DNA from: Candidatus Coatesbacteria bacterium | GTDB lineage: Bacteria > RBG-13-66-14 > B26-G2 > WVWN01 > G020348885 | Reading direction: 5' to 3' | NCBI GenBank assembly: GCA_020348885.1 | Contig: CP070755.1 | Coordinates: 1,532,196-1,594,646, forward strand | Length of the DNA stretch: 62,451 nucleotides | Shown: piece by piece, positions 1 through 62,451 of the stretch | Position numbering within the stretch: the first letter of the stretch is position 1 | Layout of the letters: each line of letters opens with the position of its first letter | Translations under genes and position numbers: made by a program | Notes under the pieces: generated by a model | The model's database searches: none | The model's input: the letters and a program-made list of their open reading frames with translations, nothing else | What the model was told of the DNA's origin: nothing

Positions 1-300
1 CCGTATCTCCCGGCCGTCGTTCCAGTGTTTATCTTCGCCCTGGGGATAAACCACGATGAAGCCCTCCCGGTCCGCGACGTCGTTGAAACCTGTCAACTTG
101 TCCATCTTTTCGGCTTTACCCCCGCCGCCGTGGAGCGCCAGGACCAGCGGCACCGGCTCCGGGCCGTCGTACCCCTCGGGTACGTGGACGTAGTACTCTC
201 GTTCGACGCCGTCGACGGTTATGGTCTTCTTCTCGTCGGCGCAGCCCGCGGAGACGCTTAAAACAACTAGGAACGCAACCGCTAATAGCTTCTTAACCAA
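1..300 (-). CDS. PHB-depolymerase/LpqC-family secreted esterase, N-terminal part (runs off window start)
   Basis: Not in the ORF track; translated by hand from TTG at 300, preceded by GGGAGG. Reads LVKKLLAVAFLVVLSVSAGC ADEKKTITVDGVEREYYVHVPEGYDGPEPVPLVLALHGGGG...FNDVADREGFIVVYPQG...WNDGR, the typical N-terminus of the family. Possible lipobox SAGC. Confidence 0.85.
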   Translation of the reverse strand, partial: MVKKLLAVAFLVVLSVSAGCADEKKTITVDGVEREYYVHVPEGYDGPEPVPLVLALHGGGGKAEKMDKLTGFNDVADREGFIVVYPQGEDKHWNDGREIR

Positions 301-518
301 ATCTTTCCTCCCTGAACGTTCGTTGGTTAACATACTATACCCTATCCCCCACCGGGTCAAACGGAATACAAGGATTACGACACAGCTCTTCCCCTACTAC
401 GTAGGAACAGAACTCCGAGACTTGTTTTTTTACGAACTTGTTGTATAATAATGTAAACGGATATTGAAAATTAGTCACGTACGGGACACGACCCGTTTCT
501 TGAGAGGGGGTATGCTCT

Positions 519-2798
519 ATGATTAAAGCGTTACTCGTTCTAATCCTCGCGTGGCCGTTCGCCGGTTTCGCGGGTTTCACCGAGGAACCTCACTTCGGCG
601 CTTACCGCACCGAATCAATAAACTGGTGTGACCTCGACCTCGACGGCGACCCGGACCTCGCCGAAGCCACTTCCAACGGCCAGGACGACCGTCTATACGT
701 AAACCAGGGCGACGGCACTTTCGCCGAAGTCGCGCTGCCGATGGAGAACTTCAACAGCTGGTGTATGGCCTGGGGCGACTGCGACAACGATACGGACCCG
801 GACCTCGCGGTCGGCTGCTTTTATTATCCGCCAACTAACTTCATCTACGTCAACGACGGTGCCGGTAACTTCGAACGACGACCAGAGCTAGGGACGGCCG
901 TATCGACCGCGCTGGCGTGGGCCGATTTCGACTTTGACGGCGACCTCGACGCAGCTATAAGGGAAATCGATTCGTTATATTTATACTCCAACAACGGCGA
1001 CGGTACGTTTGAAGAAACTACACATTACCCGCTCGAAGACATATGGTGTGTCTCTTGGGGCGACGCCGACGGCGACGGTGACCCGGACCTAGCGGTGGGT
1101 TTGTACGCTTACGAAGGAGGGCAAAACTACCTATACGTAAACGACGGCGCCGGTAACTTCACGCCACAAGCTCAGTTCGGGGAAGGGATGACGAATTCCT
1201 TTGCGTGGGGCGACTTCGACAACGACGGGGACCTGGACATGGCCGTTGGGAACGACGGGCAAAACTACCTTTACGTGAACGAGGGCAACCTCGACTTTTC
1301 TGCCCGGGAAGAGTTCGGTACGTTAAAAAACAGCTACTCGTTAGCCTCGGCCGATTCCGATAACGACGGTAACCTGGATCTGGCCGTGGGTAGTTACAGG
1401 CAAGCAGACGAACTGTACGTCAACAACGGCGACGGCACCTTTACGGCCACGGAACCGTTCGGCGGGGAAGATTACGGTGAATTTTCGATATGTTGGGCCG
1501 ACTACGGCCTAGATGGTGACCTGGACTTGGCGGTAGGGGTTTACGCTAGCCAGAGTTACTTATATATTAACGACGAGAATGACGAGGACTACCTTTCGAT
1601 ATATCCTGTCGGACACTACGGTACTATGGGCCCCGGCTACTCCAACGGGTCCGGTATCGGGGCCAAGGTTTACGCGTACGAGACGGGCTATTTAGGTTCA
1701 AAGTCGGGGCTTCTGGCGTTCCGTGAGGTGGGCTCCGGCCGGAGCGGCGGCGACGACTCGATTAACGTCGAGTTCGGCCTTCCCAACAACGACACCATCG
1801 AAGTCCGTATTATATGGCCCGGGTCGGACGGCTCAAAGATAACCCAGGATCTGATAGTGGATAAGACCCAGTTCATAACGGTCCACGAGTCTATATTCCA
1901 TCTGCTTTCGCCGGAAGACGGAGGGGACGCCGGCGGGTTCCCGCTGGTCCTGAATTGGGAAGTGGCGTTCTCGGGAGGAAACGACCCGTACGACGCCAAT
2001 ATAGAGGATTACACGGTGGAGATAGCGTCCGACGGGGACTTCGCGAACGTAATATATACGGCCGACGTAACGGAGAATAAGGCCGTATTGGACGAGGATT
2101 GCGGGTTGTCGATAGGTGAGACTTACTACTGGCGGGTGTTCGCGAACTACGTGGATACGCCGGGACATTACAGCCAGTACTCGGGCGAGACGTGGAGCTT
2201 CAACCTAGTCGATATAGAAACCGGCATAAGTCTCGACTACTTCGAGGCGGAGTCCGAGGACGACGGAATCGAGCTGAGTTGGGCCGTGAACGAGAACGAG
2301 GAGACGGAGGTAACCGGGTTCAACCTCTACTGCTCGGTTAAGTCGAACGAGACCGGCACAAAAGCGATAACGTCCCGCGATAAGCTCAACGCGGAGCTGA
2401 TAACGGGCGAATCGCCGTACGAGTACGTGGATACAGAAGTAGAGAAAGGCATCACCTACAGCTACGGGTTGGAAGCGATAGACGTCGGCGCCAAGAGCGA
2501 GACCTTCGGTCCGGCCGAGTGCACGTGGAACGGCGCCCTCCCGACGACCTACGCGCTCTATCAATCAAGACCGAACCCGGCGACCATTACCGCGACGATA
2601 GCGTTTGATTTGCCTGAGGACGCTAAGGTAACGCTTACCGTTTACGACATCAGCGGCCGTAAGGTGACGACGCTCGTGGACGAGACGCTAACCGCAGGAG
2701 AACACGCGGCCGAGGTCTCGGGACTAGCGCCGGGAGTGTACATATACAGATTAGACGCCGGTACGTTCGCCGCGGCGAGGAAGATGGTGGTTCAGTAA
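519..2798 (+). CDS. Secreted FG-GAP/ASPIC-UnbV (CRTAC1-like) repeat protein with Fn3-like domain and T9SS type A-like C-terminal domain
   Basis: Signal peptide; about 7 repeats of WxDxDxDGDLDLAV; ASPIC-like segment GIGAKV...EFGL...IIWP; C-terminal LYQSRPNP...VYDISGRKV.TLV...GVYIYRL...KMVV. Confidence 0.85.
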   Translation: MIKALLVLILAWPFAGFAGFTEEPHFGAYRTESINWCDLDLDGDPDLAEATSNGQDDRLYVNQGDGTFAEVALPMENFNSWCMAWGDCDNDTDPDLAVGCFYYPPTNFIYVNDGAGNFERRPELGTAVSTALAWADFDFDGDLDAAIREIDSLYLYSNNGDGTFEETTHYPLEDIWCVSWGDADGDGDPDLAVGLYAYEGGQNYLYVNDGAGNFTPQAQFGEGMTNSFAWGDFDNDGDLDMAVGNDGQNYLYVNEGNLDFSAREEFGTLKNSYSLASADSDNDGNLDLAVGSYRQADELYVNNGDGTFTATEPFGGEDYGEFSICWADYGLDGDLDLAVGVYASQSYLYINDENDEDYLSIYPVGHYGTMGPGYSNGSGIGAKVYAYETGYLGSKSGLLAFREVGSGRSGGDDSINVEFGLPNNDTIEVRIIWPGSDGSKITQDLIVDKTQFITVHESIFHLLSPEDGGDAGGFPLVLNWEVAFSGGNDPYDANIEDYTVEIASDGDFANVIYTADVTENKAVLDEDCGLSIGETYYWRVFANYVDTPGHYSQYSGETWSFNLVDIETGISLDYFEAESEDDGIELSWAVNENEETEVTGFNLYCSVKSNETGTKAITSRDKLNAELITGESPYEYVDTEVEKGITYSYGLEAIDVGAKSETFGPAECTWNGALPTTYALYQSRPNPATITATIAFDLPEDAKVTLTVYDISGRKVTTLVDETLTAGEHAAEVSGLAPGVYIYRLDAGTFAAARKMVVQ

Positions 2799-2838
2799 GG
2801 CGGTACCTTCAGGTGCGGCCACCGGTTTGGTCTTTTAT

Positions 2839-2987
2839 ACCGCCTGCTTCAGCAGGCGGTTCTTGATGGGCGGAGCATCGAACCCCGGCTTCAGCCGGGG
2901 AACTAAAGGCCTATATATACTTACCCCGACTGAAGTCGCGGTTCTATGCCTTCGGCGGGTTATGCACCGCCCGATGAATCGGGCGGT
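2839..2987. repeat. Cluster of four GC-rich hairpins with TTCA/TGAA loops (REP/BIME-like)
   Basis: ACCGCCTGC-TTCA-GCAGGCGGT 2839-2860; CCCCGGC-TTCA-GCCGGGG 2883-2900; ACCCCGAC-TGAA-GTCGCGGT 2923-2942; ACCGCCCGA-TGAA-TCGGGCGGT 2966-2987. Lies between convergent genes. Confidence 0.75.
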
Positions 2988-2994
2988 ATCGATT

Positions 2995-4089
2995 CTAAAG
3001 TACCCGCACTTCCAAGTCATCGAAGTACGCGGTGCAGCCGTCCGCATATAACCCGGCTCGGCCGTCGGCCCCGACGCCCCGGACCGCCGCTACCGCCGTC
3101 CCGTTCACGCCCACGTAATAGATATCATCCACGCACCGGCCTGTCAGGCGGAACGATCCGTCGGCGTCGAAAGCCGTGAGGTTTTTCGCCGTCAGGATGG
3201 TCCCGCCCGGCGCAACGACTGAAACCGCCCCGTCGCGCGACAGAGCGATTTTATAGCCCGGCGTCTCGCTTCTTCTCAGTATTATCCCGGCCGTAGAATC
3301 CTCGGCGCCGTTTCCGTCGCCGAAGCGTACGGTAACGTCTACCTCGTAGTCAGGTCCGAAATCCCGGCGAACGCCCAGTTCCGCGTCGGTCAGAACCAGG
3401 TGCCCGTTCTCCGTACCCGCCACCCCGCTCTCCCCCACCGACCAGGCTTCGAAGTCCAGATCGCTTAGTTCGCCGAAATCGGCGGCGAAGTCCGGTTCGT
3501 CGAGAAAAGGAACGCCGGACGGCAGATCGATTTGCCACTCTTCCGGCTCGGTTATCGACGGCCCGCCGAAGAGCGGCATCGCCAAGACGACCAGCCCGCC
3601 AAGCAGCAACAGGGTCGCGAATACCAGTACTAAAAACGCGCCGGCCCAGATTATAAACCGGAGCGGGTCCCGCTTTCTCGTACGGGTCACGGGCGTTATC
3701 CCGCCGGCCGACTCGAGAGCCAGCCCGGCCTGCCGCGCGTAGCTCGCGACGAACGCCTTCGCGGTACCGTACGAAAGTCCCATCGCCACGCCCTCTTCGA
3801 TTATCGCCGCTTCCTCGGCGGCGTTGAGAACGCCGTCGGCGACCGCCGCCCGAATCATACCCCTCAGACGCTGTTGCCCGGTTTCGGAACCTTCGTCGTC
3901 GAGTAAGCCGTCGTACTCGGCGCGCGTTCCCGCGTCCGCCAGTACGTCGAGAGCTTTTAACTCTATCTCTTGGGCTGCATTCGGCCCGTCCGGCCCGATG
4001 TCGGCGGCGAGCTCCGCCCGCCGCGCGTTTATGACCGCGTCGTCGGCGTCTCTGGGGAGTCCAAGCAGATAGTAAAGGTCTATAACCAT
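2995..4089 (-). CDS. Membrane protein: J-like domain (GPD instead of HPD), TerB-like helices, one TM segment, DUF1080/ConA-like C-terminal domain
   Basis: YYLLGLPRDAD...GPD...ALDVLAD...RAEYD; AVADGVLNAAEEAAII..G..MGL; hydrophobic FIIWAGAFLVLVFATLLLLGGLVVLAM; C-terminal D.EVDVTVRF...AGIILR...GRAGLY...AYFDDLEV. Confidence 0.6.
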   Translation of the reverse strand: MVIDLYYLLGLPRDADDAVINARRAELAADIGPDGPNAAQEIELKALDVLADAGTRAEYDGLLDDEGSETGQQRLRGMIRAAVADGVLNAAEEAAIIEEGVAMGLSYGTAKAFVASYARQAGLALESAGGITPVTRTRKRDPLRFIIWAGAFLVLVFATLLLLGGLVVLAMPLFGGPSITEPEEWQIDLPSGVPFLDEPDFAADFGELSDLDFEAWSVGESGVAGTENGHLVLTDAELGVRRDFGPDYEVDVTVRFGDGNGAEDSTAGIILRRSETPGYKIALSRDGAVSVVAPGGTILTAKNLTAFDADGSFRLTGRCVDDIYYVGVNGTAVAAVRGVGADGRAGLYADGCTAYFDDLEVRVL

Positions 4090-4112
4090 ATTCCGTCGTT
4101 ATTACCCGGGGA

Positions 4113-5591
4113 TTAGCTACTCGCTTTCGCTTCGTATCGTTCTTCGGCCACGTTTACCGCCGTCTCGTAAACTTCTGCATACTTCTCAGCCGAGTTGAGC
4201 CACGAGAAGTCCCTGCAAATCCCGCGGAGTACTATCTTACGCCACCGGTCGGGGTCTTTCTTATACATCGAGACGGCCCGCTCTAAAGTCTCCACGAGCG
4301 CCCGGCCCGAGTACCGGTCGAACGAGAAGCCGACACCGACCCGGGGATTTTTATATACGTCCGTCACCGTATCGGCCAGCCCGCCGGTGGCCCGGACGAC
4401 CGGTACGGTCCCGTACGTCATCGAAATCATCTGGCCGAGACCACAAGGTTCATATCGCGACGGCATAAGAAAGATGTCGCACCCTGCATAAATACGATGA
4501 GCCATGGCTTCGTCGAACTTTAAATGTACCTTGAACTTTCTGGGGTGTCTTTTATTTATTTCGGTAAACAGGCGGTGGTATTTTCTTTCGCCGGTGCCGA
4601 GTAATACGTAGCGGCAATCGCAGCCCAGAATACCGTCTATACCTTCTACGAGGATATCGAACCCTTTCTGGTCGACGAGCCTGTTCACCATCCCCACAAG
4701 AGGTAGCCCGTCGTCGGGGAAGTCGTTTTCCGCAAGCAGCGCCGCTTTACAAGCTCTCTTGCCTTCCTGGTCGTCGGCGTCGTAACGAGCTTCCAGATAC
4801 TCGTCTTCGGCCGGGTTCCATACGTCGTAGTCGATTCCGTTAAGGATGCCGTACAGGATGTTCTTGCGTCTTTTCAATACGCTTTCCATACCGTAGCCGT
4901 ACTCGTACGTCTGGATTTCCGACGCGTATCGTTCGCTGACGGTCGTTATCACGTCGCTATACAGGATAGCTGACTTTATGAAGCTGAACCGGCCGTAGTG
5001 GTCTATTCCGTCCAGGGTGAAGTAACTCCAATCGAGATTCGTAATCGGGTAGTATTTCTTATCGAAGTTCCCCTGGGTGGCGACGTTATGGATGGTAAAC
5101 ACCAGCGCCGGTATCTTCTCGAAATCGTCTTCATACTCGGAACGCAGGTAAAGTGGTAGCAACCCGGTCTGCCAGTCGTGTACGTGCAGCACGTCCGGCT
5201 TCAACCCGAGCGAATTTACGGCTTGAAGCGTTCCTCTAGTAAAGAACGTAAACCTCTCCACGTTGTCCGGGTAATCTACCCCGTTTTCCTGGTATAAGCC
5301 TTCGCGGTTATACAATGGTTCGCACGATATGAAATAAACGGGGATGTCGGTTCCCGGGATACGCGCTTCGTATATAGAGCCAGCCTGATTATTCTTCCCG
5401 AGACGAACCCGAATGCGCTCGAGCCGTTCCTCGCCGAAGTCGCCGCGCATCACGTGGCGGTAGTACGGTATTATCAACGCCGTATCGACGCCCACTTCGG
5501 CGAGCGCTTTGGGTAGTGCGCCAGCGACATCGGCAAGGCCGCCGGTCTTCGCGAAAGGTACCGCTTCGGTAGAAACTATAACCGCTTTCAT
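4113..5591 (-). CDS. glgA: Glycogen synthase (GT5)
   Basis: KTGGLADV motif, LHVHDWQTGL, SRYEPCGLGQM, TGGLADTV. Confidence 0.97.
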   Translation of the reverse strand: MKAVIVSTEAVPFAKTGGLADVAGALPKALAEVGVDTALIIPYYRHVMRGDFGEERLERIRVRLGKNNQAGSIYEARIPGTDIPVYFISCEPLYNREGLYQENGVDYPDNVERFTFFTRGTLQAVNSLGLKPDVLHVHDWQTGLLPLYLRSEYEDDFEKIPALVFTIHNVATQGNFDKKYYPITNLDWSYFTLDGIDHYGRFSFIKSAILYSDVITTVSERYASEIQTYEYGYGMESVLKRRKNILYGILNGIDYDVWNPAEDEYLEARYDADDQEGKRACKAALLAENDFPDDGLPLVGMVNRLVDQKGFDILVEGIDGILGCDCRYVLLGTGERKYHRLFTEINKRHPRKFKVHLKFDEAMAHRIYAGCDIFLMPSRYEPCGLGQMISMTYGTVPVVRATGGLADTVTDVYKNPRVGVGFSFDRYSGRALVETLERAVSMYKKDPDRWRKIVLRGICRDFSWLNSAEKYAEVYETAVNVAEERYEAKASS

Positions 5592-6637
5592 ACCGTTTGT
5601 ACTTCCGCCTCCGCTTCGTTAACCTCGAAAGGCACTTCTCTCAAGTCTTTCGCGGCTTGCTCCGGAACGGTGGGATTGATATAGAATCCCGTCCCCCACT
5701 CGAACCCTGCCGCTTTCGCGAGTTTGGGTATCAACTCCAGGTGCCAGTGATAATATGCCAAATCTCCGCGGCGGCACGGGGCAGTATGGAGCATAAAATT
5801 GTACGGCGGTTCCCCGAACGCCAGGCTTATCTTCCCTACCATCGTCTTCAAATGTACCGAGAAACGGTACGCATCGTCTTCGGCTATTTCGGTGAAACTC
5901 GCGATATGTTTTTTCGGTAGTATGTGTACCTCGAACGGGAAACGTGACGCGAACGGTACTATCGAAACGAAATAATCATCCTCTAAAACCACCCTCGTAC
6001 CGTCGCTCGTTTCCCGTTGAACGACGTCGCAGAAAACGCAACGCTCCTTGAATTCGTGGTACTCGAGCGCCCCTTTCAGCTCCTCTATTATCCGCTTCGG
6101 GACAACCGGCGTCGCTATAAGCTGACAGTGAGGATGCTCCAAGCTCGCGCCCGCCGCGACGCCGAAGTTTTTGAATACTTGAACGTATTTGAACCTGTCG
6201 TCGTTTTCCAGATCAAGCATCCGGTCACTGAACGCCCGCAACATCCCGGCGACGGCGCTGACATCCATATTATCGAGTGTACGGTAGTGGTCCGGAGTTT
6301 CGACAATAATTTCGTGGGCGCCGATGCCGCTCATCCGGTCATAAACGCCGTCGCTGGTTCGGATAAACTCCCCGTCGCGTTGGAGGGCCGGGAATTTGTT
6401 CGGCACCACGCGGACGGTCCAACCCGGCGTGTTCGGTCCGGCGTCGGGCGGACGCCCGTACGCGGCCAACTCCGGCGGCGTTCGGTCTTCGCGTCCGTAA
6501 CAGAACGGGCAACTCTTCTCGCCCTCGGGGGTGAAGTGGGGTTCGCGTTCGCCTACGAAATCGCTCGGCCGCTTTCCTCGCCCGGCGGCGATGATGCACC
6601 AGCGCTCTACAACCGGGTCTTTCCTCAACTCGGGCAA
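5588..6637 (-). CDS. galT: GalT-family nucleotidyltransferase (galactose-1-phosphate uridylyltransferase-like)
   Basis: MPELRKDP, CPFC, VRVVPNKFPAL, GASLEHPHCQ (HxH active site), CVFCD. Stop overlaps the glgA start (ATGA). Confidence 0.93.
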   Translation of the reverse strand: MPELRKDPVVERWCIIAAGRGKRPSDFVGEREPHFTPEGEKSCPFCYGREDRTPPELAAYGRPPDAGPNTPGWTVRVVPNKFPALQRDGEFIRTSDGVYDRMSGIGAHEIIVETPDHYRTLDNMDVSAVAGMLRAFSDRMLDLENDDRFKYVQVFKNFGVAAGASLEHPHCQLIATPVVPKRIIEELKGALEYHEFKERCVFCDVVQRETSDGTRVVLEDDYFVSIVPFASRFPFEVHILPKKHIASFTEIAEDDAYRFSVHLKTMVGKISLAFGEPPYNFMLHTAPCRRGDLAYYHWHLELIPKLAKAAGFEWGTGFYINPTVPEQAAKDLREVPFEVNEAEAEVQTV

Positions 6638-6654
6638 GTTTTACCCCTTATATC

Positions 6655-7110
6655 TCATTCCTCGGCGACTAGCTTTTTCAGCTCGCGCATAAACGCTTCC
6701 GAATCCTGGAACGATTTATAGACCGACGCGAAACGGACGTACGCAACCTCGTCCAGGATTTTCAACTCGCCCATCACCAGCTCGCCTATCTCCGAAGAAG
6801 GAACCTCGTGTTCGAACTTTTCGAATAATACGCGCTCGACACGGTCCACCGCCGCGCTTATGTCGTCGCGGCTAATCGGCCGCTTCTCGCACGCAACGGT
6901 GATACCCCTAACGATTTTAGCCCGGTCGAACGGCTCCCGGCGCCCGTCGCGTTTAACGACTGAGAGGGCCGCTTCTTCCACGGTTTCGTAAGTCGTGAAG
7001 CGGCGCCCGCACCCGAGGCATTCGCGCCGGCGCCTTATCACGCTCTGATTTTCGCCGGCCCGGGAATCGACTACTCGGTCATCGTCGGCACCGCAAAAAG
7101 GGCACCTCAT
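6655..7110 (-). CDS. nrdR: Transcriptional repressor NrdR
   Basis: [15 protein letters not shown]...[20 protein letters not shown] cone, [10 protein letters not shown]. Confidence 0.98.
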
Positions 7111-7676
7111 TCGCCCTCTCCCCCGCCATTTTCGCCGTCCTCGCGCGCGAGCTCGTCCCGATCTATCTCAGCGACCATCTTCTCGGTCTTAAACCTTGAA
7201 AGTCCGGGGCTCGCCTCGAACCCCTGGCCGATGATTACGCTATCGCCTTTCTCCAGGGTCGCTTCGTAATCCGAAGTTATTAACTGGGTCTCGGCGTTCC
7301 ACTTAAGTTCTTCAGTCCGCAAGACCGCGTTTTCCTTCTTACTGTTAAGAACCACGTGGCCGCGAGCCGTCATATCGTTCCTGAGCGTATCTACTACGCC
7401 GGTATCAGACGTTAAAGTGGACGCGTATTCGCCCTCTTCATAGAAGTCTATACGCACTTCGTAGATGATGGCTTCGTTTCTCGAGTCGAATATCTCGGCC
7501 TTGTCAGCGTACAATTTCCAAACGACGTCCTCGCCGTCGGTTTCGATAAGGACAAAGTCCTGTATAACCTGGTCCGGCAGTTCCTCGTCTGGCGGCTCTA
7601 GATTGCCGGTCCCGCGCTCGCAACCGGTAAGCGCGATTACGCCGACCGCGATTATGATTAGGTTGAGTAATTTCAT
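7107..7676 (-). CDS. lptC: LPS export ABC transporter periplasmic protein LptC
   Basis: N-terminal hydrophobic segment with lipobox-like LTGC; WKLYADKA...LTSDTG...LRTEELKWN...ITSD...IIGQGF; downstream of kdsA/kdsD. Confidence 0.85.
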
Positions 7677-7707
7677 AACGTCTACGCGGTTCGGTCCGGT
7701 TCCCCCG

Positions 7708-8709
7708 TTAGCCCGTTATACTAACCCGGCCGCGCCCGAGTATGTCGTGTATGTGGATTACGCCCGTCGGGTGCCCGTCGTCGTCCACGGCAAAAAGGGC
7801 CGTTATCTGGTGCTTCTCCATTAACTGCAGCGCGTGCGCCGTCGTGTCGCCGGTTTTGATAGTCTTCGGTTCTCCCGTACAGAAGTCCCTCGCGCGCACG
7901 ACGGAAAGGTCTTCGCCGCGTTCGAGTAGACGCCGCAGGTCGCCGTCGGTAATTACGCCTGTAAGTTTCCCACCGCCGTCGACGACAGCCGTTATCCCGA
8001 AGGTTTTCGCCGACATCTCAGCTACGATTGCGTCCAGAGGGGCGTCTGATTCCACCTGCGGTACCTCGCCGCCGGTATGGATAAGGGTTTTAACGCCCGA
8101 TAGAAGCCGGCGGCCGATGTCGCCGCCGGGGTGGAAAAGCGCGAAATCGTCCTCCGCGAAACCCTTTAGCTCCATCACGCAGATGGCCAATGCGTCCGCC
8201 ATAACCAGTGCCGCGGTCGTACTCGCCGTCGGCACGAGCCCCAGCGGACAAGCTTCCCGGTCGACGCTCGCGTCGATAACATGATCCGCGCTTTCCGCGA
8301 GCGACGACCCGGGCACGCCCGTAATCGCTACGACGGTCGCACCCCGCGATAGTAGCGCCGGAACTACGGACGTTATTTCCGACGTTTCGCCGCTGTAGGA
8401 TATGACGACGGCGACGTCAGTTTCGCCGACGACGCCTAAGTCGCCGTGGGCGGCCTCGACAGGATGTAGGAAGTAAGCTGGCGTCCCCGTAGACGATAGG
8501 GTAGCCGCTAGCTTCTGCGCTATTATTCCCGACTTGCCGATACCCGTGGTTATAACGCGGCCGCCGGTGGCGTAAACGGCTTCCACGGCGCCGACGAAAC
8601 CGTCGCCGGGCCGGCCGATCAGCGCCGCCACGGCTTCGGCTTCGATGGCGACAACCCGTTTCGCCCGCTCGATTATTCCGTCGCTGTCTATTGCGTTTCT
8701 TTTTCCCAC
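7708..8709 (-). CDS. kdsD: Arabinose-5-phosphate isomerase, KpsF/GutQ family (SIS + 2 CBS)
   Basis: TGIGKSGIIAQKLAATLSSTGTP.YFLHPVEAAHGDLG, FHPGG, CBS pair. Start moved from the ORF-track 8841 to GTG at 8709, where homology begins. Confidence 0.95.
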   Translation of the reverse strand: MGKRNAIDSDGIIERAKRVVAIEAEAVAALIGRPGDGFVGAVEAVYATGGRVITTGIGKSGIIAQKLAATLSSTGTPAYFLHPVEAAHGDLGVVGETDVAVVISYSGETSEITSVVPALLSRGATVVAITGVPGSSLAESADHVIDASVDREACPLGLVPTASTTAALVMADALAICVMELKGFAEDDFALFHPGGDIGRRLLSGVKTLIHTGGEVPQVESDAPLDAIVAEMSAKTFGITAVVDGGGKLTGVITDGDLRRLLERGEDLSVVRARDFCTGEPKTIKTGDTTAHALQLMEKHQITALFAVDDDGHPTGVIHIHDILGRGRVSITG

Positions 8710-9530
8710 TCGCGAACTCGCTCGTGTATCTCGACACACTGTGTAAGTAACGCTTTGAGCCTGTCCGCCGGTAGCATACTCACGGCGTCGCAAAGGCCCT
8801 TCTCGGGCCGTGGATGGAATTCGACGAAAAGCCCGTCGCAACCCAGCGCCGCCGCCGCCCGCGCCAGCGGGAATATGTACCCCCGCAGTCCGCCGGCAGG
8901 GTCGTCGCTGGTATGGCCGGGTATCCGTACGACGTGGGTCACGTCGAAGAAAACCGGATATCCGAACTCGCGGATACGTAAAAGCGACCTCGGGTCGAAA
9001 ACCAGGTCGCCGTAGCCGAACGCCGTACCTCGCTCGGTAAGTAAAATATTACAGTTACCCGTTGCCTTTATCTTATCGATGGGTATCTTCACCTGGTCCG
9101 GCGTCAGGAACTGCCCCTTCTTTACGTTTATAGGTTTCCCGGTTTCGCCCAGGGCAAGCGTAAGCGCCGTTTGCTTGGACAGGTACGCGGGAAGTTGTAA
9201 AACGTCGAGCGTTTCGGCGGCGGAATTTACCTCTGCGAGGCCGTGTACGTCAGAAAGGACGGGAACGCCGGTTTCCTCGCGGACCCGGGAAAGTATTCCA
9301 AGCCCCTTCTCCAATCCGGGACCCCGGTAGGTATCGTGCCGGGTGCGGTTGTCCTTCGCGTATGAAGATTTATATATGTACGGTAGCCCCAACTCGGCAC
9401 AGACTTCCCGCCCCAGGTGCGCCATTTCGACGGCGATCAAAGCGTCTTCTATTACGCACGGACCGCCTATAACGCAGAAGCGGCCATCGCCCAGAACCTG
9501 GTCCTTTACCGCTATCGTTTTTACTGACAT
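8688..9530 (-). CDS. kdsA: KDO8P synthase (metal-dependent type)
   Basis: GGPCVIE, NVKKGQF, ERG, FDVTH, EFHP..CDA; the substrate motif reads KDNRT. Confidence 0.93.
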   Translation of the reverse strand: MSVKTIAVKDQVLGDGRFCVIGGPCVIEDALIAVEMAHLGREVCAELGLPYIYKSSYAKDNRTRHDTYRGPGLEKGLGILSRVREETGVPVLSDVHGLAEVNSAAETLDVLQLPAYLSKQTALTLALGETGKPINVKKGQFLTPDQVKIPIDKIKATGNCNILLTERGTAFGYGDLVFDPRSLLRIREFGYPVFFDVTHVVRIPGHTSDDPAGGLRGYIFPLARAAAALGCDGLFVEFHPRPEKGLCDAVSMLPADRLKALLTQCVEIHERVREWEKETQ

Positions 9531-9707
9531 ATCGCGTTTAAAGCTATATAAACCGGCCCACCGGTTTATTAGACACCCTAATAGCCACGAAGTTTTAGGA
9601 AGTTTCTCGGCGGGTATTATAGCAATAACGGCGGAAAAATAAAGGAAAAGTTACAGCTCTCCGCCGTAACTCACTCGATATCCTATACTTACGCGTTTCT
9701 CCTATTA

Positions 9708-10301
9708 TTATTTCACCGGCTTTTCCTTACCCCCCAACGTCAACAACGGGCATATTCTCCGTTCGCTGCCGAAGTTGCAACAGACAGTACTATTGACCCA
9801 GAACAGCGCTAGCGCGATAACGAACACGATAAAATATACGAGTTTCCCGAACGTAAATCCGCTGTATAAATAATAAACGTACGATGCTGTCGGTAGAACC
9901 GAATACCATATCGACCAGAAATATACCTTGACACGATTTCCGGCTTCGACGTTGCCCGAGCCGAAACTATACATTGCCGCCGACAACTTCCCAAGGCCGA
10001 AGGGACACCACCGCTCGAAATAGCCGCAGTGCGTACACGTTACCCACGGCGCGACGATTAAAAGATAAAGTAATATACCGCCTAAGTATGAAACGGCAAT
10101 AACGCCGCCCCACAAATCGAACAGCCCCCAAAATCCGACCGCCGGCGGAATCGCCAATATGAGGATATTAACGACCGTCCGCCATACGGGAAACCCGGGG
10201 CCGTCGTCCCGGCGTCGCTTCCTTACGTACTTTTCGTGTTTTACCATCCGGAAACCCGAATCATTTCCGTTATCCGTCGGCTTCGTCCAGCAAAGTTTCA
10301 A
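9708..10301 (-). CDS. Hypothetical 4-TM membrane protein with Cys clusters
   Basis: Four hydrophobic segments; CTHCGYFERWCPFG and CCNFGSERRICP. The true start may be the later MVKHEK. Confidence 0.65.
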   Translation of the reverse strand: MKLCWTKPTDNGNDSGFRMVKHEKYVRKRRRDDGPGFPVWRTVVNILILAIPPAVGFWGLFDLWGGVIAVSYLGGILLYLLIVAPWVTCTHCGYFERWCPFGLGKLSAAMYSFGSGNVEAGNRVKVYFWSIWYSVLPTASYVYYLYSGFTFGKLVYFIVFVIALALFWVNSTVCCNFGSERRICPLLTLGGKEKPVK

Positions 10302-10980
10302 TTTTCCTGAAATCGGTATATATCTGCTCTTTATACGCTGGGAAACGAAGCGCCGCGGCCGTATGGTACGTCGGGAGTACTTTCAAGCCGTCAACGTCGA
10401 ATACCTCGCCGCGAACTTTAGCCATAGGTTTTTTCGTATCCAGCAACAACTGGGTGGCGTGTAAACCCAGCGTAATAATTAAGTCGGGCGCGATTAACTT
10501 CATCTGGCGCTGTAGAAAGGGAAGGCAAGCGTCAACCTCTTCCGGCGCCGGGTCTCGGTTCTCCGGCGGCCGGCACTTTAATACGTTGGTTATATACACC
10601 TCGCCCCGGCGCAGTCCAACTTCCTCCAACAACCGGTCCAACAGCTTCCCCGCCCTGCCGACGAAAGGCAACCCCTGTTTATCTTCTTCCGCCCCGGGTG
10701 CTTCGCCTATAAACATCACCCGCGCGTCGATATCGCCATCGCCGTAAACCGCGTTCGTCCTCGTATTATACAGCGTACACGCTCTGCAATCCTCGCAGCG
10801 CACGGCTTCGGACGCGAGTAACTCCTTTTTATCCCCTTCCGGACTGGGTACCGAACCTCTGGGTTCGTTCGCTTTGTCGAACAAAGAAGCCGCTCCTTCT
10901 CTCAGATACACCTCGCGTACGCCGATAGCCGAAAGACTTTCCGCGACCGCTTCGAGGATCTCCTTTTTCCTATTGTCCAT
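10270..10980 (-). CDS. udg: Uracil-DNA glycosylase family 4
   Basis: C..C.LY.TRTNAVYGDG, GEAPG.EED..G.PFVGRAGKLL, NVLKCRPPENRDP, C.PFL..Q, TYHTAA. Confidence 0.95.
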   Translation of the reverse strand: MDNRKKEILEAVAESLSAIGVREVYLREGAASLFDKANEPRGSVPSPEGDKKELLASEAVRCEDCRACTLYNTRTNAVYGDGDIDARVMFIGEAPGAEEDKQGLPFVGRAGKLLDRLLEEVGLRRGEVYITNVLKCRPPENRDPAPEEVDACLPFLQRQMKLIAPDLIITLGLHATQLLLDTKKPMAKVRGEVFDVDGLKVLPTYHTAAALRFPAYKEQIYTDFRKIETLLDEADG

Positions 10981-10987
10981 CTCGAAG

Positions 10988-12172
10988 CTATTTGTTTAGT
11001 ATAACGGCGATCTCGTCCATAACCAACTCGGCGAGTTCCGATTTGGATACGACGCCGACGCTATTAACCCTGCCGTCCGACCCGATTACTAAAGCGTCTA
11101 TTGTATCCGTGCCAAACCCGGGCTCGCCGCCCACCCGGTTGGCGACGATTACGTCCAGGTGTTTCGCCGCCATCTTACGCCGGGCTTCCCCTTCGATATC
11201 GTTTCCCGTCTCGGCCGCGAAACCAACTAGTACCTTGTCACCCTTCGCCGAACCGATTTCGGCGAGTATGTCCTGGTTAGGGACGAGTTTTACCTCCGCC
11301 GGCATATCGCCCTTCTTGACCTTATCGGCGCTATAATCGGCCGGGCGGAAGTCGGCGACGGCCGCCGACATGATTATCGCTTCGTACTCCGGCGCGAGTT
11401 CTAACGCCGCCTCGCGCATCTCCTCGGCCGTGTTCACCCGGGTAACGGTTACCGTCGACGGTAAATAAACATCGTTTTCGGCGGCGGTGACGAGGTTTAC
11501 GAACGCGCCCCGCCGGGCGGCCGCCCGCGCCAGATCGTACCCCATCTTCCCCGACGACCGGTTCCCGAGGTAACGAACCGGGTCAAGCGGTTCCCGCGTC
11601 CCGCCGCCGGTAACGAGTACCTTCCGCCGCGCGAGGTCTTTGGCGGGCCAGACGACCCGCATTACCTCTTCGAATACGTACTCGACCGGCGCCAGGCGCC
11701 CGCGTCCCTCGTCGCCGCAGGCCAAACTCCCAGCCTCGGCGTGTACTACAACGTAACCGAGGGCTTCCAGGCTGGCCATGTTCCGGGCGTTCGCCGTGTG
11801 TTCGTACATACGCACGTTCATAGCCGGCGCGAACACGACCGGAACCCGGGACGCCGCAGCGATAACCGTCGAGAGGGCGTCGTCGGCGATTCCGGCGGCC
11901 GCTTTAGCGATGGTATTGGCCGTCGCCGGCGCGACGACAACCGCCGACGCGTCCTCAATAAGCTCGATGTGGGCGTACGGCGACGGATCGTCGAAGAGGT
12001 CCGTAACGGGCCGGTTACCGGTCAACGCGTGCATCAGCTTCGGCCCGAGTAGTTCCGCGCCGGCCCGAGTCATCACCGGATGGACGGACGCGCCGGCGTG
12101 GACGAGCATCCGGGTCAACTCGGCCCCCTTATAAGCCGCGGCGCTTCCCGTTATACCGAGGATGATTTTCAT
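10988..12172 (-). CDS. coaBC: Bifunctional phosphopantothenoylcysteine decarboxylase/synthase
   Basis: ILGITGSAAAYK, APATANTIAK, PAMN..M, TGGGTREPLDPVRYLGNRSSGKMG, VGFAAET. Confidence 0.97.
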   Translation of the reverse strand: MKIILGITGSAAAYKGAELTRMLVHAGASVHPVMTRAGAELLGPKLMHALTGNRPVTDLFDDPSPYAHIELIEDASAVVVAPATANTIAKAAAGIADDALSTVIAAASRVPVVFAPAMNVRMYEHTANARNMASLEALGYVVVHAEAGSLACGDEGRGRLAPVEYVFEEVMRVVWPAKDLARRKVLVTGGGTREPLDPVRYLGNRSSGKMGYDLARAAARRGAFVNLVTAAENDVYLPSTVTVTRVNTAEEMREAALELAPEYEAIIMSAAVADFRPADYSADKVKKGDMPAEVKLVPNQDILAEIGSAKGDKVLVGFAAETGNDIEGEARRKMAAKHLDVIVANRVGGEPGFGTDTIDALVIGSDGRVNSVGVVSKSELAELVMDEIAVILNK

Positions 12173-12182
12173 ACACGTATAG

Positions 12183-12806
12183 CTATATTATATCAGATAC
12201 CAACAAGCGTTCCGCCCGGATAATCCCTTCCGCGTCCCGGACGCACGTATCCAGGTCGTCGTTTATCAGGTAGTACTTGAACTCGACGTAGCGTGCCAGT
12301 TCCGCCTCCGCGTTCTTGATGCGCGTCGCCAGCACTTCGGGCGAATCGGTACCCCGGCGCCGGAGCCGCTCAACCAGTACGTCTAAGGTCGGCGTTATAA
12401 TGAATATCGTCGCGGCGCGGTCGCGGTACGCCTCACTAATCTGCGCGGCCCCCTGCACGTCTATGTCCAGCAACACGTCCAGGCCGGCGGACGTTTTCTC
12501 GTCCACGAAAGCTCTGGACGTTCCGTACCGGTGGTTGTGAACAACGGCTTGTTCGGCGAACGCGCCGTCCCGGCTCAGGTTTTCGAACTCCTCGTCGCTC
12601 ACGAAGAAGTAGTCCTCGCCTTCGGTTTCGCCGTCGCGCTTCGGCCGGGTAGTGTGGGATACCGAAAACACCAGCCCGTCAACCCGTTCCATCAACATCC
12701 GGCAAACCGTCGTTTTGCCCGCGCCCGACGGGCCGGAGAAGACGAACAACTTCCCGGTTCGCGGTTTCGCCAGCGCGGCGAATATATCGAGCCCGTTCTC
12801 GTCCAT
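12183..12806 (-). CDS. gmk: Guanylate kinase
   Basis: SGPSGAGKTT, SVSHTTRPKRDGE.EGEDYFF, YGT, LDIDVQGA. Confidence 0.97.
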   Translation of the reverse strand: MDENGLDIFAALAKPRTGKLFVFSGPSGAGKTTVCRMLMERVDGLVFSVSHTTRPKRDGETEGEDYFFVSDEEFENLSRDGAFAEQAVVHNHRYGTSRAFVDEKTSAGLDVLLDIDVQGAAQISEAYRDRAATIFIITPTLDVLVERLRRRGTDSPEVLATRIKNAEAELARYVEFKYYLINDDLDTCVRDAEGIIRAERLLVSDII

Positions 12807-12816
12807 CGATTACGCG

Positions 12817-13461
12817 CTACCCCGAAATAAACGCCTGCAGCGCTTCCTCCAACCCGGGGGCCGTACGGAACACCTTGAACGGTTCCGTCGTAGCGTCCGC
12901 TATTCCCGACGGTCCGTCGGTCGCGGGCGGGCCGTCCACTGCTACCTCGGCGGCGTCGCGTACGACCTGTTCCACGTCGGCCAGCGTTCGCGGAGGTTCA
13001 GTATCCGCCGTGTTGGCGCTGGTCGAGAATATCGGCCCCACCGCGGCCGCAACCCGGTTTATAAACCCATCGGGTACCACGCGCAGCGCCACTTTCCCGG
13101 CCGGACAAGTTAATTTCTCGTCCGTCTGGGCCCGCGGGTTAAATAAAAACGTCACCGGCTTCCCGTACGCTTCCGCGAACGCCGCCGGTCGCGACGTATC
13201 GTCTTCGGTAAAAGCCGACGCAGCATCCCAGTAGGGCAATAATATTATAAACGGCCCCTCGCGCCCTTTCACCGCGGCGAGCTTATCGAAAGGCGTCCGC
13301 CAGACCTCCCGGCACGGCATACCCGGTTGGTAGACCAAGGCCGCAAGGCCGTAAACCGTGTCCGTCGGCGTTATGGCCAGTCCCCCGTTCAATAACGCCT
13401 TTGCCGTTTCTTTCGCCGCTTCCTTCTCCCCCACTTCTTCTATATTTATCGGATAGCCCAT
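12817..13461 (-). CDS. tsaC: L-threonylcarbamoyladenylate synthase (YrdC/Sua5 domain)
   Basis: TPTDTVYGL, K.R, VALRV, PIFSTSAN; no Sua5 C-terminal domain. Confidence 0.85.
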   Translation of the reverse strand: MGYPINIEEVGEKEAAKETAKALLNGGLAITPTDTVYGLAALVYQPGMPCREVWRTPFDKLAAVKGREGPFIILLPYWDAASAFTEDDTSRPAAFAEAYGKPVTFLFNPRAQTDEKLTCPAGKVALRVVPDGFINRVAAAVGPIFSTSANTADTEPPRTLADVEQVVRDAAEVAVDGPPATDGPSGIADATTEPFKVFRTAPGLEEALQAFISG

Positions 13462-13973
13462 TATTCCGCTGGATTTCCTTTTACCTTCTTTTCGAGTTCG
13501 GCGTCCTTCTCGGCCACTTTCGCCGCCCTAGCGCGGCGGTATTCGATAATTGCTTCCTTTGTCTCCGGATACTTCAACCCCAGAATCTCGGCCGCCAGAA
13601 CCGCCGCGTTTACGGCGCCGGCTTTCCCGACGGCGACCACCGCGACCGGAATACCGCCCGGCATCTGTACCGACGACAGGAGCGCGTCCAGGCCGTCGAG
13701 GGCGCCGCTGGGCAGGGGAACGGCGATTACGGGCAACGTCGTGTGGGCCGCAATCACGCCGGCAAGGTGCGCCGCCATCCCGGCGCCGGCGATTATAACC
13801 TCGACTCCTCGCTTCTCGGCCCCTTCGCCGAACTCACGGACAACGTCCGGCGTACGGTGAGCCGACGCGACCCTGAACTCGCTTTCGATGCCGAGTTCGT
13901 CCAGAACCGCAAGGGTTATCTTCATTACGTCATAGTCCGAATCGCTGCCGATTACTACGCCGACCTTGGCCAT
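13461..13973 (-). CDS. purE: N5-CAIR mutase PurE
   Basis: GSDSD, SAHRTP, AGAGMAAHLAG, LLSSVQMPGGIPVA. Confidence 0.97.
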   Translation of the reverse strand: MAKVGVVIGSDSDYDVMKITLAVLDELGIESEFRVASAHRTPDVVREFGEGAEKRGVEVIIAGAGMAAHLAGVIAAHTTLPVIAVPLPSGALDGLDALLSSVQMPGGIPVAVVAVGKAGAVNAAVLAAEILGLKYPETKEAIIEYRRARAAKVAEKDAELEKKVKGNPAE

Positions 13974-15268
13974 TACACGTCCCCCTCGTCGTTCCTCGCG
14001 AGAGCCTTGTACGCTATGTCTTTCCTGTAGTAGATATCCTTATAATCGATTTTCCGTACGGCGGTGTATGCTTTCTTCACCGCTTTCGCGATGTCGCCCC
14101 CGATGGCCGTTACGCCCAGTACCCTCCCGCCGGCGGTTACGACCTTATCGCCGTCGAGCTTCGTTCCCGCGTGATATACGATTATATCCGGGTCGTCAAC
14201 CAGCGCGTCCAATCCCGATATCGGGAACCCCTTTTTGTATTCGCCCGGGTACCCGCCGGATACTGTTACGACGGTAACGGCGGCCCGGCGGTTCCACTCC
14301 AACTCCGTGTCGCGCAGATTTCCGGCGGCGGTCTTCGCGCACAGTTCGTAGAAGTCCGATTTCAGGAGCGGCAAAACCACCTGGGTTTCCGGGTCGCCGA
14401 AGCGGCAGTTGAACTCGAGTACCTTCGGTCCCTCGAAGTCGAACATCAATCCCGCGTACAGTGCGCCCGAATACGTCGCCCCCGCGTCGGCCAGGGCTTT
14501 AATAGTAGGTTTCAACACCTGGTTTTCGATCTTCCTCAGGGTTTCGTCGTCCACGACCGGCGCCGGCGCGTACGCGCCCATACCGCCGGTGTTCGGTCCC
14601 TCATCGCCGTCATACACGCGCTTGTGGTCTTGCGACGGTATCATCGAAACCACGTTTTCGCCGTCGGTTACGGCCAGGATCGACGCTTCCTCGCCGGTCA
14701 GATAATCTTCTATAAGCACGCGTTTTCCGGAGTCGCCGAACTTTCCTTCCTCCAGGGCAGCTCCGGCGGCGGCCACCGCTTCCTCCTCGGTCACGGCGAT
14801 CGTAACACCTTTACCGGCGGCCAGCCCGTCGGCTTTCACGACCACCGGCGCGCCCATCTCGGCGATACAGCGTTTCGCGTCGTCGAGGGTTTCGCAGGGG
14901 TACGCGTCGGCCGTCGGTACGCCGGCGTCCAACATCAACTCCTTCGCGAAAACCTTCGAGCCCTCTACCTGCGCCGCGGCGGCCGTCGGGCCGAACACGG
15001 GCAGCCCGGCCGCTTGAAACTCATCCACTATCCCGGCGACCAGCGGCGCTTCGGGGCCAACAACGGTTAGGTCTATACTCTTTTTACTCGCGAAGTCCCG
15101 CAGCGCCGGTATATCCCCGTCGCCGATATCTACGTTCTCTGCGAAGGACGCTGTACCCGCGTTCCCCGGCGCCGCATACACCTTTCCGACGCCGTCGGAT
15201 TGATACAGCGCCAGGACCAGAGCGTGCTCCCGGCCGCCGCCGCCCACCACCAATACCTTGTCGCCCAT
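13973..15268 (-). CDS. purD: Phosphoribosylamine-glycine ligase
   Basis: VLVVGGGGREHAL, APGNAG, KADGLAAGKGV, QDHKR..DGD.GPNTGGMGAY, EFNCRFGDPETQ. Start set at ATG 15268. Confidence 0.97.
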   Translation of the reverse strand: MGDKVLVVGGGGREHALVLALYQSDGVGKVYAAPGNAGTASFAENVDIGDGDIPALRDFASKKSIDLTVVGPEAPLVAGIVDEFQAAGLPVFGPTAAAAQVEGSKVFAKELMLDAGVPTADAYPCETLDDAKRCIAEMGAPVVVKADGLAAGKGVTIAVTEEEAVAAAGAALEEGKFGDSGKRVLIEDYLTGEEASILAVTDGENVVSMIPSQDHKRVYDGDEGPNTGGMGAYAPAPVVDDETLRKIENQVLKPTIKALADAGATYSGALYAGLMFDFEGPKVLEFNCRFGDPETQVVLPLLKSDFYELCAKTAAGNLRDTELEWNRRAAVTVVTVSGGYPGEYKKGFPISGLDALVDDPDIIVYHAGTKLDGDKVVTAGGRVLGVTAIGGDIAKAVKKAYTAVRKIDYKDIYYRKDIAYKALARNDEGDV

Positions 15269-15341
15269 TCTAGTTATACCCCCGCTCGTTAAGCGCAATT
15301 GTACCGATTATTTTCACTGAATTATAAATACATACTTCAAT

Positions 15342-15438
15342 TAATGCTTGAAGTGGCGGCGCCCGGCGAAGACCATCGCAACGCCGTAGTCGTTAGCTAC
15401 TTTAATAGCGTCCTCGTCGCGTTTGGAACCGCCCGGCT
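15342..15438 (-). repeat. 97 bp direct-repeat copy of the purH 3' end (other copy 16946-17042)
   Basis: Manual alignment at offset 1604 shows one mismatch (15389 G vs 16993 T). The copy encodes ...[31 protein letters not shown]-stop. Confidence 0.95.
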
Positions 15439-15470
15439 CGATTTAAAATGGTGCCCTGCTTATAACGGAG

Positions 15471-16877
15471 TTATTTGTTCTTTAGCTCTTCCGCCTTTTC
15501 GTAGCATTCGGCTGCTTCCGATAACCGGTTTAACTCTTCTAGCACATCCGACTTACCGTACCACGCTTCCGCGAAATACGGATCGAGCTTCAACGCTTGT
15601 TCTTGGCACTCTAGCGCTTCTTCGTATTTACCCTGACAATACAAAGCCAATCCCTTATGATTCCAGGCTTCTTTAAAACCCGGTTCTAGTTCTAAAGCCC
15701 GGTCGGAGCACTCTATCGCTTCGTCGTACCCGCCCAGGCAGACCAAAAAACCCGCTTTATTTGACCAGGCACCAACGTATTCCGGGTCGAGTTCCAAAGT
15801 GCGATCGAAGCACTCAATAGCTTCTTCGTAATTATCCAAACCGCCCAGGGTAATCCCTTTGCCGTTCCAGGCCCGTACGTATTCCGGGTCTAACTCCAAC
15901 GCCCTATCGTAACATACTAGCGCTTCGTTATACCTACCAAGACCGTATAGAGTGAAACCTTTATTGTTCCAGGCGTCGACGTATTCCGGGTCAAGTTCCA
16001 ACGCGCGGTCGCAGCACTTTATCGCTTCGTCGTGTTTGCCCAGGTATAAAAGGGCGACCCCTTTGCCGTTCCAGGCTTCAACGAATTCCGCGTCGAGTTC
16101 CAATGCCCGGTCGCAACACTTTATCGCTTCTTCGTGTTTGCCTAGAGAGAAAAGGGCGACCCCTTTGCCGTTCCAGGCTTCAACGAATTCCGGGTCGAGT
16201 TCCAACGCCCGGTCGCAACATTCTATCGCTTCGTTGTGTCTTCCTAGATCGGATAAAGTTTCCACCTTTAAGTACCACCACCCTCTAACCTGTGCCGTGT
16301 CGAGTTCCAACGCCCTGTCCCAGCAATTTATCGCTTCGTCGTACTTAGCCAGTTCGGCTAGGGCTAACCCTTTGTTGTTCCAGGCCATAACGTATCTCGG
16401 GTCAACCTCTAACGCGCGGTTGTAGCACTCAATCGCTTCGTCGTGTTTGCCCAGGTCGTAAAGGGCGAATCCTTTGCCGTTCCAGGCTTCAACTAATTCG
16501 GCGTCAAGTTCCAACGCCCGGTCGAAACACCCTATAGCCTCATCGTACTTGCCCAAGCCCCAAAGAGCTCCACCTTTACCTCCCCAGGCGTTAACGTGTT
16601 TCGGGTCGAGTGCCAACGCGCTGTCGTAACACTCTATAGCTTCGTCATACTTGGCCAAGCCGAACAGGATTCCGGCTTTACCTGCCCAGGCATCAACGTA
16701 TTCAGGGTTTAACTCCAACGTGTAATCGAGGCATTCTATCGCTTGTACGTATTCGCCCTCTTCGTAAAACGCAACGGCCTTATCAAACCACTCTTCCGCT
16801 TCGTCTTCCGACTCGCCCGAAACGCTACCTGTAACCAAGGTCAACGCTAAGATTGTAAGTAGTGTTTTACCGTTCAT
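15471..16877 (-). CDS. Secreted TPR-repeat protein (about 12 tandem 34-aa repeats)
   Basis: Signal peptide MNGKTLLTILALTLVTGSVSG after GGAGG; repeats AWN.KG..L..LG.YDEAI.C.DRALELDP; near-identical 102 bp DNA repeats. Confidence 0.93.
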   Translation of the reverse strand: MNGKTLLTILALTLVTGSVSGESEDEAEEWFDKAVAFYEEGEYVQAIECLDYTLELNPEYVDAWAGKAGILFGLAKYDEAIECYDSALALDPKHVNAWGGKGGALWGLGKYDEAIGCFDRALELDAELVEAWNGKGFALYDLGKHDEAIECYNRALEVDPRYVMAWNNKGLALAELAKYDEAINCWDRALELDTAQVRGWWYLKVETLSDLGRHNEAIECCDRALELDPEFVEAWNGKGVALFSLGKHEEAIKCCDRALELDAEFVEAWNGKGVALLYLGKHDEAIKCCDRALELDPEYVDAWNNKGFTLYGLGRYNEALVCYDRALELDPEYVRAWNGKGITLGGLDNYEEAIECFDRTLELDPEYVGAWSNKAGFLVCLGGYDEAIECSDRALELEPGFKEAWNHKGLALYCQGKYEEALECQEQALKLDPYFAEAWYGKSDVLEELNRLSEAAECYEKAEELKNK

Positions 16878-16944
16878 TTCGCCTCCTTTGTTCAATATTC
16901 TCCGGATAAACGGTATACGCTATAAAATATCGCCGGATAATAAA

Positions 16945-18483
16945 CTAATGCTTGAAGTGGCGGCGCCCGGCGAAGACCATCGCAACGCCGTATTCGTTAG
17001 CTACTTTAATAGCGTCCTCGTCGCGTTTGGAACCGCCCGGCTGGATTATCGCGGTTATCCCCGCTTTACATGCTTCATCAGGCCCGTCGGACATCGGAAA
17101 GAAACCATCGGACGCGAGAACCGAGCCCTTAACCGCGTCTCCAGCCCGCTTCAGCGCCGCCAGCGTCGGCCAGAGCCGGTTTACCGAACCGCCGCCGATA
17201 CCGAGGGTAACGCCGTCTTTCGCCACTACTATAGCGTTCGAACGAACGTGTTTCACCACCGCGTACGCGAACAGCAGGTCGGCCCTTTCCTCTTCCGCCG
17301 GCTCCCTCTCGGTAACCACCTCCCAGCCAGCGACCAGATCGCCGGCGTCGCGCTCCTGGGCTATAAAACCGCCGAGGGCCGATTTTAACTCAACTCTGGC
17401 TGCCGGGTAAAGCCCTTTGAATATCCTGAACTTCTCGCACCATTTCTTGGCCGTCGAGAGGTATTCGACCACCCCATCTTCGTATTCCGGCGCTGCTACG
17501 CAGTGGAAGAACGTACCTTTCACCATCGCCGCTTCCGCGGCGGCCACGTCCACGGGCCGGTTAAACGCGACTATCCCGCCGTAAGCGCTCATCGGGTCGG
17601 CCTGCCACGCCCGGGTAAATGCGTCCGCGAGGGTGTCGGCGACGGCAGCGCCGCAAGGACTGCCGTGTTTCACGATTACCGCCACTGGGCGCTCGACGAA
17701 CTCGGCGGCGCAGGCCATCGCGCCGTCCAAATCGTAAATATTATTATATGACGGCTTCGGCCCGTTCAACTGCTCCAAAGGCATTTCGCGGTCGGTTCCC
17801 GGTACGTAGAACGCGCCCTTTTGGTGTGGGTTTTCGCCGTAAACCGGCTCAAGCGCCTTATTAAGCGATAGCACGTAACTATCTGGCAATACTACGTTAG
17901 GTTCAGCAAGCTTCCGGAAGTGCGCGCTTATCGCCGCGTCGTACGCGGCGGTTCGCTGGAACGCGGCCAGCGCGAGTTCCGCCCGCCACCCCGCCGTATC
18001 CTCGGCGGACGCTAAACGCTCGAGAGCGTTTTCGTATTGGCCGGGATCACAGAGTACGACGACCTCTTCGTGGTTCTTCGCGGCGGCCCGCAAAAGGGTT
18101 ACCCCGCCTATGTCTATTTCTTCTATAATCTCACTTTCACTTTTCCCGGCGGCGACAGCTTCTTCGAAAGGATAAAGATTACAGCAAACCAGGCCTATTG
18201 GTTTGATACCGTGTTCCAGAAGCTCGTCCAGGTGATCGTCGCGCGCCAAGATACCTCCCGCGATAACGGGGTGTAAGGTTTTGACCCGACCGTCGAGAAT
18301 CTCGGGGTGGCCGGTTACCTCAGCGACCTCGACGGCTTTCAAGCCCGCTTCGTGTAAAACCGTCGCGGTTCCGCCGGTGCTGACGACAGCCCAGCCGAGG
18401 TCTGCGAGCCCCCGGGCCAATTCGACGACACCTGTCTTGTCGGCGACCGAGATTAGCGCGAGTTTACGATTCGTTTTAGCCAT
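16945..18483 (-). CDS. purH: Bifunctional AICAR transformylase/IMP cyclohydrolase
   Basis: ALISVADK.G, STGGT, GRVKTLHP, IDIGG..LLRAAAKN, YGENPHQ, KH..PCG, ASDGFFP, IIQPGGSKRD, RHFKH. Confidence 0.97.
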   Translation of the reverse strand: MAKTNRKLALISVADKTGVVELARGLADLGWAVVSTGGTATVLHEAGLKAVEVAEVTGHPEILDGRVKTLHPVIAGGILARDDHLDELLEHGIKPIGLVCCNLYPFEEAVAAGKSESEIIEEIDIGGVTLLRAAAKNHEEVVVLCDPGQYENALERLASAEDTAGWRAELALAAFQRTAAYDAAISAHFRKLAEPNVVLPDSYVLSLNKALEPVYGENPHQKGAFYVPGTDREMPLEQLNGPKPSYNNIYDLDGAMACAAEFVERPVAVIVKHGSPCGAAVADTLADAFTRAWQADPMSAYGGIVAFNRPVDVAAAEAAMVKGTFFHCVAAPEYEDGVVEYLSTAKKWCEKFRIFKGLYPAARVELKSALGGFIAQERDAGDLVAGWEVVTEREPAEEERADLLFAYAVVKHVRSNAIVVAKDGVTLGIGGGSVNRLWPTLAALKRAGDAVKGSVLASDGFFPMSDGPDEACKAGITAIIQPGGSKRDEDAIKVANEYGVAMVFAGRRHFKH

Positions 18484-18997
18484 TTGTTTTAATCACCCTA
18501 ATATCCACCCCGGCTTCACCCAGGAACGCCGGGCCGAGCGGGTCCGGGTACTCCTCGGAACATACCACGTGGGCGACGCCCGCGTTTATAAGCATCTTGG
18601 CGCAGATGATACACGGTGTTCCGCCGAAGATATAAATGGTGCTATCGGCCGAAGAGACGCCGTTGCGGGCACACTGGATAAGGCAATTCTGCTCGGCGTG
18701 GAGCCCCCGACATATCTCGTGCCGTTCGCCCGACGGGACATCCAGTAGCTTCCGTACGCAGAACGGGCAATGCTCGATTCCCGACGGCGCGCCGTTGTAT
18801 CCCGTCGCCAGGATAAGCCGGTCGCGGACGAGAACCGAGCCGACCTGCCGGCTGAGACACGTGGACCGCTCGGAGACCAGTTCCGCTATCCGCATGAAGT
18901 ACTCGTCCCAGCCAATGCGGCCGCGCGTGGCCGGGTCCGGTGTTTCGGCTACCCCCGCGGTCTCGAGTAGTATTTTTATGTCGTCGGGCAGATCCAC
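18476..18997 (-). CDS. dCMP deaminase / ComEB family
   Basis: WDEYFM.IA.LV..RSTC..RQVG.V.V, GYNGAP, HAEQN, PC..C.KMLINAG. Confidence 0.93.
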   Translation of the reverse strand: MDLPDDIKILLETAGVAETPDPATRGRIGWDEYFMRIAELVSERSTCLSRQVGSVLVRDRLILATGYNGAPSGIEHCPFCVRKLLDVPSGERHEICRGLHAEQNCLIQCARNGVSSADSTIYIFGGTPCIICAKMLINAGVAHVVCSEEYPDPLGPAFLGEAGVDIRVIKTNG

Positions 18998-19000
18998 GCG

Positions 19001-20023
19001 TCAGGAGAGTTCCACCCGCCAGCCCGACTCGACTCCGTCGTACGCGTCGACCCGGCCGATTACGACGCCGTCGGGCCATATCGCCGCCGCCTTCTCGACT
19101 TCGCCCTGCGGGACTATCAAAACCAAACCGATGCCCATATTATACGTATCGAACATATCCTTGTCGGGGATATCGCCCCACTCTGCCAGCCGCGCGAATA
19201 TCGCCTGCGGCTCCCATGACGACCTGTCTATATACGCGAACGTCCCCGGCGGAAGCAGGCGCCCGACGTTCTCCCGCAGGCCTCCGCCGGTGATATGGGC
19301 AATGCCGTGAACCTCCGCGCCGCCGTCGAGTAATTCCAGAACGCCGGCGACGTATATACGCGTTGGCGTCAGCAAGGTCTCCCCCACCGTCTTGTTCCCC
19401 CACCGGTCACCGAGGTCGATTCCGTTGTCGGCGATGACCTTGTTGATAAGGGAGTAGCCGTTGGAATGGAACCCGCTCGACGGTATCCCGAACACGACGT
19501 CGCCGGGGACGATATTCGAGCCGTCTATTATCTTCGACCTCTCGACGATGCCGACGGCGAACCCGACCAGTTCGTATCGGCCCGGCGGATAGAATCCCGG
19601 AAGTTGAGCCGTCTCGCCGCCGATGAGCGCGCAGCCGGCCTCCCGGCAACCCTCGACGATCCCGCCTATTACCTTGACCGCCTGCTCCTCGTCTAGAACC
19701 CCCACGCCGATGTAGTCGAGGAAAAACAGCGGGCGTACGCCGTGGCACACGAGGTCGTTCACGCTCATCGCTACCAGGTCAATCCCGATAGAGTGATGGT
19801 CGTCTGTGGCGAAGGCCAACTCCAGCTTGGTGCCGACGCTGTCGGTCGCGCCAGCGATGACCGGCTCGTCGTATCCCATTCCGGATACGTCGTAGAATCC
19901 GGCGAAGCCGCCGATTCCGCCGACGACCCGGGGGCTGTCCACCTCGTCGGCCATCCGTTTAATGCGACCGGCCAGACGCCCGGCCAGGCCCTGGTCAACG
20001 CCCGCATTTTCGTATTTACCCAT
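19001..20023 (-). CDS. purM: Phosphoribosylformylglycinamidine cyclo-ligase (AIR synthetase)
   Basis: Y..AGVD, GGFAG, TDSVGTK, GIDLVAMSVND, PLFFLDY, GGETA, SGFHSNGYSL, HITGGG, TYNMGIG. Confidence 0.97.
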   Translation of the reverse strand: MGKYENAGVDQGLAGRLAGRIKRMADEVDSPRVVGGIGGFAGFYDVSGMGYDEPVIAGATDSVGTKLELAFATDDHHSIGIDLVAMSVNDLVCHGVRPLFFLDYIGVGVLDEEQAVKVIGGIVEGCREAGCALIGGETAQLPGFYPPGRYELVGFAVGIVERSKIIDGSNIVPGDVVFGIPSSGFHSNGYSLINKVIADNGIDLGDRWGNKTVGETLLTPTRIYVAGVLELLDGGAEVHGIAHITGGGLRENVGRLLPPGTFAYIDRSSWEPQAIFARLAEWGDIPDKDMFDTYNMGIGLVLIVPQGEVEKAAAIWPDGVVIGRVDAYDGVESGWRVELS

Positions 20024-20043
20024 CCTATTTCAGTTCCGTTAGA

Positions 20044-21492
20044 TTAAAACATCTTGCTCGAGAATAGGCCCTTCTCGAGCATATCCTTTGCGTACTCTTT
20101 ATAAAGCGGCGTCGGGTACTCGCCGGTGAAACAGGCTGAGCAGAAACGCCCGGCCACTTCTTCCGGCGTCATTTGCCGCCCGCCGACGGCCCGCCGTACC
20201 CCTTCAAGCGAAAGGTAATAGATGGTATCCACGCCTATATGCCGCCCGATTTCGTCGATATCGAGACTTGAGCCTATTAACTCCTCACGGGTGGGCGTAT
20301 CAATACCGTAGTAACACGGGTACTTCCACGGCGGGCAACTTATGCGTAAATGAACCTCTCTCGCGCCGGCGTTCCGTATCAAGTCTATTATCTTGACCGA
20401 CGTCGTCCCGCGGACGATCGAGTCGTCCACGACTACGACCGACTTATCCGCCAACAGCTCTTTTACGGGGTTATACTTTAAACGCGTCCCAAAGGTCCGA
20501 ATGTGCTGCGTCGGCTCGATGAACGTCCGGCCAATATAGTGACTGCGGATTATCCCGAAATCGAAGGGAAGCCCGGAGCCTTCGCTGTAGCCCAAGGCCG
20601 CGTTGTTACTCGAGTCCGGAACCGGCATCACGAAGTCGGCCTCGATGTCGTGCGGCTCCTCGCGGGCCAACTCGATGCCGAGGGCTTTGCGCGCCCGGTG
20701 GACGTCCCGGCCAAATATCCGGCTGTCGGGCCGGGAGAAGTAGACGAACTCGAAGATGCACATCCGCGGGTCCTCGGGCGGGAACGGCTTTGACGACTTG
20801 ACGCCCTTGACCGACACCTCGATAATCTCACCGGGTTCCACATCGCGTACGAACTTTGCGCCTATGATATCAAGGGCGCAAGTCTCGCTCGCTAAGACCA
20901 CTGCGCCGCCCAGCTCGCCCATACAGAGCGGGCGCCAACCCCTCGGGTCCCGGGCGGCGATGAGCCTGTTCTCCTCCAGGAAAAGTATCGAGGACGCCCC
21001 CTCCAATCGCCCCAAAGCTTTCGGCACCGCCTCGCCCAAATCGCGAACGCCGGATTGGGCGATCAAGTGGATGACTATCTCTGAGTCGGACGTGGACGTG
21101 AATATCGAACCGGCGGCCTCCAGTTCCTCCCGAAGCGGCAGCGCGTTCACGATGTTCCCGTTATGACAAACGGCCAGCGACCCATGGAGGTAGTCCACCT
21201 TGATCGGTTGGGCGTTGGTCAGGCTGGTGTCGCCCATGGTCGAGTAGCGGACGTGGCCGACGGCGGCCCGTCCCTGAAGCCGGTCAAAATCGGGCTCGGC
21301 GAAGACGTCGGTTACGAGGCCCATCCCCCGGTGGCCGCGTAGTGACTTGCCGTCGCTCGCGACGATACCGGCCGACTCCTGGCCCCGATGCTGGAGTGCG
21401 TATATGCCGAGGTACGTGAGTTTGGCCGCTTCGGGGTGTCCGAATATCCCGAAGACGCCGCACTCTTCTGCGGGTTTAAGTAAAGGTTTCAT
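20044..21492 (-). CDS. purF: Amidophosphoribosyltransferase
   Basis: ECGVFG, LQHRGQESAG, GHVRYST, HNGN, CIFEFVYFSRPDS, VDDSIVRGTTS, CFTGEYP. Start set at ATG 21492. Confidence 0.97.
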   Translation of the reverse strand: MKPLLKPAEECGVFGIFGHPEAAKLTYLGIYALQHRGQESAGIVASDGKSLRGHRGMGLVTDVFAEPDFDRLQGRAAVGHVRYSTMGDTSLTNAQPIKVDYLHGSLAVCHNGNIVNALPLREELEAAGSIFTSTSDSEIVIHLIAQSGVRDLGEAVPKALGRLEGASSILFLEENRLIAARDPRGWRPLCMGELGGAVVLASETCALDIIGAKFVRDVEPGEIIEVSVKGVKSSKPFPPEDPRMCIFEFVYFSRPDSRIFGRDVHRARKALGIELAREEPHDIEADFVMPVPDSSNNAALGYSEGSGLPFDFGIIRSHYIGRTFIEPTQHIRTFGTRLKYNPVKELLADKSVVVVDDSIVRGTTSVKIIDLIRNAGAREVHLRISCPPWKYPCYYGIDTPTREELIGSSLDIDEIGRHIGVDTIYYLSLEGVRRAVGGRQMTPEEVAGRFCSACFTGEYPTPLYKEYAKDMLEKGLFSSKMF

Positions 21493-21547
21493 AAGCGCGA
21501 TGTTACGGTTACTAAAATACCAGATAAAACGGTAAGCGGAAAGCGAA

Positions 21548-21575
21548 ATAATAGCACAAAACGCGTGGATGTGAA
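21548..21575 (-). promoter_or_regulatory. Putative sigma70 promoter of the purF operon
   Basis: TTCACA-N16-TATTAT with TG extension on the minus strand. Confidence 0.4.
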
Positions 21576-21683
21576 GGGAAAACAAACGTCCGGTTGGTGC
21601 GTGAAGATCAATACCGCCCGCCTCGTCGGGCGGTGGGCCTACAAGGCTTTATATGCTTTAACGCGCGGAGCCGCAAAGGCGGG

Positions 21684-22820
21684 CTATTCGGCAAAGCCGG
21701 CTTTGATTAAGCCTAACGACTCCCTCTTTATCGCAGCGTAACCCGTGGTGAAGTCCCAGGTTTCGGTCGCGTTGTTACCCGCCAGGTCCTCGGTGTAAGT
21801 CTCGACGGTGTAGGTCGTCCCTTCGTCCAGCTCGTCGTCCGGCTCGAACTCTACTATTACGTCCATAGGGTCCGTGTCTTCCACGAATAGCGAACCGTTA
21901 ACAGTACCGCCGTTCGTCAGCGTAAACGTCGAGTTGGCCAGGTTTATATTCGTCGTATCGTCGACCCAATGACAGCCGGGGCGCACGTCAACCGGCACGC
22001 CGGACGGGAAGTCTCCGTCCAGCGGATATTGGTCCGTGACGTAGGGGTCATCGTCGTCGATTAACTCGCCGTAAAGGTCGTACATCATTGGGTAACCTAT
22101 AGAGTTCCAGGACGAACCCGTGTAACCGTATTGGACAATACCCGGCGGTATAACGTCGACGGGAGTGTCCGTCGGACCGGCGTACGGAAGCGGGTTTGCG
22201 TAGAGTTGGGTTGCGAACCAGTATATAGACGCCGAGTCGATGGAGAAGTGCCAACCGCCGCTCGCGCAGTCTTCTATGCTGGCGCCGATTTTGTAAACCT
22301 GATAAGGCCCTATAACGATATCCGGTATATCGGTACCGGTAAGGTCGCTAAACTCCCAATAGTCGGCGGCGACCAAGCCTGTTATGCCGCCGTAGCTTAA
22401 CCCGCCGTTCCCGGCGGCCGTATCCGCGTGCCATCCGCTGTCGTCGGTTTCGTTCGGCCGGTTGGTCGCAGGTTCGGGGCCGCCGTCTTCCCAGATACAA
22501 ATCCAAGCGCCGTAAGTAGAGTCCCAAGTGCCGTACCAGGGGAGAATCCATATTTCCCACCTGGTCAGTCTGTAACCGTCGAAAGCCGCGCCCACCTGGA
22601 AGTTATCGGCGACTTTCGCGTCAATACCCGGGTTTTCGTACCACATAGAATCCCACGCGCCGGTTCCTTCAAGGAAGTCGCCCTGTTCGAATATCAGTTC
22701 CTCTCGCGTGTCAGTTACGACCGGGGCGCCGGCGGTAACGCCGCTGCCGGTGATTTTCTCGCTCGATACGGCGCAAGCCGCCGAAACGACTATCAGTAAG
22801 GTTATTAGGTACTTAAGCAT
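21684..22820 (-). CDS. Secreted acidic protein, family X (Trp/Gly-rich N domain + Big_5-like Ig domain + SLGxIKA tail)
   Basis: Signal peptide; KVADNFQV...GWHAD...GNGGL; PY.TD.YP.D...GVPVD...TYTVE...DLAGN...WDFTTG; ends ESLGLIKAGFAE. Confidence 0.85.
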   Translation of the reverse strand: MLKYLITLLIVVSAACAVSSEKITGSGVTAGAPVVTDTREELIFEQGDFLEGTGAWDSMWYENPGIDAKVADNFQVGAAFDGYRLTRWEIWILPWYGTWDSTYGAWICIWEDGGPEPATNRPNETDDSGWHADTAAGNGGLSYGGITGLVAADYWEFSDLTGTDIPDIVIGPYQVYKIGASIEDCASGGWHFSIDSASIYWFATQLYANPLPYAGPTDTPVDVIPPGIVQYGYTGSSWNSIGYPMMYDLYGELIDDDDPYVTDQYPLDGDFPSGVPVDVRPGCHWVDDTTNINLANSTFTLTNGGTVNGSLFVEDTDPMDVIVEFEPDDELDEGTTYTVETYTEDLAGNNATETWDFTTGYAAIKRESLGLIKAGFAE

Positions 22821-22863
22821 CTCGTACCCCCCCTTTACGAATTCGGGTGTTTATACATATAGG

Positions 22864-22892
22864 TATATATCATACTTTCGCATATCTGTCAA
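22864..22892 (-). promoter_or_regulatory. Putative sigma70 promoter of the family X gene at 21684-22820
   Basis: TTGACA-N17-TATATA with TG extension. Confidence 0.6.
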
Positions 22893-23307
22893 ACAACGAT
22901 TTCGCGCGAATCCTAAAATTGTTTTAACGTTCGGGCGCACGTTTTAACCACGGCCTCCGGAAGTAACTTTACGGACAGGCATACTCGGTCTGTCCGATCG
23001 GCGCAACCGACGGTATTGAGAGCCCGAAAAACGCGCGGATTAACGACGGACCGACCTAAAGGTCGGCCCTTACGCGTAGCCGAATGGCGTTTAAACGACC
23101 GTTATCCCCGTCACGTAGTTTTTTGATGTAATTTGATACGTGATGACACGGCCTTCCGTCTCTTAACGCGCTATTGTTTATTTTACGAACGCTGAAATCG
23201 ATACTATCGATACCTAGAAACCCGGACGTACCAAAATTACCGGAAAAAACGAATGCGTCTTCACCTCCACGGAGTTTAAGAGAAATACTCAAAGTTCTGG
23301 ATTAGTT

Positions 23308-24189
23308 TTGGGCGCTCTCCCAAACAGATCGGAAGTCCCCGTACCGGCGGAGTCGGATCTAACGTACTTCGGCTCCGCCGCGACTTCCCTGTTTCCGCGC
23401 CGGGCGCTGGACTTAATTTTAGGTTATTACGAAACCGCCGGACGCTCTGCTCGGCGGCCGTTACGGTAGAAGTTGCCCGGGGCGTCGGCCCTATTGCCCC
23501 TCCTCAATGTTGCCCAGTCGGCGCCCCATTTCCCTATCGACTTATCCAAAGTCGATCCTGATTTCTTCGCGATGTCCGGTCACAAGGCTCTCGGGCCGAA
23601 GGGCGCGGGCGTTTTGGTCGTCAAAGAGCGTAACTTCGACCGCCTGAAACCGGCCCGGCTCGGCGGGGGCATTATTACCGACGTGACCCTCGACGCTTAT
23701 GAGCTGGCGGATTCCCCCGCCTGCTACGAAGCCGGGACCCACGACCCGGCCGCGGCCGCCGGCCTGGCCGAAGCGTTCAAGACCCTCGACGAACTCGGTA
23801 TGGACCGCGTCGCAGAACACGACCGGGCTCTCGGCACGCTTCTCTATAACGGCTTGAAAAACATCGCCGGCGTTATGGTTTTTGGGCCGAGCGACCCGAC
23901 CGAACGCACCGGGACCTGCGCGTTCGCGATTGACGGGGTGAAACCGCCCCGGGCGGCCGCGCTGTATGACCGGCTCGGGAACGTCGCCGTCCGGTCCGGG
24001 CATCACTGCGCCCTGCCGCTCGCGACCGAGTACCTGGGGCGACGGGAAGGAACCGTCCGCGCGTCCCTCTACGTCTATAACTCGGAAGAGGAAATAGAAC
24101 GGTTCCTCGAAGTAACCGAACGGGTAGTCGCGATCGGCAAGGGGAATAGCGCCGGAGTTTCCTCGGGCGCCACGGAGACGCAAGCGTGA
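23308..24189 (+). pseudogene. sufS: Cysteine desulfurase (SufS/CsdA group II) pseudogene with internal deletion and in-frame stop
   Basis: One frame reads ...DLTYFGSAATSLFPRRALDLILGYYETAG...PLR-TAG(23467-23469)-KLPGASALLPLLNVAQSAPH...DFFAMSGHKALGP...RSGHHCA...RASLYVYN. The region between the AATS and DxAQ motifs is much shorter than in intact enzymes, and the DxAQ Asp reads Asn. Confidence 0.8.
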
Positions 24190-24500
24190 AGACCGGTTTG
24201 ACATTCGGCGGGCAACCGGTAAACGTTTACTCCTTCGAACTGTGTCACTACGGCGAGAACGGCGACTACGAGGTATTCCCGGACCGGGAACTGGGGTTGG
24301 ACTTGGCATCGGCCCGCGACCGATTGTCCGCCGGCGGGTATGAGATCGACTTCGCGGCCGAAGAAGTGCTTATCTTTAAGAAGGCCGGCGCCGAATATAC
24401 CCTCTTCGACGACGGGCGCCTTATTATCGAGGGGCTGGCGCCCGGGTCCTGCGAGCAGGCCGCCGAGACGGCGGTTCCGATCGTGGGGTATGAGAAGTAG
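24186..24500 (+). CDS. Stand-alone small protein resembling the C-terminal extension of MoeB/ThiF-family proteins
   Basis: ELC...YEVFP...LDL....RL..GGY.......LIF......YTLFDDGRLIIEG; start overlaps the sufS remnant stop (GTGA). Confidence 0.55.
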   Translation: MKTGLTFGGQPVNVYSFELCHYGENGDYEVFPDRELGLDLASARDRLSAGGYEIDFAAEEVLIFKKAGAEYTLFDDGRLIIEGLAPGSCEQAAETAVPIVGYEK

Positions 24501-24588
24501 GGTTGTACCTTCAGTTGCGACTGATTGACAGTGTTCGACTAGATATGTAAGAAGCGGCGGACTTTACGCCCGCCGTCAAGCAATAACA

Positions 24589-24615
24589 AAGCGGCGGGGA
24601 TAAACCCCGCCGCTT
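24589..24615. terminator. Bidirectional hairpin between convergent genes
   Basis: AAGCGGCGGGG-ATAAA-CCCCGCCGCTT, perfect 11 bp stem. Confidence 0.65.
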
Positions 24616-24645
24616 CGTGGCGTCATAATCGTTGATAGGTATACC

Positions 24646-25164
24646 CTACTCCCCCTCGAAGTACCCCAGTATCGCTTCTATAATACGCGAGTATGTTTCG
24701 CCGGCGGCGGCCGGGTTCCGGACCGAAAAGGCGTTGTAATCCGCGTCGGTCTTGAAATATACATCGTATGTAGGCAGGTCCGTAACATACGAAGCGCCCG
24801 TGCCGGTTGTTTCCGGGTTCGTCAGGTCCAGGATTCCAAGTTCCAGCAACTCGGTCTCGAACGCGTCGTACGACGCCGGGTCCGCCGAACGGATACGGGC
24901 CTCGACTTCGCCGGCGGGCGCCAGGGTCGCGTCCAGTCTATAAACGTCGCCGTCGTCGGTCCACGCGAGCCATCGCTTCTCGGCGAAGGGCGAGAACCCG
25001 CCGCTGATAACTACGAGTATCCCGGAGTCGACTTCGTCCGGTACGTCCTCCAGGTTCGTTACCGCTTCGGGGAAATCAACGACGTTCTCGTCCGCCGGGG
25101 CGTACGGCGCGAACATGAAAGCGGCCGCCACCGCCGCGAAAAGTAATAATCTGAGGGCCATCAT
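24646..25164 (-). CDS. Secreted hypothetical protein (paralogue of 25161-25673)
   Basis: Signal peptide; shares SYDAFETELLEL, PTYDVYFK...NAFSVRNP and YSRIIEAI with its neighbour. Confidence 0.75.
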   Translation of the reverse strand: MMALRLLLFAAVAAAFMFAPYAPADENVVDFPEAVTNLEDVPDEVDSGILVVISGGFSPFAEKRWLAWTDDGDVYRLDATLAPAGEVEARIRSADPASYDAFETELLELGILDLTNPETTGTGASYVTDLPTYDVYFKTDADYNAFSVRNPAAAGETYSRIIEAILGYFEGE

Positions 25165-25673
25165 TGTATTTGGAGCTGTTCTTTCCAGAAGGCCTCGAGG
25201 GCGCCCACGATACGCAGGTACCGTTCGTCCTCCAGCGTTTCCGGTTCGACGACCTTGAAGTCGTTCACGGTATTGCTTTCCTTCAAGTAAACGTGGTACA
25301 TAGGCGCTTTCCCGGTCGTCCCCGGCGGCGTGTCTATCAGGAAAAGCGCCCGGTTTCGCTTCAACTCCAGCCAGAGCTGCTCGAAGCTGTCGTAGTCGGC
25401 CCGGCGTTTCGCCAGGTAGAAGTCGCCCGTGTGGAAGAGGGCCGCGTACTCGATATTGACCATCTTATAGTCGCCCTCGTTCTCGTAAATCTTGACCGAC
25501 ATCGACTTGACCGGGTTTTCGCCGCCGGACTGGATGAGCACGACGGCCCTGGACGTTTTGCCGGGGATGGACGCGCTCCGGGAGATAACGTCCACGTTCT
25601 CGGCCGGGTAAAATTCGCGCTCGGCCAGCATCGCCGGCGGAAGCATTAACAACGACACGAGTAGTAGTAACAT
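25161..25673 (-). CDS. Secreted hypothetical protein (paralogue of 24646-25164)
   Basis: Short signal peptide; DYDSFEQLWLEL, PMYHVYLK...NDFKVVEP, YLRIVGAL; ATGA overlap with the downstream paralogue. Confidence 0.75.
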   Translation of the reverse strand: MLLLLVSLLMLPPAMLAEREFYPAENVDVISRSASIPGKTSRAVVLIQSGGENPVKSMSVKIYENEGDYKMVNIEYAALFHTGDFYLAKRRADYDSFEQLWLELKRNRALFLIDTPPGTTGKAPMYHVYLKESNTVNDFKVVEPETLEDERYLRIVGALEAFWKEQLQIQ

Positions 25674-25693
25674 CGCTTTTCCCCCTTTGTCGG

Positions 25694-26416
25694 CTACCCT
25701 TCTGTAAGCAGTTTAACCACGGCGGCGTAGTGGTCTTCGACTTCGCCCATGTCGTGACGGAACCGGTCCTTGTCGAAGACCTCGCCGGTTTCGGCGTCCC
25801 ACAGGCGGCAAGTGTCCGGCGTTATCTCGTCGCCGAGATACACCTTTCCATCGGCGCTACCGAACTCCAATTTGAAATCCACGAGGCGGACGCCGCGCGC
25901 GAGCATATATTCCGACAGGATCTCGTTAACGGCCAACGCGTACTTTTCCATAACCTCCAACGCGTCCGCCGGCGCGTACCCGAGAACCGTAACGTGTTGA
26001 CGATTGAGCATCGGGTCGTGAAGCTCGTCGTTCTTCAGGAAGTACTCGATTATCGGCTCATCGAAGGTTATCCCTTTATCTATCCCGTACCGCTTGCAAA
26101 CGCTCCCGGCGGAGACGTTACGGACCACGATTTCGACCGGGTGTATATCGAGGCGCCGGACCAGCAACTCCCGGTCAGAAAGCGTGTCTACGTAATGTGT
26201 GGGTACGCCCTTCTCATCGAGGAGTTTGAACATCGCTTCGGACAACGCGACGTTGTAAACGCCCTTGTTTACGATAGTACCCTTCTTGTCGCCGTCGAAG
26301 GCGGTCGCGTCGTCCTTGAATTCGGCCCAAAGCAACGCCGGGTCACTCGTTACATATATCTTCTTGGCTTTCCCCTCGTATAGGAGTTCGCCTTTGGTTA
26401 CGTCGCCGTTTGGCAC
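25694..26416 (-). CDS. purC: SAICAR synthetase
   Basis: LLYEGKAKKIY, FKDDATAFDG.KKG, EIVVRN...GS, LVDFKLEFG, DEITPDTCRLWD, DKDRFR. Confidence 0.97.
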   Translation of the reverse strand: MPNGDVTKGELLYEGKAKKIYVTSDPALLWAEFKDDATAFDGDKKGTIVNKGVYNVALSEAMFKLLDEKGVPTHYVDTLSDRELLVRRLDIHPVEIVVRNVSAGSVCKRYGIDKGITFDEPIIEYFLKNDELHDPMLNRQHVTVLGYAPADALEVMEKYALAVNEILSEYMLARGVRLVDFKLEFGSADGKVYLGDEITPDTCRLWDAETGEVFDKDRFRHDMGEVEDHYAAVVKLLTEG

Positions 26417-26530
26417 GCTACCTCCATTATAGCAGTTCAGTCAGTAGGTTTATCAACAATCTGTTCGACCGCATTATAACAGATTGAAATGCGCGGGGCA
26501 ACTTTTTTGAGTAATTTCCGTTGAATCCCC

Positions 26531-26559
26531 TTGACACTCCCCCACCGTTAGCGTTTAAT
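26531..26559 (+). promoter_or_regulatory. Putative sigma70 promoter
   Basis: TTGACA-N17-TTTAAT, 50 nt upstream of the 26609 start. Confidence 0.55.
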
Positions 26560-26608
26560 CGACGCGAACTGCGGACACGTCGAATAAGCGCATCGAAGGG
26601 ACGTTATA

Positions 26609-27805
26609 ATGAGAAACGGGTCAAATATGCTTTTGTTTTACGCGGCGCTTTCGCTCGCCGTTTCGTGGGCGGGCGCCGTCGAGATAGTCGGCGGCCCGAG
26701 CGGCGAAAAACCGCCGCCCGACTACACTACCGCCGAACCGGAAGGCGTACGTCATACCGTCGATGATTTCGCCGGCGCGACCTGGCTAGCAGCCGCCGAC
26801 GTGAACGGCGACGGTTGGCTAGATATCGTCGCTTCGGGCTGGACCGCGGCCGAAGTCGCGTGGTGGGAAAACGACGGGACCGGCGACGGTTGGGAGAAAC
26901 ACAGCCTGGCAACCGGTTTCGACGGAGCCATCTCGGCCGCGGCCGCCGACGTCGATAACGATGGCCGGACCGATATAATCGCGGCGGCGAAGATGACCGA
27001 AACCGTGGCGTGGTGGCGGAACGCAAACGGCGACGGCACCGACTGGACCAGGGTCGACGTAGCGACCGACGTCCCGGGGCTGTTCTCCGTTTCCGCCGCG
27101 GACCTCAACTGCGACGGGCGTACGGATATCCTTGCTCAGTCCACCGACGACCCCGCGCAGGCCGTAATCTGGTGGAAAAACGCGGACGGTTCGGAGAACG
27201 AGTGGGCCGAACACGTCGTAGAGGACGACCTACCAGGCTGCCGGTTCACAGCAAGCGCCGACCTCGACCGCGACGGCGACACTGATATCCTGGCGGTCGC
27301 GTTTCACCAGAAAGCCCGTAAGGTCGTCTGGTACGAGAACGACGGCTCCGGCGACGCATGGGCAAAGCATGTTATCGTTGATTCGCCCGAGTTCAAATGC
27401 TTCCACGCGGCGCCGGCGGACGTCGACGGCGACGGAGACCTCGACGTCGTAGCGACTAATCTCATAAAGGGCTCCCACGTCGTTTGGTTCGAGAACGATG
27501 GCGCGGGCGCTGATTGGGAAGCACACTTAATAGACGGCGCATTCGTATCGCCGTACATCGTTTCGTCGGCGGACCTGGACGGCGACGGCGACTCCGACGT
27601 AATCGGTACTTCCAACTCGTGGAACACGGTCGCCTGGTGGGAGAACGGCGACGGGGCGGGAAGCGTGTGGGTACGGCACGTCGTTGATGTATCGTTCGAG
27701 AAAGCCCGGAACCCGGTCGCCGGCGACTACGATGCCGACGGCGAACCGGAAATAGGTTGCGCGGCTTTCGGTGGTACGGTGGCGTGGTGGGGTATCGCGG
27801 AATAA
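26609..27805 (+). CDS. Secreted FG-GAP/VCBS repeat beta-propeller protein without a CTD
   Basis: Signal peptide; seven repeats aaDvDgDGd.Di...V.WWEN.G.G..W..H; ends right after the propeller. Confidence 0.88.
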   Translation: MRNGSNMLLFYAALSLAVSWAGAVEIVGGPSGEKPPPDYTTAEPEGVRHTVDDFAGATWLAAADVNGDGWLDIVASGWTAAEVAWWENDGTGDGWEKHSLATGFDGAISAAAADVDNDGRTDIIAAAKMTETVAWWRNANGDGTDWTRVDVATDVPGLFSVSAADLNCDGRTDILAQSTDDPAQAVIWWKNADGSENEWAEHVVEDDLPGCRFTASADLDRDGDTDILAVAFHQKARKVVWYENDGSGDAWAKHVIVDSPEFKCFHAAPADVDGDGDLDVVATNLIKGSHVVWFENDGAGADWEAHLIDGAFVSPYIVSSADLDGDGDSDVIGTSNSWNTVAWWENGDGAGSVWVRHVVDVSFEKARNPVAGDYDADGEPEIGCAAFGGTVAWWGIAE

Positions 27806-27892
27806 GCGGTTTAGATGGGATCGCCGGACCCGTAAGAAAACGGTATAAGTAAATATATAAAACGCATCGGGGTCGCCCATCCGTTGGTTAAT

Positions 27893-27921
27893 TTGACATA
27901 AACCTATATATGTGTTATTAG
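27893..27921 (+). promoter_or_regulatory. Putative sigma70 promoter
   Basis: TTGACA-N17-TATTAG with TG extension. Confidence 0.55.
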
Positions 27922-27948
27922 AGTAAACACCGGCGGTTAATTATTATA

Positions 27949-30099
27949 GTGGGGAGGCTACTTATTGTGAGACCCGTTACCCTCTTAAGCGCGTGTTTTC
28001 TCGCGCTTTTTTCTATTGTACGCGCCGCATCCGTAGAAACTCAAAGCGATTGGTCCGGCGGCGGAGGAGTACTCGGTCCGGTTACGGAATGGGGCAACGA
28101 GTTCCACTCGTCCACTAACGTCAGTTGGTTTTCCTACCCGGGCTTAATATACCTTAGTTCTCATCAGGCGGACTCGTTCGAGAAGCATAACGTAGCCAGC
28201 GGCGTTGATAAACCTATGTGGATACGAACAACGGACATAGACAACGATAAAGATGCCGATATCGTCGTCGCGACTTACGAAGGGAACAGGATACGGTGTT
28301 ATATTAATGAAGGGTACGGCAAATCGTGGTCTCCTGCTTCGATACTAAACGATTTCAAAGGCGCTTATAAAGTTTGCCCCGGCGATTTCGACCACGACGG
28401 CGATACCGACTTGGCGGCGACCGGGATTACCAACGGTGAAATAGTCTGGGCCGAAAACGTCGACGGCGACGGTTTATTATGGGAAAAACATACGATATCC
28501 GCCGATTACGAATACCCGGTTTCGCTCTGGGTTGCCGAAGTAACCGGGGATTGTTTACCGGACGTCTTGACGTCGTCCCATATATTGGACGAAGTAACCT
28601 TGTGGGAGAACGATCGTTCGGGTAATGTGTGGATAAAACGTACAATCGACGACGAAATCACGACGCCGGTCTGGGTGCGCGCCGGTGATATGGACGGCGA
28701 CGGCGACCTCGACGTCGTAGTATGCAACAATATTATCGGGAGCGCATACGGTTACATAGCGCTGTACGAAAATGAAGACGGTTCCGGCGAAACGTGGGCT
28801 AAGCGATTAGTCGGGGAACCATCCATCGCCGGAAGGAGATATACCAACCTGGTCGACGTCGAGGGCGACGGCGATCTGGATATTATCGTCGCCGTCGGCA
28901 GTAGTATAATTCTCTACAAAAACACCGACGGATCCGGTAAAAATTGGTTTATATACGTTATAAAATCGCATTATACCGGTCTTCGTCCTTTATACGCCTC
29001 CGACGTCGATGAAGATAACGATTTTGACGTCATAACCGGAAACAGTCTCGATAACGAGGTCCGCTGGTGGGAAAACCGGGGAGGAAGTATTTTTACCGAA
29101 TGGTCATATTATAGAATCTGCGATAGTTACGATACGACTTCCGGTATCGACACCGGCGATATAGACGGTAATTACGATTTCGAAATCGTGGCGAGCGATA
29201 TTCTCGGCCGCGAAATAAGTTGGTGGGACGTTACCGAGTTCGAAACCGACGGTACCCTGGAGTCCTCCATATTGGATACCGAGGTACACCCGTACTGGGG
29301 TTATATATCCTGGGAGCCCGGAGGGCTCCCCGTAAACGGCTTTACTGAGTTTTTCGTGCGTTCGTCCAACGACCCGGAAGATATGGGCGAATGGTTTCAG
29401 ATTGGCGACGCACAGAACGTTTTTTTAGGAGATTATCTCGAAGACCATACGCGTTACTTCCAATACAAAGTAGCGTTGACCCACGGTTTCGGTACCCCCG
29501 CCGTCTCCGAAATAAGGGTAACGTGGTTCCCGGCTACGGGCGTAGGCGACTGTGATTTCGACGCGGTTTCCGAAGCGGAGGGTATCGCCCTCACCTGGGA
29601 ACGAGGAAGCGTCGATTACGCCGGATACAATTTGTTACGATCCGCCGCTCACGACGGTTTATCCGCGGCTCCCGAGAAAATCAACGCGGGGTTAATAACG
29701 GGGGCGCCCCCGCATCGGTTCCTTGACAGCGAAGTGTCCGAAGGCACGACTTACGAGTATTGGTTGGAAGCGGTGGACGCCGGTGGTGGTGCGGAAACCT
29801 GGGGGCCCGTAGCGTGTACGTGGGGCGGGGACGTACCCCTTACTTATGCGTTATACCAGTCCCGGCCGAACCCGGCCCGCGGCGGAACCACCACAATCGC
29901 GTTCGACCTGCCGGCGGAAACGAAAGTAACGTTGAACGTTTACGACATCAGCGGACGGAAAGTCGCGACGCCGGTGAACGCGTTCTTAACGGCCGGTAAC
30001 CACACGGCGGAGGTTTCGGGGCTGGCGTCCGGGGTTTACGTCTATCGAATGAAAACGGACGAGTTCGCCGGCGTACGGAAAATGGTGATACTCGAATAA
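27949..30099 (+). CDS. Secreted FG-GAP repeat protein with Fn3-like domain and T9SS type A-like CTD
   Basis: Signal peptide; GD.D.DGD.D repeats; GTLESSILD segment; C-terminal LYQSRPNPA...VYDISGRKV...GVYVYRM...KMVILE. Confidence 0.87.
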   Translation: MGRLLIVRPVTLLSACFLALFSIVRAASVETQSDWSGGGGVLGPVTEWGNEFHSSTNVSWFSYPGLIYLSSHQADSFEKHNVASGVDKPMWIRTTDIDNDKDADIVVATYEGNRIRCYINEGYGKSWSPASILNDFKGAYKVCPGDFDHDGDTDLAATGITNGEIVWAENVDGDGLLWEKHTISADYEYPVSLWVAEVTGDCLPDVLTSSHILDEVTLWENDRSGNVWIKRTIDDEITTPVWVRAGDMDGDGDLDVVVCNNIIGSAYGYIALYENEDGSGETWAKRLVGEPSIAGRRYTNLVDVEGDGDLDIIVAVGSSIILYKNTDGSGKNWFIYVIKSHYTGLRPLYASDVDEDNDFDVITGNSLDNEVRWWENRGGSIFTEWSYYRICDSYDTTSGIDTGDIDGNYDFEIVASDILGREISWWDVTEFETDGTLESSILDTEVHPYWGYISWEPGGLPVNGFTEFFVRSSNDPEDMGEWFQIGDAQNVFLGDYLEDHTRYFQYKVALTHGFGTPAVSEIRVTWFPATGVGDCDFDAVSEAEGIALTWERGSVDYAGYNLLRSAAHDGLSAAPEKINAGLITGAPPHRFLDSEVSEGTTYEYWLEAVDAGGGAETWGPVACTWGGDVPLTYALYQSRPNPARGGTTTIAFDLPAETKVTLNVYDISGRKVATPVNAFLTAGNHTAEVSGLASGVYVYRMKTDEFAGVRKMVILE

Positions 30100-30164
30100 C
30101 CCTCCCCCGAAGTAAACCCTTTCCTCGGTCAACGAAAAAACCGGTTTTTACGCTAACTTACACT

Positions 30165-30227
30165 AAAAAGGCGACCCCCTCGGGTCGCCTTTCGTTGGTT
30201 CGTTTGACCGTTTTACTGCGCGAAACC
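30165..30227 (-). terminator. Intrinsic terminator plus gene end, 63 bp repeat with 31558-31620
   Basis: AAAAAGGCGACCC-nct-CGGGTCGCCTTT hairpin; the two copies differ at one base by manual alignment. Confidence 0.75.
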
Positions 30228-31421
30228 CGCCTTGATGAAGCCGAAGGATTTTTCGACTATGTTAGTGTAACCTACGTCGAAGGTCCATTCGTCGGAAGCA
30301 GAGTTACCGGCGTTGTCGTAAGTCTCGGTTTCGACGGTGTACGTAGCGCCCTCTTCCCAGAAGTCGTCGGCCTCGAAGTCAACGATTACGTCGTATTCGT
30401 CAGCGTCGTCAATCGTAGTGGTGCCGGCGACAGGATCCATATCAGCGTCGTATACGTCGAAGGACGAAGCGTCCACGTCGATACCCGAGTTGGTTTCCGG
30501 GTCGCCGTCCTGCCAGTGGCAACCGGCCGTGTTCTCGGTAGGCGGTACGCCGCTCGGGTAGTCGGCGTCGTGGGGATACGTGTCGGTGATGGTCGGGTCT
30601 TCCTCGTCGGGCTCTCCGCCGCCGAACCAGTCGTAAATGGCCTGGATTACGTCGTCGAAGTTCGTCGTGTCCGAAGCCAGCTCGAAAGTAGAGAACAGGC
30701 CTTTCGTCGAGCCAGTGTCACAAGCTATGGCGAAGTTGTAGGAATAGCTGGGTTCGCCCGTGATGGCGACTTCGGACCTTTCCATCGGGTCCATGTCGTC
30801 GCAGAAGAAGTTGTTATCAGTAAACACGGCTGACGCGTAACCGGTACCGCTCAGGCCGTCCAAAGGCCCATAGCCGGTCCACGTGGTGCTGGCTACGTCC
30901 CAGAAAACGTCCTGCTCAATGTAATCTACCCCCATGTAGTCGTCGAACAACCCGTCGTTGGGCGTACCCCAATACGGCTGGTAACCGTAAATTAAGTCCT
31001 GGCCCACTATCAGAAGGTTTCCGCCGCCTTCGTCCATGTAATCGATTAACGCGCTGGCGTCCTCGGACTGGAAGTTCCGGGGGGCGGACCACCAGTTATC
31101 GGCCGTGAGTACGACTACTATCGGGTAATCGCTGGGGAGTAGCGGTTCGGGAAACGGAATCGGCTGATAGTCCGGAGCGGTTATTATCTCGGTTGTCGAA
31201 ACACCCGCGTTCAAGAACGCGTCTTCGTACTCGTCGGTAAGGTCCGGGAACGTCCCACCGGCGAAGTCCCCGGCAATTAGTACGTCGGCTTGCCTGTATT
31301 CCGCGAATAGATCGAAGAAACCCGACGGGTTAGCGTAAATGCCGGCCCCGATCCTCGACGTATCCTGCGCTACCGCCGATACTACGAGAACCGAAAGGGA
31401 TAAAACCAATACCCACCTCAT
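30213..31421 (-). CDS. Secreted protein: alpha/beta (GATase/flavodoxin-like) N domain + Big_5-like domain + SFGxIKA tail
   Basis: Signal peptide; VLIAGD...PIVVVLT...LIDYMDEGGGNLLIVGQD; DP.ITDTYP...TYTVE..DNAGN...WTF; ends KSFGFIKAGFAQ. Confidence 0.8.
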   Translation of the reverse strand: MRWVLVLSLSVLVVSAVAQDTSRIGAGIYANPSGFFDLFAEYRQADVLIAGDFAGGTFPDLTDEYEDAFLNAGVSTTEIITAPDYQPIPFPEPLLPSDYPIVVVLTADNWWSAPRNFQSEDASALIDYMDEGGGNLLIVGQDLIYGYQPYWGTPNDGLFDDYMGVDYIEQDVFWDVASTTWTGYGPLDGLSGTGYASAVFTDNNFFCDDMDPMERSEVAITGEPSYSYNFAIACDTGSTKGLFSTFELASDTTNFDDVIQAIYDWFGGGEPDEEDPTITDTYPHDADYPSGVPPTENTAGCHWQDGDPETNSGIDVDASSFDVYDADMDPVAGTTTIDDADEYDVIVDFEADDFWEEGATYTVETETYDNAGNSASDEWTFDVGYTNIVEKSFGFIKAGFAQ

Positions 31422-31491
31422 ATCTACTACCTCCTTCGTGTTTAGTAAATCGGCCCTGTTTCCTTTTATACCTCTGTAAAGACACTCAACG

Positions 31492-31519
31492 ATTATAGCT
31501 GAAACCGGGAAATAGTCAA
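31492..31519 (-). promoter_or_regulatory. Putative sigma70 promoter
   Basis: TTGACT-N16-TATAAT upstream of the 31421 start. Confidence 0.5.
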
Positions 31520-31557
31520 TATATTTCTCGTGATTATACCCGTTACCGCCGCCGATA

Positions 31558-31620
31558 AAAAAGGCGACCCTCTCGGGTCGCCTTTCGTTGGTTCGTTTGA
31601 CCGTTTTACTGCGCGAAACC
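31558..31620 (-). terminator. Intrinsic terminator plus gene end (copy of 30165-30227)
   Basis: Same hairpin followed by a U-tract on the minus strand. Confidence 0.75.
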
Positions 31621-32754
31621 GGCCTTGATAACGCCTACCGAAGAAGGTGTGATGTTCATGTAACCCGTGGTGAAGTCCCAGGTCTCGGTGGTGTTATTGC
31701 CGGCCAGGTCTTCCGCGTAGGTTTCGACCGTGTACGTTTCGCCCTCGTTGAGGTCGTCGTCCGGCTCGAAGTCAACGATTACGTCGAAGAGGTCGGTGTC
31801 ATCGACGGTGAGTATGCCGACCACCAGATCCATGTCGCCGTCGTAAAGGTCGAAGTACGAGTTGTCTACGTTAATACCCACGTCGGTTTCTTCCGGTTCG
31901 GTCCAGTGGCAACCGGCCAGGGTGTCAACCGGGACGCCGCTCGGGAAGTCGCCGTCCTGCGGGTACATATCGGTGATTACGGGCGGGTCTTCTTCCTGTA
32001 CGTCGCCGTAGAGGTTGAACATCATACCGTAACCCTTGGGGTCCCAGGACGTACCGGTCCACCCGTGCTGGGTCATACCACCGGACGTATGGTCGATGGT
32101 ATTGTCAGTCGGGCCGCCGTACGGCGTCGGGTTGGCGTAGAACTGCCCCCAGAACCACCAAACCTCGTCACCGGGGGCCCATGCCCAGCCGCCGCTTACG
32201 GCGTCTTCTACCCAGCCGCTGGTCTTGTAAACCGGGTAGTAGCCCCACAGATAGAAGTCGGCCGAACCGGTGCCTTCCATGTCGCCCCATTCATTGTAGT
32301 CAACGGCTTGGACGTCGGTTACGTAGCCCAGTCCGCCGTTACCGTCTTCCACGTCGTCGTGCCAGCCGGGGTTGGAGCCGTACTCGTACGGTTCATAAGT
32401 CGCCGGGTTGGAGCCGCCGTCGTCGGCAACACAGTACCAGAAACCCCTCGTCGTATTCCAGCTGCCGTACCAGAGGCAGAACCATATGTCCCAGGAGGTT
32501 AACGCATAGGTCTCGTACTCTTCGTCGACCTGGAAGTTGTCGCTCGTTTTACCGTCGGTGCCCAGGCCTTCGTACCACATGGAACCGTACGCGGAGTTGC
32601 CGCCGGAGCCGTCGCTCTGCATGTAAATCTGCTCCTCGCGCGTAAACGTATCGCTCGGGCTACCGATAGTAATACCACTGCCCGTAACCATATCGGGCGC
32701 AACGGCGAACGCCGTCGAAACTACCAACAAGGATGCCAAGAAGTACCTCATCAT
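31606..32754 (-). CDS. Secreted family X protein
   Basis: Signal peptide; SDNFQVD, PATYEPYEYGSNPGWHDDVEDGNGGLGYVTD, Big_5-like domain; ends SSVGVIKAGFAQ. Confidence 0.87.
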   Translation of the reverse strand: MMRYFLASLLVVSTAFAVAPDMVTGSGITIGSPSDTFTREEQIYMQSDGSGGNSAYGSMWYEGLGTDGKTSDNFQVDEEYETYALTSWDIWFCLWYGSWNTTRGFWYCVADDGGSNPATYEPYEYGSNPGWHDDVEDGNGGLGYVTDVQAVDYNEWGDMEGTGSADFYLWGYYPVYKTSGWVEDAVSGGWAWAPGDEVWWFWGQFYANPTPYGGPTDNTIDHTSGGMTQHGWTGTSWDPKGYGMMFNLYGDVQEEDPPVITDMYPQDGDFPSGVPVDTLAGCHWTEPEETDVGINVDNSYFDLYDGDMDLVVGILTVDDTDLFDVIVDFEPDDDLNEGETYTVETYAEDLAGNNTTETWDFTTGYMNITPSSVGVIKAGFAQ

Positions 32755-32824
32755 CTTACACCTCTCCTTTCATCAGTTAACCGATGCTCTAATTTAGCCA
32801 CTAAATCGGTATTTAACGAATATA

Positions 32825-32853
32825 TATATACCACTTACTAAACCCCCCGTCAA
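32825..32853 (-). promoter_or_regulatory. Putative sigma70 promoter
   Basis: TTGACG-N17-TATATA with TG extension. Confidence 0.55.
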
Positions 32854-33023
32854 GTCTTTTTTTTAGTTCGGCGTCCTTTTTTTTTCGGCTCTTAAAGACC
32901 GTTAAAGACTTATTATACGGCCATTAATTCCGGCACGAACCGCGCCCGTTCACGCGATTAAACCGCAAAACCGCCCGTTTCTACGGGCGGTGATTAACGT
33001 CCCAAACGTTTACTCCGGACCTT

Positions 33024-34013
33024 CTATTCCGGCTCTTCTTCACGGTCTTCGGAACTGAACATCATAATCTTCGATTTACCCTTCTGGTAAAGGGTTTTAA
33101 ATTTCCGGCCCATCAGTACCGGGTTTACCGATTCGGCCGCGACGCTCGGCCCTTCGCCGAAACCGAACTTCTCCTCCACGCGGCGCGCAGTATCCAACCA
33201 GAAAACGATGTCCTCGTCCCGGCCTTTCACGTCCACGTCCGGCAAAACCGCTTCGTACTCTTCGGTCCCGGCGAGGGATTCAAGCCCGGCCTCATAGGGT
33301 ATTATCTCCGCCGTTTTGCGCGCGTCGAAGAAACCCAGACGCACCACGTACAGCGAGCCGGACACGTCGAATACGTAATCGAACTCCGGCGTAATCCGTT
33401 CGACTGTAACCTCGCCCGGGTCCACGCCCAGGTCCTTCGCGAGTAAATACATGGCCAACGGTTTATTGGACTCGTACGGCGAGATGCCCTGGCGGAAAGC
33501 GCGCAAGAAACCCTGGTCCGTCGACGCCGGGACCACCGACGAATAGTACTCGAGGTACTCGTCCATCGTATCGAAGAAAAACACTTCCCGCATCTCATCT
33601 ATCGGCGGCGGCTCGAAATGGTACTTCCCGTCTTCCCCCTTTTCAGCGTACGACGCCATTATTTCGCCGCCGGGCGGTATCCTTTCTTTAATGGCGTCGA
33701 AGTCCTCCGGCTCTCCCTCGCCGCGGTACAGGGTTATCGAGTAGAACTTTTCCTCGCCGTCCAGCGACGCAAGCTCCATCACGTCTACCAATACCCGCTC
33801 GCTTTTGCCGAACTTTACGAGGTTCTGAGCGGACGCGCGGCCGTACGTGGCGTGGTACGAGGCGACCATCGCGAGTTTCGCGGCGGTTTCCTCGTCTATC
33901 GCCAGGACCTCTCCTTCCTCTCCGCCGGCGGGCGTAACGTCCGAGGGGAACGCGTAAATAGGCATGAACGCCAACATAATCGCGACGCAACTCATTATTC
34001 TCATTACAACCAC
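33024..34013 (-). CDS. Secreted acidic hypothetical protein embedded in the family X array
   Basis: Signal peptide (likely start MRIMSC); unrelated to its neighbours; no SLGxIKA tail. Confidence 0.7.
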   Translation of the reverse strand: MVVMRIMSCVAIMLAFMPIYAFPSDVTPAGGEEGEVLAIDEETAAKLAMVASYHATYGRASAQNLVKFGKSERVLVDVMELASLDGEEKFYSITLYRGEGEPEDFDAIKERIPPGGEIMASYAEKGEDGKYHFEPPPIDEMREVFFFDTMDEYLEYYSSVVPASTDQGFLRAFRQGISPYESNKPLAMYLLAKDLGVDPGEVTVERITPEFDYVFDVSGSLYVVRLGFFDARKTAEIIPYEAGLESLAGTEEYEAVLPDVDVKGRDEDIVFWLDTARRVEEKFGFGEGPSVAAESVNPVLMGRKFKTLYQKGKSKIMMFSSEDREEEPE

Positions 34014-34185
34014 TCCGTTTTATGCTTGTCCGCTGTTGTTTTATCGGCCGTCCGCAATCGCGGCCGGTAACGTTCAGATAAAAATACACCGGCCCGGGTT
34101 TAAATTCAAGGGAAAACAATCCCCCACCCGCCGGAAGAGTAAGGGGCGAGTCTTTGCCCGACCCGCGTAGTCTAACGCTCCGCTT

Positions 34186-34213
34186 AAAAAAGCGGCCCGA
34201 GCGAGCCGCTTTT
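34186..34213 (-). terminator. Intrinsic terminator of the four-gene family X operon
   Basis: AAAAAGCGGC-CCGAGCGA-GCCGCTTTT. Confidence 0.7.
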
Positions 34214-34236
34214 ATTCGTAAAAAACGCTTATACGC

Positions 34237-35406
34237 CTATTCGGCGAACCGGGCCTTAATGCCGCCCAACGACTCGGGCGTTATGTTTACGTAACCGGTG
34301 GTGAAGTCCCAGGTCTCGATGGCGTGGTTGCCGGCGTAGTCCTCGGCGTAGGTTTCGACCGTGTACGTCTCGCTCTCGTTGAGGTACACGTCCGGCTCGA
34401 AGTCAACGATTACGTCATATATATCGGTATCGTCGACGTATAGAGTACCGTTAACCTCGTCCATATTACCGTCGTACAAGTTGAACGTCGAAGCGCCGAC
34501 GTTAATACCCGTGTCTTCGGGTTCCGGTTCGGTCCAATGGCAGCCGGCCCACGTATCTACGGGTACCCCGCTCTCGTAATCCGCGTCCTGCGGATACATA
34601 TCCGTGATAACCGGAGGGGGTCAACCTCAAACGGTACCGTAGAGGTTGAACATCATAGGGTAGTCCTTGGGGTCCCAGGACGTACCGGTCCACCCGTGTT
34701 GGACCATGCCGCCGGCCGTGTGGTCAACGGTGTTGTCCGTCGGGCCGCCGTACGGAGCAGTATTGGCGTAGAACTGTACCCACAACCACCAAATATCGGT
34801 ATAGCCGGCGGACCAATACCAACCGCCGGATACGGCATCGTCTATGGCTGCGCTTGTTTTATAAACAGGGTAGACGCCCCACAAGTAGAAGTCGGCCGAA
34901 CCGGTGCCGGTGATATCGTCCCACTCCCAGTAGTCGACGGCGGCGGTGTCGGTTACGTAACCCAATCCGCCGTTACCGGCCGCTACGTCGTCGTGCCAGC
35001 CGGGGTTGGAGCCGTATTCGTACGGTTCGTAAGTCGCCGGCGTCGTAACACCGTCCGCGGCGATACAGGCCCAGCAACCCATTGACGTGTCCCAGCTACC
35101 GTACCAGAGGCAGAACCATTCTTCCCAGGAGGATAAGCCATAGGCGTAGTAATCTTCATCGACCTGGAAGTTGTCGGCCGTTTTACCGTCGGTGCCAAGA
35201 CCTTCATACCACATGGAACCGTACGCGGAGCTGCCACCGGACCCGTCGCTCTGCATGTAAATCAGTTCGTCGCGCGTATCCGTCGCGCTGGGTCCGCCTG
35301 TGGTGATACCGCTACCCGTTATCCTATCGGGCGAAACGGCGAAGGCTTCACCGTAAACCGAAATAGCTACCGAAATAACTACCAAAATATATACAAACTC
35401 CCTCAT
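34237..35406 (-). pseudogene. Family X paralogue split by two in-frame TGA codons (ORFs 34627-35406 and 34237-34599)
   Basis: Both ORFs are in one frame. The junction reads YGTV-TGA-G-TGA-PPPVITDMYPQD where the intact paralogue at 31606 has YGDVQEEDPPVITDMYPQD. Ends ESLGGIKARFAE. Confidence 0.85.
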
Positions 35407-35459
35407 AATTCCCTCCTCTCGAGAAACGCGTATATCAACACTCTTTCGCGCCGCGCCGT

Positions 35460-36617
35460 TTACTCGGCGAACCGGGCTTTAATCCCGCCGAACGATTCGG
35501 GCGTTATGTTTACGTAACCGGTGGAAAACTGCCAGCTTTCGGTAGCCGAATTACCGGCCAGATCCTCGGCGTAAACCTCGACCGTATAGGTCTCCCCCTC
35601 GTTGAGGTCTAATCCCGGTTCGAAATCGGTAGTTATGTCGTGTAAATCGCTATCGTCCACGTACAGCGTACCGTCGACCGGGTCCATGTTCTCGTCATAA
35701 AGGTCGAATGTGATATCCGCTACATTGACACCACTGTCCTCGTCCGTTATGCGGCAACCGGCCCACGTATCCACCGGTACGCCGCACGGGAAGTCCTCGT
35801 CGTGGGGGTAGGTATCGGCGATGACCGGCGGGATATCTTCGCCCGGCTCGCCGTAGAGGTTGAACATCATACCTTGGGACGAGGGGTCCCAGTCCGTACC
35901 GGTCGCGTGCCGGACCATGCCCGGGGATATGACGTCGACGGTGTTATCCGTCGGGCCGCCGTACGGACCGGGGTTGGCGTAGAACTGAACGCACCACCAG
36001 TAAACGTCGGTATCGGGGATATACCACGCCCAGGGGCCGTCGTCGCATACGACGTCTTCTATGCGCGCGCCGGTCTTGTAAACCGGGTAGTAGCCCCACA
36101 GGTAGAAGTCGGCCGAACCGGTGCCGGTGATATCTTCCCACTCCCAGTAGTCAACGGCGACGGTGTCGGTAACGTAATCCAATCCGCCGTTACCGTCTGC
36201 CACGTGGTCATGCCAACCCGGGTTTTCGCCGTACTCGTACGGTTCGTAGGTGGCCGGTTCCGTACCGCCGTCTTCGAAAATTACGCACCAGCAGCCCATC
36301 GACGTGTTCCAGTTCCCGTACCAGAGGCATATCCACTCTTCCCAGGCGGTCAAGGCGTACCCGTCAAATGAGGTTTCAACCTGGAAGTTGTCAGCCACTT
36401 TCACGTCGCCACCGGGCCCGTAGAACCCACCCAACGCGGAGTTGCCGCCGGACCCGTGACTCTGATAGAATATCGTATCGTCGCGGGTATCGGTCGCGCT
36501 GGGTCCGCCTGTGGTGATACCGCTGCCGGTAACCATATCGGGCGAAACGGCGAAGGCTTCACCGCAACCCGAAATCGCTACGGAAATAACTGCCATAACA
36601 TATACAAACTCCCTCAT
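35460..36617 (-). CDS. Secreted family X protein
   Basis: Paralogue motifs as above; ends ESFGGIKARFAE. Confidence 0.88.
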   Translation of the reverse strand: MREFVYVMAVISVAISGCGEAFAVSPDMVTGSGITTGGPSATDTRDDTIFYQSHGSGGNSALGGFYGPGGDVKVADNFQVETSFDGYALTAWEEWICLWYGNWNTSMGCWCVIFEDGGTEPATYEPYEYGENPGWHDHVADGNGGLDYVTDTVAVDYWEWEDITGTGSADFYLWGYYPVYKTGARIEDVVCDDGPWAWYIPDTDVYWWCVQFYANPGPYGGPTDNTVDVISPGMVRHATGTDWDPSSQGMMFNLYGEPGEDIPPVIADTYPHDEDFPCGVPVDTWAGCRITDEDSGVNVADITFDLYDENMDPVDGTLYVDDSDLHDITTDFEPGLDLNEGETYTVEVYAEDLAGNSATESWQFSTGYVNITPESFGGIKARFAE

Positions 36618-36669
36618 AATCCCTCCTCTCGGGAAACGCGTATATCAACGCTCTTTCCCGCCGCGCCGT

Positions 36670-37845
36670 CTATTCGGCGAACCGGGCCTTGATACCGCCG
36701 AGGGACTCGGGCGTTATGTTTACGTAACCGGTGGTAAATTGCCAGCTTTCGGTAGCCGAATTACCGGCGAGGTCCTCGGCGAAGGTTTCGACCGTGTACG
36801 TTTCGCCCTCGTTGAGGTCGTCGTCCGGCTCGAAGTCAACGATTACGTCCCAGAGGTCCGTGTCATCGACGGTGAGCATGCCGAGCACCAGGTCCATGTT
36901 ACTGTCGTACAGATCGAAGGTGGAGTTGCTTACGTTAATACCCGTGTCGTCGGGATCCGGTTCGGTCCAGTGGCAGCCGGCCAGGGTGTCAACCGGAACG
37001 CCGCTCGGGTAATCGCCGTCCTGCGGGTACATATCGGTGATTTCGGGCGGGATATCTTCGCCCGGCTCACCGTAGAGGTTAAACATCATCGGGTAGGGCT
37101 TGGGGTCCCAGGACGTACCGGTCCAGCCGAACTGGACCAAGCCCGGGGGTATGACGTCGACGGTGTTATCGGTCGGACCGCCGTAAGGAGCGGGGTCGGC
37201 GTAGAACTGTACGCACCACCAGTAAATATCGGACGAGGGGATAGCCCATGCCCAAGGGCCGTCGTCGCATACGACGTCTTCTATGCGCGCACCGGTTTTG
37301 TAAACCGGGTAGTAACCCCACAGGTAGAAGTCGACCGAGCCTGTACCGGTGACGTCGTCCCACTCCCAGTAGTCAACGGCGACGGTATCGGTAACGTAAT
37401 CCAATCCGCCGTTACCGTCTGCCACGTCGTCGTGCCAACCCGGGTTCTCACCGTACTCGTAAGGTTCGTAGGTAGCCGGCGTCGTGCCGCCGTCTTCGAA
37501 GATTACGCACCAGCAACCTTTCGACGAATCCCAGGTACCGTACCAGAGGCACATCCACTCGTCCCAGGCGGTCAAGACGTACCCGTCAAATGCGGTTTCG
37601 ACCTGGAAGTTGTCGGCGGCTTTCCCGTCGGTACCCAGGGCTTCGTACCACATAGAACCCCACGCAGAGTTGCCGCCGGGGCCATGACTCTGGTAGAATA
37701 TCATATCCTCTCGCGTATCCGTCGCACCGGGGCCGCCTGTGGTGATACCGCTGCCGGTAACCATATCGGGCGATACGGCGAAGGCTTCACCGTAACCGGA
37801 AAACGCTACCGAAATAACTACCAAAATATATACAAACTCTTTCAT
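36670..37845 (-). CDS. Secreted family X protein
   Basis: Paralogue motifs as above; ends ESLGGIKARFAE. Confidence 0.88.
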   Translation of the reverse strand: MKEFVYILVVISVAFSGYGEAFAVSPDMVTGSGITTGGPGATDTREDMIFYQSHGPGGNSAWGSMWYEALGTDGKAADNFQVETAFDGYVLTAWDEWMCLWYGTWDSSKGCWCVIFEDGGTTPATYEPYEYGENPGWHDDVADGNGGLDYVTDTVAVDYWEWDDVTGTGSVDFYLWGYYPVYKTGARIEDVVCDDGPWAWAIPSSDIYWWCVQFYADPAPYGGPTDNTVDVIPPGLVQFGWTGTSWDPKPYPMMFNLYGEPGEDIPPEITDMYPQDGDYPSGVPVDTLAGCHWTEPDPDDTGINVSNSTFDLYDSNMDLVLGMLTVDDTDLWDVIVDFEPDDDLNEGETYTVETFAEDLAGNSATESWQFTTGYVNITPESLGGIKARFAE

Positions 37846-37897
37846 AATCCCTCCTCTCGGGAAACGCGTATGTCAACGCTCTTTCGCGCCGCGCCGT
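37846..37897 (-). repeat. 52-53 bp conserved intergenic unit (also 36618-36669 and 35407-35459)
   Basis: AATCCCTCCTCTCGGGAAACGCGTATRTCAACGCTCTTTCSCGCCGCGCCGT on the plus strand; carries the GAGAGGAGGG RBS of each downstream paralogue. Confidence 0.9.
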
Positions 37898-38989
37898 TTA
37901 CTCGGCGTACCGGGCTTTGATGCCGCCCAACGACTCGGGCGTTATGTTTACGTAACCGGTGGTAAACTGCCAGTATTCGGAAGCCGAGTTGCCGACCATG
38001 TCCTCGCAGTAGATTTCAACGGTATAGGTCTCACCTTCGTTTAGGTCCTCGTCGGGTTCGAAGTCGATGATTATATCCGTCGGGTCGCTATCGTCCACGT
38101 GAAGCATACCGTTGACGGGGTCCATATTCTCGTCGTAAAAGTCGAAGGTAGAAGCGTCCATACGTATGCCGCTGTCGGCGTCTCCCATGTGGCAACCTAT
38201 CCACGTATCCACCGGGACGCCCGACGGATAGTCCTCGTCGTGGGGGTAAGTATCGGTAATGTACGGGTCTTCGTCGTCGTCGCAGGGAACGCCGTACAAC
38301 CGCAGCGGCAACCCGCCGGGACCGGCGTCGGTCCAGGGACCGCCCCCTATCATCCAATCCGGCGATAGATTATCGGCGCAATCCGGAGGTCCAAAGACTG
38401 AACCCGTGAAATAACGCTGGCAAGCGAACCAAAAAACCTCGTCGGGGATGACCCAGGTCCAGCCTTCCGTTACGGCGTCCTCTATTCGGGCGCTTAATAA
38501 ATAGACCGGGTAATAACCCCATAAATACCAGTCTATTGTCTCGGTCAGATCGTTGTAGTCCCAATAGTCAACGGCGACGGTGCCGGTGACGTAACCGAGT
38601 CCGCCGTTACCGCCTTCCACGTCATCGTGCCAGCCCGGGTTTGAACCGTACTCGTACGGTTCGGTGGTCGCGGGTTCGGTGCCGCCGTCTCCGTAGATTA
38701 TAACCCAGGCCCCTTTTAAATAATTGGGAGAGCCGTACAAATAACAGAGATAAGTCTCCCACTCGGTCAGTTCGTAGCCCGGCGTGTCAACCTGGAAGTT
38801 GTCGGCTACTTTCTCATCGGAAGTAGAACTGTATGCGAGATATCCACCACCCACGCCGTCCCACTGGTTCCATATCATATCGTCCCGGGAACCGGACGGA
38901 GCAATTTCAACGACGGATGATGTGGCGAAAACGGAGCTTTGGACTAAAACGCCCAAGGCTAGAAGCATTACTAAACCACGTTGAATCAT
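37898..38989 (-). CDS. Secreted family X protein (divergent first gene of the array)
   Basis: KVADNFQV, EPYEYGSNPGWHDDVEGGNGGLGYVT; ends ESLGGIKARYAE. Confidence 0.87.
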   Translation of the reverse strand: MIQRGLVMLLALGVLVQSSVFATSSVVEIAPSGSRDDMIWNQWDGVGGGYLAYSSTSDEKVADNFQVDTPGYELTEWETYLCYLYGSPNYLKGAWVIIYGDGGTEPATTEPYEYGSNPGWHDDVEGGNGGLGYVTGTVAVDYWDYNDLTETIDWYLWGYYPVYLLSARIEDAVTEGWTWVIPDEVFWFACQRYFTGSVFGPPDCADNLSPDWMIGGGPWTDAGPGGLPLRLYGVPCDDDEDPYITDTYPHDEDYPSGVPVDTWIGCHMGDADSGIRMDASTFDFYDENMDPVNGMLHVDDSDPTDIIIDFEPDEDLNEGETYTVEIYCEDMVGNSASEYWQFTTGYVNITPESLGGIKARYAE

Positions 38990-39096
38990 AATTCCCCCTC
39001 TGCTGGATGTTGGATGCTGTGGATACTACATACGTGAACTCCTTTAAGTTCTTGGCGTTTTCGGCTTTCTAAAACCCCCGATACGCCTTTTACTCA

Positions 39097-39125
39097 AATA
39101 TAGCAGAAGCATATTGTTAAGTCAA
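39097..39125 (-). promoter_or_regulatory. Putative sigma70 promoter of the family X operon
   Basis: TTGACT-N17-TATATT with TG extension. Confidence 0.55.
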
Positions 39126-39304
39126 ACAGTATATCCGCGTGAAGGTCGGTTTCTTTGCCAGCCATCCGTAGTACAGAGAAAAACACGGTATTACGCAAAA
39201 ACGTTAGTATCCGCGTAGCCGCCTTTTGGCGTTTGGGGTTGACTTTTCCGCCGAATCTGATAACATACGCCAAACTCAACTAACGCTGGAAAGGAGTGAA
39301 CTAG

Positions 39305-39862
39305 ATGAAAAACATTATCGTAACTTTGTCGCTGATAGCCGCGGTATCCGCTTTCGGTATCGGTATGGGCGACGTTGGCGGCGGCGGCGAAATCGACACG
39401 ACCAAAGCCGACGAACTGCTTGCGAAAATAGACGAGATTACCGCCAATTTCGACGAGTGTACCGCCCGTCTGGACGCTGCTAAAAAAGCCGTCGACGAAG
39501 TCTGCGCCGCCCACGGCATCTCTGACGTTATCGGCGACCCGGGGGTCACGGCCGGCATCGCCGGCGACCTGACCGACGACGAGAAAACGACCCTGGCCGA
39601 AGCTTTGGAAAGCGTAAGCGACGTACCTGAAATCCTCGGGAGCGTCCCGGACGATATCGCCGAGGTCATGGAGAAAATCCCGGAAGTTATGACCGACCTA
39701 GCGGACCAGATATCCGACAACCCGACGAAAGCCGGCGACCTGAAAGACCTTCAGAGCAAGCTCACCGACGGCCAGACGAAGCTGGGCGAAATCGTGCCGG
39801 CCGCGGCCGAAACTGCAACGTCGGCCAACGAACTTACGACGACCGTCTCGACTTTGTTGTAG
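39305..39862 (+). CDS. Secreted acidic alpha-helical hypothetical protein
   Basis: GGAG RBS, signal peptide MKNIIVTLSLIAAVSAFG, heptad-like D/E/A/L-rich helices. Confidence 0.8.
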   Translation: MKNIIVTLSLIAAVSAFGIGMGDVGGGGEIDTTKADELLAKIDEITANFDECTARLDAAKKAVDEVCAAHGISDVIGDPGVTAGIAGDLTDDEKTTLAEALESVSDVPEILGSVPDDIAEVMEKIPEVMTDLADQISDNPTKAGDLKDLQSKLTDGQTKLGEIVPAAAETATSANELTTTVSTLL

Positions 39863-39884
39863 CTATCGCACTTATAATCGCTTC

Positions 39885-39908
39885 TAAAGGCGGCTCCGGC
39901 CGCCTTTA
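39885..39908 (+). terminator. Intrinsic terminator
   Basis: TAAAGGCGGC-TCCG-GCCGCCTTTA followed by a T-rich tract. Confidence 0.65.
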
Positions 39909-40072
39909 CGTTTTGTTTATCGAGCGCGTAAAATACGGCCTGACGTGAAGCGTTCGGCGGAGGCGGTATCGGGATCGCCGGTCGACGCCAAATATCTATT
40001 GCCGCGCCGTCGTGATACTGGTATCATCCGGGGGCTTTCGAGTCACTTTAACCGACCGCCCGAGAGTATTAA

Positions 40073-40567
40073 GTGCGCAGGTTCGTCACATTTGCCCTAG
40101 TAATCGGCGGGACCGTATATTTACAGCACGGTCTCGGGCCGCACCTAGCGCCCTGGGGTATTAACCCGGACCTCACCCTCGTACTCATCGTTTACCTCGC
40201 GCTTAACTGGGGCGGTTTCGCCGGCGCCGTGGCCGGTTTCTGCCTCGGGTTCGCGTCGGACGTGCTGTCATGGGGAGTAATAGGCGTGGGCGCACTGGCC
40301 GGGACTGTCGCCGGCGGATTGGTAGGCGCGTACCGGGGAAACATATACGAACGTAGTATCGTGGCGCCGCCGGTCCTCACCGGCCTCGCGACCGTATTCA
40401 AGGAAGGCGTAAACCTGGCCGTATTGGTTATCGTAGCCGGCGCCGTAACCGTCGGCGGTTACCACTTTCTACGGCTCCTGCTGGTCGTCGTCATCAACTC
40501 GGTCGTTGCCGTACCTCTCTTCCTGTTCTATTGGTGGATAATCCCGCCGGCCGACGGCGCTAAATAA
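40073..40567 (+). CDS. mreD: Rod shape-determining protein MreD
   Basis: Small multi-TM protein with PDLTLVLIVYLAL..G...GAVAGFCLGF..DVLS....GV.AL pattern. Confidence 0.8.
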   Translation: MRRFVTFALVIGGTVYLQHGLGPHLAPWGINPDLTLVLIVYLALNWGGFAGAVAGFCLGFASDVLSWGVIGVGALAGTVAGGLVGAYRGNIYERSIVAPPVLTGLATVFKEGVNLAVLVIVAGAVTVGGYHFLRLLLVVVINSVVAVPLFLFYWWIIPPADGAK

Positions 40568-40582
40568 GGAGCGTTGAACACG

Positions 40583-41134
40583 ATGAAGCGCAAACCAACG
40601 ACGGTTCTACCAATAATCGCTTTCACGGTAATCTATTCTGCCACGATAGGTTGCTGCTGCTACACCGACAAGGAGTTCGAATGGGAGTGGGACGTCGGCG
40701 ACCTCTCCGAAGAACCGGCGGAACCCGCCGCGCCGCCCGACGAAAGCGCAACAACAGAACCGGCCGAAAGTTTCGACGAAAGTGTACATATGTTCGTGGA
40801 AGCCCTTGAGAGCAAGAATCCGCAAGACTTCCTACCCTTAATCGGCGACAGCGTCCTGGCCGGCGAACCCTACTCCGAAGGCGAGTATTTCTCTAGTGAC
40901 GAGTTCGTAGGGATACTAGGCGCCGGGGATTCGCCGTACGCGCATGCTCTGTACAGCGACGAACGCGTATCGTCTTTCGTAAACGAGTATAACGCCGGGA
41001 CACTCGAGAAAGCCGAGTGGGGCGACGGCGGGTACTCATTATCGACCGCCGATTATATGTGGTACGTCGCGTTCGCGCCGGCGGCCGACCGTAAATGGTA
41101 CCTCACTGTCTGCGCCGTCGCGTCGTTTGGTTAA
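40583..41134 (+). CDS. Putative lipoprotein, acidic
   Basis: MKRK + hydrophobic stretch + IGCCC. Start set at ATG 40583 from AGGAG spacing. Confidence 0.65.
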   Translation: MKRKPTTVLPIIAFTVIYSATIGCCCYTDKEFEWEWDVGDLSEEPAEPAAPPDESATTEPAESFDESVHMFVEALESKNPQDFLPLIGDSVLAGEPYSEGEYFSSDEFVGILGAGDSPYAHALYSDERVSSFVNEYNAGTLEKAEWGDGGYSLSTADYMWYVAFAPAADRKWYLTVCAVASFG

Positions 41135-41245
41135 CCGCGGGCCGATATAATAGAAACCGGCCGGGAGGGGGACCCGACCGGTATGCCCGTGGGGAGCATA
41201 ATATGCCGTGCTCACGGGGGCAAACGCTTTGAGTTACGCGTTCTT

Positions 41246-41716
41246 TTAATCGTCATCTCCCCCACCTTCGTTGTCCGGGCCAGCTTTGTCCTCAATGATA
41301 ATCTCGTATCCGTCATCGAGTTCCCGTATAATTACGCCGTCGTTCTCGCCCTCTTCCAATCCGCTCGGGTCGCCTTCGAATATATCGTCCAAACTCTCGC
41401 GTATGGTATCTTTGTTACCCTTCGCGATTACGACGACGCGGTCGGCCACCTCGTCTATCGAAACGTACAGGTCGTTCTCCCGGAAGTACGGCTCTTCGCT
41501 GTCCGGGTTTTTCGGGATGTAAACCTCGTACTCGCCGGTTACGGAATCGAACTTTACGCGACTGTCGCCGGCCTCCATATCCAAAAAGAAATCATCACCG
41601 TCCCAATCGAAATCGATGGATATGTCCTCCGGCGGCTCCGAGACTTCCTCGCCAGCGGTTACGAACGACGGTATCGAAAGGACAGCGACTAACGCGGAAT
41701 AAACTATCTCCTTCAT
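41246..41716 (-). CDS. Secreted very acidic hypothetical protein
   Basis: GGAGG RBS; signal peptide; D/E-rich beta-strand pattern. Confidence 0.7.
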   Translation of the reverse strand: MKEIVYSALVAVLSIPSFVTAGEEVSEPPEDISIDFDWDGDDFFLDMEAGDSRVKFDSVTGEYEVYIPKNPDSEEPYFRENDLYVSIDEVADRVVVIAKGNKDTIRESLDDIFEGDPSGLEEGENDGVIIRELDDGYEIIIEDKAGPDNEGGGDDD

Positions 41717-42023
41717 ATCGTACCTCCGTACATTAGTACGAAAAAACCGGGCCGGGGTTTCAGAAATTACGGTACTGAAGAATAGATATCTATTTTAAAT
41801 ATCGGAAGCGGCGGTTTTTAGCCGTAAAAACCAGTGACAAAGAATTCGGCGTTACTCAACGAAAACGCGTAAGGGCCGAGCTTCAGCTCGGCCCGAAAAG
41901 CTCCAACTGATAGTGGCGGCGATTCGGGAACTTCTTTAAAAAGGTGTATTCTTAAACCCGACGATCGCTCGATGAGCAGGATAACGTACTTTCCGTCTAT
42001 CGTCACCACGGCAAAACGGTAGA

Positions 42024-43667
42024 TTAAAACGCACGCGTTTCGGATTCACCGGGGCCCACGTCTTCTCTCGCGTATATCGTAAACCGCCCAAAAGCCGCAG
42101 CTTCGTAATAACCGTCGGCTTCGCCTTCGGTCAACGCTTTAAATAGTTTATGGAACCTGTTAAAAGATTTTTCGCCACGTTGCAGGTCGCTCGCCCGGTT
42201 CGGGTTTTCGTACGTCTTCTCGGTAGTACTATCCGTTACGAGTACCGCCGGACGATTCTCATATAAATCGTCCAGCGAATGTACCCGAACGTCCTCATAA
42301 CCGTACGACGGCGCGTAGGCGTTGTGCGTTTTTCCCACGGCAGACCCCGGTTTAACGTAAAGCTCGAACCACTCCGCGACGCTCCGCGCGCTTTCCACGT
42401 GCGATTTCAATTTCACCAACGCGGTTGCCGAAGAGTACACGCTTGCGATGAGAGCGACAGCCACAGTACCCACCGCGAGGGCCCGATAAATCGGCCGTCG
42501 CCGCGCCAGTTCCGTCAATACGAACGCCGTCGTCAACGCGAAGAAAGGTAATACCGGTAGAACGTAGCGCGGCATCCGGTTTCGAACAAGCAGAAAAAAA
42601 AACAAGAAATAAACGAAAGCCCAAGCTACCGGCAACACCCGGGGCGAAAGGACGACTTCGAACGCACGCAAACGCCTGGTCGCGAAAGCCCACGCCGCGA
42701 GTATCACGCACGTCGCGACGAAAACTACCGGTATCACCGGGCCCCCGTTCTGTAGCGATAATATTTTTGGCAACCATAACAGCGGGTTCGCTGAATACTT
42801 AAACATTAAACCCGAAGTGGTAATGTACGAAACGTGGTAAAAACCTTTAGCGAAACCGACCGGGTCTAAGACGATAACGGGCGCCGATATGAGTGCCGCC
42901 GCTATAAATATAGTTACGACTAAAACCGTAATCAGCAAAATTCTACGGAATCTCGCGTCGCCGGTGTACGTCTTGCCGATAAAAGGAGCCGCCGCGGCGA
43001 CGATGATAAAAGGCAGTAATGTCAACCCTGTTAATTTTACGGTAAAACTAAATCCAGCCGATGCCGCGGCGAAGTAAACGAGACGGCGTTGACCGCGTAA
43101 ACTCAACGCCGCGGCGGACAGGGCCGTGACGACGAAGAATACGTTAGGGGCGTCCGGCCGTACCGTAACAGCATATCTCTGGAAAACCGGGACGGTCGCG
43201 GTAAAGAGAACGGCCAGGACGGCCGTCGACCGTCCGTACGTATTTTTCGCGTAAACGTAGAGGACCGCCAGGGCGCCCGTCGTGAAAAACAAACTGAGAA
43301 AACGCGAGACTATGACGTACGGCTCGTAGTCAAGATAGTCGCCTACATCGAAACCGGCTACTGCCGATACCGTATCATATAAAGCGAACGCGGCGGCCTC
43401 CATGTAGAAGTAAAACGGGCCCCAATCGTAGAAACCGCCTATAAGAATAGTCCGCTCTTCGAGTAGCTTTAGAGCAGTGCTAGTACCGAAACCCTCGTCC
43501 CAATCGAGGGCCGTCGTTAAACCGTACGGACCGAACGGAATGAATAGACGGTAAACCAGAAACACGGCGTAACAAACGATGAAAACTCCCGGTAACAACC
43601 AATTCAAAACGCTTTTCTTCGGTCGGACCATGTCTACCATGTTAAATAGGCGTACCGAACTAATCAA
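42024..43667 (-). CDS. GT-C fold glycosyltransferase (ArnT/PMT-2, GT39/GT83-like)
   Basis: DWDEG after the first TM; YDWGPFYFY; many TM helices; R.D..N, K.TG, PRYVLPVLPF. Start uncertain. Confidence 0.82.
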   Translation of the reverse strand: MISSVRLFNMVDMVRPKKSVLNWLLPGVFIVCYAVFLVYRLFIPFGPYGLTTALDWDEGFGTSTALKLLEERTILIGGFYDWGPFYFYMEAAAFALYDTVSAVAGFDVGDYLDYEPYVIVSRFLSLFFTTGALAVLYVYAKNTYGRSTAVLAVLFTATVPVFQRYAVTVRPDAPNVFFVVTALSAAALSLRGQRRLVYFAAASAGFSFTVKLTGLTLLPFIIVAAAAPFIGKTYTGDARFRRILLITVLVVTIFIAAALISAPVIVLDPVGFAKGFYHVSYITTSGLMFKYSANPLLWLPKILSLQNGGPVIPVVFVATCVILAAWAFATRRLRAFEVVLSPRVLPVAWAFVYFLFFFLLVRNRMPRYVLPVLPFFALTTAFVLTELARRRPIYRALAVGTVAVALIASVYSSATALVKLKSHVESARSVAEWFELYVKPGSAVGKTHNAYAPSYGYEDVRVHSLDDLYENRPAVLVTDSTTEKTYENPNRASDLQRGEKSFNRFHKLFKALTEGEADGYYEAAAFGRFTIYAREDVGPGESETRAF

Positions 43668-43950
43668 GGGAAAACACCACTACCGTACCGGCCTTACACA
43701 TCCCGATAAATTATGCGGTATGGTTTTACATAACTATTAACTAGGTTCCCCTATTAGCAACAGGAACGCCGCTTCTATCTGTGTGCATTATGAAGTAAGA
43801 GCCCTTTCATTCTCCCCTTGATTTTTCCCTTCAACCTTCTTATTATATCGGTCGTTCCGCCATTAACAACCCCGGCGGTACCTACGGTATTAACTGCTAG
43901 ATATAACCTTAAATCATTAACGCTTAACCCCTGAAATACAAGGAGTTATA

Positions 43951-45489
43951 ATGCCGGATAAAGCGCGTAAGGAGATATTAAAGCCTTTGGACATAGAGGA
44001 AATAAGCCCGGGCGCGTTCGACGGGGAGTGGTTCGGTTCCGGCGAACCTCTGGGGGTCATATCCCCCATCGACGGAAAGCCCATCGCAACCGTTACCCAG
44101 GCGTCCGAAGAGGACTACGAGCGAGTAGCCGCCGCCGCGTACGACGCTTTCTTGGAGTGGCGCGCCATACCTGCGCCCAAGCGCGGAGAGATAGTCCGCC
44201 TTATCGGGAATGCGCTCCGCGAAAAAAAGGAACTCCTGGGTAAACTCGTTACTTTAGAAATGGGCAAAATCCTGGCCGAGGGCGAAGGTGAGGTCCAGGA
44301 GATGATTGACGTATGCGACTTCGCCGTCGGCCTGTCGCGGCAGCTCTACGGTTTGACGCTGAAGAGCGAGCGGCCGGACCACAGGATGATGGAACAATGG
44401 CACCCGCTCGGCCCAATCGGCGTTATCAGCGCGTTCAACTTCCCGGTGGCCGTCTGGGCGTGGAATTTCGCGGTCGCGGCGGTTTGCGGTGACGCGACGA
44501 TATGGAAACCGTCGTCAAAGGTCCCGCTTACGGCGATAGCGAGTACTAAAATCGCCGCCGAGGTACTCAAAGAGAACGGCGTTCCGGGCGCCGTCGCAAG
44601 CCTTGTAATCGGCCGGGGCAAGGACGTAGGGGAACGACTAATCAACGATCCGCGGGTACGTCTCGTAAGTTTCACCGGTTCGACCGTTATGGGAAAGCGG
44701 GTCGGCGAGGTCGTGGGCGCACGCCTGGGCAAGACGATACTTGAGTTGGGTGGCAACAACGCGGTAATAGTCTCGGACCGGTGCAATATAACCAACGCGC
44801 TTCAGACGGTCCTCTTCGGCGCGGTTGGGACCGCCGGCCAGCGGTGTACTTCCACCCGCCGGGTAATCATCCAGGAGAAAGCCTTCGAGGAGTTCGTCGG
44901 TAAACTCGTCGGCACCTATCAGCAGGTAAAAATCGGCAACCCGCTTGATGACGGGGTGCTGGTGGGTCCGGTAATAGACACAGCCTGCGTCGAAGCTTAC
45001 TTCGCGGCGATCGAAGCTTGCAAGAAGGAAGGCGGCGAGCTCCTATACGGCGGCGCCGCATACGCCGACGCGCCCTTCGACTCCGGGACGTACGTCGTCC
45101 CGACGATAATGGAGGCCGAGAACCGCTACGATATAGTCCAACGCGAGACCTTCGCGCCGATACTCTACGTTATGCCGTATTCGACTATCGAGGAGGCGGT
45201 CGCACTCCACAACGGCGTACCCCAGGGGCTATCGTCGGCCATATTCACCGACGACGTGTACGAGGCCGAGTACTTCGTATCGGACCGGGGTTCGGACTGC
45301 GGCATAGCGAACGTGAACATCGGTACCTCCGGCGCCGAGATAGGCGGGGCCTTCGGCGGCGAGAAGGAGACCGGCGGCGGCCGCGAGTCCGGCTCCGATT
45401 CGTGGAAGCAGTATATGTTCCGCCAGACCAACACGATAAGCTGGGCCAAGGAGATACATCTGGCCCAGGGTATTAAGTTCGAGTTGTAA
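43951..45489 (+). CDS. Aldehyde dehydrogenase family 7 (piperideine-6-carboxylate/aminoadipate-semialdehyde dehydrogenase-like)
   Basis: EGEGEVQEMIDVCDFAVGLSRQLYG, ISAFNFPVAVWAWN, SFTGST, LELGGNNA, AGQRCTSTRR, ETFAPILY, GAEIGGAFGGEKETGGGRESGSDSWK. Confidence 0.95.
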   Translation: MPDKARKEILKPLDIEEISPGAFDGEWFGSGEPLGVISPIDGKPIATVTQASEEDYERVAAAAYDAFLEWRAIPAPKRGEIVRLIGNALREKKELLGKLVTLEMGKILAEGEGEVQEMIDVCDFAVGLSRQLYGLTLKSERPDHRMMEQWHPLGPIGVISAFNFPVAVWAWNFAVAAVCGDATIWKPSSKVPLTAIASTKIAAEVLKENGVPGAVASLVIGRGKDVGERLINDPRVRLVSFTGSTVMGKRVGEVVGARLGKTILELGGNNAVIVSDRCNITNALQTVLFGAVGTAGQRCTSTRRVIIQEKAFEEFVGKLVGTYQQVKIGNPLDDGVLVGPVIDTACVEAYFAAIEACKKEGGELLYGGAAYADAPFDSGTYVVPTIMEAENRYDIVQRETFAPILYVMPYSTIEEAVALHNGVPQGLSSAIFTDDVYEAEYFVSDRGSDCGIANVNIGTSGAEIGGAFGGEKETGGGRESGSDSWKQYMFRQTNTISWAKEIHLAQGIKFEL

Positions 45490-45500
45490 ACCGTATCTAC

Positions 45501-45540
45501 AAAAACGCCAGCGTACGCTTTACGCGTACCCGGCGTTTTT
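45501..45540 (+). terminator. Hairpin/terminator after the ALDH gene
   Basis: AAAAACGCC...GGCGTTTTT with an inner GCGTAC/GTAC stem. Confidence 0.6.
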
Positions 45541-45828
45541 GTATTGATAACGTATGCGGGGCTTTTTAAGATACGATTGTGGCAGATCCTACCGACAGGC
45601 TCCCCGCAGATCTGGCCGCGTTTTTTAAAGCCGACCCTGCCCGGTGACTGCTGAAGGCTCGACCGCCACTGGTCCCGTATCGGACATATACGTAGATACG
45701 GCTTTTTCGATACCCAACCGACTGACAATTTCTGACAGGTCGATAATCTATTATCGGTAGTCGGTGCTTGTCGTAAGTAGAAGCTGTCGCATAGGTACTG
45801 TCGCTCTTCTAACCAGGGGGATTCGATT

Positions 45829-47586
45829 ATGATAGTACACATACCAAGGATGGAGCAAGATCCGATGATGATGGCTAGGTACAAGGGGGTCAAAACCGTA
45901 CGCGTTACTATAAACGAAGAGTTTTTCCTGGACGGGCCGGTCACGAAACGAATCGCAGTACTGGATTTCGACGCCGATACGGGCGAGTTAAAACCGGGCG
46001 CGAAGTTCCGACCGCCGAAGCCGGGCCGTAAAATAGGGACGTACGCGATAGAGGACGAGACCAACGTACACGCCCGTGATTTCAGACAAGTAAACGCTTT
46101 CGCGATCGTATATGGAACGTTGAATATGTTGGCGAAACCGCACACCCTCGGACGTCAGCTTACGTGGGCCTTCGACGGTCCGCAGTTGTTAGTAGTCCCG
46201 AACGCCGGGGAATGGGAAAACGCGTATTACGAACGGGATTCCCACAGCCTACAGCTCTTCTATTTCCGGGACCCGCGATATCCCGACGAACCCGATAAAA
46301 CTATTTATACGTGCCTTTCGACTGATATTATCGCGCACGAGACGGGACACGCTATTCTCGACGGTATAGCTCCGGACCTCAACGACGCGATTACGCCGCA
46401 GTCACTGGCGCTTCACGAGGCGTTCGCGGACCTGACGGCTTTATGGATGGCTTTCGAACACCGCCAGCTTCGTAAGGCTGTACTTGATAGGACAGACGGT
46501 TCAATTGAGGACAGCAGCGAGTTTACGGCTATCGCTGAAGAATTTGGAACTGTACTTAAAAAGATGTACGACCCGGGCGAAGAGATCGGAGCCCTCCGCG
46601 ATATTAACAACAAGAAGAACCTTATCCCGGGCGCCGACGACTATGTAGCCGATATCGAACCTCACGCTTTAAGTCAAGTACTGAGCGGCGCTCTATACGC
46701 GGTCATGGTAAAAATCCATAATGGACTGGTAGATGAGTATTCCGGAGGCGACCCGAATAAACGGAAATCCGTTTCGGGCAAAGCGTTGGCCGTCGGCGCC
46801 GCGCGGTTTAAACGGATGCTTTTCCGGGCCCTCGATTACCTCCCGCCCGGTGAAATTTCGTTCGCCGATTACGGACGGGCTATCATCGCTCATGACCAGG
46901 CCCATTACCCTGACGACGGGCAAGTACGCGAGTGGATCAAAGACGAGTTCGTTAAACGCGGGATAGTACGGAACAGGGACGCCCTCGAAGTAAAGACCAA
47001 CTTCGAAGAACCCGCGTTGGAAAACGTCAACGTCGAGATGCTCATAAATAGCGATTGGGCCGCGTATCAATTCGCGAACGAGAACCGTAAGTTGCTTCAC
47101 ATACCGAGCCGGCCGCGCCGAATCCCTTTCGAAGTAAGGCCGCGGCACGACGTATTGAAGTTATATTACTACGGCCCCAAAGAATTCGAGAAAAGGCGCG
47201 AGTGTATATTGAAAGTATCGTGGGATGAAATCGAACCCAACCGCCTGGGTCCCCGATACCCGGACCGGCGGCGCATTACGGTCGGTACGACCCTCGTAAT
47301 AAAAATGAAAAAGAACGAATATACCGACGAGGAGAATACGAATACGGTCCGCGCCCTTCTCACTTCGTACCACAAGAAACTGCGGCCCGAGGAGCTGAAA
47401 GAGCAACGGGCGGCCCGGGACGAAATGTTGCAACGGCTGGTAGATATGGGTCTTCTTTATCCGGAAAAGCACGTAACCGGACCCGACGGTAAACCGCTAC
47501 GTTCGGTCGTTCACGCCGAATGTGCGCGCGGTCCCATGCACGTACGCGGCACGGCCCGGACGATACACATCGCGAAGGAGCTGTAA
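45829..47586 (+). CDS. Cytoplasmic gluzincin metallopeptidase (M4/M36-like) with a long C-terminal extension
   Basis: ENAYY, DIIAHETGHAILD (HExxH), LHEAFAD (third ligand ExxxD), EPHALSQV; no signal peptide. Confidence 0.85.
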   Translation: MIVHIPRMEQDPMMMARYKGVKTVRVTINEEFFLDGPVTKRIAVLDFDADTGELKPGAKFRPPKPGRKIGTYAIEDETNVHARDFRQVNAFAIVYGTLNMLAKPHTLGRQLTWAFDGPQLLVVPNAGEWENAYYERDSHSLQLFYFRDPRYPDEPDKTIYTCLSTDIIAHETGHAILDGIAPDLNDAITPQSLALHEAFADLTALWMAFEHRQLRKAVLDRTDGSIEDSSEFTAIAEEFGTVLKKMYDPGEEIGALRDINNKKNLIPGADDYVADIEPHALSQVLSGALYAVMVKIHNGLVDEYSGGDPNKRKSVSGKALAVGAARFKRMLFRALDYLPPGEISFADYGRAIIAHDQAHYPDDGQVREWIKDEFVKRGIVRNRDALEVKTNFEEPALENVNVEMLINSDWAAYQFANENRKLLHIPSRPRRIPFEVRPRHDVLKLYYYGPKEFEKRRECILKVSWDEIEPNRLGPRYPDRRRITVGTTLVIKMKKNEYTDEENTNTVRALLTSYHKKLRPEELKEQRAARDEMLQRLVDMGLLYPEKHVTGPDGKPLRSVVHAECARGPMHVRGTARTIHIAKEL

Positions 47587-48779
47587 TGGATACGCTGGAA
47601 GTACGCGTTTATAACGTCCGGTTCGGCGACGCTATCCTTATATCCGTCCCCGACCGGGACGAAAACACCGGCGATACTCAAACACGACACGTTCTTATCG
47701 ACGTAGGAAACGTCCTGAGCGGCGAAGGCGGAGATAACGTCGTATTCCAGCCGTTTGTCGAGAATATCCTGAGCGTTCTCGACGGGCGTCCCGTGGACCT
47801 CTACGTAATGACTCACGAGCATATGGACCACGTACAGGGGTTACCGTACGCCGCGTGGAAGCTTGAACCGCCACTCGAAATAGACGTGGCGTATGCGTGG
47901 TTTACGGCGTCGGCGGACCCGGGTTATTATGAAAACGGTAAGCACCCAAGATCCAAGGAGTTCGCGGACGATGCGAAAAAGGTATATAATACTATCGATA
48001 AGTACTTCAGGGCCGCCCTCGAATCGGATACAGACGGTTTCAACTATATTCAAACGTTAATGGGTATCAATAGCCCGAGCCGTACAAAAGAATGCGTGGA
48101 ATACCTTCAAGGGCTTACGGATAAAGTCGCATACGTTCACCGGGATTACGACGGTTTAGACGAAAAACACCCTTTCAAAGAGGCGAAGTTCGAAATATGG
48201 GCGCCGGAAGAAGATACGTCTGTTTACTACGGGCGGTTCCGGAGTATGGCCCTGGGTCTAACCGGCGTCGATGAAACAACCGAAGGCCGTGAACTTATTG
48301 AACCGAAACCGCCGGCCGGCGTCGACGCCGGAGATTTCTATAACCTCGTTAATATACGAAACCATGGTTACGTCGATAACCTCCTAACGATCGACCGCGC
48401 GGCCAACAACACCAGCGTTGTATTTAGCCTGGAGTGGCGTGGTTGGAAGCTTCTGTTTACGGGAGACGCGGAAAGACGCAGTTGGAAGCATATGAACAAA
48501 GAAGGCGTACTCGAACCCATACATTTCCTGAAGGTAAGCCACCACGGAAGCCATACCGGCGTACCCGATTCGAAATTCCTGGAAAAGATTCTACCAACGG
48601 AACCGCCCGACGAAAGACCCCGGCGCGCCGTCGTATCCACTTACCCGGACACGTATAAAGGCGTTCCGGATAAAGACTTGCTGCGGGAAGAGTTATCGCC
48701 GCGTTGTGAAGTAACGTATCTCGAAAAAGGAACCGTACCCGACGGCGAATGCTTACCCGCCTTCGAATTCGAAGGTTAA
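47586..48779 (+). CDS. MBL-fold metallo-hydrolase, ComEC/Rec2 type, with large insertions
   Basis: GDAILI, LIDVG, THEHMDH, NNTSVV, LFTGDAE, KVSHHGS. Start ATG 47586 overlaps the peptidase stop (TAATG), with GAAGGAG upstream. Confidence 0.88.
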   Translation: MDTLEVRVYNVRFGDAILISVPDRDENTGDTQTRHVLIDVGNVLSGEGGDNVVFQPFVENILSVLDGRPVDLYVMTHEHMDHVQGLPYAAWKLEPPLEIDVAYAWFTASADPGYYENGKHPRSKEFADDAKKVYNTIDKYFRAALESDTDGFNYIQTLMGINSPSRTKECVEYLQGLTDKVAYVHRDYDGLDEKHPFKEAKFEIWAPEEDTSVYYGRFRSMALGLTGVDETTEGRELIEPKPPAGVDAGDFYNLVNIRNHGYVDNLLTIDRAANNTSVVFSLEWRGWKLLFTGDAERRSWKHMNKEGVLEPIHFLKVSHHGSHTGVPDSKFLEKILPTEPPDERPRRAVVSTYPDTYKGVPDKDLLREELSPRCEVTYLEKGTVPDGECLPAFEFEG

Positions 48780-49025
48780 CGAAACCCCGCCTGGCCCGAC
48801 ATCGCGGTTCATCCTTATCGACGAAAGTATTAGTTCAACGGGCCCGCAGCGTTTCTACCGGTTGGGGTTAGTTCGACGGTTTCGGCCGCCGTTTCCCGGA
48901 CTCCGCGACTAGTTTTTCCCTGTCGATAAGTAAAACCATATGCTAAATTCCCTTGGGCCTCGCCGCCAACGGTCGACGCGGCGTTCGCCCATACATATCC
49001 TCGTTCTTTCGGTGGGTAAGAAGGT

Positions 49026-50042
49026 TTGGTAGACTACGAAGACCGTTTACCACAGAAACTCGCGGAGTCGTTCAAAGCCGACCCGGCCCGGTGGTTGCTC
49101 AAAGCTCGATCGCCACTGGTACGGTATCGGACATATACAGACCTGCTCGGGTATCCCCCGGACCACCCCAAACCGGCGGCGCTTCTCCCCCGTCTCGACG
49201 AAGACCCGGACCTGCGGGCCGTTCTGGACTCCCAGACGCCTGACGGTTTCTGGCATACCAACGACCTATATTTCAATAGGTCGGGCCGGGTTAACCTGTA
49301 CGGGCCGAAATACGCCGCGTCGGTCTGGCAGCTGCCTATACTCGCAGACCTTGGTTTTACGACCGACGACGGTGCGCCGGCTCGCGCCTTCGAGTTGTTC
49401 GCAGGTCGTTTAACGGCCGACGGTTTCTGTGATCTGACCGGGAAAGGTTACCCGTTGTTACGGGCAAACGCAATTGCATGTTACGCGTTTTTAAGAATGG
49501 GTTGGGGCCCGAGCGACCTGGGCGCTCCGTTGGCGTGGTTGGCCGCGCAGCAGCGTGCCGATGGCGGCTGGGCGGACGTTCACGAGATAAGGGAACCGGA
49601 CGCGCCCAGCACCGTCGCAACGACGTCGCACGTAACAACGGCCCTGGGATACGCGGACCGCGTGGACGACGTAATCGCCTTTAAGGTAGAACGGGAAACA
49701 GCTAATAATTACCTAAGCAATAATCTGCTTAGCGATTACGCCGGCCGCTTTCAACCGACACGGAAACCCTGGCGAAGGTTAAGCTGGCCCCAGTACGATT
49801 ACGATATTTTAACTGTAACGGAAGCGCTTTGGGTGGCGGGCGCACCGGACGAATACGAACGCAAAGCGGCCGAACTATTAATCGAACTTCAAACGCCCAA
49901 GGGGTTTTGGCGGCAGCGGGTCCGGTTCGTCGTGCCTTCTGTGGTATCTATGGTCGAACCGGGGCACAGTTCGCGCTGGATAACGATGAGGGCGGCGAAA
50001 GTGATAATAGCTATTATTCGCAGAACCGAATCAAAGAAATAA
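49026..50042 (+). CDS. Prenyltransferase/squalene-cyclase-like alpha/alpha-barrel repeat protein
   Basis: WLL....PLVRYRTYTDLL, Q.PDGFW, WLAAQQRADGGW, LQTPKGFW, SRWIT..A repeats. Confidence 0.75.
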   Translation: MVDYEDRLPQKLAESFKADPARWLLKARSPLVRYRTYTDLLGYPPDHPKPAALLPRLDEDPDLRAVLDSQTPDGFWHTNDLYFNRSGRVNLYGPKYAASVWQLPILADLGFTTDDGAPARAFELFAGRLTADGFCDLTGKGYPLLRANAIACYAFLRMGWGPSDLGAPLAWLAAQQRADGGWADVHEIREPDAPSTVATTSHVTTALGYADRVDDVIAFKVERETANNYLSNNLLSDYAGRFQPTRKPWRRLSWPQYDYDILTVTEALWVAGAPDEYERKAAELLIELQTPKGFWRQRVRFVVPSVVSMVEPGHSSRWITMRAAKVIIAIIRRTESKK

Positions 50043-50096
50043 GGCTATTGATAATCTCAATTCTTTCGGGTATAATTTTTACTGACGGGAAATGAT

Positions 50097-53000
50097 TTGG
50101 GCGTAAAGCACGAAGAAGCGGGGAAATCCAATAAAGTACGAACGAGCGACTCGCCCGCCAGCCCGAGCGAACTCATCAATAGAATATGGTTTTCGCGAAC
50201 GGAAGAGGAGCTGGCCGCAGTCGTCGTTGAGTACGCGGAACCGGTTTTCGGCGCCGATAGTAGCGGCGTGTTCTTTCTCGGCGAAAACGGATCTCTGTCC
50301 GGTCCGTACGTGTTATCCGGATCGGAATTTACTTCGAGCCTATTAACTGTTCCCCCGAATTCGGATAATATCGTCTCACGGGCGTTCGCTGCCGGCGAAC
50401 CATTAAACATCCCCTCGTTAAACGAAGGACTCATAAACGGCCTCGGTCCCCTTACCAACAACCTAGGGGCGCCGGCCGTTGCCGCGCCTTTCGGCGTCGA
50501 TAGACCCGAAGGCGTTCTCCTCCTGATAAGGCAACCGGGGAAAAGGGATTTCTCGCCGGCCGACGCCGAAGAAGTACGGCTCGCGGCCGACGCGTTGGGT
50601 GGAGCTTTAGCGCTAATCGGAACCGAACGGGATACCCCGAGAATCCACGTTGATATTTCGGCACCGACCGACGCTACCTCAGTATCGGATTCACTAGAAC
50701 CCGGACCCGATTCCGAGGCTTTGGCCACGTTGATACAGGAACAGCGCGTACGCACCGACGAACTCAAGGTTATTAACGAGATAGGGCGGAAACTATTAAC
50801 TGTCGTCGACACGACGGAAGTCCTGGAGTCATTGGTAACGTCTATACGCGAATTACTTGATTATTATAACGTATCAATCTTCTTAATCGACGAACGCGAA
50901 CCGAGTAAACTCGTATTGGAAGTAATCGACGGCGAATATTCAGACGTCCTCCCTCCGGACTATACGGTTAACGTGCCGGAAGGTATTACAGGTTACGTAG
51001 CTTCCACGGGCGACTACGTCGTAGCGAACGACGCTTATAACGACCCCCGCTTCTCGCCGGACCCCATCGATATACCCGAGAAATCCGAATGCGCCCTGCC
51101 GATAATAAGCGAGGGGCGCGTTATCGGGGTTCTGGACGTCCAACAGGACCGGAAAGACGCTTTCGACGAACGAGCGGTGCAACTCTTACTTACCCTGGCC
51201 GACCAAGCGGCTCTGGCGGTACACAAAGCTAAACTTTTCGAGAAACAAGAAAAAGCCACGAAAGAAGCCACTACACTTCTACGTATAAGTTCCGGACTCG
51301 GGCAGTCGACGGAAACCGGCAAAGCATTGGAATACCTGGCCGAAGAAACGGTTTCGGCGTTGGGAGCCGACGCTTCTGCGATAATTGTGGTTCGCGAGGA
51401 TTCCGCGGCCGAAAGGGTAATTGCCGCCGCGGGATTACCTGACGAAGCGAAGGAAGAATTGCTATCCAACGGGGTGCGGATTGACCCCGGGATAATCGGT
51501 TCGTTGGAGAAAGCGCCCCGCGCTATCGCGATTGAAGACGTCTCGCAAAGCGACGTAGAAGGTATAAAGGAAATGGCGGATATCGGCGCTAAATCGATTT
51601 TACTCACGCCTATTAGAACTAAGGGAAGATTAGCGAGTGTTATAGGTGCGCTGTGGACGACCGAGAAGAGGAAATTCAGCGAAACCGATATCAACCTCGC
51701 GGCCGGTATAGCCGTACAAGCGGGTTTCGCTCTTGAAAACGCCTTGTACTTCGAGAACCTGATGCGCCAGACTCGCTTCCTCTCGGTTGTAGGAACTATC
51801 GCGGGCGAAGCGTCGCATTTACCACCGGTCGGCGAATTAACAGGGAACGCGCTCCGTCTTCTGATAGAGTATACCGGTTTTAATAGCGGGGTTGTTTTCC
51901 TGTACGACGAGGAGCAGAATCGCCGCCATACGTTCCGCTCGTCAGCGTTACCCGAAACGACGGAATCGTCGGTAGTCGCGTGCCTTCGGGACGAACTACC
52001 GGCCTGCGGGAGCGCCACCGAAATAGCGATAATAGACGGGACGAATGAAGATGATACCATAATAAAAGCGTTCCCTCCGGACGATAAGCCGGCCGCTTAT
52101 ATGAGTATACCCCTCCTCGTAAAAAGGGTATACGCCGGTCATATCTATTTGTTTTCGGACGAACCTATAACGCTCGACCGATACCAGATGGACTCAGTAA
52201 GGACTATATGTGAACAGCTTTCCACGTTTATCGAGAGTTCGTTAATCTTCGGGCAAAACGTCGAGCAACTCGAACAGATGCGGACCCTTCTCGAGACCTC
52301 TAAACAAATCAGTTCATCTCTCGATCCGGAAGAGATAATCTATAACATCGCACAGGAAGTCAAAAACCTGATAAACGCCGACGAATGTACCGTATTCCTC
52401 CTAAACCGCGATGGCGGATACCTTGAACCTATCGTCAGCCTTACGGCCTACCCGGAAGAAATGCTGAAAGTCCGGCTGAAAGTCGGCGAAGGGATAACGG
52501 GTACTGTAGCCCATACGGGCGTGGGCGAATACATCAACGACCCTTTATCGGACCCCAGATCAAAACACGTCGAAGGTACTCCGGAAAAGGAAACCGAATC
52601 GATACTGTGCGTTCCTCTCGTTTCAAAAGAAGACGTAATAGGCGTTATGACGTTACACAGGCTGGCCGCGAATCCGTTTGCGGACAGAGACTTGGAGATC
52701 GTTACGTTGTTCGCAACCCAGGTCGCTGGGCTTATCGAGAACGCGCGGATGTTCGACAGGGTGTTATCTTCGATGACGGTCGCTGAGGAGCAGCGGCGTA
52801 AACTGGACGCTATTTTCGCCAGCGTATCCGAAGCTTTCATAGTAACCGATTCGAACCTTAGAATTATCGAGATTAACGAAGCCGCCGAGGAATTCTTGGG
52901 GACAACCCAAGAAAAGGTCGCTAACCGTTATATAAGTTCCGTAATCGACGACGAAGGAATAATCGAGAGGTTGGAAACCGCTTTAGCCAATCCACCCGGC

Positions 53001-53852
53001 GACAAGCCGGCCGAGTTTACCCATATAAAAACCGCCCCCGAAGCGGAGTCCGAGGAGTATTACCGTTTTACGATAGACCACCTAAAAGATGCTGAAGCGA
53101 ACATAATCGGACTCGTAGTATCGTTTATTGAAATCACGGATCAAGTAGTCCTTGAAAAGATGAAAGACCACTTTATCGCTAACGTGAGCCACGAACTCCG
53201 GACGCCGCTAACGTCGATTATCGGAAGTACCGAACTTATGCTAGACGACGCGTCGGTCGCGGATTCGCCGTTTAGCAGATTCGTAAACATCATCAACAAA
53301 GAAGCCGTCCGCTTACGAAACCTGGTGGACGGCATTCTGGACTTTTCTTTGCTGGAAGCAGGCAAGTTTGACCTGGAGTTGGAACCGACTAGTATAAAAG
53401 ATATTTGCGAAGAGCTAATCTACAGGTACCGTAACATGGCCGACGATTACGGCGTAACTTTGAACTACGCGCCCGTTGAGGAAGTAGGAGTAGTCGCAGT
53501 CGACCAACGATTGCTGGATAGTATATTATCTAACCTGGTGAAGAACGGGATTTACTTCAACAAACGTGGCGGAGAGGTTAATATACGAACATATAAAGAC
53601 GAGACCGACGACGGGTACCTCGTAATAGAAGTCGCCGATACCGGCAAAGGAATGACCGCCGAACAGATAGAGAAAACCTTTTCGAAATTCTATCAAGCCG
53701 ATGCGACCAGCACTCGCTCCGTCGGCGGTATGGGTATCGGTCTTTCGATAGTGAAAAAAGGTGTCGAAGCCCACGGCGGGCGCCTGGAAGTCACGTCCGA
53801 ACTGGGTGTCGGTTCAGTATTTACCGTTTACTTCCCCTTATTAACGCCTTAA
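50097..53852 (+). CDS. Soluble sensor histidine kinase with about 5 GAF domains, PAS, HisKA and HATPase
   Basis: GAF signatures (GITGYVA, LPI...VIGVLD, PIRTKGR, PLVSKEDVIGVM); PAS (IVTD..LRIIEINEAAE); FIANVSHELRTPLTSI; NLVKNG; DTGKG; GMGIGLSIVK; GVGSVF. Confidence 0.93.
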   Translation: MGVKHEEAGKSNKVRTSDSPASPSELINRIWFSRTEEELAAVVVEYAEPVFGADSSGVFFLGENGSLSGPYVLSGSEFTSSLLTVPPNSDNIVSRAFAAGEPLNIPSLNEGLINGLGPLTNNLGAPAVAAPFGVDRPEGVLLLIRQPGKRDFSPADAEEVRLAADALGGALALIGTERDTPRIHVDISAPTDATSVSDSLEPGPDSEALATLIQEQRVRTDELKVINEIGRKLLTVVDTTEVLESLVTSIRELLDYYNVSIFLIDEREPSKLVLEVIDGEYSDVLPPDYTVNVPEGITGYVASTGDYVVANDAYNDPRFSPDPIDIPEKSECALPIISEGRVIGVLDVQQDRKDAFDERAVQLLLTLADQAALAVHKAKLFEKQEKATKEATTLLRISSGLGQSTETGKALEYLAEETVSALGADASAIIVVREDSAAERVIAAAGLPDEAKEELLSNGVRIDPGIIGSLEKAPRAIAIEDVSQSDVEGIKEMADIGAKSILLTPIRTKGRLASVIGALWTTEKRKFSETDINLAAGIAVQAGFALENALYFENLMRQTRFLSVVGTIAGEASHLPPVGELTGNALRLLIEYTGFNSGVVFLYDEEQNRRHTFRSSALPETTESSVVACLRDELPACGSATEIAIIDGTNEDDTIIKAFPPDDKPAAYMSIPLLVKRVYAGHIYLFSDEPITLDRYQMDSVRTICEQLSTFIESSLIFGQNVEQLEQMRTLLETSKQISSSLDPEEIIYNIAQEVKNLINADECTVFLLNRDGGYLEPIVSLTAYPEEMLKVRLKVGEGITGTVAHTGVGEYINDPLSDPRSKHVEGTPEKETESILCVPLVSKEDVIGVMTLHRLAANPFADRDLEIVTLFATQVAGLIENARMFDRVLSSMTVAEEQRRKLDAIFASVSEAFIVTDSNLRIIEINEAAEEFLGTTQEKVANRYISSVIDDEGIIERLETALANPPGDKPAEFTHIKTAPEAESEEYYRFTIDHLKDAEANIIGLVVSFIEITDQVVLEKMKDHFIANVSHELRTPLTSIIGSTELMLDDASVADSPFSRFVNIINKEAVRLRNLVDGILDFSLLEAGKFDLELEPTSIKDICEELIYRYRNMADDYGVTLNYAPVEEVGVVAVDQRLLDSILSNLVKNGIYFNKRGGEVNIRTYKDETDDGYLVIEVADTGKGMTAEQIEKTFSKFYQADATSTRSVGGMGIGLSIVKKGVEAHGGRLEVTSELGVGSVFTVYFPLLTP

Positions 53853-53920
53853 TCCGCGATAAGGCGCTGCGTCAACACTCTTCGTAATACCCTTCCCTGA
53901 ACCGCAGGGTCCAGCGTTAG

Positions 53921-56008
53921 TTAAATCGAGAACAAGTACGAAATCTTCGCGAAAACACGCCTGTCGAGAACGTCCATATTGCCGCTTGTGTTATCGCGCC
54001 GCTCCTCGTACGCCGCGTATAGTCTACTGCCCGGTAAGTACTCCCAACCGACCAGGAAGCTCCCGAGATGCGTGTGGTCCTGAGTGTTGCTCTGTACTAT
54101 CGCCCGCCAGAACAGGTTCTGCAGTATGTTGTGGGTCAGCTTGAAATTGACGGCGGTAAACGGAGAATCGGTCGCCGGGTCGGTTACTTCGAGTTCCGTA
54201 TTAACCTGTAAAACCGATATAGGTATCAGAGTAACGTAGGCCGAATAAGTATTATAAACGTCGCCGTACATCTCACCGTGCCAGTAGCGCGCATCTATGC
54301 TCCCCCAACTTACGGTTTTTACGCCGCCGCTGACGCCCAAGTACGCCGTTTCATATCGGGGCAGCCCGTACGCGTAAAAACGTTCGTCGTAACCGTATCC
54401 GCCGAAAACGCCGGCGAACATATCGTTGGTGAATCGGACCTCGAAATAAGGCTCTACGTAGTGGTCTATCGGCTCGCCGTTGTCTATACGCCACCAGTGC
54501 GTATAAAAACCGTTCGCCCAAAGGCTGCGTATCGGGCCTTTATAAACCTGGAACTGTTTCTGGCCGTAACACCAAACCTCGCGTTTGTTCAGTTCGAATA
54601 ACTGCATAAACCCCAGTTCGTGATTGAAGTCCTCGCGGACCTCGTTGTACCCGACGTTGAAATAGCTGTCCGGGCTCGGGTGGTACATCCTGAAGTCGTA
54701 CGCGTACCCGTCGCCCCCGGCGCCGTCGGTGAACGATTTTAAGAACTGGCCGGTCGATTTCCATCCGCCGAAGAACTTCAAGTCGGCGTCAGCGCTAGCG
54801 ACCGTGTTTCGATTCGCCGTGTCATATACGCCGAGCGAAGGACCGGCGCCTTCTCTGTTAATAATCGCACCGCCCACGGTGGAAGCTTCGTATACCGTCG
54901 TTATCACGCGGGCGGCGGCCACGTTGTCGCCGGGGAACCGCGGGTCGTCGTCTTCGAGCTGTACATCAAGCCCGCCGTAGCTGACCGGCCCCGCCGTACC
55001 CGTAACCCTGCCGCCAGCGAGTATCTCGTTCAGCTTCCGCGTATATAGAAGCGTGAAGTCCGTGCCGAACATCGACTGTGCTTCGGTGAAGAACGGCCGT
55101 TTTTCTTCGAGGTATATTTCCTCGGGATTGAGTACTATCTCCTCCGGGTCGGCTTCGATGTGAGCGTAATCGGGGTTCAGAGTAAGGTTCAAATGGAACG
55201 GTTTACCGCCGCGTAGCCCGAAGTCGATTCCCGCGTCAGGCGTTAACTCTTTTTTATACGTACTGTAAGTTTCGTCCGTCGGTAGTTGGTCGCCCCTAAC
55301 GGTCCCGTAGGGTATGAACGTAAACCTTTTGGGTCCGGGCAGACCCTCAAAACCGGTTACGGTACCGAAGGTCGAAACCCTATTCAGGTACCGCCCGTCG
55401 CTGGCCCAATACGTGTCCTCGTGGCCAGGTATCTCGCAGCGCATCAGTTGGATACCCATCGAACCGCCGTTGGCTTCGTGGACTATAGACGACCAGGGGA
55501 TTTTCATCTCGCAGAACCAACGGTCTTCCCCCACCGACGTCTTGGCCTCCCAGACGCCGTCCCAGCCCGGGCCGCCCGCTTCGCCGTCGCGGGAAATCTC
55601 GCCGTCGTACATTACGCCCCGGTAGTTGACCATAAAATCGTAGGCCGATTGGCGATCGTTGTTCGCGTCGAGCATCAGGTCTATACAATCGTCCGGGTTC
55701 AGGAACGAATCGCGGACCATCGCGTTGCCGACGAGACCGTCGATGTTCTCTTCGTAGCAGACCCACGCCACGTAGAAAGCGTCGTCGTCGTAAACGATGT
55801 AAACCTCCGTATCGTTGACGGCGGGTTCACCCAGCGACGGACGGTATTGCCGGAAGCCGGTCGCCGGTTCGCACGGGTATTCGCCGTCGGTCATAACGCC
55901 GTCGACGACCGGCGCCGGGTTCACACGGACGGCGCGAACCGTCTCTTCGGCGGCTAAAGAAATTGAACAAAGGTAAAAAACCACTACGAAAACGAAGCCG
56001 ATTTTCAT
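53921..56008 (-). CDS. CBM9-like domain + DUF5916 outer-membrane protein
   Basis: Signal peptide; APVVDG, TEVYIVYDDDAFYVAW, DG.WEAKT..GEDRWFCEMKIPW; LTLNPDYAHIEAD, EKRPFFTE; terminal aromatic beta-signal SYLFSI. Confidence 0.85.
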   Translation of the reverse strand: MKIGFVFVVVFYLCSISLAAEETVRAVRVNPAPVVDGVMTDGEYPCEPATGFRQYRPSLGEPAVNDTEVYIVYDDDAFYVAWVCYEENIDGLVGNAMVRDSFLNPDDCIDLMLDANNDRQSAYDFMVNYRGVMYDGEISRDGEAGGPGWDGVWEAKTSVGEDRWFCEMKIPWSSIVHEANGGSMGIQLMRCEIPGHEDTYWASDGRYLNRVSTFGTVTGFEGLPGPKRFTFIPYGTVRGDQLPTDETYSTYKKELTPDAGIDFGLRGGKPFHLNLTLNPDYAHIEADPEEIVLNPEEIYLEEKRPFFTEAQSMFGTDFTLLYTRKLNEILAGGRVTGTAGPVSYGGLDVQLEDDDPRFPGDNVAAARVITTVYEASTVGGAIINREGAGPSLGVYDTANRNTVASADADLKFFGGWKSTGQFLKSFTDGAGGDGYAYDFRMYHPSPDSYFNVGYNEVREDFNHELGFMQLFELNKREVWCYGQKQFQVYKGPIRSLWANGFYTHWWRIDNGEPIDHYVEPYFEVRFTNDMFAGVFGGYGYDERFYAYGLPRYETAYLGVSGGVKTVSWGSIDARYWHGEMYGDVYNTYSAYVTLIPISVLQVNTELEVTDPATDSPFTAVNFKLTHNILQNLFWRAIVQSNTQDHTHLGSFLVGWEYLPGSRLYAAYEERRDNTSGNMDVLDRRVFAKISYLFSI

Positions 56009-56121
56009 CGGTCCTCCCCTTCTATTTTAGTAGCGAAGAAACTCGCGGATTATCGGTTATATTAGTAAGTACGAAAAGGGGCGAAAAAGTTTCAGGCCGA
56101 TACGTAAAATGCAGAAAAAAC

Positions 56122-57147
56122 TCACGCTTCGGGCCAAACGCCGAACCGGTCCAACTCCGCCGTGCCCGTTTCCCCCGAGATAACCTTCGCGAGCGATGTC
56201 AGAAACTCTGGCTCCGAGTGGCCGTCGGCCGCGGCCCGTGCGACATTGAGCGACAGACCCCAGCCGTGGGACCGCACGCCCGCCTCGATTAACCGCTTCA
56301 CCTCCGCCAGGCTCTCGCGCCGAACGCCTTCGTCCGTACCGTGGGCGTATCGATAGAAGTGAAGCTCCAGCGTCGAAACGTCGTCGGGACCCAGTTCGAA
56401 CGCGCGCTCGAGATACTCTAAGCCCTCGTCCGTCTTACCCAACGCCAATAGATGCCCCGCCAGGTTCGCGACGATGACCGCGTCGTCCGGCGCCAGCTCG
56501 ACGGCGCGCCTGTACTCGAGCTCCGCCTCGTCGTGCTTTCCCCGGACCTGGGCCAGGAATATCGCGAACCGATTGGCCGCGTCGGCATCCTCGGGGTTAA
56601 AATAGATAAGCTCCCGGTAAAGCTCCTCGGCTTTATCGATGTCCCGCCGCACGTCAATCACGAAGTCTATATAGTAGTACCACGAGTCCGGCCAGTAACG
56701 GTCCAACTCCGGCAGTTTTTCGTACAGCGCTTCGACCGCATCGTAATCTTCCCTGACGTACCAGAGGAACAGGCCGTAGTTGATTAGGCCGATAGTTCCA
56801 TCCGGGTCGAGCTCGAGCAACTTCCTGTATATTTCTTCCGCCCTGTCGTACTCTTTACGGACGTTCTCCAGAAACCGGGCGTAGTCGGCCAGGTTGGCGT
56901 AGTGGTCCGGGTTCGCCACGATGGCCCTCTCGAAGTACTCCTCGGCCTTGTCGTAATCGTCGCGGACCTCGTACAGGAAAAGTGCGTAAAGCCCCAACAG
57001 CGGCGCGTTGTCCTGGAACTGGGCCAGCCCGGCCAGGTATATCCGCTCGGCCTTATCCGGGTCCGTCGCCAGGCACGCGTCGGCCTCGTCCCGGGCCTGG
57101 AGCCAGTGGGAATAGGTGCGTTTGGGCTCGTGTCCGGTGTTGATCAT
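56122..57147 (-). CDS. Cytoplasmic TPR-repeat protein with a conserved helical C-terminal domain
   Basis: Repeats YA.FL..VR.DYDKAEE.Y.RA...P; C-terminal LELHFYRYAH...LI.AGVRSHGWGL..NV..A...GH...L..LAKVI. Confidence 0.85.
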   Translation of the reverse strand: MINTGHEPKRTYSHWLQARDEADACLATDPDKAERIYLAGLAQFQDNAPLLGLYALFLYEVRDDYDKAEEYFERAIVANPDHYANLADYARFLENVRKEYDRAEEIYRKLLELDPDGTIGLINYGLFLWYVREDYDAVEALYEKLPELDRYWPDSWYYYIDFVIDVRRDIDKAEELYRELIYFNPEDADAANRFAIFLAQVRGKHDEAELEYRRAVELAPDDAVIVANLAGHLLALGKTDEGLEYLERAFELGPDDVSTLELHFYRYAHGTDEGVRRESLAEVKRLIEAGVRSHGWGLSLNVARAAADGHSEPEFLTSLAKVISGETGTAELDRFGVWPEA

Positions 57148-57231
57148 ATATAATACGCCCGCTTACTGAAGTCGGTTTTCGCCACTCCGTACGCGGCCTC
57201 CGGGAACAACGGCAGGAAGAAAAAATATTCA

Positions 57232-57260
57232 TTGACGGAATATACAAAATTAGCTATTAT
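57232..57260 (+). promoter_or_regulatory. Putative sigma70 promoter
   Basis: TTGACG-N17-TATTAT, 50 nt upstream of 57311. Confidence 0.55.
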
Positions 57261-57310
57261 AACTTCGCGGTAAGTCGAACAAGGGTAGCATAATCTGGGA
57301 GGTGTCGTAA

Positions 57311-57652
57311 ATGCGTTTCTTTATAGTATTGGGGGTCGCCTTCTCGATAGCCGCCGCGTTCGCGGCCGAACCGCCCGCGCGGAAAACCGTAACCATAACC
57401 CTTACAAATACTCAGGCCGAAGCGGTTTCCAACGCGAAGGGGGAGGATATAGAAATCAACCTGACTAAAGAACAGGTCAACACTATCGCTAAAACGGCTT
57501 ACGTAAGAATCGGTATACCGGACACCGTCGGTTTTAAGACCATAACACTGAATACTGCCCATGTAAGGACAGGTAACAAAGTCGTAATCGGTTATTTCCC
57601 GCCGGACACCGCGGACGACCCAATCGAATTACAACCGGAAAAAGCCAAGTAG
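57311..57652 (+). CDS. Small secreted hypothetical protein
   Basis: GGAGG RBS; signal peptide ending AFA; internal near-repeat ITLTNTQ/INLTKEQ. Confidence 0.75.
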   Translation: MRFFIVLGVAFSIAAAFAAEPPARKTVTITLTNTQAEAVSNAKGEDIEINLTKEQVNTIAKTAYVRIGIPDTVGFKTITLNTAHVRTGNKVVIGYFPPDTADDPIELQPEKAK

Positions 57653-57794
57653 TTTAATTTCCATTACCATACGGGCTTGGTAACTAAGAATAGGGCTTAC
57701 CGGGAATAAGTGCGTCGATTATGCGGTCAGCCGCTTTTACGGCACGACAGCAACGCGCATCAACCGTTACGGCGTTCCTAACGGATTAACGGGC

Positions 57795-58790
57795 TTACCA
57801 TTCCTGTACGATATGTACTAAATCCCCCGTGATGCCGTCCACGGCGATTATGTCGTTGTTCCAATCTTCTGGATAGGTCTCGGCGACGCCCGGCGTATTC
57901 GTCATTTGATATAACGTGCCGTCCGTTTCAGCGATCCAGATTTCCGAATCGGTTACGTCCATCCAGTGGTCGTCCGTCTCGACGTACAGCACGCCTTCGA
58001 GCCCCGACCCTCCGGAATCAACATACCAGGAAGGATGAGGTAGGGCACCCTCGGCGAGCAAAAGACCCTTACCGTCGGGTTCGAAAAGCCATATTTCGTT
58101 ATCATAGGTAGCGGCGAATATCTGGCCCGTTGGCGTATACTCCGGCGGGTAAAAGCTCTTATTTTCGGCGATAATTCTTGGAGAGCCACCTTCGATCGCG
58201 GCTTCGTAGATTCGACCTTCAAAGTCGGTGAAGGCTACGTAACGGCCGTCAGGCGAAACGTCGATACTGTCCACCTCTAACGTAAACCCCTGCGGAAAAC
58301 TTTGACGATTCCCGTTTTTAAACAAATTACCTTCGGCCATATACCAGAGATTCCCGAACTCATCGTAGACTGGACAGCCACATTCGGAATAAGGCCCCAA
58401 CTTTTTTTGTAATACGCCGTTGTTGTTCAGTAGCAATACCCACACCTCGGTATTGTTGTCGGCCCAAACGGCTATAGTTTCGCCGCCGGGCGAACAGGCT
58501 CCGCCGCGAAAGCATTCATATTTTAGACCCATCTGGACACTGTCGGTTGTCACGGCGCCGTTTTTGCCGAACAAAATGAACTTGTTGCTTAAACCTTTCG
58601 TAAACGCCAGCAGGTTTTCGCCGCACGGGACCATATGGGAATAGGGTTCCGACGGGAAATTGACGGGCACTCCCGTCGTTTCTCCACCGGTTTCAGCGGC
58701 CCGGGTCTCTCCCGCCTTCTTACACGCGAAGAAAACGGCGGAAACCGCGAAAACGGCTAATACGACAACGCCGAACGTAAGGTATCTCAT
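57795..58790 (-). CDS. Lipoprotein with TolB-like beta-propeller
   Basis: Lipobox FFAC; ACSPGGETIAV, DVSPDGRYVAF, P.YTPTG, P.W, EIWIAETDGT..QMTNTPGVAETYP.W. Confidence 0.78.
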   Translation of the reverse strand: MRYLTFGVVVLAVFAVSAVFFACKKAGETRAAETGGETTGVPVNFPSEPYSHMVPCGENLLAFTKGLSNKFILFGKNGAVTTDSVQMGLKYECFRGGACSPGGETIAVWADNNTEVWVLLLNNNGVLQKKLGPYSECGCPVYDEFGNLWYMAEGNLFKNGNRQSFPQGFTLEVDSIDVSPDGRYVAFTDFEGRIYEAAIEGGSPRIIAENKSFYPPEYTPTGQIFAATYDNEIWLFEPDGKGLLLAEGALPHPSWYVDSGGSGLEGVLYVETDDHWMDVTDSEIWIAETDGTLYQMTNTPGVAETYPEDWNNDIIAVDGITGDLVHIVQEW

Positions 58791-58890
58791 CTCGTTACCT
58801 CCTAAAAAGGTTATTTAATACTATAAACGAGGTGAATTCAAGATCCGGAACCGAAACGGACCAGCCGTTCTAACGAATCGTGTTACCCCG

Positions 58891-59787
58891 TTACTGGTAG
58901 GTAGCTTTTATTTCGCCCAGGGACGCCTCTCCCACGCTCGAACCGGTGACGGTGAACGTCCATACCTCGTCTTCGCCCATTTCGTTGCCCAGGCCGTCCG
59001 CCAGCTCTCCGTCCACGGTACAGGTTATCGTAGCGCCCGCGGGTAAGTCGCTATGGGGCGAGAAGGTACAGAGTACGTCGTTGGGGTCCGTGTCGTCAAC
59101 GTCCAGGGTACCGGGTATGTCGGCTTTTGTGCCGTCGTCGGCCGTAAACTCGATAGTATCCGAGTCCACGCCGTAATCGCCGTCCTTGCAGTGGAAGATT
59201 ATGTCCGCGGCCGGGTCGACTCCCGTTTCGCCGTCGGCCGGGTCCTGCTCGTCCACGTAGGGCGGGTCGAAGTCGTCGTCTATTTTAACGCGGACCATCA
59301 GGTCACGAGCCGGGTCCCAATCCCAACCGCCGGGCTGCCAACTATAAGCAAGCCCGTGGTCCGGATTTGTGCTATCCCAACCAAAAAAAGGAGTGTCCAT
59401 ATCGTTATAATCGATACCTACCCAGAACCTATCGCCGCTGGACATCGTCACCCCGAGGTGCGTAAGGTCCACATACTCCGACCAAACCCAAGAGGCCCCT
59501 ACCGCGAACGAGTGCTCAAACGAACCTAGTACGTCTCCCGGAAGGTCCAAGTAAGGGTTATCGGCCCACACTCCTACAAGCTGGGTTCCGCTCGTATTAA
59601 CATAGTACGAAGCGCTAACGATATGGCAGTCGACCGGCGCTTCGAACCACTGAGCGAATCTGAATAATTCGCAGATATAAGAACCTTCCCTCGTATCGTC
59701 GGACTGCTGCAGGATCTGTTCTTCTCTATCCGCAAAAACGGTTACCGCGACCGCGAGAACGATAAAGATTGGAAGTACGTATTTCAT
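58891..59787 (-). CDS. Secreted protein: beta-sandwich N domain + Big_5-like domain + SLGxIKA tail
   Basis: Signal peptide; FAQWF...VGVWAD...FWVGI; PPYVDEQDPADGETGVDP...DGLGN...WTFTV; ends EASLGEIKATYQ. Confidence 0.82.
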   Translation of the reverse strand: MKYVLPIFIVLAVAVTVFADREEQILQQSDDTREGSYICELFRFAQWFEAPVDCHIVSASYYVNTSGTQLVGVWADNPYLDLPGDVLGSFEHSFAVGASWVWSEYVDLTHLGVTMSSGDRFWVGIDYNDMDTPFFGWDSTNPDHGLAYSWQPGGWDWDPARDLMVRVKIDDDFDPPYVDEQDPADGETGVDPAADIIFHCKDGDYGVDSDTIEFTADDGTKADIPGTLDVDDTDPNDVLCTFSPHSDLPAGATITCTVDGELADGLGNEMGEDEVWTFTVTGSSVGEASLGEIKATYQ

Positions 59788-59840
59788 AGTCCCACCTCCC
59801 GCGTATCTATCCCAACCTCGGTTTACCCAAGTAGCAGCTT

Positions 59841-59869
59841 ATTATAGTGTACTATTCTATTTTTACCAA
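59841..59869 (-). promoter_or_regulatory. Putative sigma70 promoter
   Basis: TTGGTA-N17-TATAAT. Confidence 0.45.
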
Positions 59870-60030
59870 ACGAAAAGCGATTCGTGCGTTGTTCTTTATA
59901 ACGGGCTAACTTACGGCAAAACCGCCCGAAACCAGGCGGTCTTAAAAATCCGATAAACGACGACGATAACGACTAACACCGGGGTTTGGTTTTGCGGTCC
60001 GCGGTTTTGATTGCGGGCTCCAAACGGAAC

Positions 60031-60606
60031 TTATCCATAGTAAATCGCAATTATGTACCCGAGAGACCTCTCCACCGGTTTATTGGACGCGTTTACGAAA
60101 TAGCTTGAAGCCGTAAAGTCGAGCCGTTCACTAACGACCCAGTTATCATACCCGCCGAAAGTGTCGTTCGCAAACCCGAAGTCGCAAAGACCTTCGGCAT
60201 AGTAACCGCCGGCCGGAGTTACCATAACGAGCAATGTCATCGGGACGTCTTTTAATATGTACGTGGTACCTTCTTCCGGGTCGCTAACGTCCGTCGTATT
60301 GAAATTGATTTCTAGCAAATCGGCTTCTAAAAACATGTTTTCGCAAGTTGTAGTGAAATCTTCCCGGTCCCACGACTCCGGTATTTCGTAATCCCCTACC
60401 GGAGTCCCTACGTCGTTCGGGTCGAAGTAAAATACGAAGTCATCACTCAGAAGCCCGTCTAGAAGGTAGAGACCGCGCCTGTTGAAGGATTCTTCGACTA
60501 ACTCGAGGGCGTACGCGGGCGTATTACCCTGAGGCGTTATAGCGTTGTTACAGGCTACGAGAGTTGTTAGGATTAGAAGAACCGTCAAAGGTTTGAGAAC
60601 GTTCAT
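60031..60606 (-). CDS. Lipoprotein, NTF2/SnoaL-like fold, with SLG-type tail
   Basis: Lipobox LVAC; ELVEESFN...LLSDDFVFYF...W.REDF....NMF; ends RSLGYIIAIYYG. Confidence 0.75.
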   Translation of the reverse strand: MNVLKPLTVLLILTTLVACNNAITPQGNTPAYALELVEESFNRRGLYLLDGLLSDDFVFYFDPNDVGTPVGDYEIPESWDREDFTTTCENMFLEADLLEINFNTTDVSDPEEGTTYILKDVPMTLLVMVTPAGGYYAEGLCDFGFANDTFGGYDNWVVSERLDFTASSYFVNASNKPVERSLGYIIAIYYG

Positions 60607-60642
60607 AAAACCAACCCCTTCGTTAACGTGGCTAGAAAACGT

Positions 60643-61224
60643 TTAATAAAAACTCGCTAAAATATTACCTAAAGAAGTTGGTGTCCCGGTACTCGATAAC
60701 CCCGCAGAACCCCTCGGCGAAGTATCATCGTACCACTTGCTCACCTTCCAATCGTCGTAACCGGCCGAAGTATCGTTGGTAAACTCGAAGTCGCAAACCC
60801 CATTGGCCGTGAAACCGTTATTTGCGTCTATCATAACTAAGAACCGTATATGGACGTTGTATACTTCGAAAGTCGTAGCCCCTTCCTCCGGGTTTTCGAT
60901 GCCGGTCGTAACGATATCAAAGTTAATCAAATACGCCAGGTCAAACATATTACCGCAAGCCCTCATAAAATAGTCTCGATTCCAGAAGGTAGGTATCATA
61001 TAATCCCCTACGAAAGTACCTATATCGTTCAGGTCGAAGTAAAAGACGAAGTCGGTACTCAGAACACCGTCGAGTACCGAAATAGCTCCCCTGTTGGAAG
61101 ATTCCTCCAGAAGTTCTAGCACGTCTGCGGGGGTGTTGTCACCCTGGGACCGTATTGTGTCTTCGTCGCAGGCTATGAGAGTTGCTATGATGAAGATAAC
61201 GGTTAAAAGAGTTATGGGTCTCAT
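60643..61224 (-). CDS. Lipoprotein, NTF2/SnoaL-like fold, paralogue of 60031-60606, with SLG-type tail
   Basis: Lipobox LIAC; ELLEESSN...VLSTDFVFYF...WNRDYF...GNMF; ends TSLGNILASFY. Confidence 0.75.
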   Translation of the reverse strand: MRPITLLTVIFIIATLIACDEDTIRSQGDNTPADVLELLEESSNRGAISVLDGVLSTDFVFYFDLNDIGTFVGDYMIPTFWNRDYFMRACGNMFDLAYLINFDIVTTGIENPEEGATTFEVYNVHIRFLVMIDANNGFTANGVCDFEFTNDTSAGYDDWKVSKWYDDTSPRGSAGLSSTGTPTSLGNILASFY

Positions 61225-61340
61225 GTCCTAATCTCCTCCTCCGTTAAAACGTACAGCTCATAGACCAGCGCGTCGATCTTGCGGTTCGTGGTTTTGACGG
61301 CGCGCTCGAGGCGGCCGCGGTCCGCGTCACTCCCGGCGGC
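61221..61340 (-). pseudogene. C-terminal remnant of a type IIG (Eco57I/TaqI-like) restriction-modification gene
   Basis: Hand translation: AAGSDADRGRLERAVKTTNRKIDALVYELYVLTEEEIRT-stop, matching the family tail IDxLVYxLYxLTxEEI. Confidence 0.75.
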
Positions 61341-61343
61341 GTA

Positions 61344-61616
61344 TTATAAAACCTTAAAGAACACCAGAACGCCGACCACCACGAACGCGACGCCGGCGAC
61401 CCGGCTGATTAACCCCTGAGGGATATATTCGGACGCGAGACCGCCAAGCAGAACCGCCGCCAACGTCAACAAACCCAGGGCGAGGAACGAACCCGCGAAC
61501 ACGGGAACGGGCTTGCCGGTCTTTGCCGCGAGGGTCAGGGCCATTATCTGCGTTTTGTCGCCCAATTCGGCCAACAAAATTAAACCGAACGACGAAAACA
61601 TTACTTTAAAGTCCAT
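61344..61616 (-). CDS. Half-size TMEM165/GDT1 (UPF0016) Ca2+/Mn2+ transporter
   Basis: LLAELGDKTQIMAL motif, three TM segments, 90 aa. Start set at ATG 61616; the ORF-track N-extension is the RM remnant. Confidence 0.9.
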   Translation of the reverse strand: MDFKVMFSSFGLILLAELGDKTQIMALTLAAKTGKPVPVFAGSFLALGLLTLAAVLLGGLASEYIPQGLISRVAGVAFVVVGVLVFFKVL

Positions 61617-61670
61617 CGGCGGTCCTTTCCGGACCGGTCCCGAAGACCGGCCACTATCTCCCCCCATGCC

Positions 61671-61718
61671 AATCTCCTCGTCCGTCAATCCGTACAGCTT
61701 ATAGACCAGCGCGTCAAT
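61671..61718 (-). pseudogene. Second type IIG RM C-terminal remnant (48 bp repeat with 61230-61277)
   Basis: IDALVYKLYGLTDEEI; 42/48 nt identical to the other copy by manual alignment. Confidence 0.75.
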
Positions 61719-62451
61719 TTGAATCCGGTATCCCGTACTGCGGGTCAAGTTCATGAGCTTTTTTATAACACTCGAGAGCTTCGTCGTATTTCCCCAGACC
61801 GCTAAGAGCCCGACCTTTGTAGTTCCACGCGTACGCGTCGTCTGCGTTAAGCTCCAACGCCTTATCTAAACACTCTATCGCTTCGTCGCATCTGCCCAGA
61901 CCAACAAGGGCGCTGCCTTTGCCGCCCCACGCATACGAGAATTCCGGGTCAAGCTCCAATGCCTTATCTAAACACCCTATCGCTTCATCGTATTCGCCTA
62001 GATAAACAAGGGCAGTGCCTTTGCCGTTCCACGCGTACGCGTCTTCCGGGTTAAGCTCCAACGTTTTATCATAAGACTCTATAGCTTCGTCACATTTGCC
62101 CAGGCCGATAAGGGCGCTGCCTTTGCCGCCCCACGCGCACCAGAATTCCGGGTCAAACTCCAATGCTTTATCGAAACACTCTACCGCCTCATCATATTCG
62201 CCTAGCTCGACAAGGGCGGCGCCTTTGCCGTTCCACGCGTACGCGTCTCCCGGGTTAAGCTCAAGCGCTTTGTCGTAACACTCGATCGCTTCATCACATT
62301 TGCCCAGGCCGACAAGGGCGCTGCCTTTGCCGCCCCACGCGTACCAGAATTCCGGGTCAAACTCCAAGGCTTTATCTAAACACTTTACCGCTTCATTATA
62401 TTCGCCCAGATAGACAAGGGCGGCGCCTTTGCCGTTCCACGCGTACGCGTC
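61714..62451 (-). CDS. TPR-repeat protein, C-terminal part (runs off window end)
   Basis: Frame open to 62451. Alternating repeats FWYAWGGKGSALVGLGKCDEAI and AYAWNGKG.AL..LGEYDEA with 204 bp DNA periodicity (GCGTACGCGTC at 61829, 62033, 62237, 62441). Confidence 0.92.
   Translation of the reverse strand, partial: DAYAWNGKGAALVYLGEYNEAVKCLDKALEFDPEFWYAWGGKGSALVGLGKCDEAIECYDKALELNPGDAYAWNGKGAALVELGEYDEAVECFDKALEFDPEFWCAWGGKGSALIGLGKCDEAIESYDKTLELNPEDAYAWNGKGTALVYLGEYDEAIGCLDKALELDPEFSYAWGGKGSALVGLGRCDEAIECLDKALELNADDAYAWNYKGRALSGLGKYDEALECYKKAHELDPQYGIPDSN

Follow-up and report, generated by a model that had tools for sequence, protein, structure and literature searches.

Ten minus-strand ORFs in a 62,451-nt stretch of a Candidatus Coatesbacteria genome (GenBank accession number CP070755.1; "the window") end in the same short tail. 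On translation, all ten endings match the tail motif as initially annotated, at the coordinates that follow. The family-X paralogue at 21684..22820 (378 aa) carries a signal peptide, an N-domain, a Big_5 Ig-like domain that stops at residue 359 of 378 and the tail (...IKRESLGLIKAGFAE), which takes up ~48 nt at the low-coordinate end of the ORF. Further family-X paralogues lie at 31606..32754 (382 aa, ...TPSSVGVIKAGFAQ), 35460..36617 (385 aa, ...TPESFGGIKARFAE), 36670..37845 (391 aa, ...TPESLGGIKARFAE; AlphaFold model described below) and 37898..38989 (363 aa, ...TPESLGGIKARYAE). The family-X gene at 34237..35406 is interrupted. It forms a single frame with two in-frame TGA codons (34627-34629 and 34621-34623); the signal peptide is on the N-terminal piece (34627-35406) and the tail (...TPESLGGIKARFAE) on the C-terminal piece (34237-34599); the initial annotation had counted 34237 as the 3' half of a split gene. 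The exported protein at 30213..31421 (402 aa, ...VEKSFGFIKAGFAQ) has a distinct N-terminal domain, unrelated to family X, and an Ig-like region. A third N-terminal domain type is found in the exported protein at 58891..59787 (298 aa, ...GEASLGEIKATYQ), with Big_5 at residues 174-279. The last two ORFs encode paralogous lipoproteins at 60031..60606 (191 aa, Cys after the signal peptide, ...ERSLGYIIAIYYG) and 60643..61224 (193 aa, ...TPTSLGNILASFY).

A Big_5 Ig-like domain directly precedes the tail in 8 of the 10 proteins. Their N-terminal parts are indeed of four types, with no mutual BLAST similarity (E > 0.1); the earlier labels "GATase-like" and "NTF2-like" found no confirmation in Pfam or in a PDB sequence search. 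Two exported plus-strand proteins serve as comparators and lack the tail. [quoted passage not shown]

Tail sequence, carriers and distribution

The 2.6-Mb genome was scanned using our own crude gene call (2,331 genes). The loose pattern [STA][LFVWIMY]G.[ILV][KILRV]..[FYW], allowed 0-4 residues before the stop, was found at the C-terminus of 107 genes. Elsewhere it occurs just 37 times in 768,246 residues, from which ~0.6 C-terminal matches are expected; reversed proteins gave one match. An HMM built from the tails, as the initial annotation had proposed, gave 113 matches within 3 residues of the protein end and three more at 7-14 residues. No significant internal HMM match was found genome-wide except in one likely fused tandem gene. 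The tail is essentially confined to C-termini and ends ~115 of ~2,330 genes (about 1 in 20); the initial observation is correct and understates the extent.

The 15-residue consensus is [NS]-[IV]-x-P-[AT]-S-[LFVI]-G-x-[IV]-K-A-x-[FY]-[KR]-stop, with 0-2 residues after the conserved aromatic. The terminal residue is variable (R, K, A, Y, H, E and others) and the register shifts between tails. In this genome position +1 is occupied by Leu, Phe, Val or Ile, never by Trp. The conserved Lys is never Arg in ~115 tails even though the search pattern permitted Arg, whereas the final basic residue is interchangeably Arg or Lys; Lys is the last residue in 23 of 107 tails. Ser, Gly and Lys are near-invariant across phyla. 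Only one family drops the Lys, an eight-member lipoprotein family with Leu or Ile in its place (the 60031..60606 protein is a member), so some tails can do without the Lys. The conserved positions draw on all six Ser, four Gly, both Lys and four Ala codons, which indicates selection at the protein level.

A crude rule detected signal peptides in 92 of the 115 tail genes vs 569 of 2,216 other genes, the enrichment that the initial annotation had suggested looking for. The 23 remaining carriers can be put down to misses of the heuristic, gene fragments, masked regions or an in-frame stop right after the signal peptide: each carrier has a signal peptide, a piece coding for one directly upstream, masked upstream DNA or a truncated or split frame. 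No cytoplasmic carrier was found among the ~115 carriers genome-wide, as had been noted for the window. The passengers form at least 30 unrelated BLAST clusters and are mostly small and non-enzymatic (PD40 and NHL propellers, Ig-like proteins, small lipoproteins and many unknowns). The earlier claim of a portable C-terminal motif on unrelated exported passengers thus holds: the tail is shown to be strongly enriched, at the C-terminus, on signal-peptide proteins with dozens of unrelated passengers.

Similar S/T-W-G-x-I-K tails in other candidate phyla, mentioned in the initial annotation, are real and belong to one family with the tail. By sequence comparison, the Coatesbacteria tail is a Leu/Phe variant of a S/T-W-G-x-I-K-A-x-[YF]-R tag found in other FCB-group phyla, relatives of Bacteroidetes such as Eisenbacteria, Krumholzibacteriota and Latescibacterota; S-W-G and S-F-G forms both occur in a sister class of the same phylum. 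Of 128 matches to the W-pattern in public genomes, 126 are true ORF ends. Eisenbacteria, Krumholzibacteriota, Latescibacterota and one further genome have 18-66 copies per genome. Genomes labelled Ignavibacteria, Calditrichaceae, KSB1 and Zixibacteria have exactly one carrier, a small protein, which is FN3-like in most single-carrier phyla. Among 201 genomes sampled from the phylum of the Melioribacter genome, 29 have exactly one tail and 172 have none. The retention of a single small carrier in several phyla suggests an old housekeeping interaction, which some phyla may later have turned into a general address label. No model or structure matching the tail was found in Pfam, NCBIfam or solved structures, and no paper describing it, in Leu/Phe or W-type form, was found in the literature. 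The tail thus gave no match to a characterised sorting family, an outcome that the initial annotation had named as counting against its proposal.

Conformation and possible docking in the envelope

In the AlphaFold model of the 391-aa protein (36670..37845) the Ig domain (residues 268-372) has a pLDDT of ~90 and the tail (376-391) a pLDDT below 50. The tail is thus predicted to sit beyond the last folded domain and to form no strand of the Ig fold, an objection that the initial annotation had raised against its own proposal of a free amphipathic helix. The free extension is borne out by the model. The helix is less certain: it is drawn in two models, at residues 379-389 (pLDDT <50) and at residues 124-134 (pLDDT 60-72), and the periodicity of hydrophobicity and conservation suits a strand at least as well.

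The tail probably acts as an address label for the cell envelope, one of a new type. More specifically, we give roughly even weight to the reading that it is a portable tag of ~15 residues on proteins exported by the Sec or lipoprotein route, docked by a conserved envelope partner. The carriers would first cross the inner membrane by either route, and the exposed tail would then dock, as a short amphipathic helix or an added beta-strand, into a conserved envelope protein. Working in parallel with T9SS, such a partner (receptor, shuttle or enzyme) would either bring tail proteins to the outer membrane or cell surface or keep them there. As a counterpoint, a single stoichiometric receptor could hardly serve more than 100 cargo types unless the partner were abundant or catalytic. 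Tail genes have no recurrent neighbour in this genome or across phyla other than T9SS cargo genes. A 1140-aa outer-membrane protein family of a PorV-like/Omp85-like cluster failed as a candidate reader, and the presence of a second candidate, PorV2, does not track the tail. Neither gene neighbourhood nor the two candidates tried gave a reader for the putative sorting or anchoring role proposed earlier, and no destination or processing was found; the initial interpretation as a whole is partly supported.

The lack of a reader gene is in keeping with a membrane anchor that needs no partner, in which the tail would be an in-plane amphipathic helix fixing exported proteins to a membrane leaflet. 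Both AlphaFold models draw a helix. On a helical wheel of the W-form, Trp1, Ile4, Leu/Met7 and Phe/Tyr8 share one face with Lys and Arg flanking it, and the lipoprotein family with Leu or Ile for Lys has a more hydrophobic tail. Also on this side stands a chance look-alike (E ~3), the sequence TSWGKIKAL in an ABCG-type transporter (residues 389-397). We consider this anchor rather unlikely. A ten-residue peptide with one or two bulky hydrophobic side chains would hold a membrane weakly; the summed Wimley-White interfacial score of the Leu-form is negative (unfavourable, weak membrane affinity), the periodicity fits a strand at least equally, and the conserved upstream [IV]-x-P segment would be left unexplained. 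Generic lipid-binding helices accept K/R and G/A swaps, but the tail keeps Ser and Gly near-invariant and freely exchanges Arg and Lys at its last basic position only, never at the conserved Lys, which favours specific recognition or Lys chemistry over plain membrane binding.

The type IX secretion system and other possible readers

The genome encodes a full T9SS (SprA, PorU and five PorV/PorQ-family paralogues) and 58-72 CTD cargo proteins (67 CTD hits in one scan). None of these has the tail and no protein bears both signals, so the exclusivity first noted for two proteins of the window extends to the genome. The CTD passengers include a homologue of just one of the 115 tail passengers, and the median length is 277 aa for tail proteins vs 638 aa for CTD proteins. 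The pathway had been called "separate"; T9SS cargo was found in all tail-bearing genomes tested (25/25 within the phylum and 12/12 elsewhere), so that the tail need not be independent of T9SS. Tail genes adjoin CTD genes 13 times vs 4.1 ± 2.1 expected (p = 0.0002), or 5.6 ± 2.3 under a signal-peptide-only null (p = 0.004); the adjacent pairs are mostly co-oriented, several with gaps of 40-51 nt. In other phyla homologous passengers bear either tail or CTD: in one cluster 12 of 49 ORFs have the tail and an example member ends CTD-like. The FN3-like domain of the single-copy carrier is also of the type that precedes CTDs in the cargo of this genome.

These observations are consistent with a type IX component reading the tail. 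Like PorQ, which holds PorZ, a PorV/PorQ-family barrel might retain tail proteins on the surface, or the tail might let small proteins ride with or join CTD cargo. We nevertheless judge such a link unlikely. The T9SS CTD is a folded Ig-like sandwich of 70-100 residues with required motifs (PMC11285876), and the tail has neither this fold nor a TIGR04183 match. T9SS is widespread in Bacteroidota (PMC11285876), yet 172 of the 201 sampled genomes lack the tail, which argues that it is no general T9SS part. PorV2 fails to track it, and the co-occurrence may reflect shared FCB-group ancestry.

Braun's lipoprotein (Lpp) ends in ...YRK, and L,D-transpeptidases join its C-terminal Lys to peptidoglycan. 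By analogy, an envelope transpeptidase could join the tail Lys to peptidoglycan or a glycolipid. Such a tether would agree with a Lys that is never Arg beside a final residue that is Arg or Lys, with the similar aromatic-basic end and with the loss of Lys only in lipoproteins, which are already lipid-anchored. In Ignavibacteria the single-copy carrier lies near Maf in 32 of 50 loci, near a putative SpoIID-like gene in 17 and near a MATE/MOP-like membrane protein in 16 (labels read from sequence). This synteny is not retained in other phyla, the conserved Lys stands 4-5 residues before the end (a terminal Lys is present in just 23 of 107 tails), and the proposal, which has no enzyme linked to the tail, comes purely from residue conservation; we regard it as improbable.

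PDZ proteases bind short C-terminal peptides by strand addition. A periplasmic protein that binds C-termini, either a protease or a PDZ protein (Tsp/Prc/CtpA or DegS/DegP type), might thus read the tail as a removable pro-peptide or quality-control handle instead of an address. The strict C-terminal position of the tail, its exposure and flexibility in the AlphaFold model and its strand-like periodicity would fit, but we hold this to be highly improbable. The terminal residue is unconserved and its register varies where known PDZ readers need the last residue and a free carboxylate, the conserved stretch is ~15 residues long, and a degradation signal on 5% of genes and, in other phyla, on one conserved housekeeping protein is hard to explain.

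Comparison with known systems

Lpp shares with the tail an aromatic-basic end and a Lys not exchangeable for Arg; it is one protein and no portable tag, and the conserved Lys of the tail is internal. The amphipathic-helix anchors of PBP5/PBP6, MinD and FtsA are likewise short C-terminal aromatic/aliphatic/basic peptides, comparable to the helix drawn by AlphaFold. They have no cross-family sequence conservation, whereas the tail retains Ser, Gly and Lys across phyla, and the MinD and FtsA membrane-targeting sequences act in the cytoplasm.

Haft's attribute list for tripartite C-terminal sorting signals (bioRxiv 10.1101/2023.06.07.544157) allows comparison with LPXTG/sortase, PEP-CTERM/exosortase, GlyGly-CTERM/rhombosortase and MYXO-CTERM/myxosortase. 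Like these, the tail is C-terminal, present many times per genome and has at least three near-invariant residues; its carriers are dissimilar, have N-terminal signal peptides and have homologues with another signal (bioRxiv 10.1101/2023.06.07.544157). Unlike these, it has no transmembrane segment, a single basic residue instead of an Arg-rich cluster and no linked intramembrane or membrane-bound sorting enzyme.

The T9SS type A CTD (TIGR04183/PF18962; FlgD_ig-like outside Bacteroidia) is also C-terminal, on dozens of Sec-exported, unrelated passengers per genome and in the same genomes, and homologous passengers use either signal in other phyla. The tail differs in its length of ~15 residues, in being unfolded alone, in having no HMM match and in a cargo set that, in this genome, is separate and differs in size.

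The W-type tail of Eisenbacteria, Krumholzibacteriota, Latescibacterota and allies has the form ...PVE-x-S/T-W-G-x-I-K-A-L-Y-R. The tail of this genome never has Trp at +1, has Pro at -2 and not at about -5, often ends in ...F-A-E or ...Y-H and not in ...Y-R, and has Leu or Ile for Lys in one lipoprotein subfamily. The two agree in length, position and the S/T-x-G-x-I-K-A-x-[YF]-basic core, and both are found in many copies on signal-peptide proteins with unrelated passengers, always together with T9SS cargo.

The C-terminal tail and its carriers

Translation of the window bore out the ten minus-strand ORFs and the endings reported for them in the initial annotation, and the motif extends far beyond the window. 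In the genome analysed (2.6 Mb, one contig, C1, 56% G+C, with the window at C1:1532196-1594646), a loose pattern applied to all stop-to-stop frames found 113 motif-ending ORFs. In a crude gene call (2,331 genes, 768,246 residues) this pattern stands at the C-terminus of 107 genes, where about 0.6 are expected by chance; it occurs 37 times away from C-termini, and the reversed proteins, taken as a control, gave one C-terminal match. An HMM of the tails, scanned against this proteome, gave 113 matches no more than three residues from the stop and three further matches with 7-14 residues after the tail. The carriers number about 115, or about 5% of all genes.

Column statistics give the consensus [NS]-[IV]-x-P-[AT]-S-[LFVI]-G-x-[IV]-K-A-x-[FY]-[KR]-stop. 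Ser (106/107) and Lys (98/107) are nearly invariant in the pattern-matched tails; Gly is present in 107 of 107, but it was required by the search pattern. Arg never takes the place of the conserved Lys, though the pattern permitted it, while the final basic residue is interchangeable (39 Arg and 23 Lys). In an eight-member family of small lipoproteins, including two lipoproteins of the window, Leu or Ile replaces the otherwise invariant Lys. A DNA repeat was considered in place of a protein motif and rejected: every synonymous codon occurs at the conserved positions (six for Ser, four for Gly, two for Lys and four for Ala), at roughly genome-wide frequencies, so selection acts on the peptide. 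Across the whole genome, the tail profile gave no significant internal match except in a probable fusion of two tandem lipoprotein genes. A 357-aa ORF of the small-lipoprotein family outside the window (G000:C1:1796087-1797160) has a tail-like SFGRILALFY in mid-protein as well as the tail at its end, and looks like two tandem genes fused through stop-codon loss.

By a simple signal-peptide rule, 92 of the 115 carriers are positive compared with 569 of the 2,216 other genes. The 23 rule-negative carriers are all accounted for. Eight have clear signal peptides missed by the rule or located at a downstream start, and another eight have a signal-peptide-coding stretch in-frame just upstream, with one stop codon between. 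Five have masked DNA within the gene or just upstream, one is a lipoprotein with its start called too late, and one is the split gene of the window. After this review no convincing cytoplasmic carrier was left among the 115. Once the tail is removed, the passengers fall into 30 BLAST clusters (33, 21, 8, 8, 6, 4, 4, 4, 3, 2, 2 and 2 members, plus 18 singletons), as expected of a portable motif on unrelated proteins. PD40 and NHL beta-propellers and Big_5 Ig-like proteins were recognised; Pfam matches are lacking for most passengers, and Pfam-based identification revealed no enzyme among them. The window contains four unrelated N-terminal types, in agreement with the "at least four" first proposed; the fold names "GATase-like" and "NTF2-like" found no support in sequence searches. 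A 329-aa exported protein (window 33024-34013, minus strand) with no tail and no family match lies within the tandem array of family-X genes, whose products have a signal peptide, an N-domain, a Big_5 Ig-like domain and the tail.

The family-X gene at window 34237-35406 is a single frame with two TGA codons two codons apart at window 34621-34629 (...LYGTV-TGA-G-TGA-PPPVITD...). Its paralogues have acidic residues at these positions and the context is not selenocysteine-like; the gene is either a recent pseudogene or contains a readthrough site. Six tail-bearing genes have one in-frame TGA shortly downstream of the signal peptide in redox-motif contexts (...KQS-TGA-GAC, ...YDT-TGA-TYC, ...SVL-TGA-AGC, ...YCGS-TGA-G, ...FCGE-TGA-F and ...SAC-TGA-SG). 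They are found in loci L157 (G000:C1:2412300-2414500) and L156 (G000:C1:303800-304700) and at C1:1038544-1039203, C1:1148038-1148775 and C1:719612-720607. The TGA position is conserved across two diverged paralogue pairs, and a stable hairpin (-13 to -22 kcal/mol) lies 5-16 nt downstream of the TGA in five of the six genes (the sixth is weak, -5.6). From their sequences these six genes look like exported selenoproteins (UxxC / CxxU). A tRNA-Sec and SECIS elements were looked for in the genome, which is about 90% complete and partly masked, and none was detected. ARAGORN reported a 93-nt "tRNA-???" with a two-base anticodon at C1:136632-136724 (in locus L155, G000:C1:136400-136950), which matched no Rfam family at E <= 0.1.

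The tail lies outside the last domain by both Pfam and AlphaFold, and is not an integral strand of the Ig fold. Its identity with the last Ig strand was rejected since the Pfam Big_5 match stops 13-18 residues short of the stop codon. In an AlphaFold model of the window protein 36670-37845, made from 15 homologues that are all tail-bearing, the Ig domain spans residues 268-372 of 391 (pLDDT ~90, last strand 363-372), and residues 376-391 are drawn as a loose helix with pLDDT below 50.

Distribution across phyla

The Leu-form profile matches 25 of 25 genomes of the phylum, so no within-phylum contrast is possible. Tails per genome range from 76 to more than 145 in the window's order and from 12 to 31 in the other orders of the class, and number 2-11 in the sister class, where they read S-W-G-x-I-K-A-x-[FY] or S-F-G. 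Because this sister class has W and F forms, the Leu-form is linked to the Trp-form (W-form). The S/T-W-G-x-I-K tails that the initial annotation mentioned for other candidate phyla were indeed found in public genomes, with the same core. The DNA pattern W-G-x-I-K-A-x-[FY]-R-stop located at least 120 W-form loci; among the matches listed, 126 of 128 are genuine ends of ORFs with Ser or Thr before the pattern, and the labels are Eisenbacteria, Krumholzibacteriota, Latescibacterota, Zixibacteria, KSB1, Calditrichaceae, Gemmatimonadota, Ignavibacteria/Melioribacter and Bacteroidota. A profile built on Leu-form tails alone retrieves W-form tails, and a combined Leu and Trp profile found tails in every genome tested from other phyla: 32 in Krumholzibacteriota, 23 in Latescibacterota, 18 in Eisenbacteria, 66 in one unlabelled genome, and one each in Melioribacter, Ignavibacterium, Zixibacteria, KSB1 and Calditrichaceae. 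The phylum of the Melioribacter genome was sampled with 201 genomes: 29 contain a single tail ORF and 172 contain none. By parsimony, Trp is probably ancestral and Leu/Phe derived in the window's class.

Ignavibacteria-, Calditrichaceae- and KSB1-labelled genomes share as their single carrier a conserved protein of ~135 aa, in which a signal peptide is followed by one FN3-like domain and then the tail ...VSGVKRTWGSIKAMFR. It is encoded at L110:6038-6445 (minus strand, tail ...KRTWGSIKAMFR) and at 43 other loci (alignment A4), and is known from metagenome-assembled genomes. The protein is annotated as hypothetical in every source and has no Pfam domain. AlphaFold draws its tail residues 124-134 as a helix (pLDDT 60-72) after an FN3-like sandwich (>90); PDB matches of the domain are generic FN3 and Ig domains only, and the fold is uninformative. 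In the window's genome, many cargo proteins have an FN3-like domain of this kind ahead of the T9SS C-terminal domain (CTD). In Zixibacteria the single carrier is a different ~135-aa protein. Outside Coatesbacteria, one or two Cys and a Pro-rich stretch often lie within ~15 residues before the W-form tail (loci L058, L091, L137, L140 and others; GECISPVE..., CPPPVPTE..., CECPVPNE...); such a stretch is not seen before the Leu-form tails of the window's genome.

Search for a reader and possible roles of the tail

The tail was originally interpreted as a sorting or anchoring signal. The results are consistent with a C-terminal tag for addressing or retention, but the search for its reader, among gene neighbours and with two candidates, found none. 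No recurring gene family was found beside the tail genes of this genome except T9SS cargo. Synteny around 120 W-form loci revealed conserved neighbours of the single-copy carrier confined to Ignavibacteria (Maf, a putative SpoIID-like gene, a MATE/MOP-like gene and a membrane protein guessed to be UPF0104-like), an arrangement not kept in the W-form loci of Zixibacteria, KSB1 or Calditrichaceae. One candidate reader, a 1140-aa outer-membrane protein, was rejected: its family occurs in 15 of the 20 genomes that lack the tail, and thus does not track it, as well as in 38 of 40 tail-positive ones. The other, NCBIfam "PorV2" (NF052325), was rejected with true members only in four tail-negative genomes. 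The PorV/PorQ family binds C-terminal signals, which makes the five PorV/PorQ-family paralogues of the genome attractive as candidate readers. We give about even chances to a tag read by a conserved envelope partner.

The 1140-aa protein shows a faint local likeness to SprA. Its gene belongs to a conserved cluster outside the window (G000:C1:2252505-2260056) that also encodes a barrel of the PorV family, a lipoprotein with NHL repeats and an Omp85/BamA-like protein of 614 aa. Weak SprA-model matches in 1,120-1,200-aa frames of at least ten other genomes of the phylum are probably the same family, which was confirmed in most sampled Bacteroidota genomes.

The tail could also be an amphipathic membrane anchor that acts with no partner. 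The hydrophobic moment of the Leu-form is 0.47 at 170 degrees versus 0.28 at 100 degrees, its conservation moment is 0.86 at 180 degrees versus 0.35 at 100 degrees, and the best-conserved positions are S0, G2, I4, A6 and F8. On the Eisenberg scale both forms are strand-like; on the Wimley-White interfacial scale the Trp-form is slightly helical. The moments are split by scale between strand and helix, and AlphaFold gives a low-confidence helix. The summed Wimley-White interfacial score of the Leu-form is negative and its intrinsic membrane affinity weak. Together with the exclusion of Arg at the Lys position, this favours a specific partner over plain lipid binding, and we consider a partner-less anchor unlikely.

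The tail could also be a tag linked to the T9SS. The genome has a complete-looking T9SS, with SprA at C1:1411103-1414729, PorU (443 bits, above the curated cut-off) and 67 TIGR04183 matches. As anticipated, the tail and the T9SS CTD exclude each other: the tail is on 0 of 58-72 CTD proteins (local CTD profile), and none of the ten window tail proteins matches TIGR04183/PF18962 at E <= 1, whereas a neighbouring gene does (40.7 bits). Only one of the 115 tail passengers has a CTD-bearing homologue in this genome, and the median length is 638 aa for CTD proteins versus 277 aa for tail proteins. A tail gene directly adjoins a CTD gene in 13 pairs against 4.1 +/- 2.1 expected (p = 0.0002), or 5.6 +/- 2.3 when CTD labels are shuffled among signal-peptide genes (p = 0.004). 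Both genes have the same orientation in ten of the 13 pairs, and gaps of 40-51 nt separate several. Thus the tail and the CTD are never on one protein and mark separate cargo classes in this genome, yet they are genomically associated. In other phyla one passenger cluster contains both tail-bearing and CTD-ending members, and the tail-bearing genomes tested outside the phylum all have 51-146 CTD matches, save one dubious bin (2 tails, 2 CTDs). We consider a T9SS-linked tag unlikely. A covalent tether through the tail lysine, near-invariant in most carriers and replaced in the small lipoproteins, is improbable. A processing or turnover tag is the least credible reading and is most improbable.

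Returning to a tag read by an envelope partner, we tentatively propose that the tail serves as the address label for a post-Sec route of the FCB group, so far undescribed, that sorts proteins or anchors them at the surface, and that it represents a new class of C-terminal signal; the steps of this proposal, taken jointly, are possible rather than probable. Its architecture would be new: ~15 residues, lacking both a membrane helix and a folded domain. The reader would be a conserved protein of the envelope, recognising the tail through docking of a strand or helix or through a reaction at the invariant lysine. This would be an old interaction, which genomes labelled Ignavibacteria, Calditrichaceae or KSB1 would each retain with a single small FN3-like client and Zixibacteria-labelled ones with a single client from a different family. 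It would later have expanded to tens or more than 100 clients each in Coatesbacteria, Eisenbacteria, Krumholzibacteriota and Latescibacterota. The route would work beside the T9SS, carrying a different, smaller cargo class.

If it is an address label, much of what several uncultured phyla export bears this tail (the ~115 tail proteins here outnumber the T9SS cargo), and it would point to a sorting or anchoring step that current models of the diderm envelope all lack. In these genomes the tail predicts envelope or surface proteins from a single line of sequence pattern, and surface-display engineering would gain a compact tag. Ignavibacteria and Calditrichaceae are groups with cultured species, and the single client in genomes so labelled turns this into a bench-testable question with one gene. 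The shift from Trp to Leu/Phe within one phylum is a natural experiment that could help find the reader by co-variation. New here are the Leu/Phe variant and the rule that Lys is specifically retained, to which the lipoproteins are an exception; the difference from CTD cargo in size, the mutual exclusion of the two signals and the siting of tail genes beside CTD genes; a carrier present once per genome in groups with cultured species; and the exclusion of two candidate readers.

Comparison with known C-terminal signals

The tail matches no characterised sorting family in NCBIfam, Pfam or PDB sequences. The motif strings were not found in the literature searched and no solved structure ends in the tail; the tag is undescribed in the published literature. 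The T9SS type A CTD is a folded domain of 70-100 residues with an Ig-like 3+4 beta-sandwich (PMC11285876). The tail, in contrast, has ~15 conserved residues located outside the last domain, with pLDDT below 50. CTD proteins are secreted through the SprA/PorV translocon and lose the CTD to PorU; genes for SprA, PorU and the PorV family occur in this genome.

[quoted passage not shown] The tail has all three (113 matches within three residues of the end, ~115 per genome, near-invariant Ser and Lys, and the Gly that the search pattern required). It also shares attributes 6-8, namely a signal peptide, dissimilar carriers and homologues with no signal or another one. The fourth attribute, a hydrophobic segment of transmembrane length, is absent: only 8-10 residues follow the signature, and these include Lys and a variable polar position. 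The fifth is a cluster of two to five basic residues at the end, where the tail has at most one; 84 of 107 tails stop directly after the final basic residue, and many end in A-E, H, Q or Y. The tail thus shares six of the eight attributes, and the two it lacks (transmembrane segment and Arg cluster) define the architecture.

The beta-signal of outer-membrane proteins (BAM substrates) is the last barrel strand with an aromatic end and the pattern polar-x-G-x-x-hydrophobic-x-hydrophobic. It was rejected as an explanation, as the hydrophobic residues of the tail are at +2, +4 and +6 after Gly, not +3 and +5. The tail usually has one or two residues beyond its aromatic, and those of its passengers that were identified are soluble (propellers and Ig-like domains) rather than barrels. 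In Lpp-type attachment, Lys is the very last residue and is linked to peptidoglycan by an L,D-transpeptidase. Lys is the last residue of 23 of 107 tails, and the invariant Lys lies 4-5 residues short of the C-terminus; the two are alike only in the aromatic-basic end and in a Lys that cannot be Arg. Amphipathic anchors of the PBP5/MinD type are C-terminal helices that depend on physico-chemistry over exact sequence. For the tail, AlphaFold draws a helix (pLDDT below 50 in one model, 60-72 in the other), strand-like periodicity is the stronger on the Eisenberg scale, Lys is never Arg and Gly is invariant (as the search pattern required). The W-type FCB tail (S/T-W-G-x-I-K-A-x-[YF]-R) has a core identical to that of the Leu-form except for the change of W to L, F, V or I, and both forms occupy the extreme C-terminus of signal-peptide proteins whose passengers are unrelated.

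Follow-up and report, generated by a model that had tools for sequence, protein, structure and literature searches.

A Thermolysin-Fold Metallopeptidase Gene Coupled to a ComEC-Type MBL Gene: a Candidate Protease-Gated Nuclease Cassette

The window analyzed in this study, a stretch of 62,451 nucleotides, carries two adjacent genes on the forward strand, here termed A (45829..47586, 585 aa) and B (47586..48779, 397 aa), both defined by an open reading frame and its translation. The original prediction described them as a peptidase with the motifs HETGH and HEAFAD whose gene overlaps by TAATG with that of a ComEC/Rec2-type MBL hydrolase, and the sequence bears out this arrangement. A translational coupling site (47575..47588, forward strand) combines an AAGGAG Shine-Dalgarno site for B at 47575-47580, located within the end of A, with the stop/start overlap GCTGTAATGG, in which the TAA stop codon of A occupies 47584-47586 and the ATG start codon of B occupies 47586-47588. 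A longer, 419-aa frame for B from 47520 is not supported, and the start was placed at 47586, because homologues of B begin with MDxLRVR.

A bidirectional hairpin with flanking A/T runs (AAAAACGCCAGCGTACGCTTTACGCGTACCCGGCGTTTTT, ~45505..45540) follows the aldehyde dehydrogenase gene that lies upstream of the pair, and scoring placed a terminator-like site there on the minus strand at 45525-45511. The hairpin marks the end of the aldehyde dehydrogenase gene and parts the A-B pair from it, in agreement with the earlier claim that the pair stands alone after a terminator and is unrelated to its neighbors. The untranslated stretch 5' of gene A is 340 nt long and contains a promoter-like site, TTGATA-17-TAAGAT (45544..45572, forward strand), recognized by consensus match only; no terminator was detected 3' of B. 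The neighbors of the pair in the window, encoding a PMT_2 glycosyltransferase, the aldehyde dehydrogenase, a 338-aa protein of unknown type and a GAF/PAS histidine kinase, are unrelated to A and B, and the flanks are of the housekeeping kind. The 338-aa ORF after B, for which no Pfam match was found, was rejected as a third conserved gene, as it has no similarity to genes located 3' of the pair elsewhere. No recognizable defense system was found in the remaining 49 ORFs of the window, and searches of A and of the genes flanking the pair in the window revealed neither an NTPase nor a known sensor domain.

Structure modeling was utilized to identify the fold of A. The AF2 model (pLDDT 90, pTM 0.92) matched aureolysin, thermolysin, ProA and vibriolysin in a Foldseek search, with E values of 3.5e-7 to 3e-5, a probability of 1.0 and target-normalized TM scores of 0.56-0.66. 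The active-site segment (46336..46431, forward strand) comprises HETGH at residues 170-174 (H170, E171, H174), D178, and HEAFAD at residues 196-201, which holds the third zinc ligand, E197, together with D201. In the profile of the A family, this segment aligns with residues 137-181 of thermolysin (H142/E143/H146, E166, D170) at an E value of 0.16. None of the six active-site residues (H170, E171, H174, D178, E197, D201) varies among the 30 paired homologues, and N131, A132 and Y134 are likewise invariant in 29-30 of the 30. At the level of sequence models, Peptidase_M4_C scored 17.9 bits on A against a Pfam cut-off of 24.4, Pfam Peptidase_M4 gave no match, and no match to A was obtained by the PDB sequence search or with the PADLOC models.

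The absence of a signal peptide and of a propeptide-like leader, which had been claimed for A, was also found here. The domain search detected neither an M4 propeptide domain nor an FTP/PepSY domain in A, the absence of signal peptides was concluded from the non-hydrophobic N-termini of both A and B, and the N-terminus of A aligns with the starts of its homologues, the catalytic N-lobe beginning at residue 1 of the AF2 model. A is modeled as a cytoplasmic thermolysin-fold zinc endopeptidase and is the putative activating protease of the pair. Like the members of peptidase family M4, it has a two-lobed thermolysin fold with an NAxY edge strand, HExxH, and a Glu ligand in ExxxD. Unlike them, it is predicted to be cytoplasmic and to lack a signal peptide and a propeptide, its second His and its Glu ligand are separated by 23 residues versus 20 in M4, and it bears an extra C-terminal domain of ~155-185 aa. 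In A itself this extension spans residues ~431-585 (47119..47583, forward strand) and forms an alpha+beta domain according to the AF2 secondary structure. Fold searches of the PDB and BFVD with A gave no match beyond the catalytic unit, with nothing significant in BFVD. The extension is the least conserved part of A, with a mean pairwise identity of 0.23-0.30 versus 0.61 for the active-site segment, and as the fastest-evolving part of the protein it is a candidate regulatory domain that may sense the trigger.

For B, the domain search identified Lactamase_B, and the best PDB match of the AF2 model (pLDDT 88.9) was the ComEC MBL 9ic4 (E 2.8e-11, target-normalized TM 0.75), the closest solved fold, with which B shares the replacement of the motif 3 histidine by NNxS. 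All MBL motifs proved intact, as originally predicted. Motif 2, HEHMDH at residues 77-82 (47814..47831, forward strand), is invariant in 29-30 of 30 homologues, and the C-terminal catalytic motifs (48405..48545, forward strand), namely NNTS at 274-277, GDAE at 293-296 with D294, and HHGSH at 319-323 with HH at 319-320, are invariant or nearly so in the 30; EIWAP lies at 202-207. At the residue level, 29-30 of the 30 homologues share D39, H77, H79, D81, H82, N274, N275, S277, D294, H319 and H320.

The ComEC membrane domain, the competence channel and the OB domain are absent from the soluble, 397-aa B, as had been noted for the membrane domain, and the ComEC model TIGR00361 matched B below its cut-off (E 4.3e-6, 25.2 bits versus 190) and at profile positions 558-623 only. 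Unlike ComEC/Rec2, B is linked to a protease and not to competence genes. PADLOC models that matched B were LmuA-MBL (4.8e-15; 53.5 bits, partial, in two stretches), RTasMBL (2.2e-10), Avs1a (1.3e-5) and PDC-M48B, and B is nearer to the defense MBLs represented by the LmuA-MBL and Avs1a models than to ComEC. The Avs1a equivalog model NF041809 scored 31.9 bits, far under its cut-off of 420; B is a relative and not an equivalog. Furthermore, residues 2-366 of B, insertions included, align at an E value of 2e-31 with the pRL1 MBL of R. leguminosarum, which is encoded 3' of a serine protease and beside a Hachiman system. These matches agree with the original connection of the pair to anti-phage modules of MBL plus protease and place B, by homology, as a ComEC-clade MBL phosphodiesterase of the protease-associated radiation and a putative latent DNase effector.

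B is expanded between motif 2 and NNTS. The ~190 residues claimed for this span and the ~65 claimed between EIWAP and NNTS were found to be 192 and 66, respectively. The spacing from motif 2 to NNxS is 177-229 residues in the B family, 187 in the pRL1 MBL, 157 in a canonical gated MBL and ~77 in ComEC, the last value being measured in the solved domain 9ic4 between the final His of motif 2 and the NN motif, so that B carries ~115 extra residues relative to ComEC, an expansion like that of the gated class. Two parts of the expansion are variable. Loop 1, residues ~141-160 (48006..48065, forward strand), has a pLDDT of 68-77 and an identity of 0.21 with indels, and is a candidate gating or cleavage loop; it sits in a helical insertion at 108-180, much of which is a confidently predicted bundle of helices, rich in invariant residues, and not a simple disordered gate. 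Loop 2, residues 221-241 (48246..48308, forward strand), is hypervariable and disordered (pLDDT 61-64, below 50 at 228-233), ranges from 11 to 39 residues in length with an identity of 0.19 across homologues, and is followed by a conserved PPxGVDAGxFYxL helix. In the model, loop 2 is the strongest candidate for a proteolytic gate.

In MBL pro-nucleases, insertions gate the nuclease and are cut by a partner protease, as established experimentally for trypsin-like and caspase partners; the gated MBLs carry two inserted loops over the active site that are absent from ComEC, and the published cleavage sites, I118/I218, I133/I232 and S128/S191, lie 63-100 residues apart (PMC12799240, PMC12642450, 10.1101/2025.09.03.673762). 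The two least conserved, low-pLDDT loops of B are ~80 residues apart. No obvious counterpart of the Ile or KSS cleavage motifs of the characterized gated MBLs was found in B.

Conservation of the gene pair was examined in other bacteria and archaea. A scan of contigs with a single protein returned one locus, and a metagenome scan with an alignment gave the useful locus set. In 54 of the 64 loci that could be tested, B directly follows A in the same orientation, a linkage that holds even where A is only ~30% identical, and the gap between the genes in 29 other pairs is mostly -29 to +14 nt. The distance matrices of A and B are correlated with an r of 0.81-0.85, a value reached by 0 of 999 Mantel permutations, and such a correlation would equally follow from plain co-inheritance of two adjacent genes. 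Catalytic residues are invariant in all 30 A-B pairs compared. The pair is a strongly conserved cassette whose two genes appear to co-evolve.

The occurrence of the cassette is patchy: A was matched in three of 61 genomes (the window's own and 60 relatives), related genomes carry the pair at differing positions, and the pair is present in bacteria, in archaea and on conjugative Rhizobium plasmids. Its absence from a genome of the same genus (G001) was discarded as evidence for mobility, because the contigs break inside both flanking genes, for the aldehyde dehydrogenase and the histidine kinase, and the region is merely unassembled. Phage records and viral contigs contained solely distant relatives of A, comprising the catalytic domain only and lacking B.

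A is the constant partner of the cassette. Where B is missing, A adjoins an astacin-PPC protease, a caspase-domain protein or other genes, and no natural locus with B alone was found among the surveyed loci; such loci are expected to be absent if a lone B is harmless and equally so if it is lethal. Two apparent variants were set aside. A 985-aa protein (P0066) was considered as an A-B fusion of the Rosetta-stone type and rejected: between A and an astacin-PPC protease it retains just a short piece of B, PPPGVDAGAFYDL, and is therefore regarded as having arisen by deletion from an A-B-astacin locus, L005 being an example. At L038, where A precedes a canonical gated MBL, A is truncated and the locus looks like a deletion of an A-B-MBL2 locus such as L020, so it was not taken to show that A can pair with canonical MBLs.

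Proximity to defense islands, a check proposed with the original prediction, was not seen in the window and was seen in a subset of the other loci. Within 3 kb of the pair at ~48 loci, raw counts without a matched control gave four canonical gated MBLs (LmuA-MBL, 2e-63), two Septu systems and four patatins, and MADS, PDC-S01, AbiJ, Abi_C, subtilases, a CHAT-STAND-subtilase protein, a caspase and PGAP1/LCAT-like alpha/beta hydrolases also occurred. Defense or conflict neighbors are confined to this subset: most other A-B loci are bare pairs without an accompanying sensor, and five long genomic contexts of the pair have housekeeping flanks.

Comparison with characterized systems indicated both likenesses and differences. 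Hachiman (HamM/protease-HamA/HamB), AVAST (Avs1a/Avs1b, Avs2-/Avs4-MBL), Lamassu and DRT combine a trypsin-like protease with an MBL pro-nuclease (PMC12799240; PMC12642450; 10.1101/2025.09.03.673762). Like the MBLs of these modules, B is a soluble ComEC-like MBL of the ~360-400 aa class with intact metal motifs, is expanded between motif 2 and NNxS with two variable loops at comparable spacing, and is operonic and co-evolving with a protease. The differences are that the protease is a thermolysin-fold zinc metallopeptidase and not a serine protease, that its gene lies upstream of the MBL gene and not downstream, and that A-B lacks a fused or neighboring STAND, helicase or other sensor, whereas every characterized protease-MBL module has an infection sensor, such as STAND, the Hachiman helicase, DRT, pAgo or CanB (PMC12799240, PMC12642450, 10.1101/2025.09.03.673762). 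A protease that is encoded upstream of the MBL and is not trypsin-like is also found in the caspase-nuclease system Canu (CanABC) and in the subtilase-associated MBL clade (PMC12799240 fig. S2; PMC12642450), with which A-B further shares variable, horizontally exchanged loci; some A-B loci adjoin caspase, CHAT or subtilase genes together with a canonical gated MBL. Unlike Canu, however, A-B has two genes only, without a CanB-like accessory gene, and A belongs to the zinc metallo class, in contrast to the cysteine or serine class of the Canu and subtilase proteases. The reported partner proteases of gated MBLs are trypsin-like, caspase/CHAT or subtilase only (PMC12799240, PMC12642450, 10.1101/2025.09.03.673762), in keeping with the earlier suggestion that a zinc metalloprotease would be a different kind of activator. 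The literature search found no report of metalloprotease plus pro-nuclease systems, of thermolysin-like plus MBL conflict systems, or of PDC-M48.

The A-B pair is probably an undescribed metalloprotease version of the protease-gated nuclease immune switch. The folds, the intact catalytic motifs, the linkage, the co-evolution, the homology of B to protease-linked MBLs and some defense neighbors are observed features of the family. The cleavage of B by A, the DNase activity, the trigger and the anti-phage phenotype are inferred. In the proposed mechanism, B would be produced as a latent pro-nuclease; upon a trigger, probably phage infection, which A may sense via its C-terminal domain or a change of oligomeric state, A would cut one or both of the B loops (~141-160, 221-241), and the cut B would act as an unlocked, non-specific DNase by which the infected cell is arrested or killed (abortive infection). 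The reading of the pair as a self-contained, horizontally mobile protease-effector cassette, in which A unlocks the latent nuclease B against phages, is rated as the likelier one, with some reserve. The original proposal of an autoinhibited nuclease and an activating peptidase is supported by the computational analyses in its main parts and contradicted in none.

A more tentative extension is that A-B represents a minimal two-gene immune system without an NTPase, in which A combines the roles of sensor and activator and turns on exchangeable latent effectors through zinc-dependent cleavage. In such a system, most loci would use the MBL nuclease as the effector and others an astacin-PPC protease or an alpha/beta-hydrolase, and A would detect infection by its fast-evolving C-terminal domain or by a change of oligomeric state.

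Alternatively, A and B could be parallel co-effectors, that is, independent degradative enzymes of a conflict or programmed-death system that are activated by an unlinked or unrecognized factor, with no processing of B by A. The pair often occurs among other degradative, effector-like enzymes, as in a plasmid operon of Rhizobium sp. 007 encoding a lipase-like hydrolase, A, B, an S1/P1 nuclease, a trypsin-like protease and Endonuclease_NS; patatin, metallophosphoesterase and astacin-PPC recur as neighbors, and no sensor is visible in the pair. However, the linkage of A to B, with its near-zero gap, is far tighter than that to any other enzyme, a cytoplasmic DNase and protease would be toxic if not gated, and the insertion architecture of B is common to proven zymogen MBLs (PMC12799240). 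Independent action of the two enzymes is rated as unlikely.

There is also a small chance that the pair is not antiviral and has another cellular role, e.g., in stress-induced or developmental self-destruction or in the cytoplasmic turnover of DNA and protein, its spread reflecting general selfish or accessory behavior. The housekeeping flanks in the window and in the five long contexts would fit such a role, as would the frequency of the family in lineages with complex lifestyles, e.g., Chloroflexota, Myxococcota and Acidobacteriota, but every one of the nearest characterized relatives is an antiphage effector, some of the loci adjoin Septu, Hachiman-type, AbiJ, MADS or canonical protease-MBL systems, and the occurrence among relatives is patchy. 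Very improbable is a toxin-antitoxin-like arrangement with the roles reversed, in which B is a toxic nuclease, fully or partly active, that A degrades continuously and that is freed once A is inhibited or its synthesis stops. Protease-then-nuclease order and coupling would fix the stoichiometry as in many toxin-antitoxin pairs, and a cassette of two genes without a sensor is compatible with it. Against this, we know of no toxin-antitoxin system with a thermolysin-like protease as the antitoxin, the insertions of B are homologous to those of autoinhibited zymogens, and the loci that lost B retain A with other enzymes.

It became established in 2025 that bacterial immunity commonly relies on proteolysis to unlock latent nucleases; the proteases for which this has been shown are all serine or cysteine enzymes coupled to dedicated sensors (PMC12799240, PMC12642450, 10.1101/2025.09.03.673762). 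In the large A-B family, which occurs in bacteria, in archaea and on plasmids, a nuclease of this kind has a cytoplasmic thermolysin-like metalloprotease as its partner, and no sensor is visible. If protease-gated activation of B by A holds true, a fourth catalytic class would join proteolysis-gated immunity, the question would be raised of how a two-gene system senses infection, and a considerable number of "hypothetical proteins", at present unnamed by any Pfam, NCBIfam or PADLOC model, would be given a function. Clustered at 90% identity, the proteins of the A family form over 2000 clusters; at 50% identity 333 clusters had E values below 1e-30.

The 585-aa metallopeptidase (A; 45829..47586, + strand) and the 397-aa ComEC-clade MBL hydrolase directly downstream (B; 47586..48779, + strand) were confirmed to overlap by TAATG, with the TAA stop of A at 47584-47586 within GCTGTAATGG and the ATG of B at 47586-47588, just 3' of an AAGGAG at 47575-47580. 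A 419-aa longer frame for B was rejected because homologues begin with MDxLRVR. The original prediction also placed the pair after a terminator among unrelated genes, and a hairpin with A/T runs on its flanks was indeed found after the upstream aldehyde dehydrogenase gene, while the neighbours in the window (a PMT_2 glycosyltransferase, the aldehyde dehydrogenase, a 338-aa ORF and a GAF/PAS histidine kinase) are functionally unrelated. The 338-aa ORF (49026-50042, + strand) begins 247 nt 3' of B, has no Pfam match and no similarity to genes after the pair in other genomes, and is probably unrelated to the pair.

Both predicted peptidase motifs, HETGH (170-174) and HEAFAD (196-201), were present in the translation of A. 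Pfam, NCBIfam and PADLOC assigned A to no family, the sole match being a sub-threshold one to Peptidase_M4_C, and sequence search found no PDB relative. An AlphaFold2 model of A built with 45 homologues (pLDDT 90, pTM 0.92) matched aureolysin, thermolysin, ProA and vibriolysin (probability 1.0, E 3.5e-7 to 3e-5). In a family profile, thermolysin 137-181 aligned with the active-site segment, pairing H170, E171 and H174 of A with thermolysin H142, E143 and H146, E197 with E166, and D201 with D170. Since the modeled catalytic unit begins at residue 1, A has no propeptide, in line with the lack of a propeptide-like leader that had been predicted. The model also placed an additional alpha+beta domain at residues about 431-585, for which no significant relative was found among solved or viral structures and which is the least conserved part of A (identity 0.23-0.30 vs 0.61 in the active-site segment, 30 pairs).

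In contrast to this poorly conserved domain around it, H580 (47566-47568), five residues from the C-terminus of A, is kept in 27 of 30 homologues. As pure speculation, H580 could be a latency ('switch') ligand of the catalytic zinc.

All MBL motifs that had been reported as intact were located in B, namely HEHMDH (77-82), EIWAP (202-207), NNTS (274-277), GDAE (293-296) and HHGSH (319-323). The model of B was confident (pLDDT 88.9) with weak spots at 41-50, 141-160 and 221-240, falling below pLDDT 50 at 228-233, and its top solved relative was the ComEC MBL domain (E 2.8e-11), followed by Pce phosphorylcholine esterase and then by CPSF-73 and RNase J. The expansion between the HxHxDH motif and NNTS, predicted to be about 190 residues, was counted as 192 residues vs about 77 in the solved ComEC MBL domain 9ic4; the spacing is 177-229 residues in the B family, 187 in an MBL of the Rhizobium leguminosarum plasmid pRL1 and 157 in a canonical gated MBL, the pro-nuclease class unlocked by a partner protease. 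Loops 141-160 and 215-241 are the least conserved (identity 0.21 and 0.19, 30 pairs), and the second varies from 11 to 39 residues in length among homologues.

Sequence comparisons group B with protease-linked MBLs rather than with ComEC proper. The PADLOC MBL models matching B were those of Lamassu (4.8e-15), DRT (2.2e-10), PDC-M48B and Avs1a, and in NCBIfam Avs1a (5.7e-8) scored better than ComEC (4.3e-6), all of these scores being far under the equivalog cut-offs. By tblastn, plasmid MBLs about 29% identical to B residues 2-366 were found directly 3' of a 'serine protease' gene, whereas ComEC genes of plasmids covered just 24-40% of B, chiefly its C-terminal half, with E about 1e-4. The pairwise alignment of B with the pRL1 MBL runs end to end (E 2e-31) and covers both insertions, with PAGVDAGDFYNL pairing with PANVAPIDFRNL. 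The serine protease-MBL pair on pRL1 adjoins Hachiman (a DUF1837 gene and a HamB fragment) and an IetA-like ATPase.

MBLs of the protease-linked radiation are autoinhibited pro-nucleases, their active site being occluded by two inserted loops until a site-specific cut by the linked protease yields a Zn-dependent DNase and abortive infection; work from 2025 showed this with Hachiman, with AVAST and with Canu, a caspase system (PMC12799240; PMC12642450; 10.1101/2025.09.03.673762). Phylogenomic surveys list trypsin-like, caspase/CHAT and subtilase partners only (PMC12799240; PMC12642450), and no metalloprotease partner was found in the text of PMC12799240, PMC12642450 and 10.1101/2025.09.03.673762 or in the wider literature searched. 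The A-B pair resembles these modules in nuclease type, expansion, tight linkage and mobile, patchy distribution, but differs from them in its protease class and in being without any sensor, and from the trypsin modules in gene order. The pair falls outside the named systems: it scores under the equivalog thresholds and has another class of protease.

A and B are each represented by well over a thousand clusters at 90% identity, spanning many bacterial phyla and archaea, with many representatives on shared contigs; an exhaustive search returned 333 clusters of A at 50% identity with E <1e-30. Cultured sources include Rhizobium sp. 007, with a plasmid-borne pair, and Pyxidicoccus fallax, with a homologue of B. 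Conservation of the gene pair, which the original prediction had proposed as a check, was borne out, with B immediately 3' of A on the same strand in 54 of 64 non-redundant loci that have enough sequence past the end of A (30/35 where A is ≥40% identical and 24/29 where it is <40%), mostly at an intergenic distance of -29 to +14 nt. Every catalytic residue of either protein is kept in 29-30 of 30 pairs. The distance matrices of A and B were correlated (r = 0.85 for 30 pairs, r = 0.81 for 16 close pairs), a value matched by 0/999 permutations in a Mantel test; such correlation is expected of interacting partners and also of any two genes that always travel together.

From the observed folds, motifs, A-B linkage, homology and partial defence context, we infer a trigger, a cleavage, a DNase activity and a phenotype as follows: B would be made latent, A would cut it at loop 221-241 and/or 141-160, and the cut B would act as a non-specific DNase, leading to abortive infection. 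We regard this whole sequence of events as moderately probable. Alternatively, A and B might act as parallel co-effectors, which we consider unlikely, or the pair might serve a non-antiviral role in self-destruction or turnover, which seems less likely still. An arrangement in which the protease is the antitoxin appears highly improbable.

The window comes from a 2.6-Mb genome in a single contig, which a kinship assignment puts in one order with the Candidatus Coatesbacteria MAG CP070633. A was matched in three of 61 genomes, this one and two of 60 relatives; in these two, the pair is sited elsewhere and the aldehyde dehydrogenase-kinase neighbourhood is without it. The pair is also apparently missing from the same-genus genome G001, which gives no information on true absence because contigs break within both flanking genes (contigs C415 and C327, loci L096 and L104, end inside the aldehyde dehydrogenase gene and begin inside the histidine kinase gene), leaving the whole interval unassembled.

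Proximity to defence islands was not seen in the window, whose other 49 ORFs include no recognisable defence system, and five long genomic contexts of the pair had housekeeping flanks, but suggestive proximity (Septu, gated MBLs, AbiJ) was found in other loci. A survey of 134 neighbours within 3 kb at about 48 metagenomic loci included four canonical gated MBLs (LmuA-MBL 2e-63, Avs1a 1e-41), two Septu systems, MADS, PDC-S01, AbiJ, Abi_C, four patatins, one Tle1-like lipase, subtilases, a CHAT-AAA16-subtilase protein and, immediately 5' of A, a caspase-domain protein. These raw counts are no more than suggestive of an enrichment in conflict-type neighbours.

At L020 (4025-11778), A and B share one same-strand run with a canonical gated MBL (Avs1a/LmuA-MBL type) and a CHAT-AAA16-subtilase protein of 1159 aa, and the metalloprotease pair is the direct neighbour of a canonical protease-MBL module. 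On a conjugative plasmid of Rhizobium sp. 007 (L094; NZ_CP064189.1, 4954-12521), an LCAT/PGAP1-like alpha/beta hydrolase, A, B, an S1/P1 nuclease, a trypsin-like protease, Endonuclease_NS and a small ORF follow one another on the same strand, adjoined by genes for an N-6 DNA methylase and a TOPRIM protein. The run is possibly a protease/nuclease conflict locus with several effectors.

Loci lacking B retain A, which is therefore the constant component; its neighbour in them is an astacin-PPC protease (L007, L035), a caspase protein (L062) or genes of no known kind (L083). At L062 (7379-11638), the gene of an 826-aa protein that carries a caspase (Peptidase_C14) domain at its C-terminus stops 13 nt 5' of A, here a distant homologue with no B downstream, and the two may form a protease-protease pairing. 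Distant relatives of A, about 26-31% identical, were also found on IMG/VR contigs (L092, L093) and in phage records (MT836994.1, LR756511.1); they match only the catalytic part, about residues 76-470, varying by record, and no B homologue lies downstream on the two IMG/VR contigs. A 985-aa protein (P0066; L007 8001-10958 and L008, two assemblies) is a natural fusion of A to an astacin-PPC protease in which the sole remnant of B is PPPGVDAGAFYDL, between the two parts, and it seems to have arisen by deletion from a locus of the A-B-astacin type, such as L005.

Follow-up and report, generated by a model that had tools for sequence, protein, structure and literature searches.

Relics of a type IIG restriction-modification gene tail separate the cassettes of a probably decayed array in a Candidatus Coatesbacteria genome

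Introduction

Towards the end of the stretch of Candidatus Coatesbacteria DNA analysed here (62,451 nucleotides in full, hereafter the window), two minus-strand copies of the 3′ end of a type IIG restriction-modification (RM) gene bracket a small GDT1 gene. How did the end of one gene come to be repeated between others, and where is the gene to which it belonged? Type IIG enzymes of the Eco57I/TaqI_C kind combine in one polypeptide a nuclease, an Eco57I-type N6-adenine methyltransferase (PF07669) and a TaqI_C recognition domain (PF12950). We compared the window with 25 genomes of the phylum, all metagenome-assembled (MAGs), and conclude that this segment probably belongs to a decayed array, of which it is the proximal end and in which RM tails lie between the cassettes; the array would have formed by integrase-free recombination at the RM tail, followed by turnover and loss of the RM gene.

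Results

Four tail relics separate three cassettes. Repeat alignment, open reading frames and Pfam searches confirmed the layout described in the original prediction: on the minus strand, the order is TPR gene, tail 1, GDT1 gene, tail 2 and lipoprotein gene, the tails share a 48-nt direct repeat (61230-61277 and 61671-61718, minus strand; 42/48 identical), and the TPR gene stop codon (TGA, 61716-61714) is located inside tail 1. The minus-strand reading of the two copies is IDALVYELYVLTEEEIRT, followed by a stop, and IDALVYKLYGLTDEEI. A 24-nt core pattern has two matches in the window against 0.00 expected (100 shuffles). Both of the predicted tails are real, but tail 1 runs further in the 3′ direction than proposed and two tails are not the full count, since partial copies lie at 59991-60035 and 57705-57746. 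The array thus extends about 3.5 kb past the segment first described, and comprises in total four tail relics and three cassettes:

57311-57652, plus strand: convergent 113-aa gene at the distal end of the array
57705-57746, minus strand: tail 4, partial relic, RAVKAADRIIDALI, continuing the tail interrupted by cassette C
57795-59787, minus strand: cassette C, a Big_5 surface protein (298 aa) and a beta-propeller-like lipoprotein (331 aa)
59991-60035, minus strand: tail 3, partial relic of the proximal tail part, DKFRLEPAIKTADRK
60031-61224, minus strand: cassette B, two tandem paralogous lipoprotein genes, A and B (193 and 191 aa; no Pfam family)
61221-61343, minus strand: tail 2, relic of the last ~120 nt of the RM gene, SDADRGRLERAVKTTNRKIDALVYELYVLTEEEIRT followed by a stop
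61233-61242, minus strand: GGAGGAGGAG, T-E-E-E codons of the tail, 8 nt 5′ of the lipoprotein A ATG
61344-61616, minus strand: cassette A, GDT1/UPF0016 membrane protein, 90 aa (PF01169, 84.1 bits; cut-off 27)
61657-61721, minus strand: tail 1, relic of the distal part of the RM gene 3′ end, QIDALVYKLYGLTDEEIGMGG
61714-62451, minus strand: 3′ part of a TPR-repeat gene (TPR_1, E 9.5e-71)

The TPR gene cuts into the 5′ end of tail 1, which has lost its stop codon and reaches to about 61657, where IGMGG is the equivalent of IAVVEG. Tail 2 begins directly after the GDT1 stop, and its own TGA (61223-61221) overlaps the lipoprotein A ATG (61224-61222). Tail 3 starts at the stop codon of lipoprotein B, and cassette C cuts it short. 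Searched by tblastn against the whole genome, tails 1 and 2 gave E values of 3.5e-4 and 3.9e-14, respectively; only three strong tail copies exist genome-wide, none of them attached to an RM gene.

The GDT1 protein carries the E-x-G-D-K-T motif as ELGDKTQ and consists of one domain only, where members of the GDT1/UPF0016 family usually have a pair. Cassette B has a GC content of 46-48% compared to 56.5% for the genome, and a promoter-like site is found at cassette C (59869-59841). The TPR gene is broken by a 100-N scaffold gap, at which the window ends. The original prediction had suggested looking past 62451 for an intact RM gene, further tails or an integrase; we found no RM gene and no integrase there, but the N-terminus of the TPR protein, followed by UbiA-type and housekeeping genes.

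Separately, the 3′ end of purH is duplicated in the window as a clean repeat (96/97 nt) that brackets a TPR gene. We considered one mobile element as the source of both TPR-gene insertions (at purH and at tail 1) and rejected it, as they have only TPR-repeat similarity in common and the insert ends are genome-unique.

The tails derive from a type IIG RM gene. Tails 1 and 2 carry the conserved extreme C-terminus of type IIG Eco57I/TaqI_C enzymes, ...IDxLVYxLYGLTxEEIxxVEG. A MAG of the same genus (G001) encodes an intact 944-aa type IIG gene with HSDR_N, Eco57I (1.8e-37) and TaqI_C (6e-17) domains, and tail 2 (61230-61341) matches the 3′ end of this gene with 87% nucleotide identity over 112 nt (E 7e-33). 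Plasmid matches of the tail peptide fall at the ends of annotated Eco57I, TaqI_C and N-6 methylase genes; examined as possible arrays elsewhere, these archaeal and bacterial plasmid matches showed only that the tail is an RM C-terminus. The G001 match and the plasmid genes uphold the earlier assignment of the peptide to Eco57I/TaqI-like type IIG enzymes, and show that the tails are fossil copies of the conserved C-terminal block, at most ~205 nt or ~68 codons, that follows the TaqI_C recognition domain. No PF07669 match was obtained in the window or in the whole assembly (G000; 90% complete): the Eco57I-family gene is absent and only its tails remain.

Comparison with the same-genus genome. 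In G001 the order is RM gene, HEPN gene, orphan tail (a tail without its RM gene) and next gene. The lipoprotein genes of cassette B have an orthologous trio in that genome, and a more complete orthologue of tail 3 follows lipoprotein 3. Cassette C is absent at the orthologous G001 position, whereas in G000 it sits inside a tail: G001 has one tail where G000 has split tails, and only ~20 nt are repeated, namely AAAnCnGCnGACCGCA, which is present at both cassette C junctions and once in G001. The G001 orthologue of the convergent 113-aa gene (68% amino acid identity) lies directly 3′ of the tail. No empty-site comparator was found for the GDT1 cassette; ftsX synteny was tried as a comparator for the left side and discarded, ftsX being located elsewhere in G000 with a different following gene. 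The G001 assembly is too fragmented for tracing the orthologue of a second lipoprotein locus of G000 (L005).

Arrays recur across the phylum. Tails were found in 17 of the 25 genomes, with 71 tail matches divided between open frames of at least 558 aa (21 matches, the RM genes) and of at most 237 aa (50 matches, the orphans). Arrays always lie downstream of the RM gene and are co-oriented with it. In relatives a live RM gene stands at the head, giving the form RM-(1-2 genes-tail)n with tail repeats of 100-200 nt around the cassettes, and the largest array holds 10 tails in 6.6 kb (L049). Orphan tails sit in open frames of 27-100 aa that end at their own stop; the cargo consists of separate ORFs, the next of which often starts within 20 nt of the tail stop. 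Just three families recur among 39 tail-following ORFs. Cargo beside live RM genes is of defence type while that of the window encodes envelope proteins, so the window array could have a partly different history.

A sister genus provides a series of states at one orthologous site, between genes for an S41 peptidase and a PpiC rotamase. The site is empty in G006 and G011, holds tails only in G005, reads tail-185aa-tail in G010 and RM-300aa-tail in G007, and in G009 carries an RM gene accompanied by several cassettes and tails; where the site is empty, the entire RM unit is missing. Cargo at one orthologous chromosomal site therefore differs between species. The original prediction had placed an insertion hotspot at the RM gene tail, with serial addition of cargo, RM turnover or both, and had called for a comparison of related genomes; intact type IIG genes followed by cargo-tail units are indeed present in relatives, and both empty sites and variable cargo were found in them. 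Neither of the two outcomes named in the prediction as refuting it was observed: the peptide does match RM C-termini, and cargo does vary among relatives.

Serial deletion of RM genes as an alternative. Each cargo gene could instead once have been the partner of its own type IIG gene, the RM bodies having been deleted serially with no insertion of cassettes. Several orphans are indeed closer to RM tails of other genomes than to their own resident tail, next ORFs start near the tail stop in an operon-like manner, and intermediates of RM decay exist, as an N-terminus-tail fusion (L060) and as an N-terminal fragment with cargo and tail (L064). Moreover, the orphans diverged under coding constraint: orphan and resident tails differ mostly at synonymous positions (dN/dS 0.31, pS 0.40; 0.25 between functional tails), an estimate that is biased to conserved copies, since protein similarity was used to find the tails. 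However, random deletion predicts fragments of all sizes, whereas orphans have a length limit of about 205 nt (-185 to -213 nt from the stop), with none of ~50 extending beyond about 213 nt and cargo stops abutting this boundary. Ten tails in 6.6 kb would require ten 3-kb genes to have been trimmed alike, and one tail is split by cassette C, whose two junctions carry a short repeat. We consider this explanation unlikely.

Searches for a site-specific system. The cassette layout, the co-orientation and the repeated use of one target would also fit a tail that serves as attachment site for a tyrosine, serine or HUH recombinase acting in trans, as attC/attI do in integrons and as in elements at tRNA or tmRNA 3′ ends. 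Pfam scans of the window cargo and of the cargo and neighbours of arrays in relatives covered more than 15 arrays and detected no integrase within or next to them, the only exception being two cassettes that carry IS200-like Y1 transposase genes as cargo; these Y1 genes accompany REP-like palindromes that are scattered through the respective genomes and even interrupt tails. The 5′ ends of orphans lie between -52 and -213 nt, and those near -205 vary by 5-20 nt, which argues against a precise recombinase. Tail copies are 61-94% identical, with no exact common core and no fixed repeat boundaries, and folding the DNA of five tail copies/strands gave no attC-like or other hairpin (z -0.81 to +1.78). 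On this evidence, site-specific recombination at the tail is very improbable.

Tail 2 likely supplies a ribosome-binding site. We next consider the tail 2/lipoprotein junction, where the tail had been proposed to provide the ribosome-binding site and to overlap the start codon. This part of the prediction stands: GGAGGAGGAG, built from the TEEE codons of the tail, is likely the Shine-Dalgarno (SD) sequence of lipoprotein A. Its counterpart is kept in the paralogous copy at L005 (GAGGAGGAG) and weakened in G001 (GGAAGGGGAG), and the tail/ATG junction (ATGA) is retained in three diverged lipoprotein copies. The tail-lipoprotein unit is old, inherited through speciation and paralogous duplication. 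The further proposal that tails act as translation-coupling adaptors is not supported. The reading frame of tail 2 contains no ATG, GTG or TTG, so nothing is translated from it that could couple to the lipoprotein, and the nearest upstream stop, that of GDT1, lies 120 nt from the lipoprotein start.

It is also very improbable that orphan tails are functional in general, as RM-interacting peptides or as 5′ leaders and ribosome-binding modules, and that their repetition reflects selection rather than a scar. The dN/dS of about 0.3 even in 5′-truncated copies, the SD and ATGA junction kept in three lipoprotein copies, and the in-frame GTG and ATG codons of long orphans would fit a function. Yet many tail copies are interrupted by stop codons, indels or REP insertions, no start codon is present in tail 2, and relics upstream of lipoproteins diverge at a rate similar to coding sequence (68-75% identity vs 68-81%). 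In most arrays the distance from GAGGAG to the next start codon, 30-50 nt, is too great for an SD sequence, and a function would leave the origin of the copies unexplained.

Finally, chance similarity or an assembly artefact at the repeat is effectively refuted: although all sequences come from MAGs and G000 is 198 contigs joined by 100-N spacers, shuffles gave no chance matches, the match to a real RM gene has an E value of 7e-33, the junctions recur in the independent assembly G001, arrays recur in 17 genomes, and the longest exact run common to tails 1 and 2 (15 nt) is below assembler k-mer sizes and too short for mis-assembly.

Discussion

We return to integrase-free recombination at the RM tail, followed by RM loss, as the probable history of the segment. 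Cassettes would enter by recombination at or just after the tail, which would duplicate the tail and leave the RM gene intact. Two routes are conceivable, insertion with long target duplication and Campbell-type homologous integration, in which a circle would bring in the tail copy; among RM alleles that are otherwise diverse, the tail appears to be the sole block whose nucleotide sequence is conserved. If the RM allele was later replaced, older tails would stay behind as fossils, and the differences between orphans and the resident tail would then be expected to be mainly synonymous. Eventually the RM body would be lost, and in G000, where the RM gene is gone, the four relics that separate three cassettes would be what remains, with TEEE codons of one tail now probably serving as a lipoprotein ribosome-binding site. 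Neither recombination model predicts in detail that 5′ ends cluster near -205 or that the next ORF often starts close to the tail stop, features that may need selection or a sequence-specific step.

Several known systems resemble these arrays in part. In rhs, cdiA and other polymorphic-toxin genes, orphan (displaced) C-terminal modules lie downstream of the main gene. The likeness consists in a full-length gene followed by co-oriented units that bear a stub, which acts as homology handle, with no integrase. However, the rhs/cdiA stub precedes a variable C-terminus and immunity gene and alters the main protein, whereas in the RM arrays it is the extreme 3′ end that forms the stub, cargo genes are independent ORFs with no in-frame stub fusion, and recombination would leave the RM protein unaltered.

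Integrons and CALINs share with the RM arrays promoterless, co-oriented and diverse one-gene cassettes, a recurring element of ~60-200 nt and a platform gene. Integron attC sites are imperfect inverted repeats that form single-strand hairpins, and the IntI integrase is encoded adjacent to the array. By contrast, no IntI tyrosine recombinase was found among the ORFs adjoining the arrays examined, the repeat belongs to the coding sequence of the platform gene, and it has neither an attC-like hairpin nor fixed boundaries. Tandem accretion at the 3′ ends of tRNA, tmRNA or protein genes (e.g., tycheposons) uses a tyrosine integrase and an exact att core. There too, partial copies of a gene 3′ end delimit blocks of cargo, some of them without an integrase, but in the RM arrays neither a tyrosine integrase nor an exact att core was seen.

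Swapping of target-recognition domains (TRDs) in type I and type IIG RM genes is known as 'domain movement'. It resembles our case in having conserved blocks beside the variable TRD as substrates and explains RM turnover and conservation of the tail DNA, but it exchanges coding domains within a gene, adds no genes and leaves no tail copies.

Insertion with long target duplication is said to go back to Nobusato et al. in 2000. Our literature search on the tail peptide and on type IIG genes with cassettes or repeats retrieved no description of such arrays, and a single relevant paper (Furuta, Abe & Kobayashi 2010, PMC2853133). It documents TRD allelic diversity in RM genes, as well as inserts that lack mobility genes and are flanked by direct repeats of 30-400 bp, the repeat being single-copy in insert-free genomes and the events often RM-linked and located at gene 3′ ends (PMC2853133). 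The purH/TPR case of the window (96/97 nt) is a textbook layout that matches this description. The repeat around GDT1 (48 nt, 42/48 identical) is likewise longer than 30 bp, with no mobility genes. In the published duplications, however, the RM system is the insert, whereas here the RM tail is the target and other genes are the inserts; the window and its relatives differ further in their serial events (up to 10 tails) and in the diverged fossils of different RM alleles.

A broader reading, which we put forward tentatively and with the balance somewhat against it, is that the type IIG RM tail is the landing pad of a general integrase-free gene-capture platform, in effect an integron run by the recombination of the cell itself, in which tail-bearing cassettes enter, leave and move between genomes that hold the enzyme, with cargo not confined to classic defence genes. 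If so, the envelope cargo of the window (lipoproteins, Big_5 protein and GDT1 transporter) would have been captured and would have persisted after the RM gene disappeared; it might change the cell surface that phages encounter, and tail relics could serve to trace past RM loci and candidate defence genes. If recombination at the tail suffices, defence islands and other variable regions could be assembled without dedicated mobile-element machinery. Small 'RM-like' pseudo-ORFs would then mark cassette junctions and vanished RM systems, genes bracketed by tails would be candidates for new defence functions, and insertion with long target duplication, a poorly understood process, would gain a recurrent and testable natural substrate. 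To this the window contributes the end state of an array, with the RM gene lost, the tails fossilised and one tail likely reused as a ribosome-binding site, together with cargo that is not defence-like and, through its relatives, a comparative series from empty site to full array.

Tail copies behind genes in the window

On the minus strand of the window, genes alternate with tails, that is, copies of the 3′ end of a type IIG restriction-modification (RM) gene of the Eco57I/TaqI_C kind. The whole order is TPR / tail 1 / GDT1 / tail 2 / lipoA lipoB / tail 3′ / Big_5 + 331 aa / tail 4′ / convergent 113-aa gene. Direct inspection recovered everything that the original prediction had described here, namely the gene order, tails 1 and 2, the stop and ATG overlaps and the ribosome-binding-site (RBS)-like motif.

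Genes and tails of the array
61714-62451, minus: TPR gene, open at the window end
61718-61671, minus: block 1 (tail 1), 48 nt, from repeat comparison
61616-61344, minus: GDT1/UPF0016 gene, 90 aa (PF01169, 84 bits)
61343-61221, minus: block 2 (tail 2), ~120 nt
61224-60643, minus: lipoprotein gene lipoA, 193 aa
59991-60035, minus: tail 3′, partial, DKFRLEPAIKTADRK, beginning at the stop of the second lipoprotein
57705-57746, minus: tail 4′, partial, RAVKAADRIIDALI, after the 331-aa gene

Blocks 1 and 2 share 42/48 nt, and their 24-nt core pattern occurs twice in the window vs. 0.00 times expected in shuffled sequence. The TPR stop lies inside block 1, while block 2 carries GGAGGAGGAG 8 nt upstream of the lipoprotein ATG, which its own TGA overlaps. 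Tail 1 and the GDT1 gene share a reading frame, which creates a spurious 136-aa ORF (61344-61754, in region 61221-61754), and tail 2 likewise lies in the frame of the GDT1 stop. Both agreements are probably coincidence, but mis-annotation of the GDT1 start by gene callers is to be expected. GDT1/UPF0016 family members usually have two domains or occur as paired genes; the protein encoded here (61344-61616) has one 90-aa domain and no partner gene.

The RM origin of both blocks is shown by an intact gene in G001, a same-genus MAG of a sister species. This 944-aa ORF contains HSDR_N-type nuclease, Eco57I methylase and TaqI_C domains and ends in KRLAAAKSDADRTRLERAVKATDRKIDALVYELYGLTEEEIAVVEG and a stop; over 112 nt, block 2 is 87% identical to the 3′ end of this gene (E 7e-33). 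On plasmids, the tail peptide matches the C-terminal ends of annotated Eco57I-domain, TaqI_C-domain or N-6 methylase genes, in agreement with the predicted identity of the peptide. Blocks 1 and 2 are thus tails of an RM gene. A search of the whole genome of the window (G000) with a peptide modelled on the G001 tail (last 35 residues unchanged, upstream portion composite) found block 2 at E 3.9e-14 and block 1 at E 3.5e-4. The genome-wide motif search proposed with the prediction returned only three strong copies, the third of which (L005 8560-8670, in a second lipoprotein locus) immediately precedes the gene of a paralogous lipoprotein of 193 aa and again shows the ATGA overlap. Neither the RM gene nor the integrase sought beyond 62451 was found past the 100-N gap in the TPR gene at which the window ends, and there is no Eco57I-family match in the whole G000 assembly (198 contigs joined by 100-N spacers, 90% complete).

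Arrays across the phylum

A survey of 25 genomes of the phylum with a 46-aa tail gave 71 matches in 17 genomes. Of these, 21 were part of long open frames (558-1217 aa), which are RM genes, and the other 50 sat in frames no longer than 237 aa. Tails not attached to an RM gene (orphans) lie downstream of one, co-oriented and one or two ORFs apart, as in the G001 array (RM-HEPN-tail-ORF); ten tails fall within 6.6 kb in G012 (L049), and further arrays occur in G003, G007, G009 and G011. Cargo beside live RM genes includes HEPN_Cthe2314, Schlafen/AlbA_2 with a restriction-endonuclease-like domain, PIN_12, DUF3800, DUF4268 and a Pycsar-cyclase-like protein, and is, judged from domain matches, defence-like or of unassigned type, many genes having no match. 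In G009, the cassette next to the RM gene (L052 2967-3896, DUF4268), the first of its array, strongly matches PADLOC candidate defence family PDC-S11 (E 1e-137). Only three families recur among 39 tail-following ORFs.

RM decay intermediates occur at two loci: an 84-aa ORF fuses an RM N-terminus directly to a tail (L060 1297-1551), and at the other a lipoprotein gene and then a tail come after a 179-aa RM N-terminal fragment (L064 3477-4772). GC-rich, REP-like palindromes, whose translation reads GATRCAPT or LRPY..., are scattered through the G011 and G012 genomes and inserted in several orphan tails (L053 4440-4709, 5376-5504; L051). Two cassettes encode IS200-like Y1 (RAYT-type) transposases (L051 4296-4844, L059 2628-3269).

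The prediction had called for variable cargo and empty sites in relatives, and both were found at one orthologous site of a sister genus, flanked by S41 peptidase and PpiC-rotamase genes (L050, L056, L057, L067-L073).

States of the S41/PpiC site
G006 and G011: empty, ~310 nt
G005: tail fragments only
G010: tail-185 aa-tail, without RM
G007: RM-300 aa-tail
G009: RM, then several tails and cassettes

In G014, an unrelated 246-aa gene occupies the site instead.

Lipoproteins and their tail leader

The corresponding order in G001 is ftsX-terminator / decayed tail / three lipoproteins / fairly complete tail / convergent 112-aa gene. Both tail-lipoprotein junctions are kept across the two assemblies; the Big_5 + 331-aa pair (cassette C) is missing from G001 and in G000 sits within a tail, with ~20 nt (AAAnCnGCnGACCGCA) at each junction. 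Among three copies, nt identity is 68-75% for the relic preceding the lipoproteins and 68-81% for the lipoprotein genes; the two have diverged at about the same rate, so the tail-lipoprotein unit is old and co-inherited. In 3/3 copies the lipoprotein ATG has replaced the last five tail codons, and a narrow exaptation of the tail as the lipoprotein RBS is plausible. GC content is 46-48% in the lipoprotein genes, 62% in tail 2 and 56.5% in the genome. Tail 2 is 87% identical to the live G001 tail vs. 74% between the two orthologous relics; it is thus fresher than its G001 orthologue, and one may conjecture that its 5′ part was renewed on arrival of the GDT1 cassette.

The orphan family of the 193-aa lipoprotein, which has no Pfam match, counts about 11 paralogues in G000, six of them tandem and without tails; only two copies there keep the RM-tail leader.

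Sites of the lipoprotein family
G000 1795479-1798976
L005 8667-9248 and 11861-12442
Window 60031-61224

Boundaries and divergence of the tails

Homology between orphans and the resident RM gene (the intact one at the same locus) reaches back no further than -185 to -213 nt relative to the stop in seven copies from four genomes, a limit equivalent to ~68 residues after the TaqI_C domain. Shorter orphans start at -147, -134, about -105, -80 and -55. Nearly all extend to the RM stop, and the following ORF frequently begins within 10-20 nt of the tail's own stop; ends near -205 vary by 5-20 nt between copies. Tails carry no folding signal on either strand, and no integrase was found in or beside the arrays, whose neighbours are housekeeping genes.

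In codon alignments, dN/dS was 0.25 between RM-attached tails of different loci and 0.31 (pS 0.40) between orphan and resident tail at the same locus; comparisons among orphans gave 0.28, and 5′-truncated orphans gave 0.23. The detection of copies through protein similarity biases dN downward. Orphans are nearest their own RM tail in some arrays (G011 94%, G001 88%) and nearer RM tails of other genomes in others: one G009 orphan is 91% identical to a G012 RM tail, and one G003 orphan resembles the G001 type (77% identity) more than its own RM tail (only 61%). Most divergence thus dates from the coding state, and the orphans are fossils of earlier or foreign RM alleles, not mere decayed copies of the present resident tail.

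Discussion

The layout and its recurrence, the variable cargo, the empty sites, the lack of integrase and hairpin, the capped but fuzzy ends and the coding-type divergence are all observed. We propose that cassettes enter at or just past the RM stop and that up to ~205 nt of tail is duplicated, so that the RM gene stays intact. Entry may occur by insertion with long target duplication (Furuta et al. 2010, PMC2853133) or by Campbell-type homologous integration of a tail-bearing circle; the tail would be the natural substrate because it is the only block whose nucleotide sequence is conserved among RM alleles that differ in their recognition domains. Later allele replacement could account for the fossil pattern, and subsequent RM loss would yield the state in this window.

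Elsewhere in the window, the purH 3′ end is directly repeated (15342-15438 and 16946-17042, 96/97 nt identical) on either side of a secreted TPR gene (15471-16895, minus). The orphan purH copy precedes purD, and the insert has no mobility gene and ends that are unique in the genome; it is a clean, recent, RM-independent insertion with long target duplication.

A graveyard of RM operons deleted one by one would agree with the foreign-looking tails, but it fits neither their strict length cap nor the tail split around cassette C. A site-specific recombinase acting on the tails is disfavoured by their fuzzy ends and divergent copies and by the failure to find a candidate enzyme. Maintenance of the tails for a function of their own, as peptides or leaders, conflicts with the stops, indels and REP insertions that many copies carry and would leave the origin of the copies unexplained. 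Assembly artefact or chance is excluded by the shuffles (0.00 expected), the match to the G001 RM gene (E 7e-33) and the comparison of the array between G000 and G001.

A literature search found no account of type IIG genes followed by arrays punctuated with their tails. Among published descriptions, insertion with long target duplication comes closest, and the nearest analogy is found in the arrays of orphan modules that follow rhs and cdiA genes; integrons resemble the tail arrays in layout only. To this picture the window contributes an RM-less end state, non-defence cargo and RBS exaptation, along with the dN/dS evidence and an empty-to-full series at a single site.
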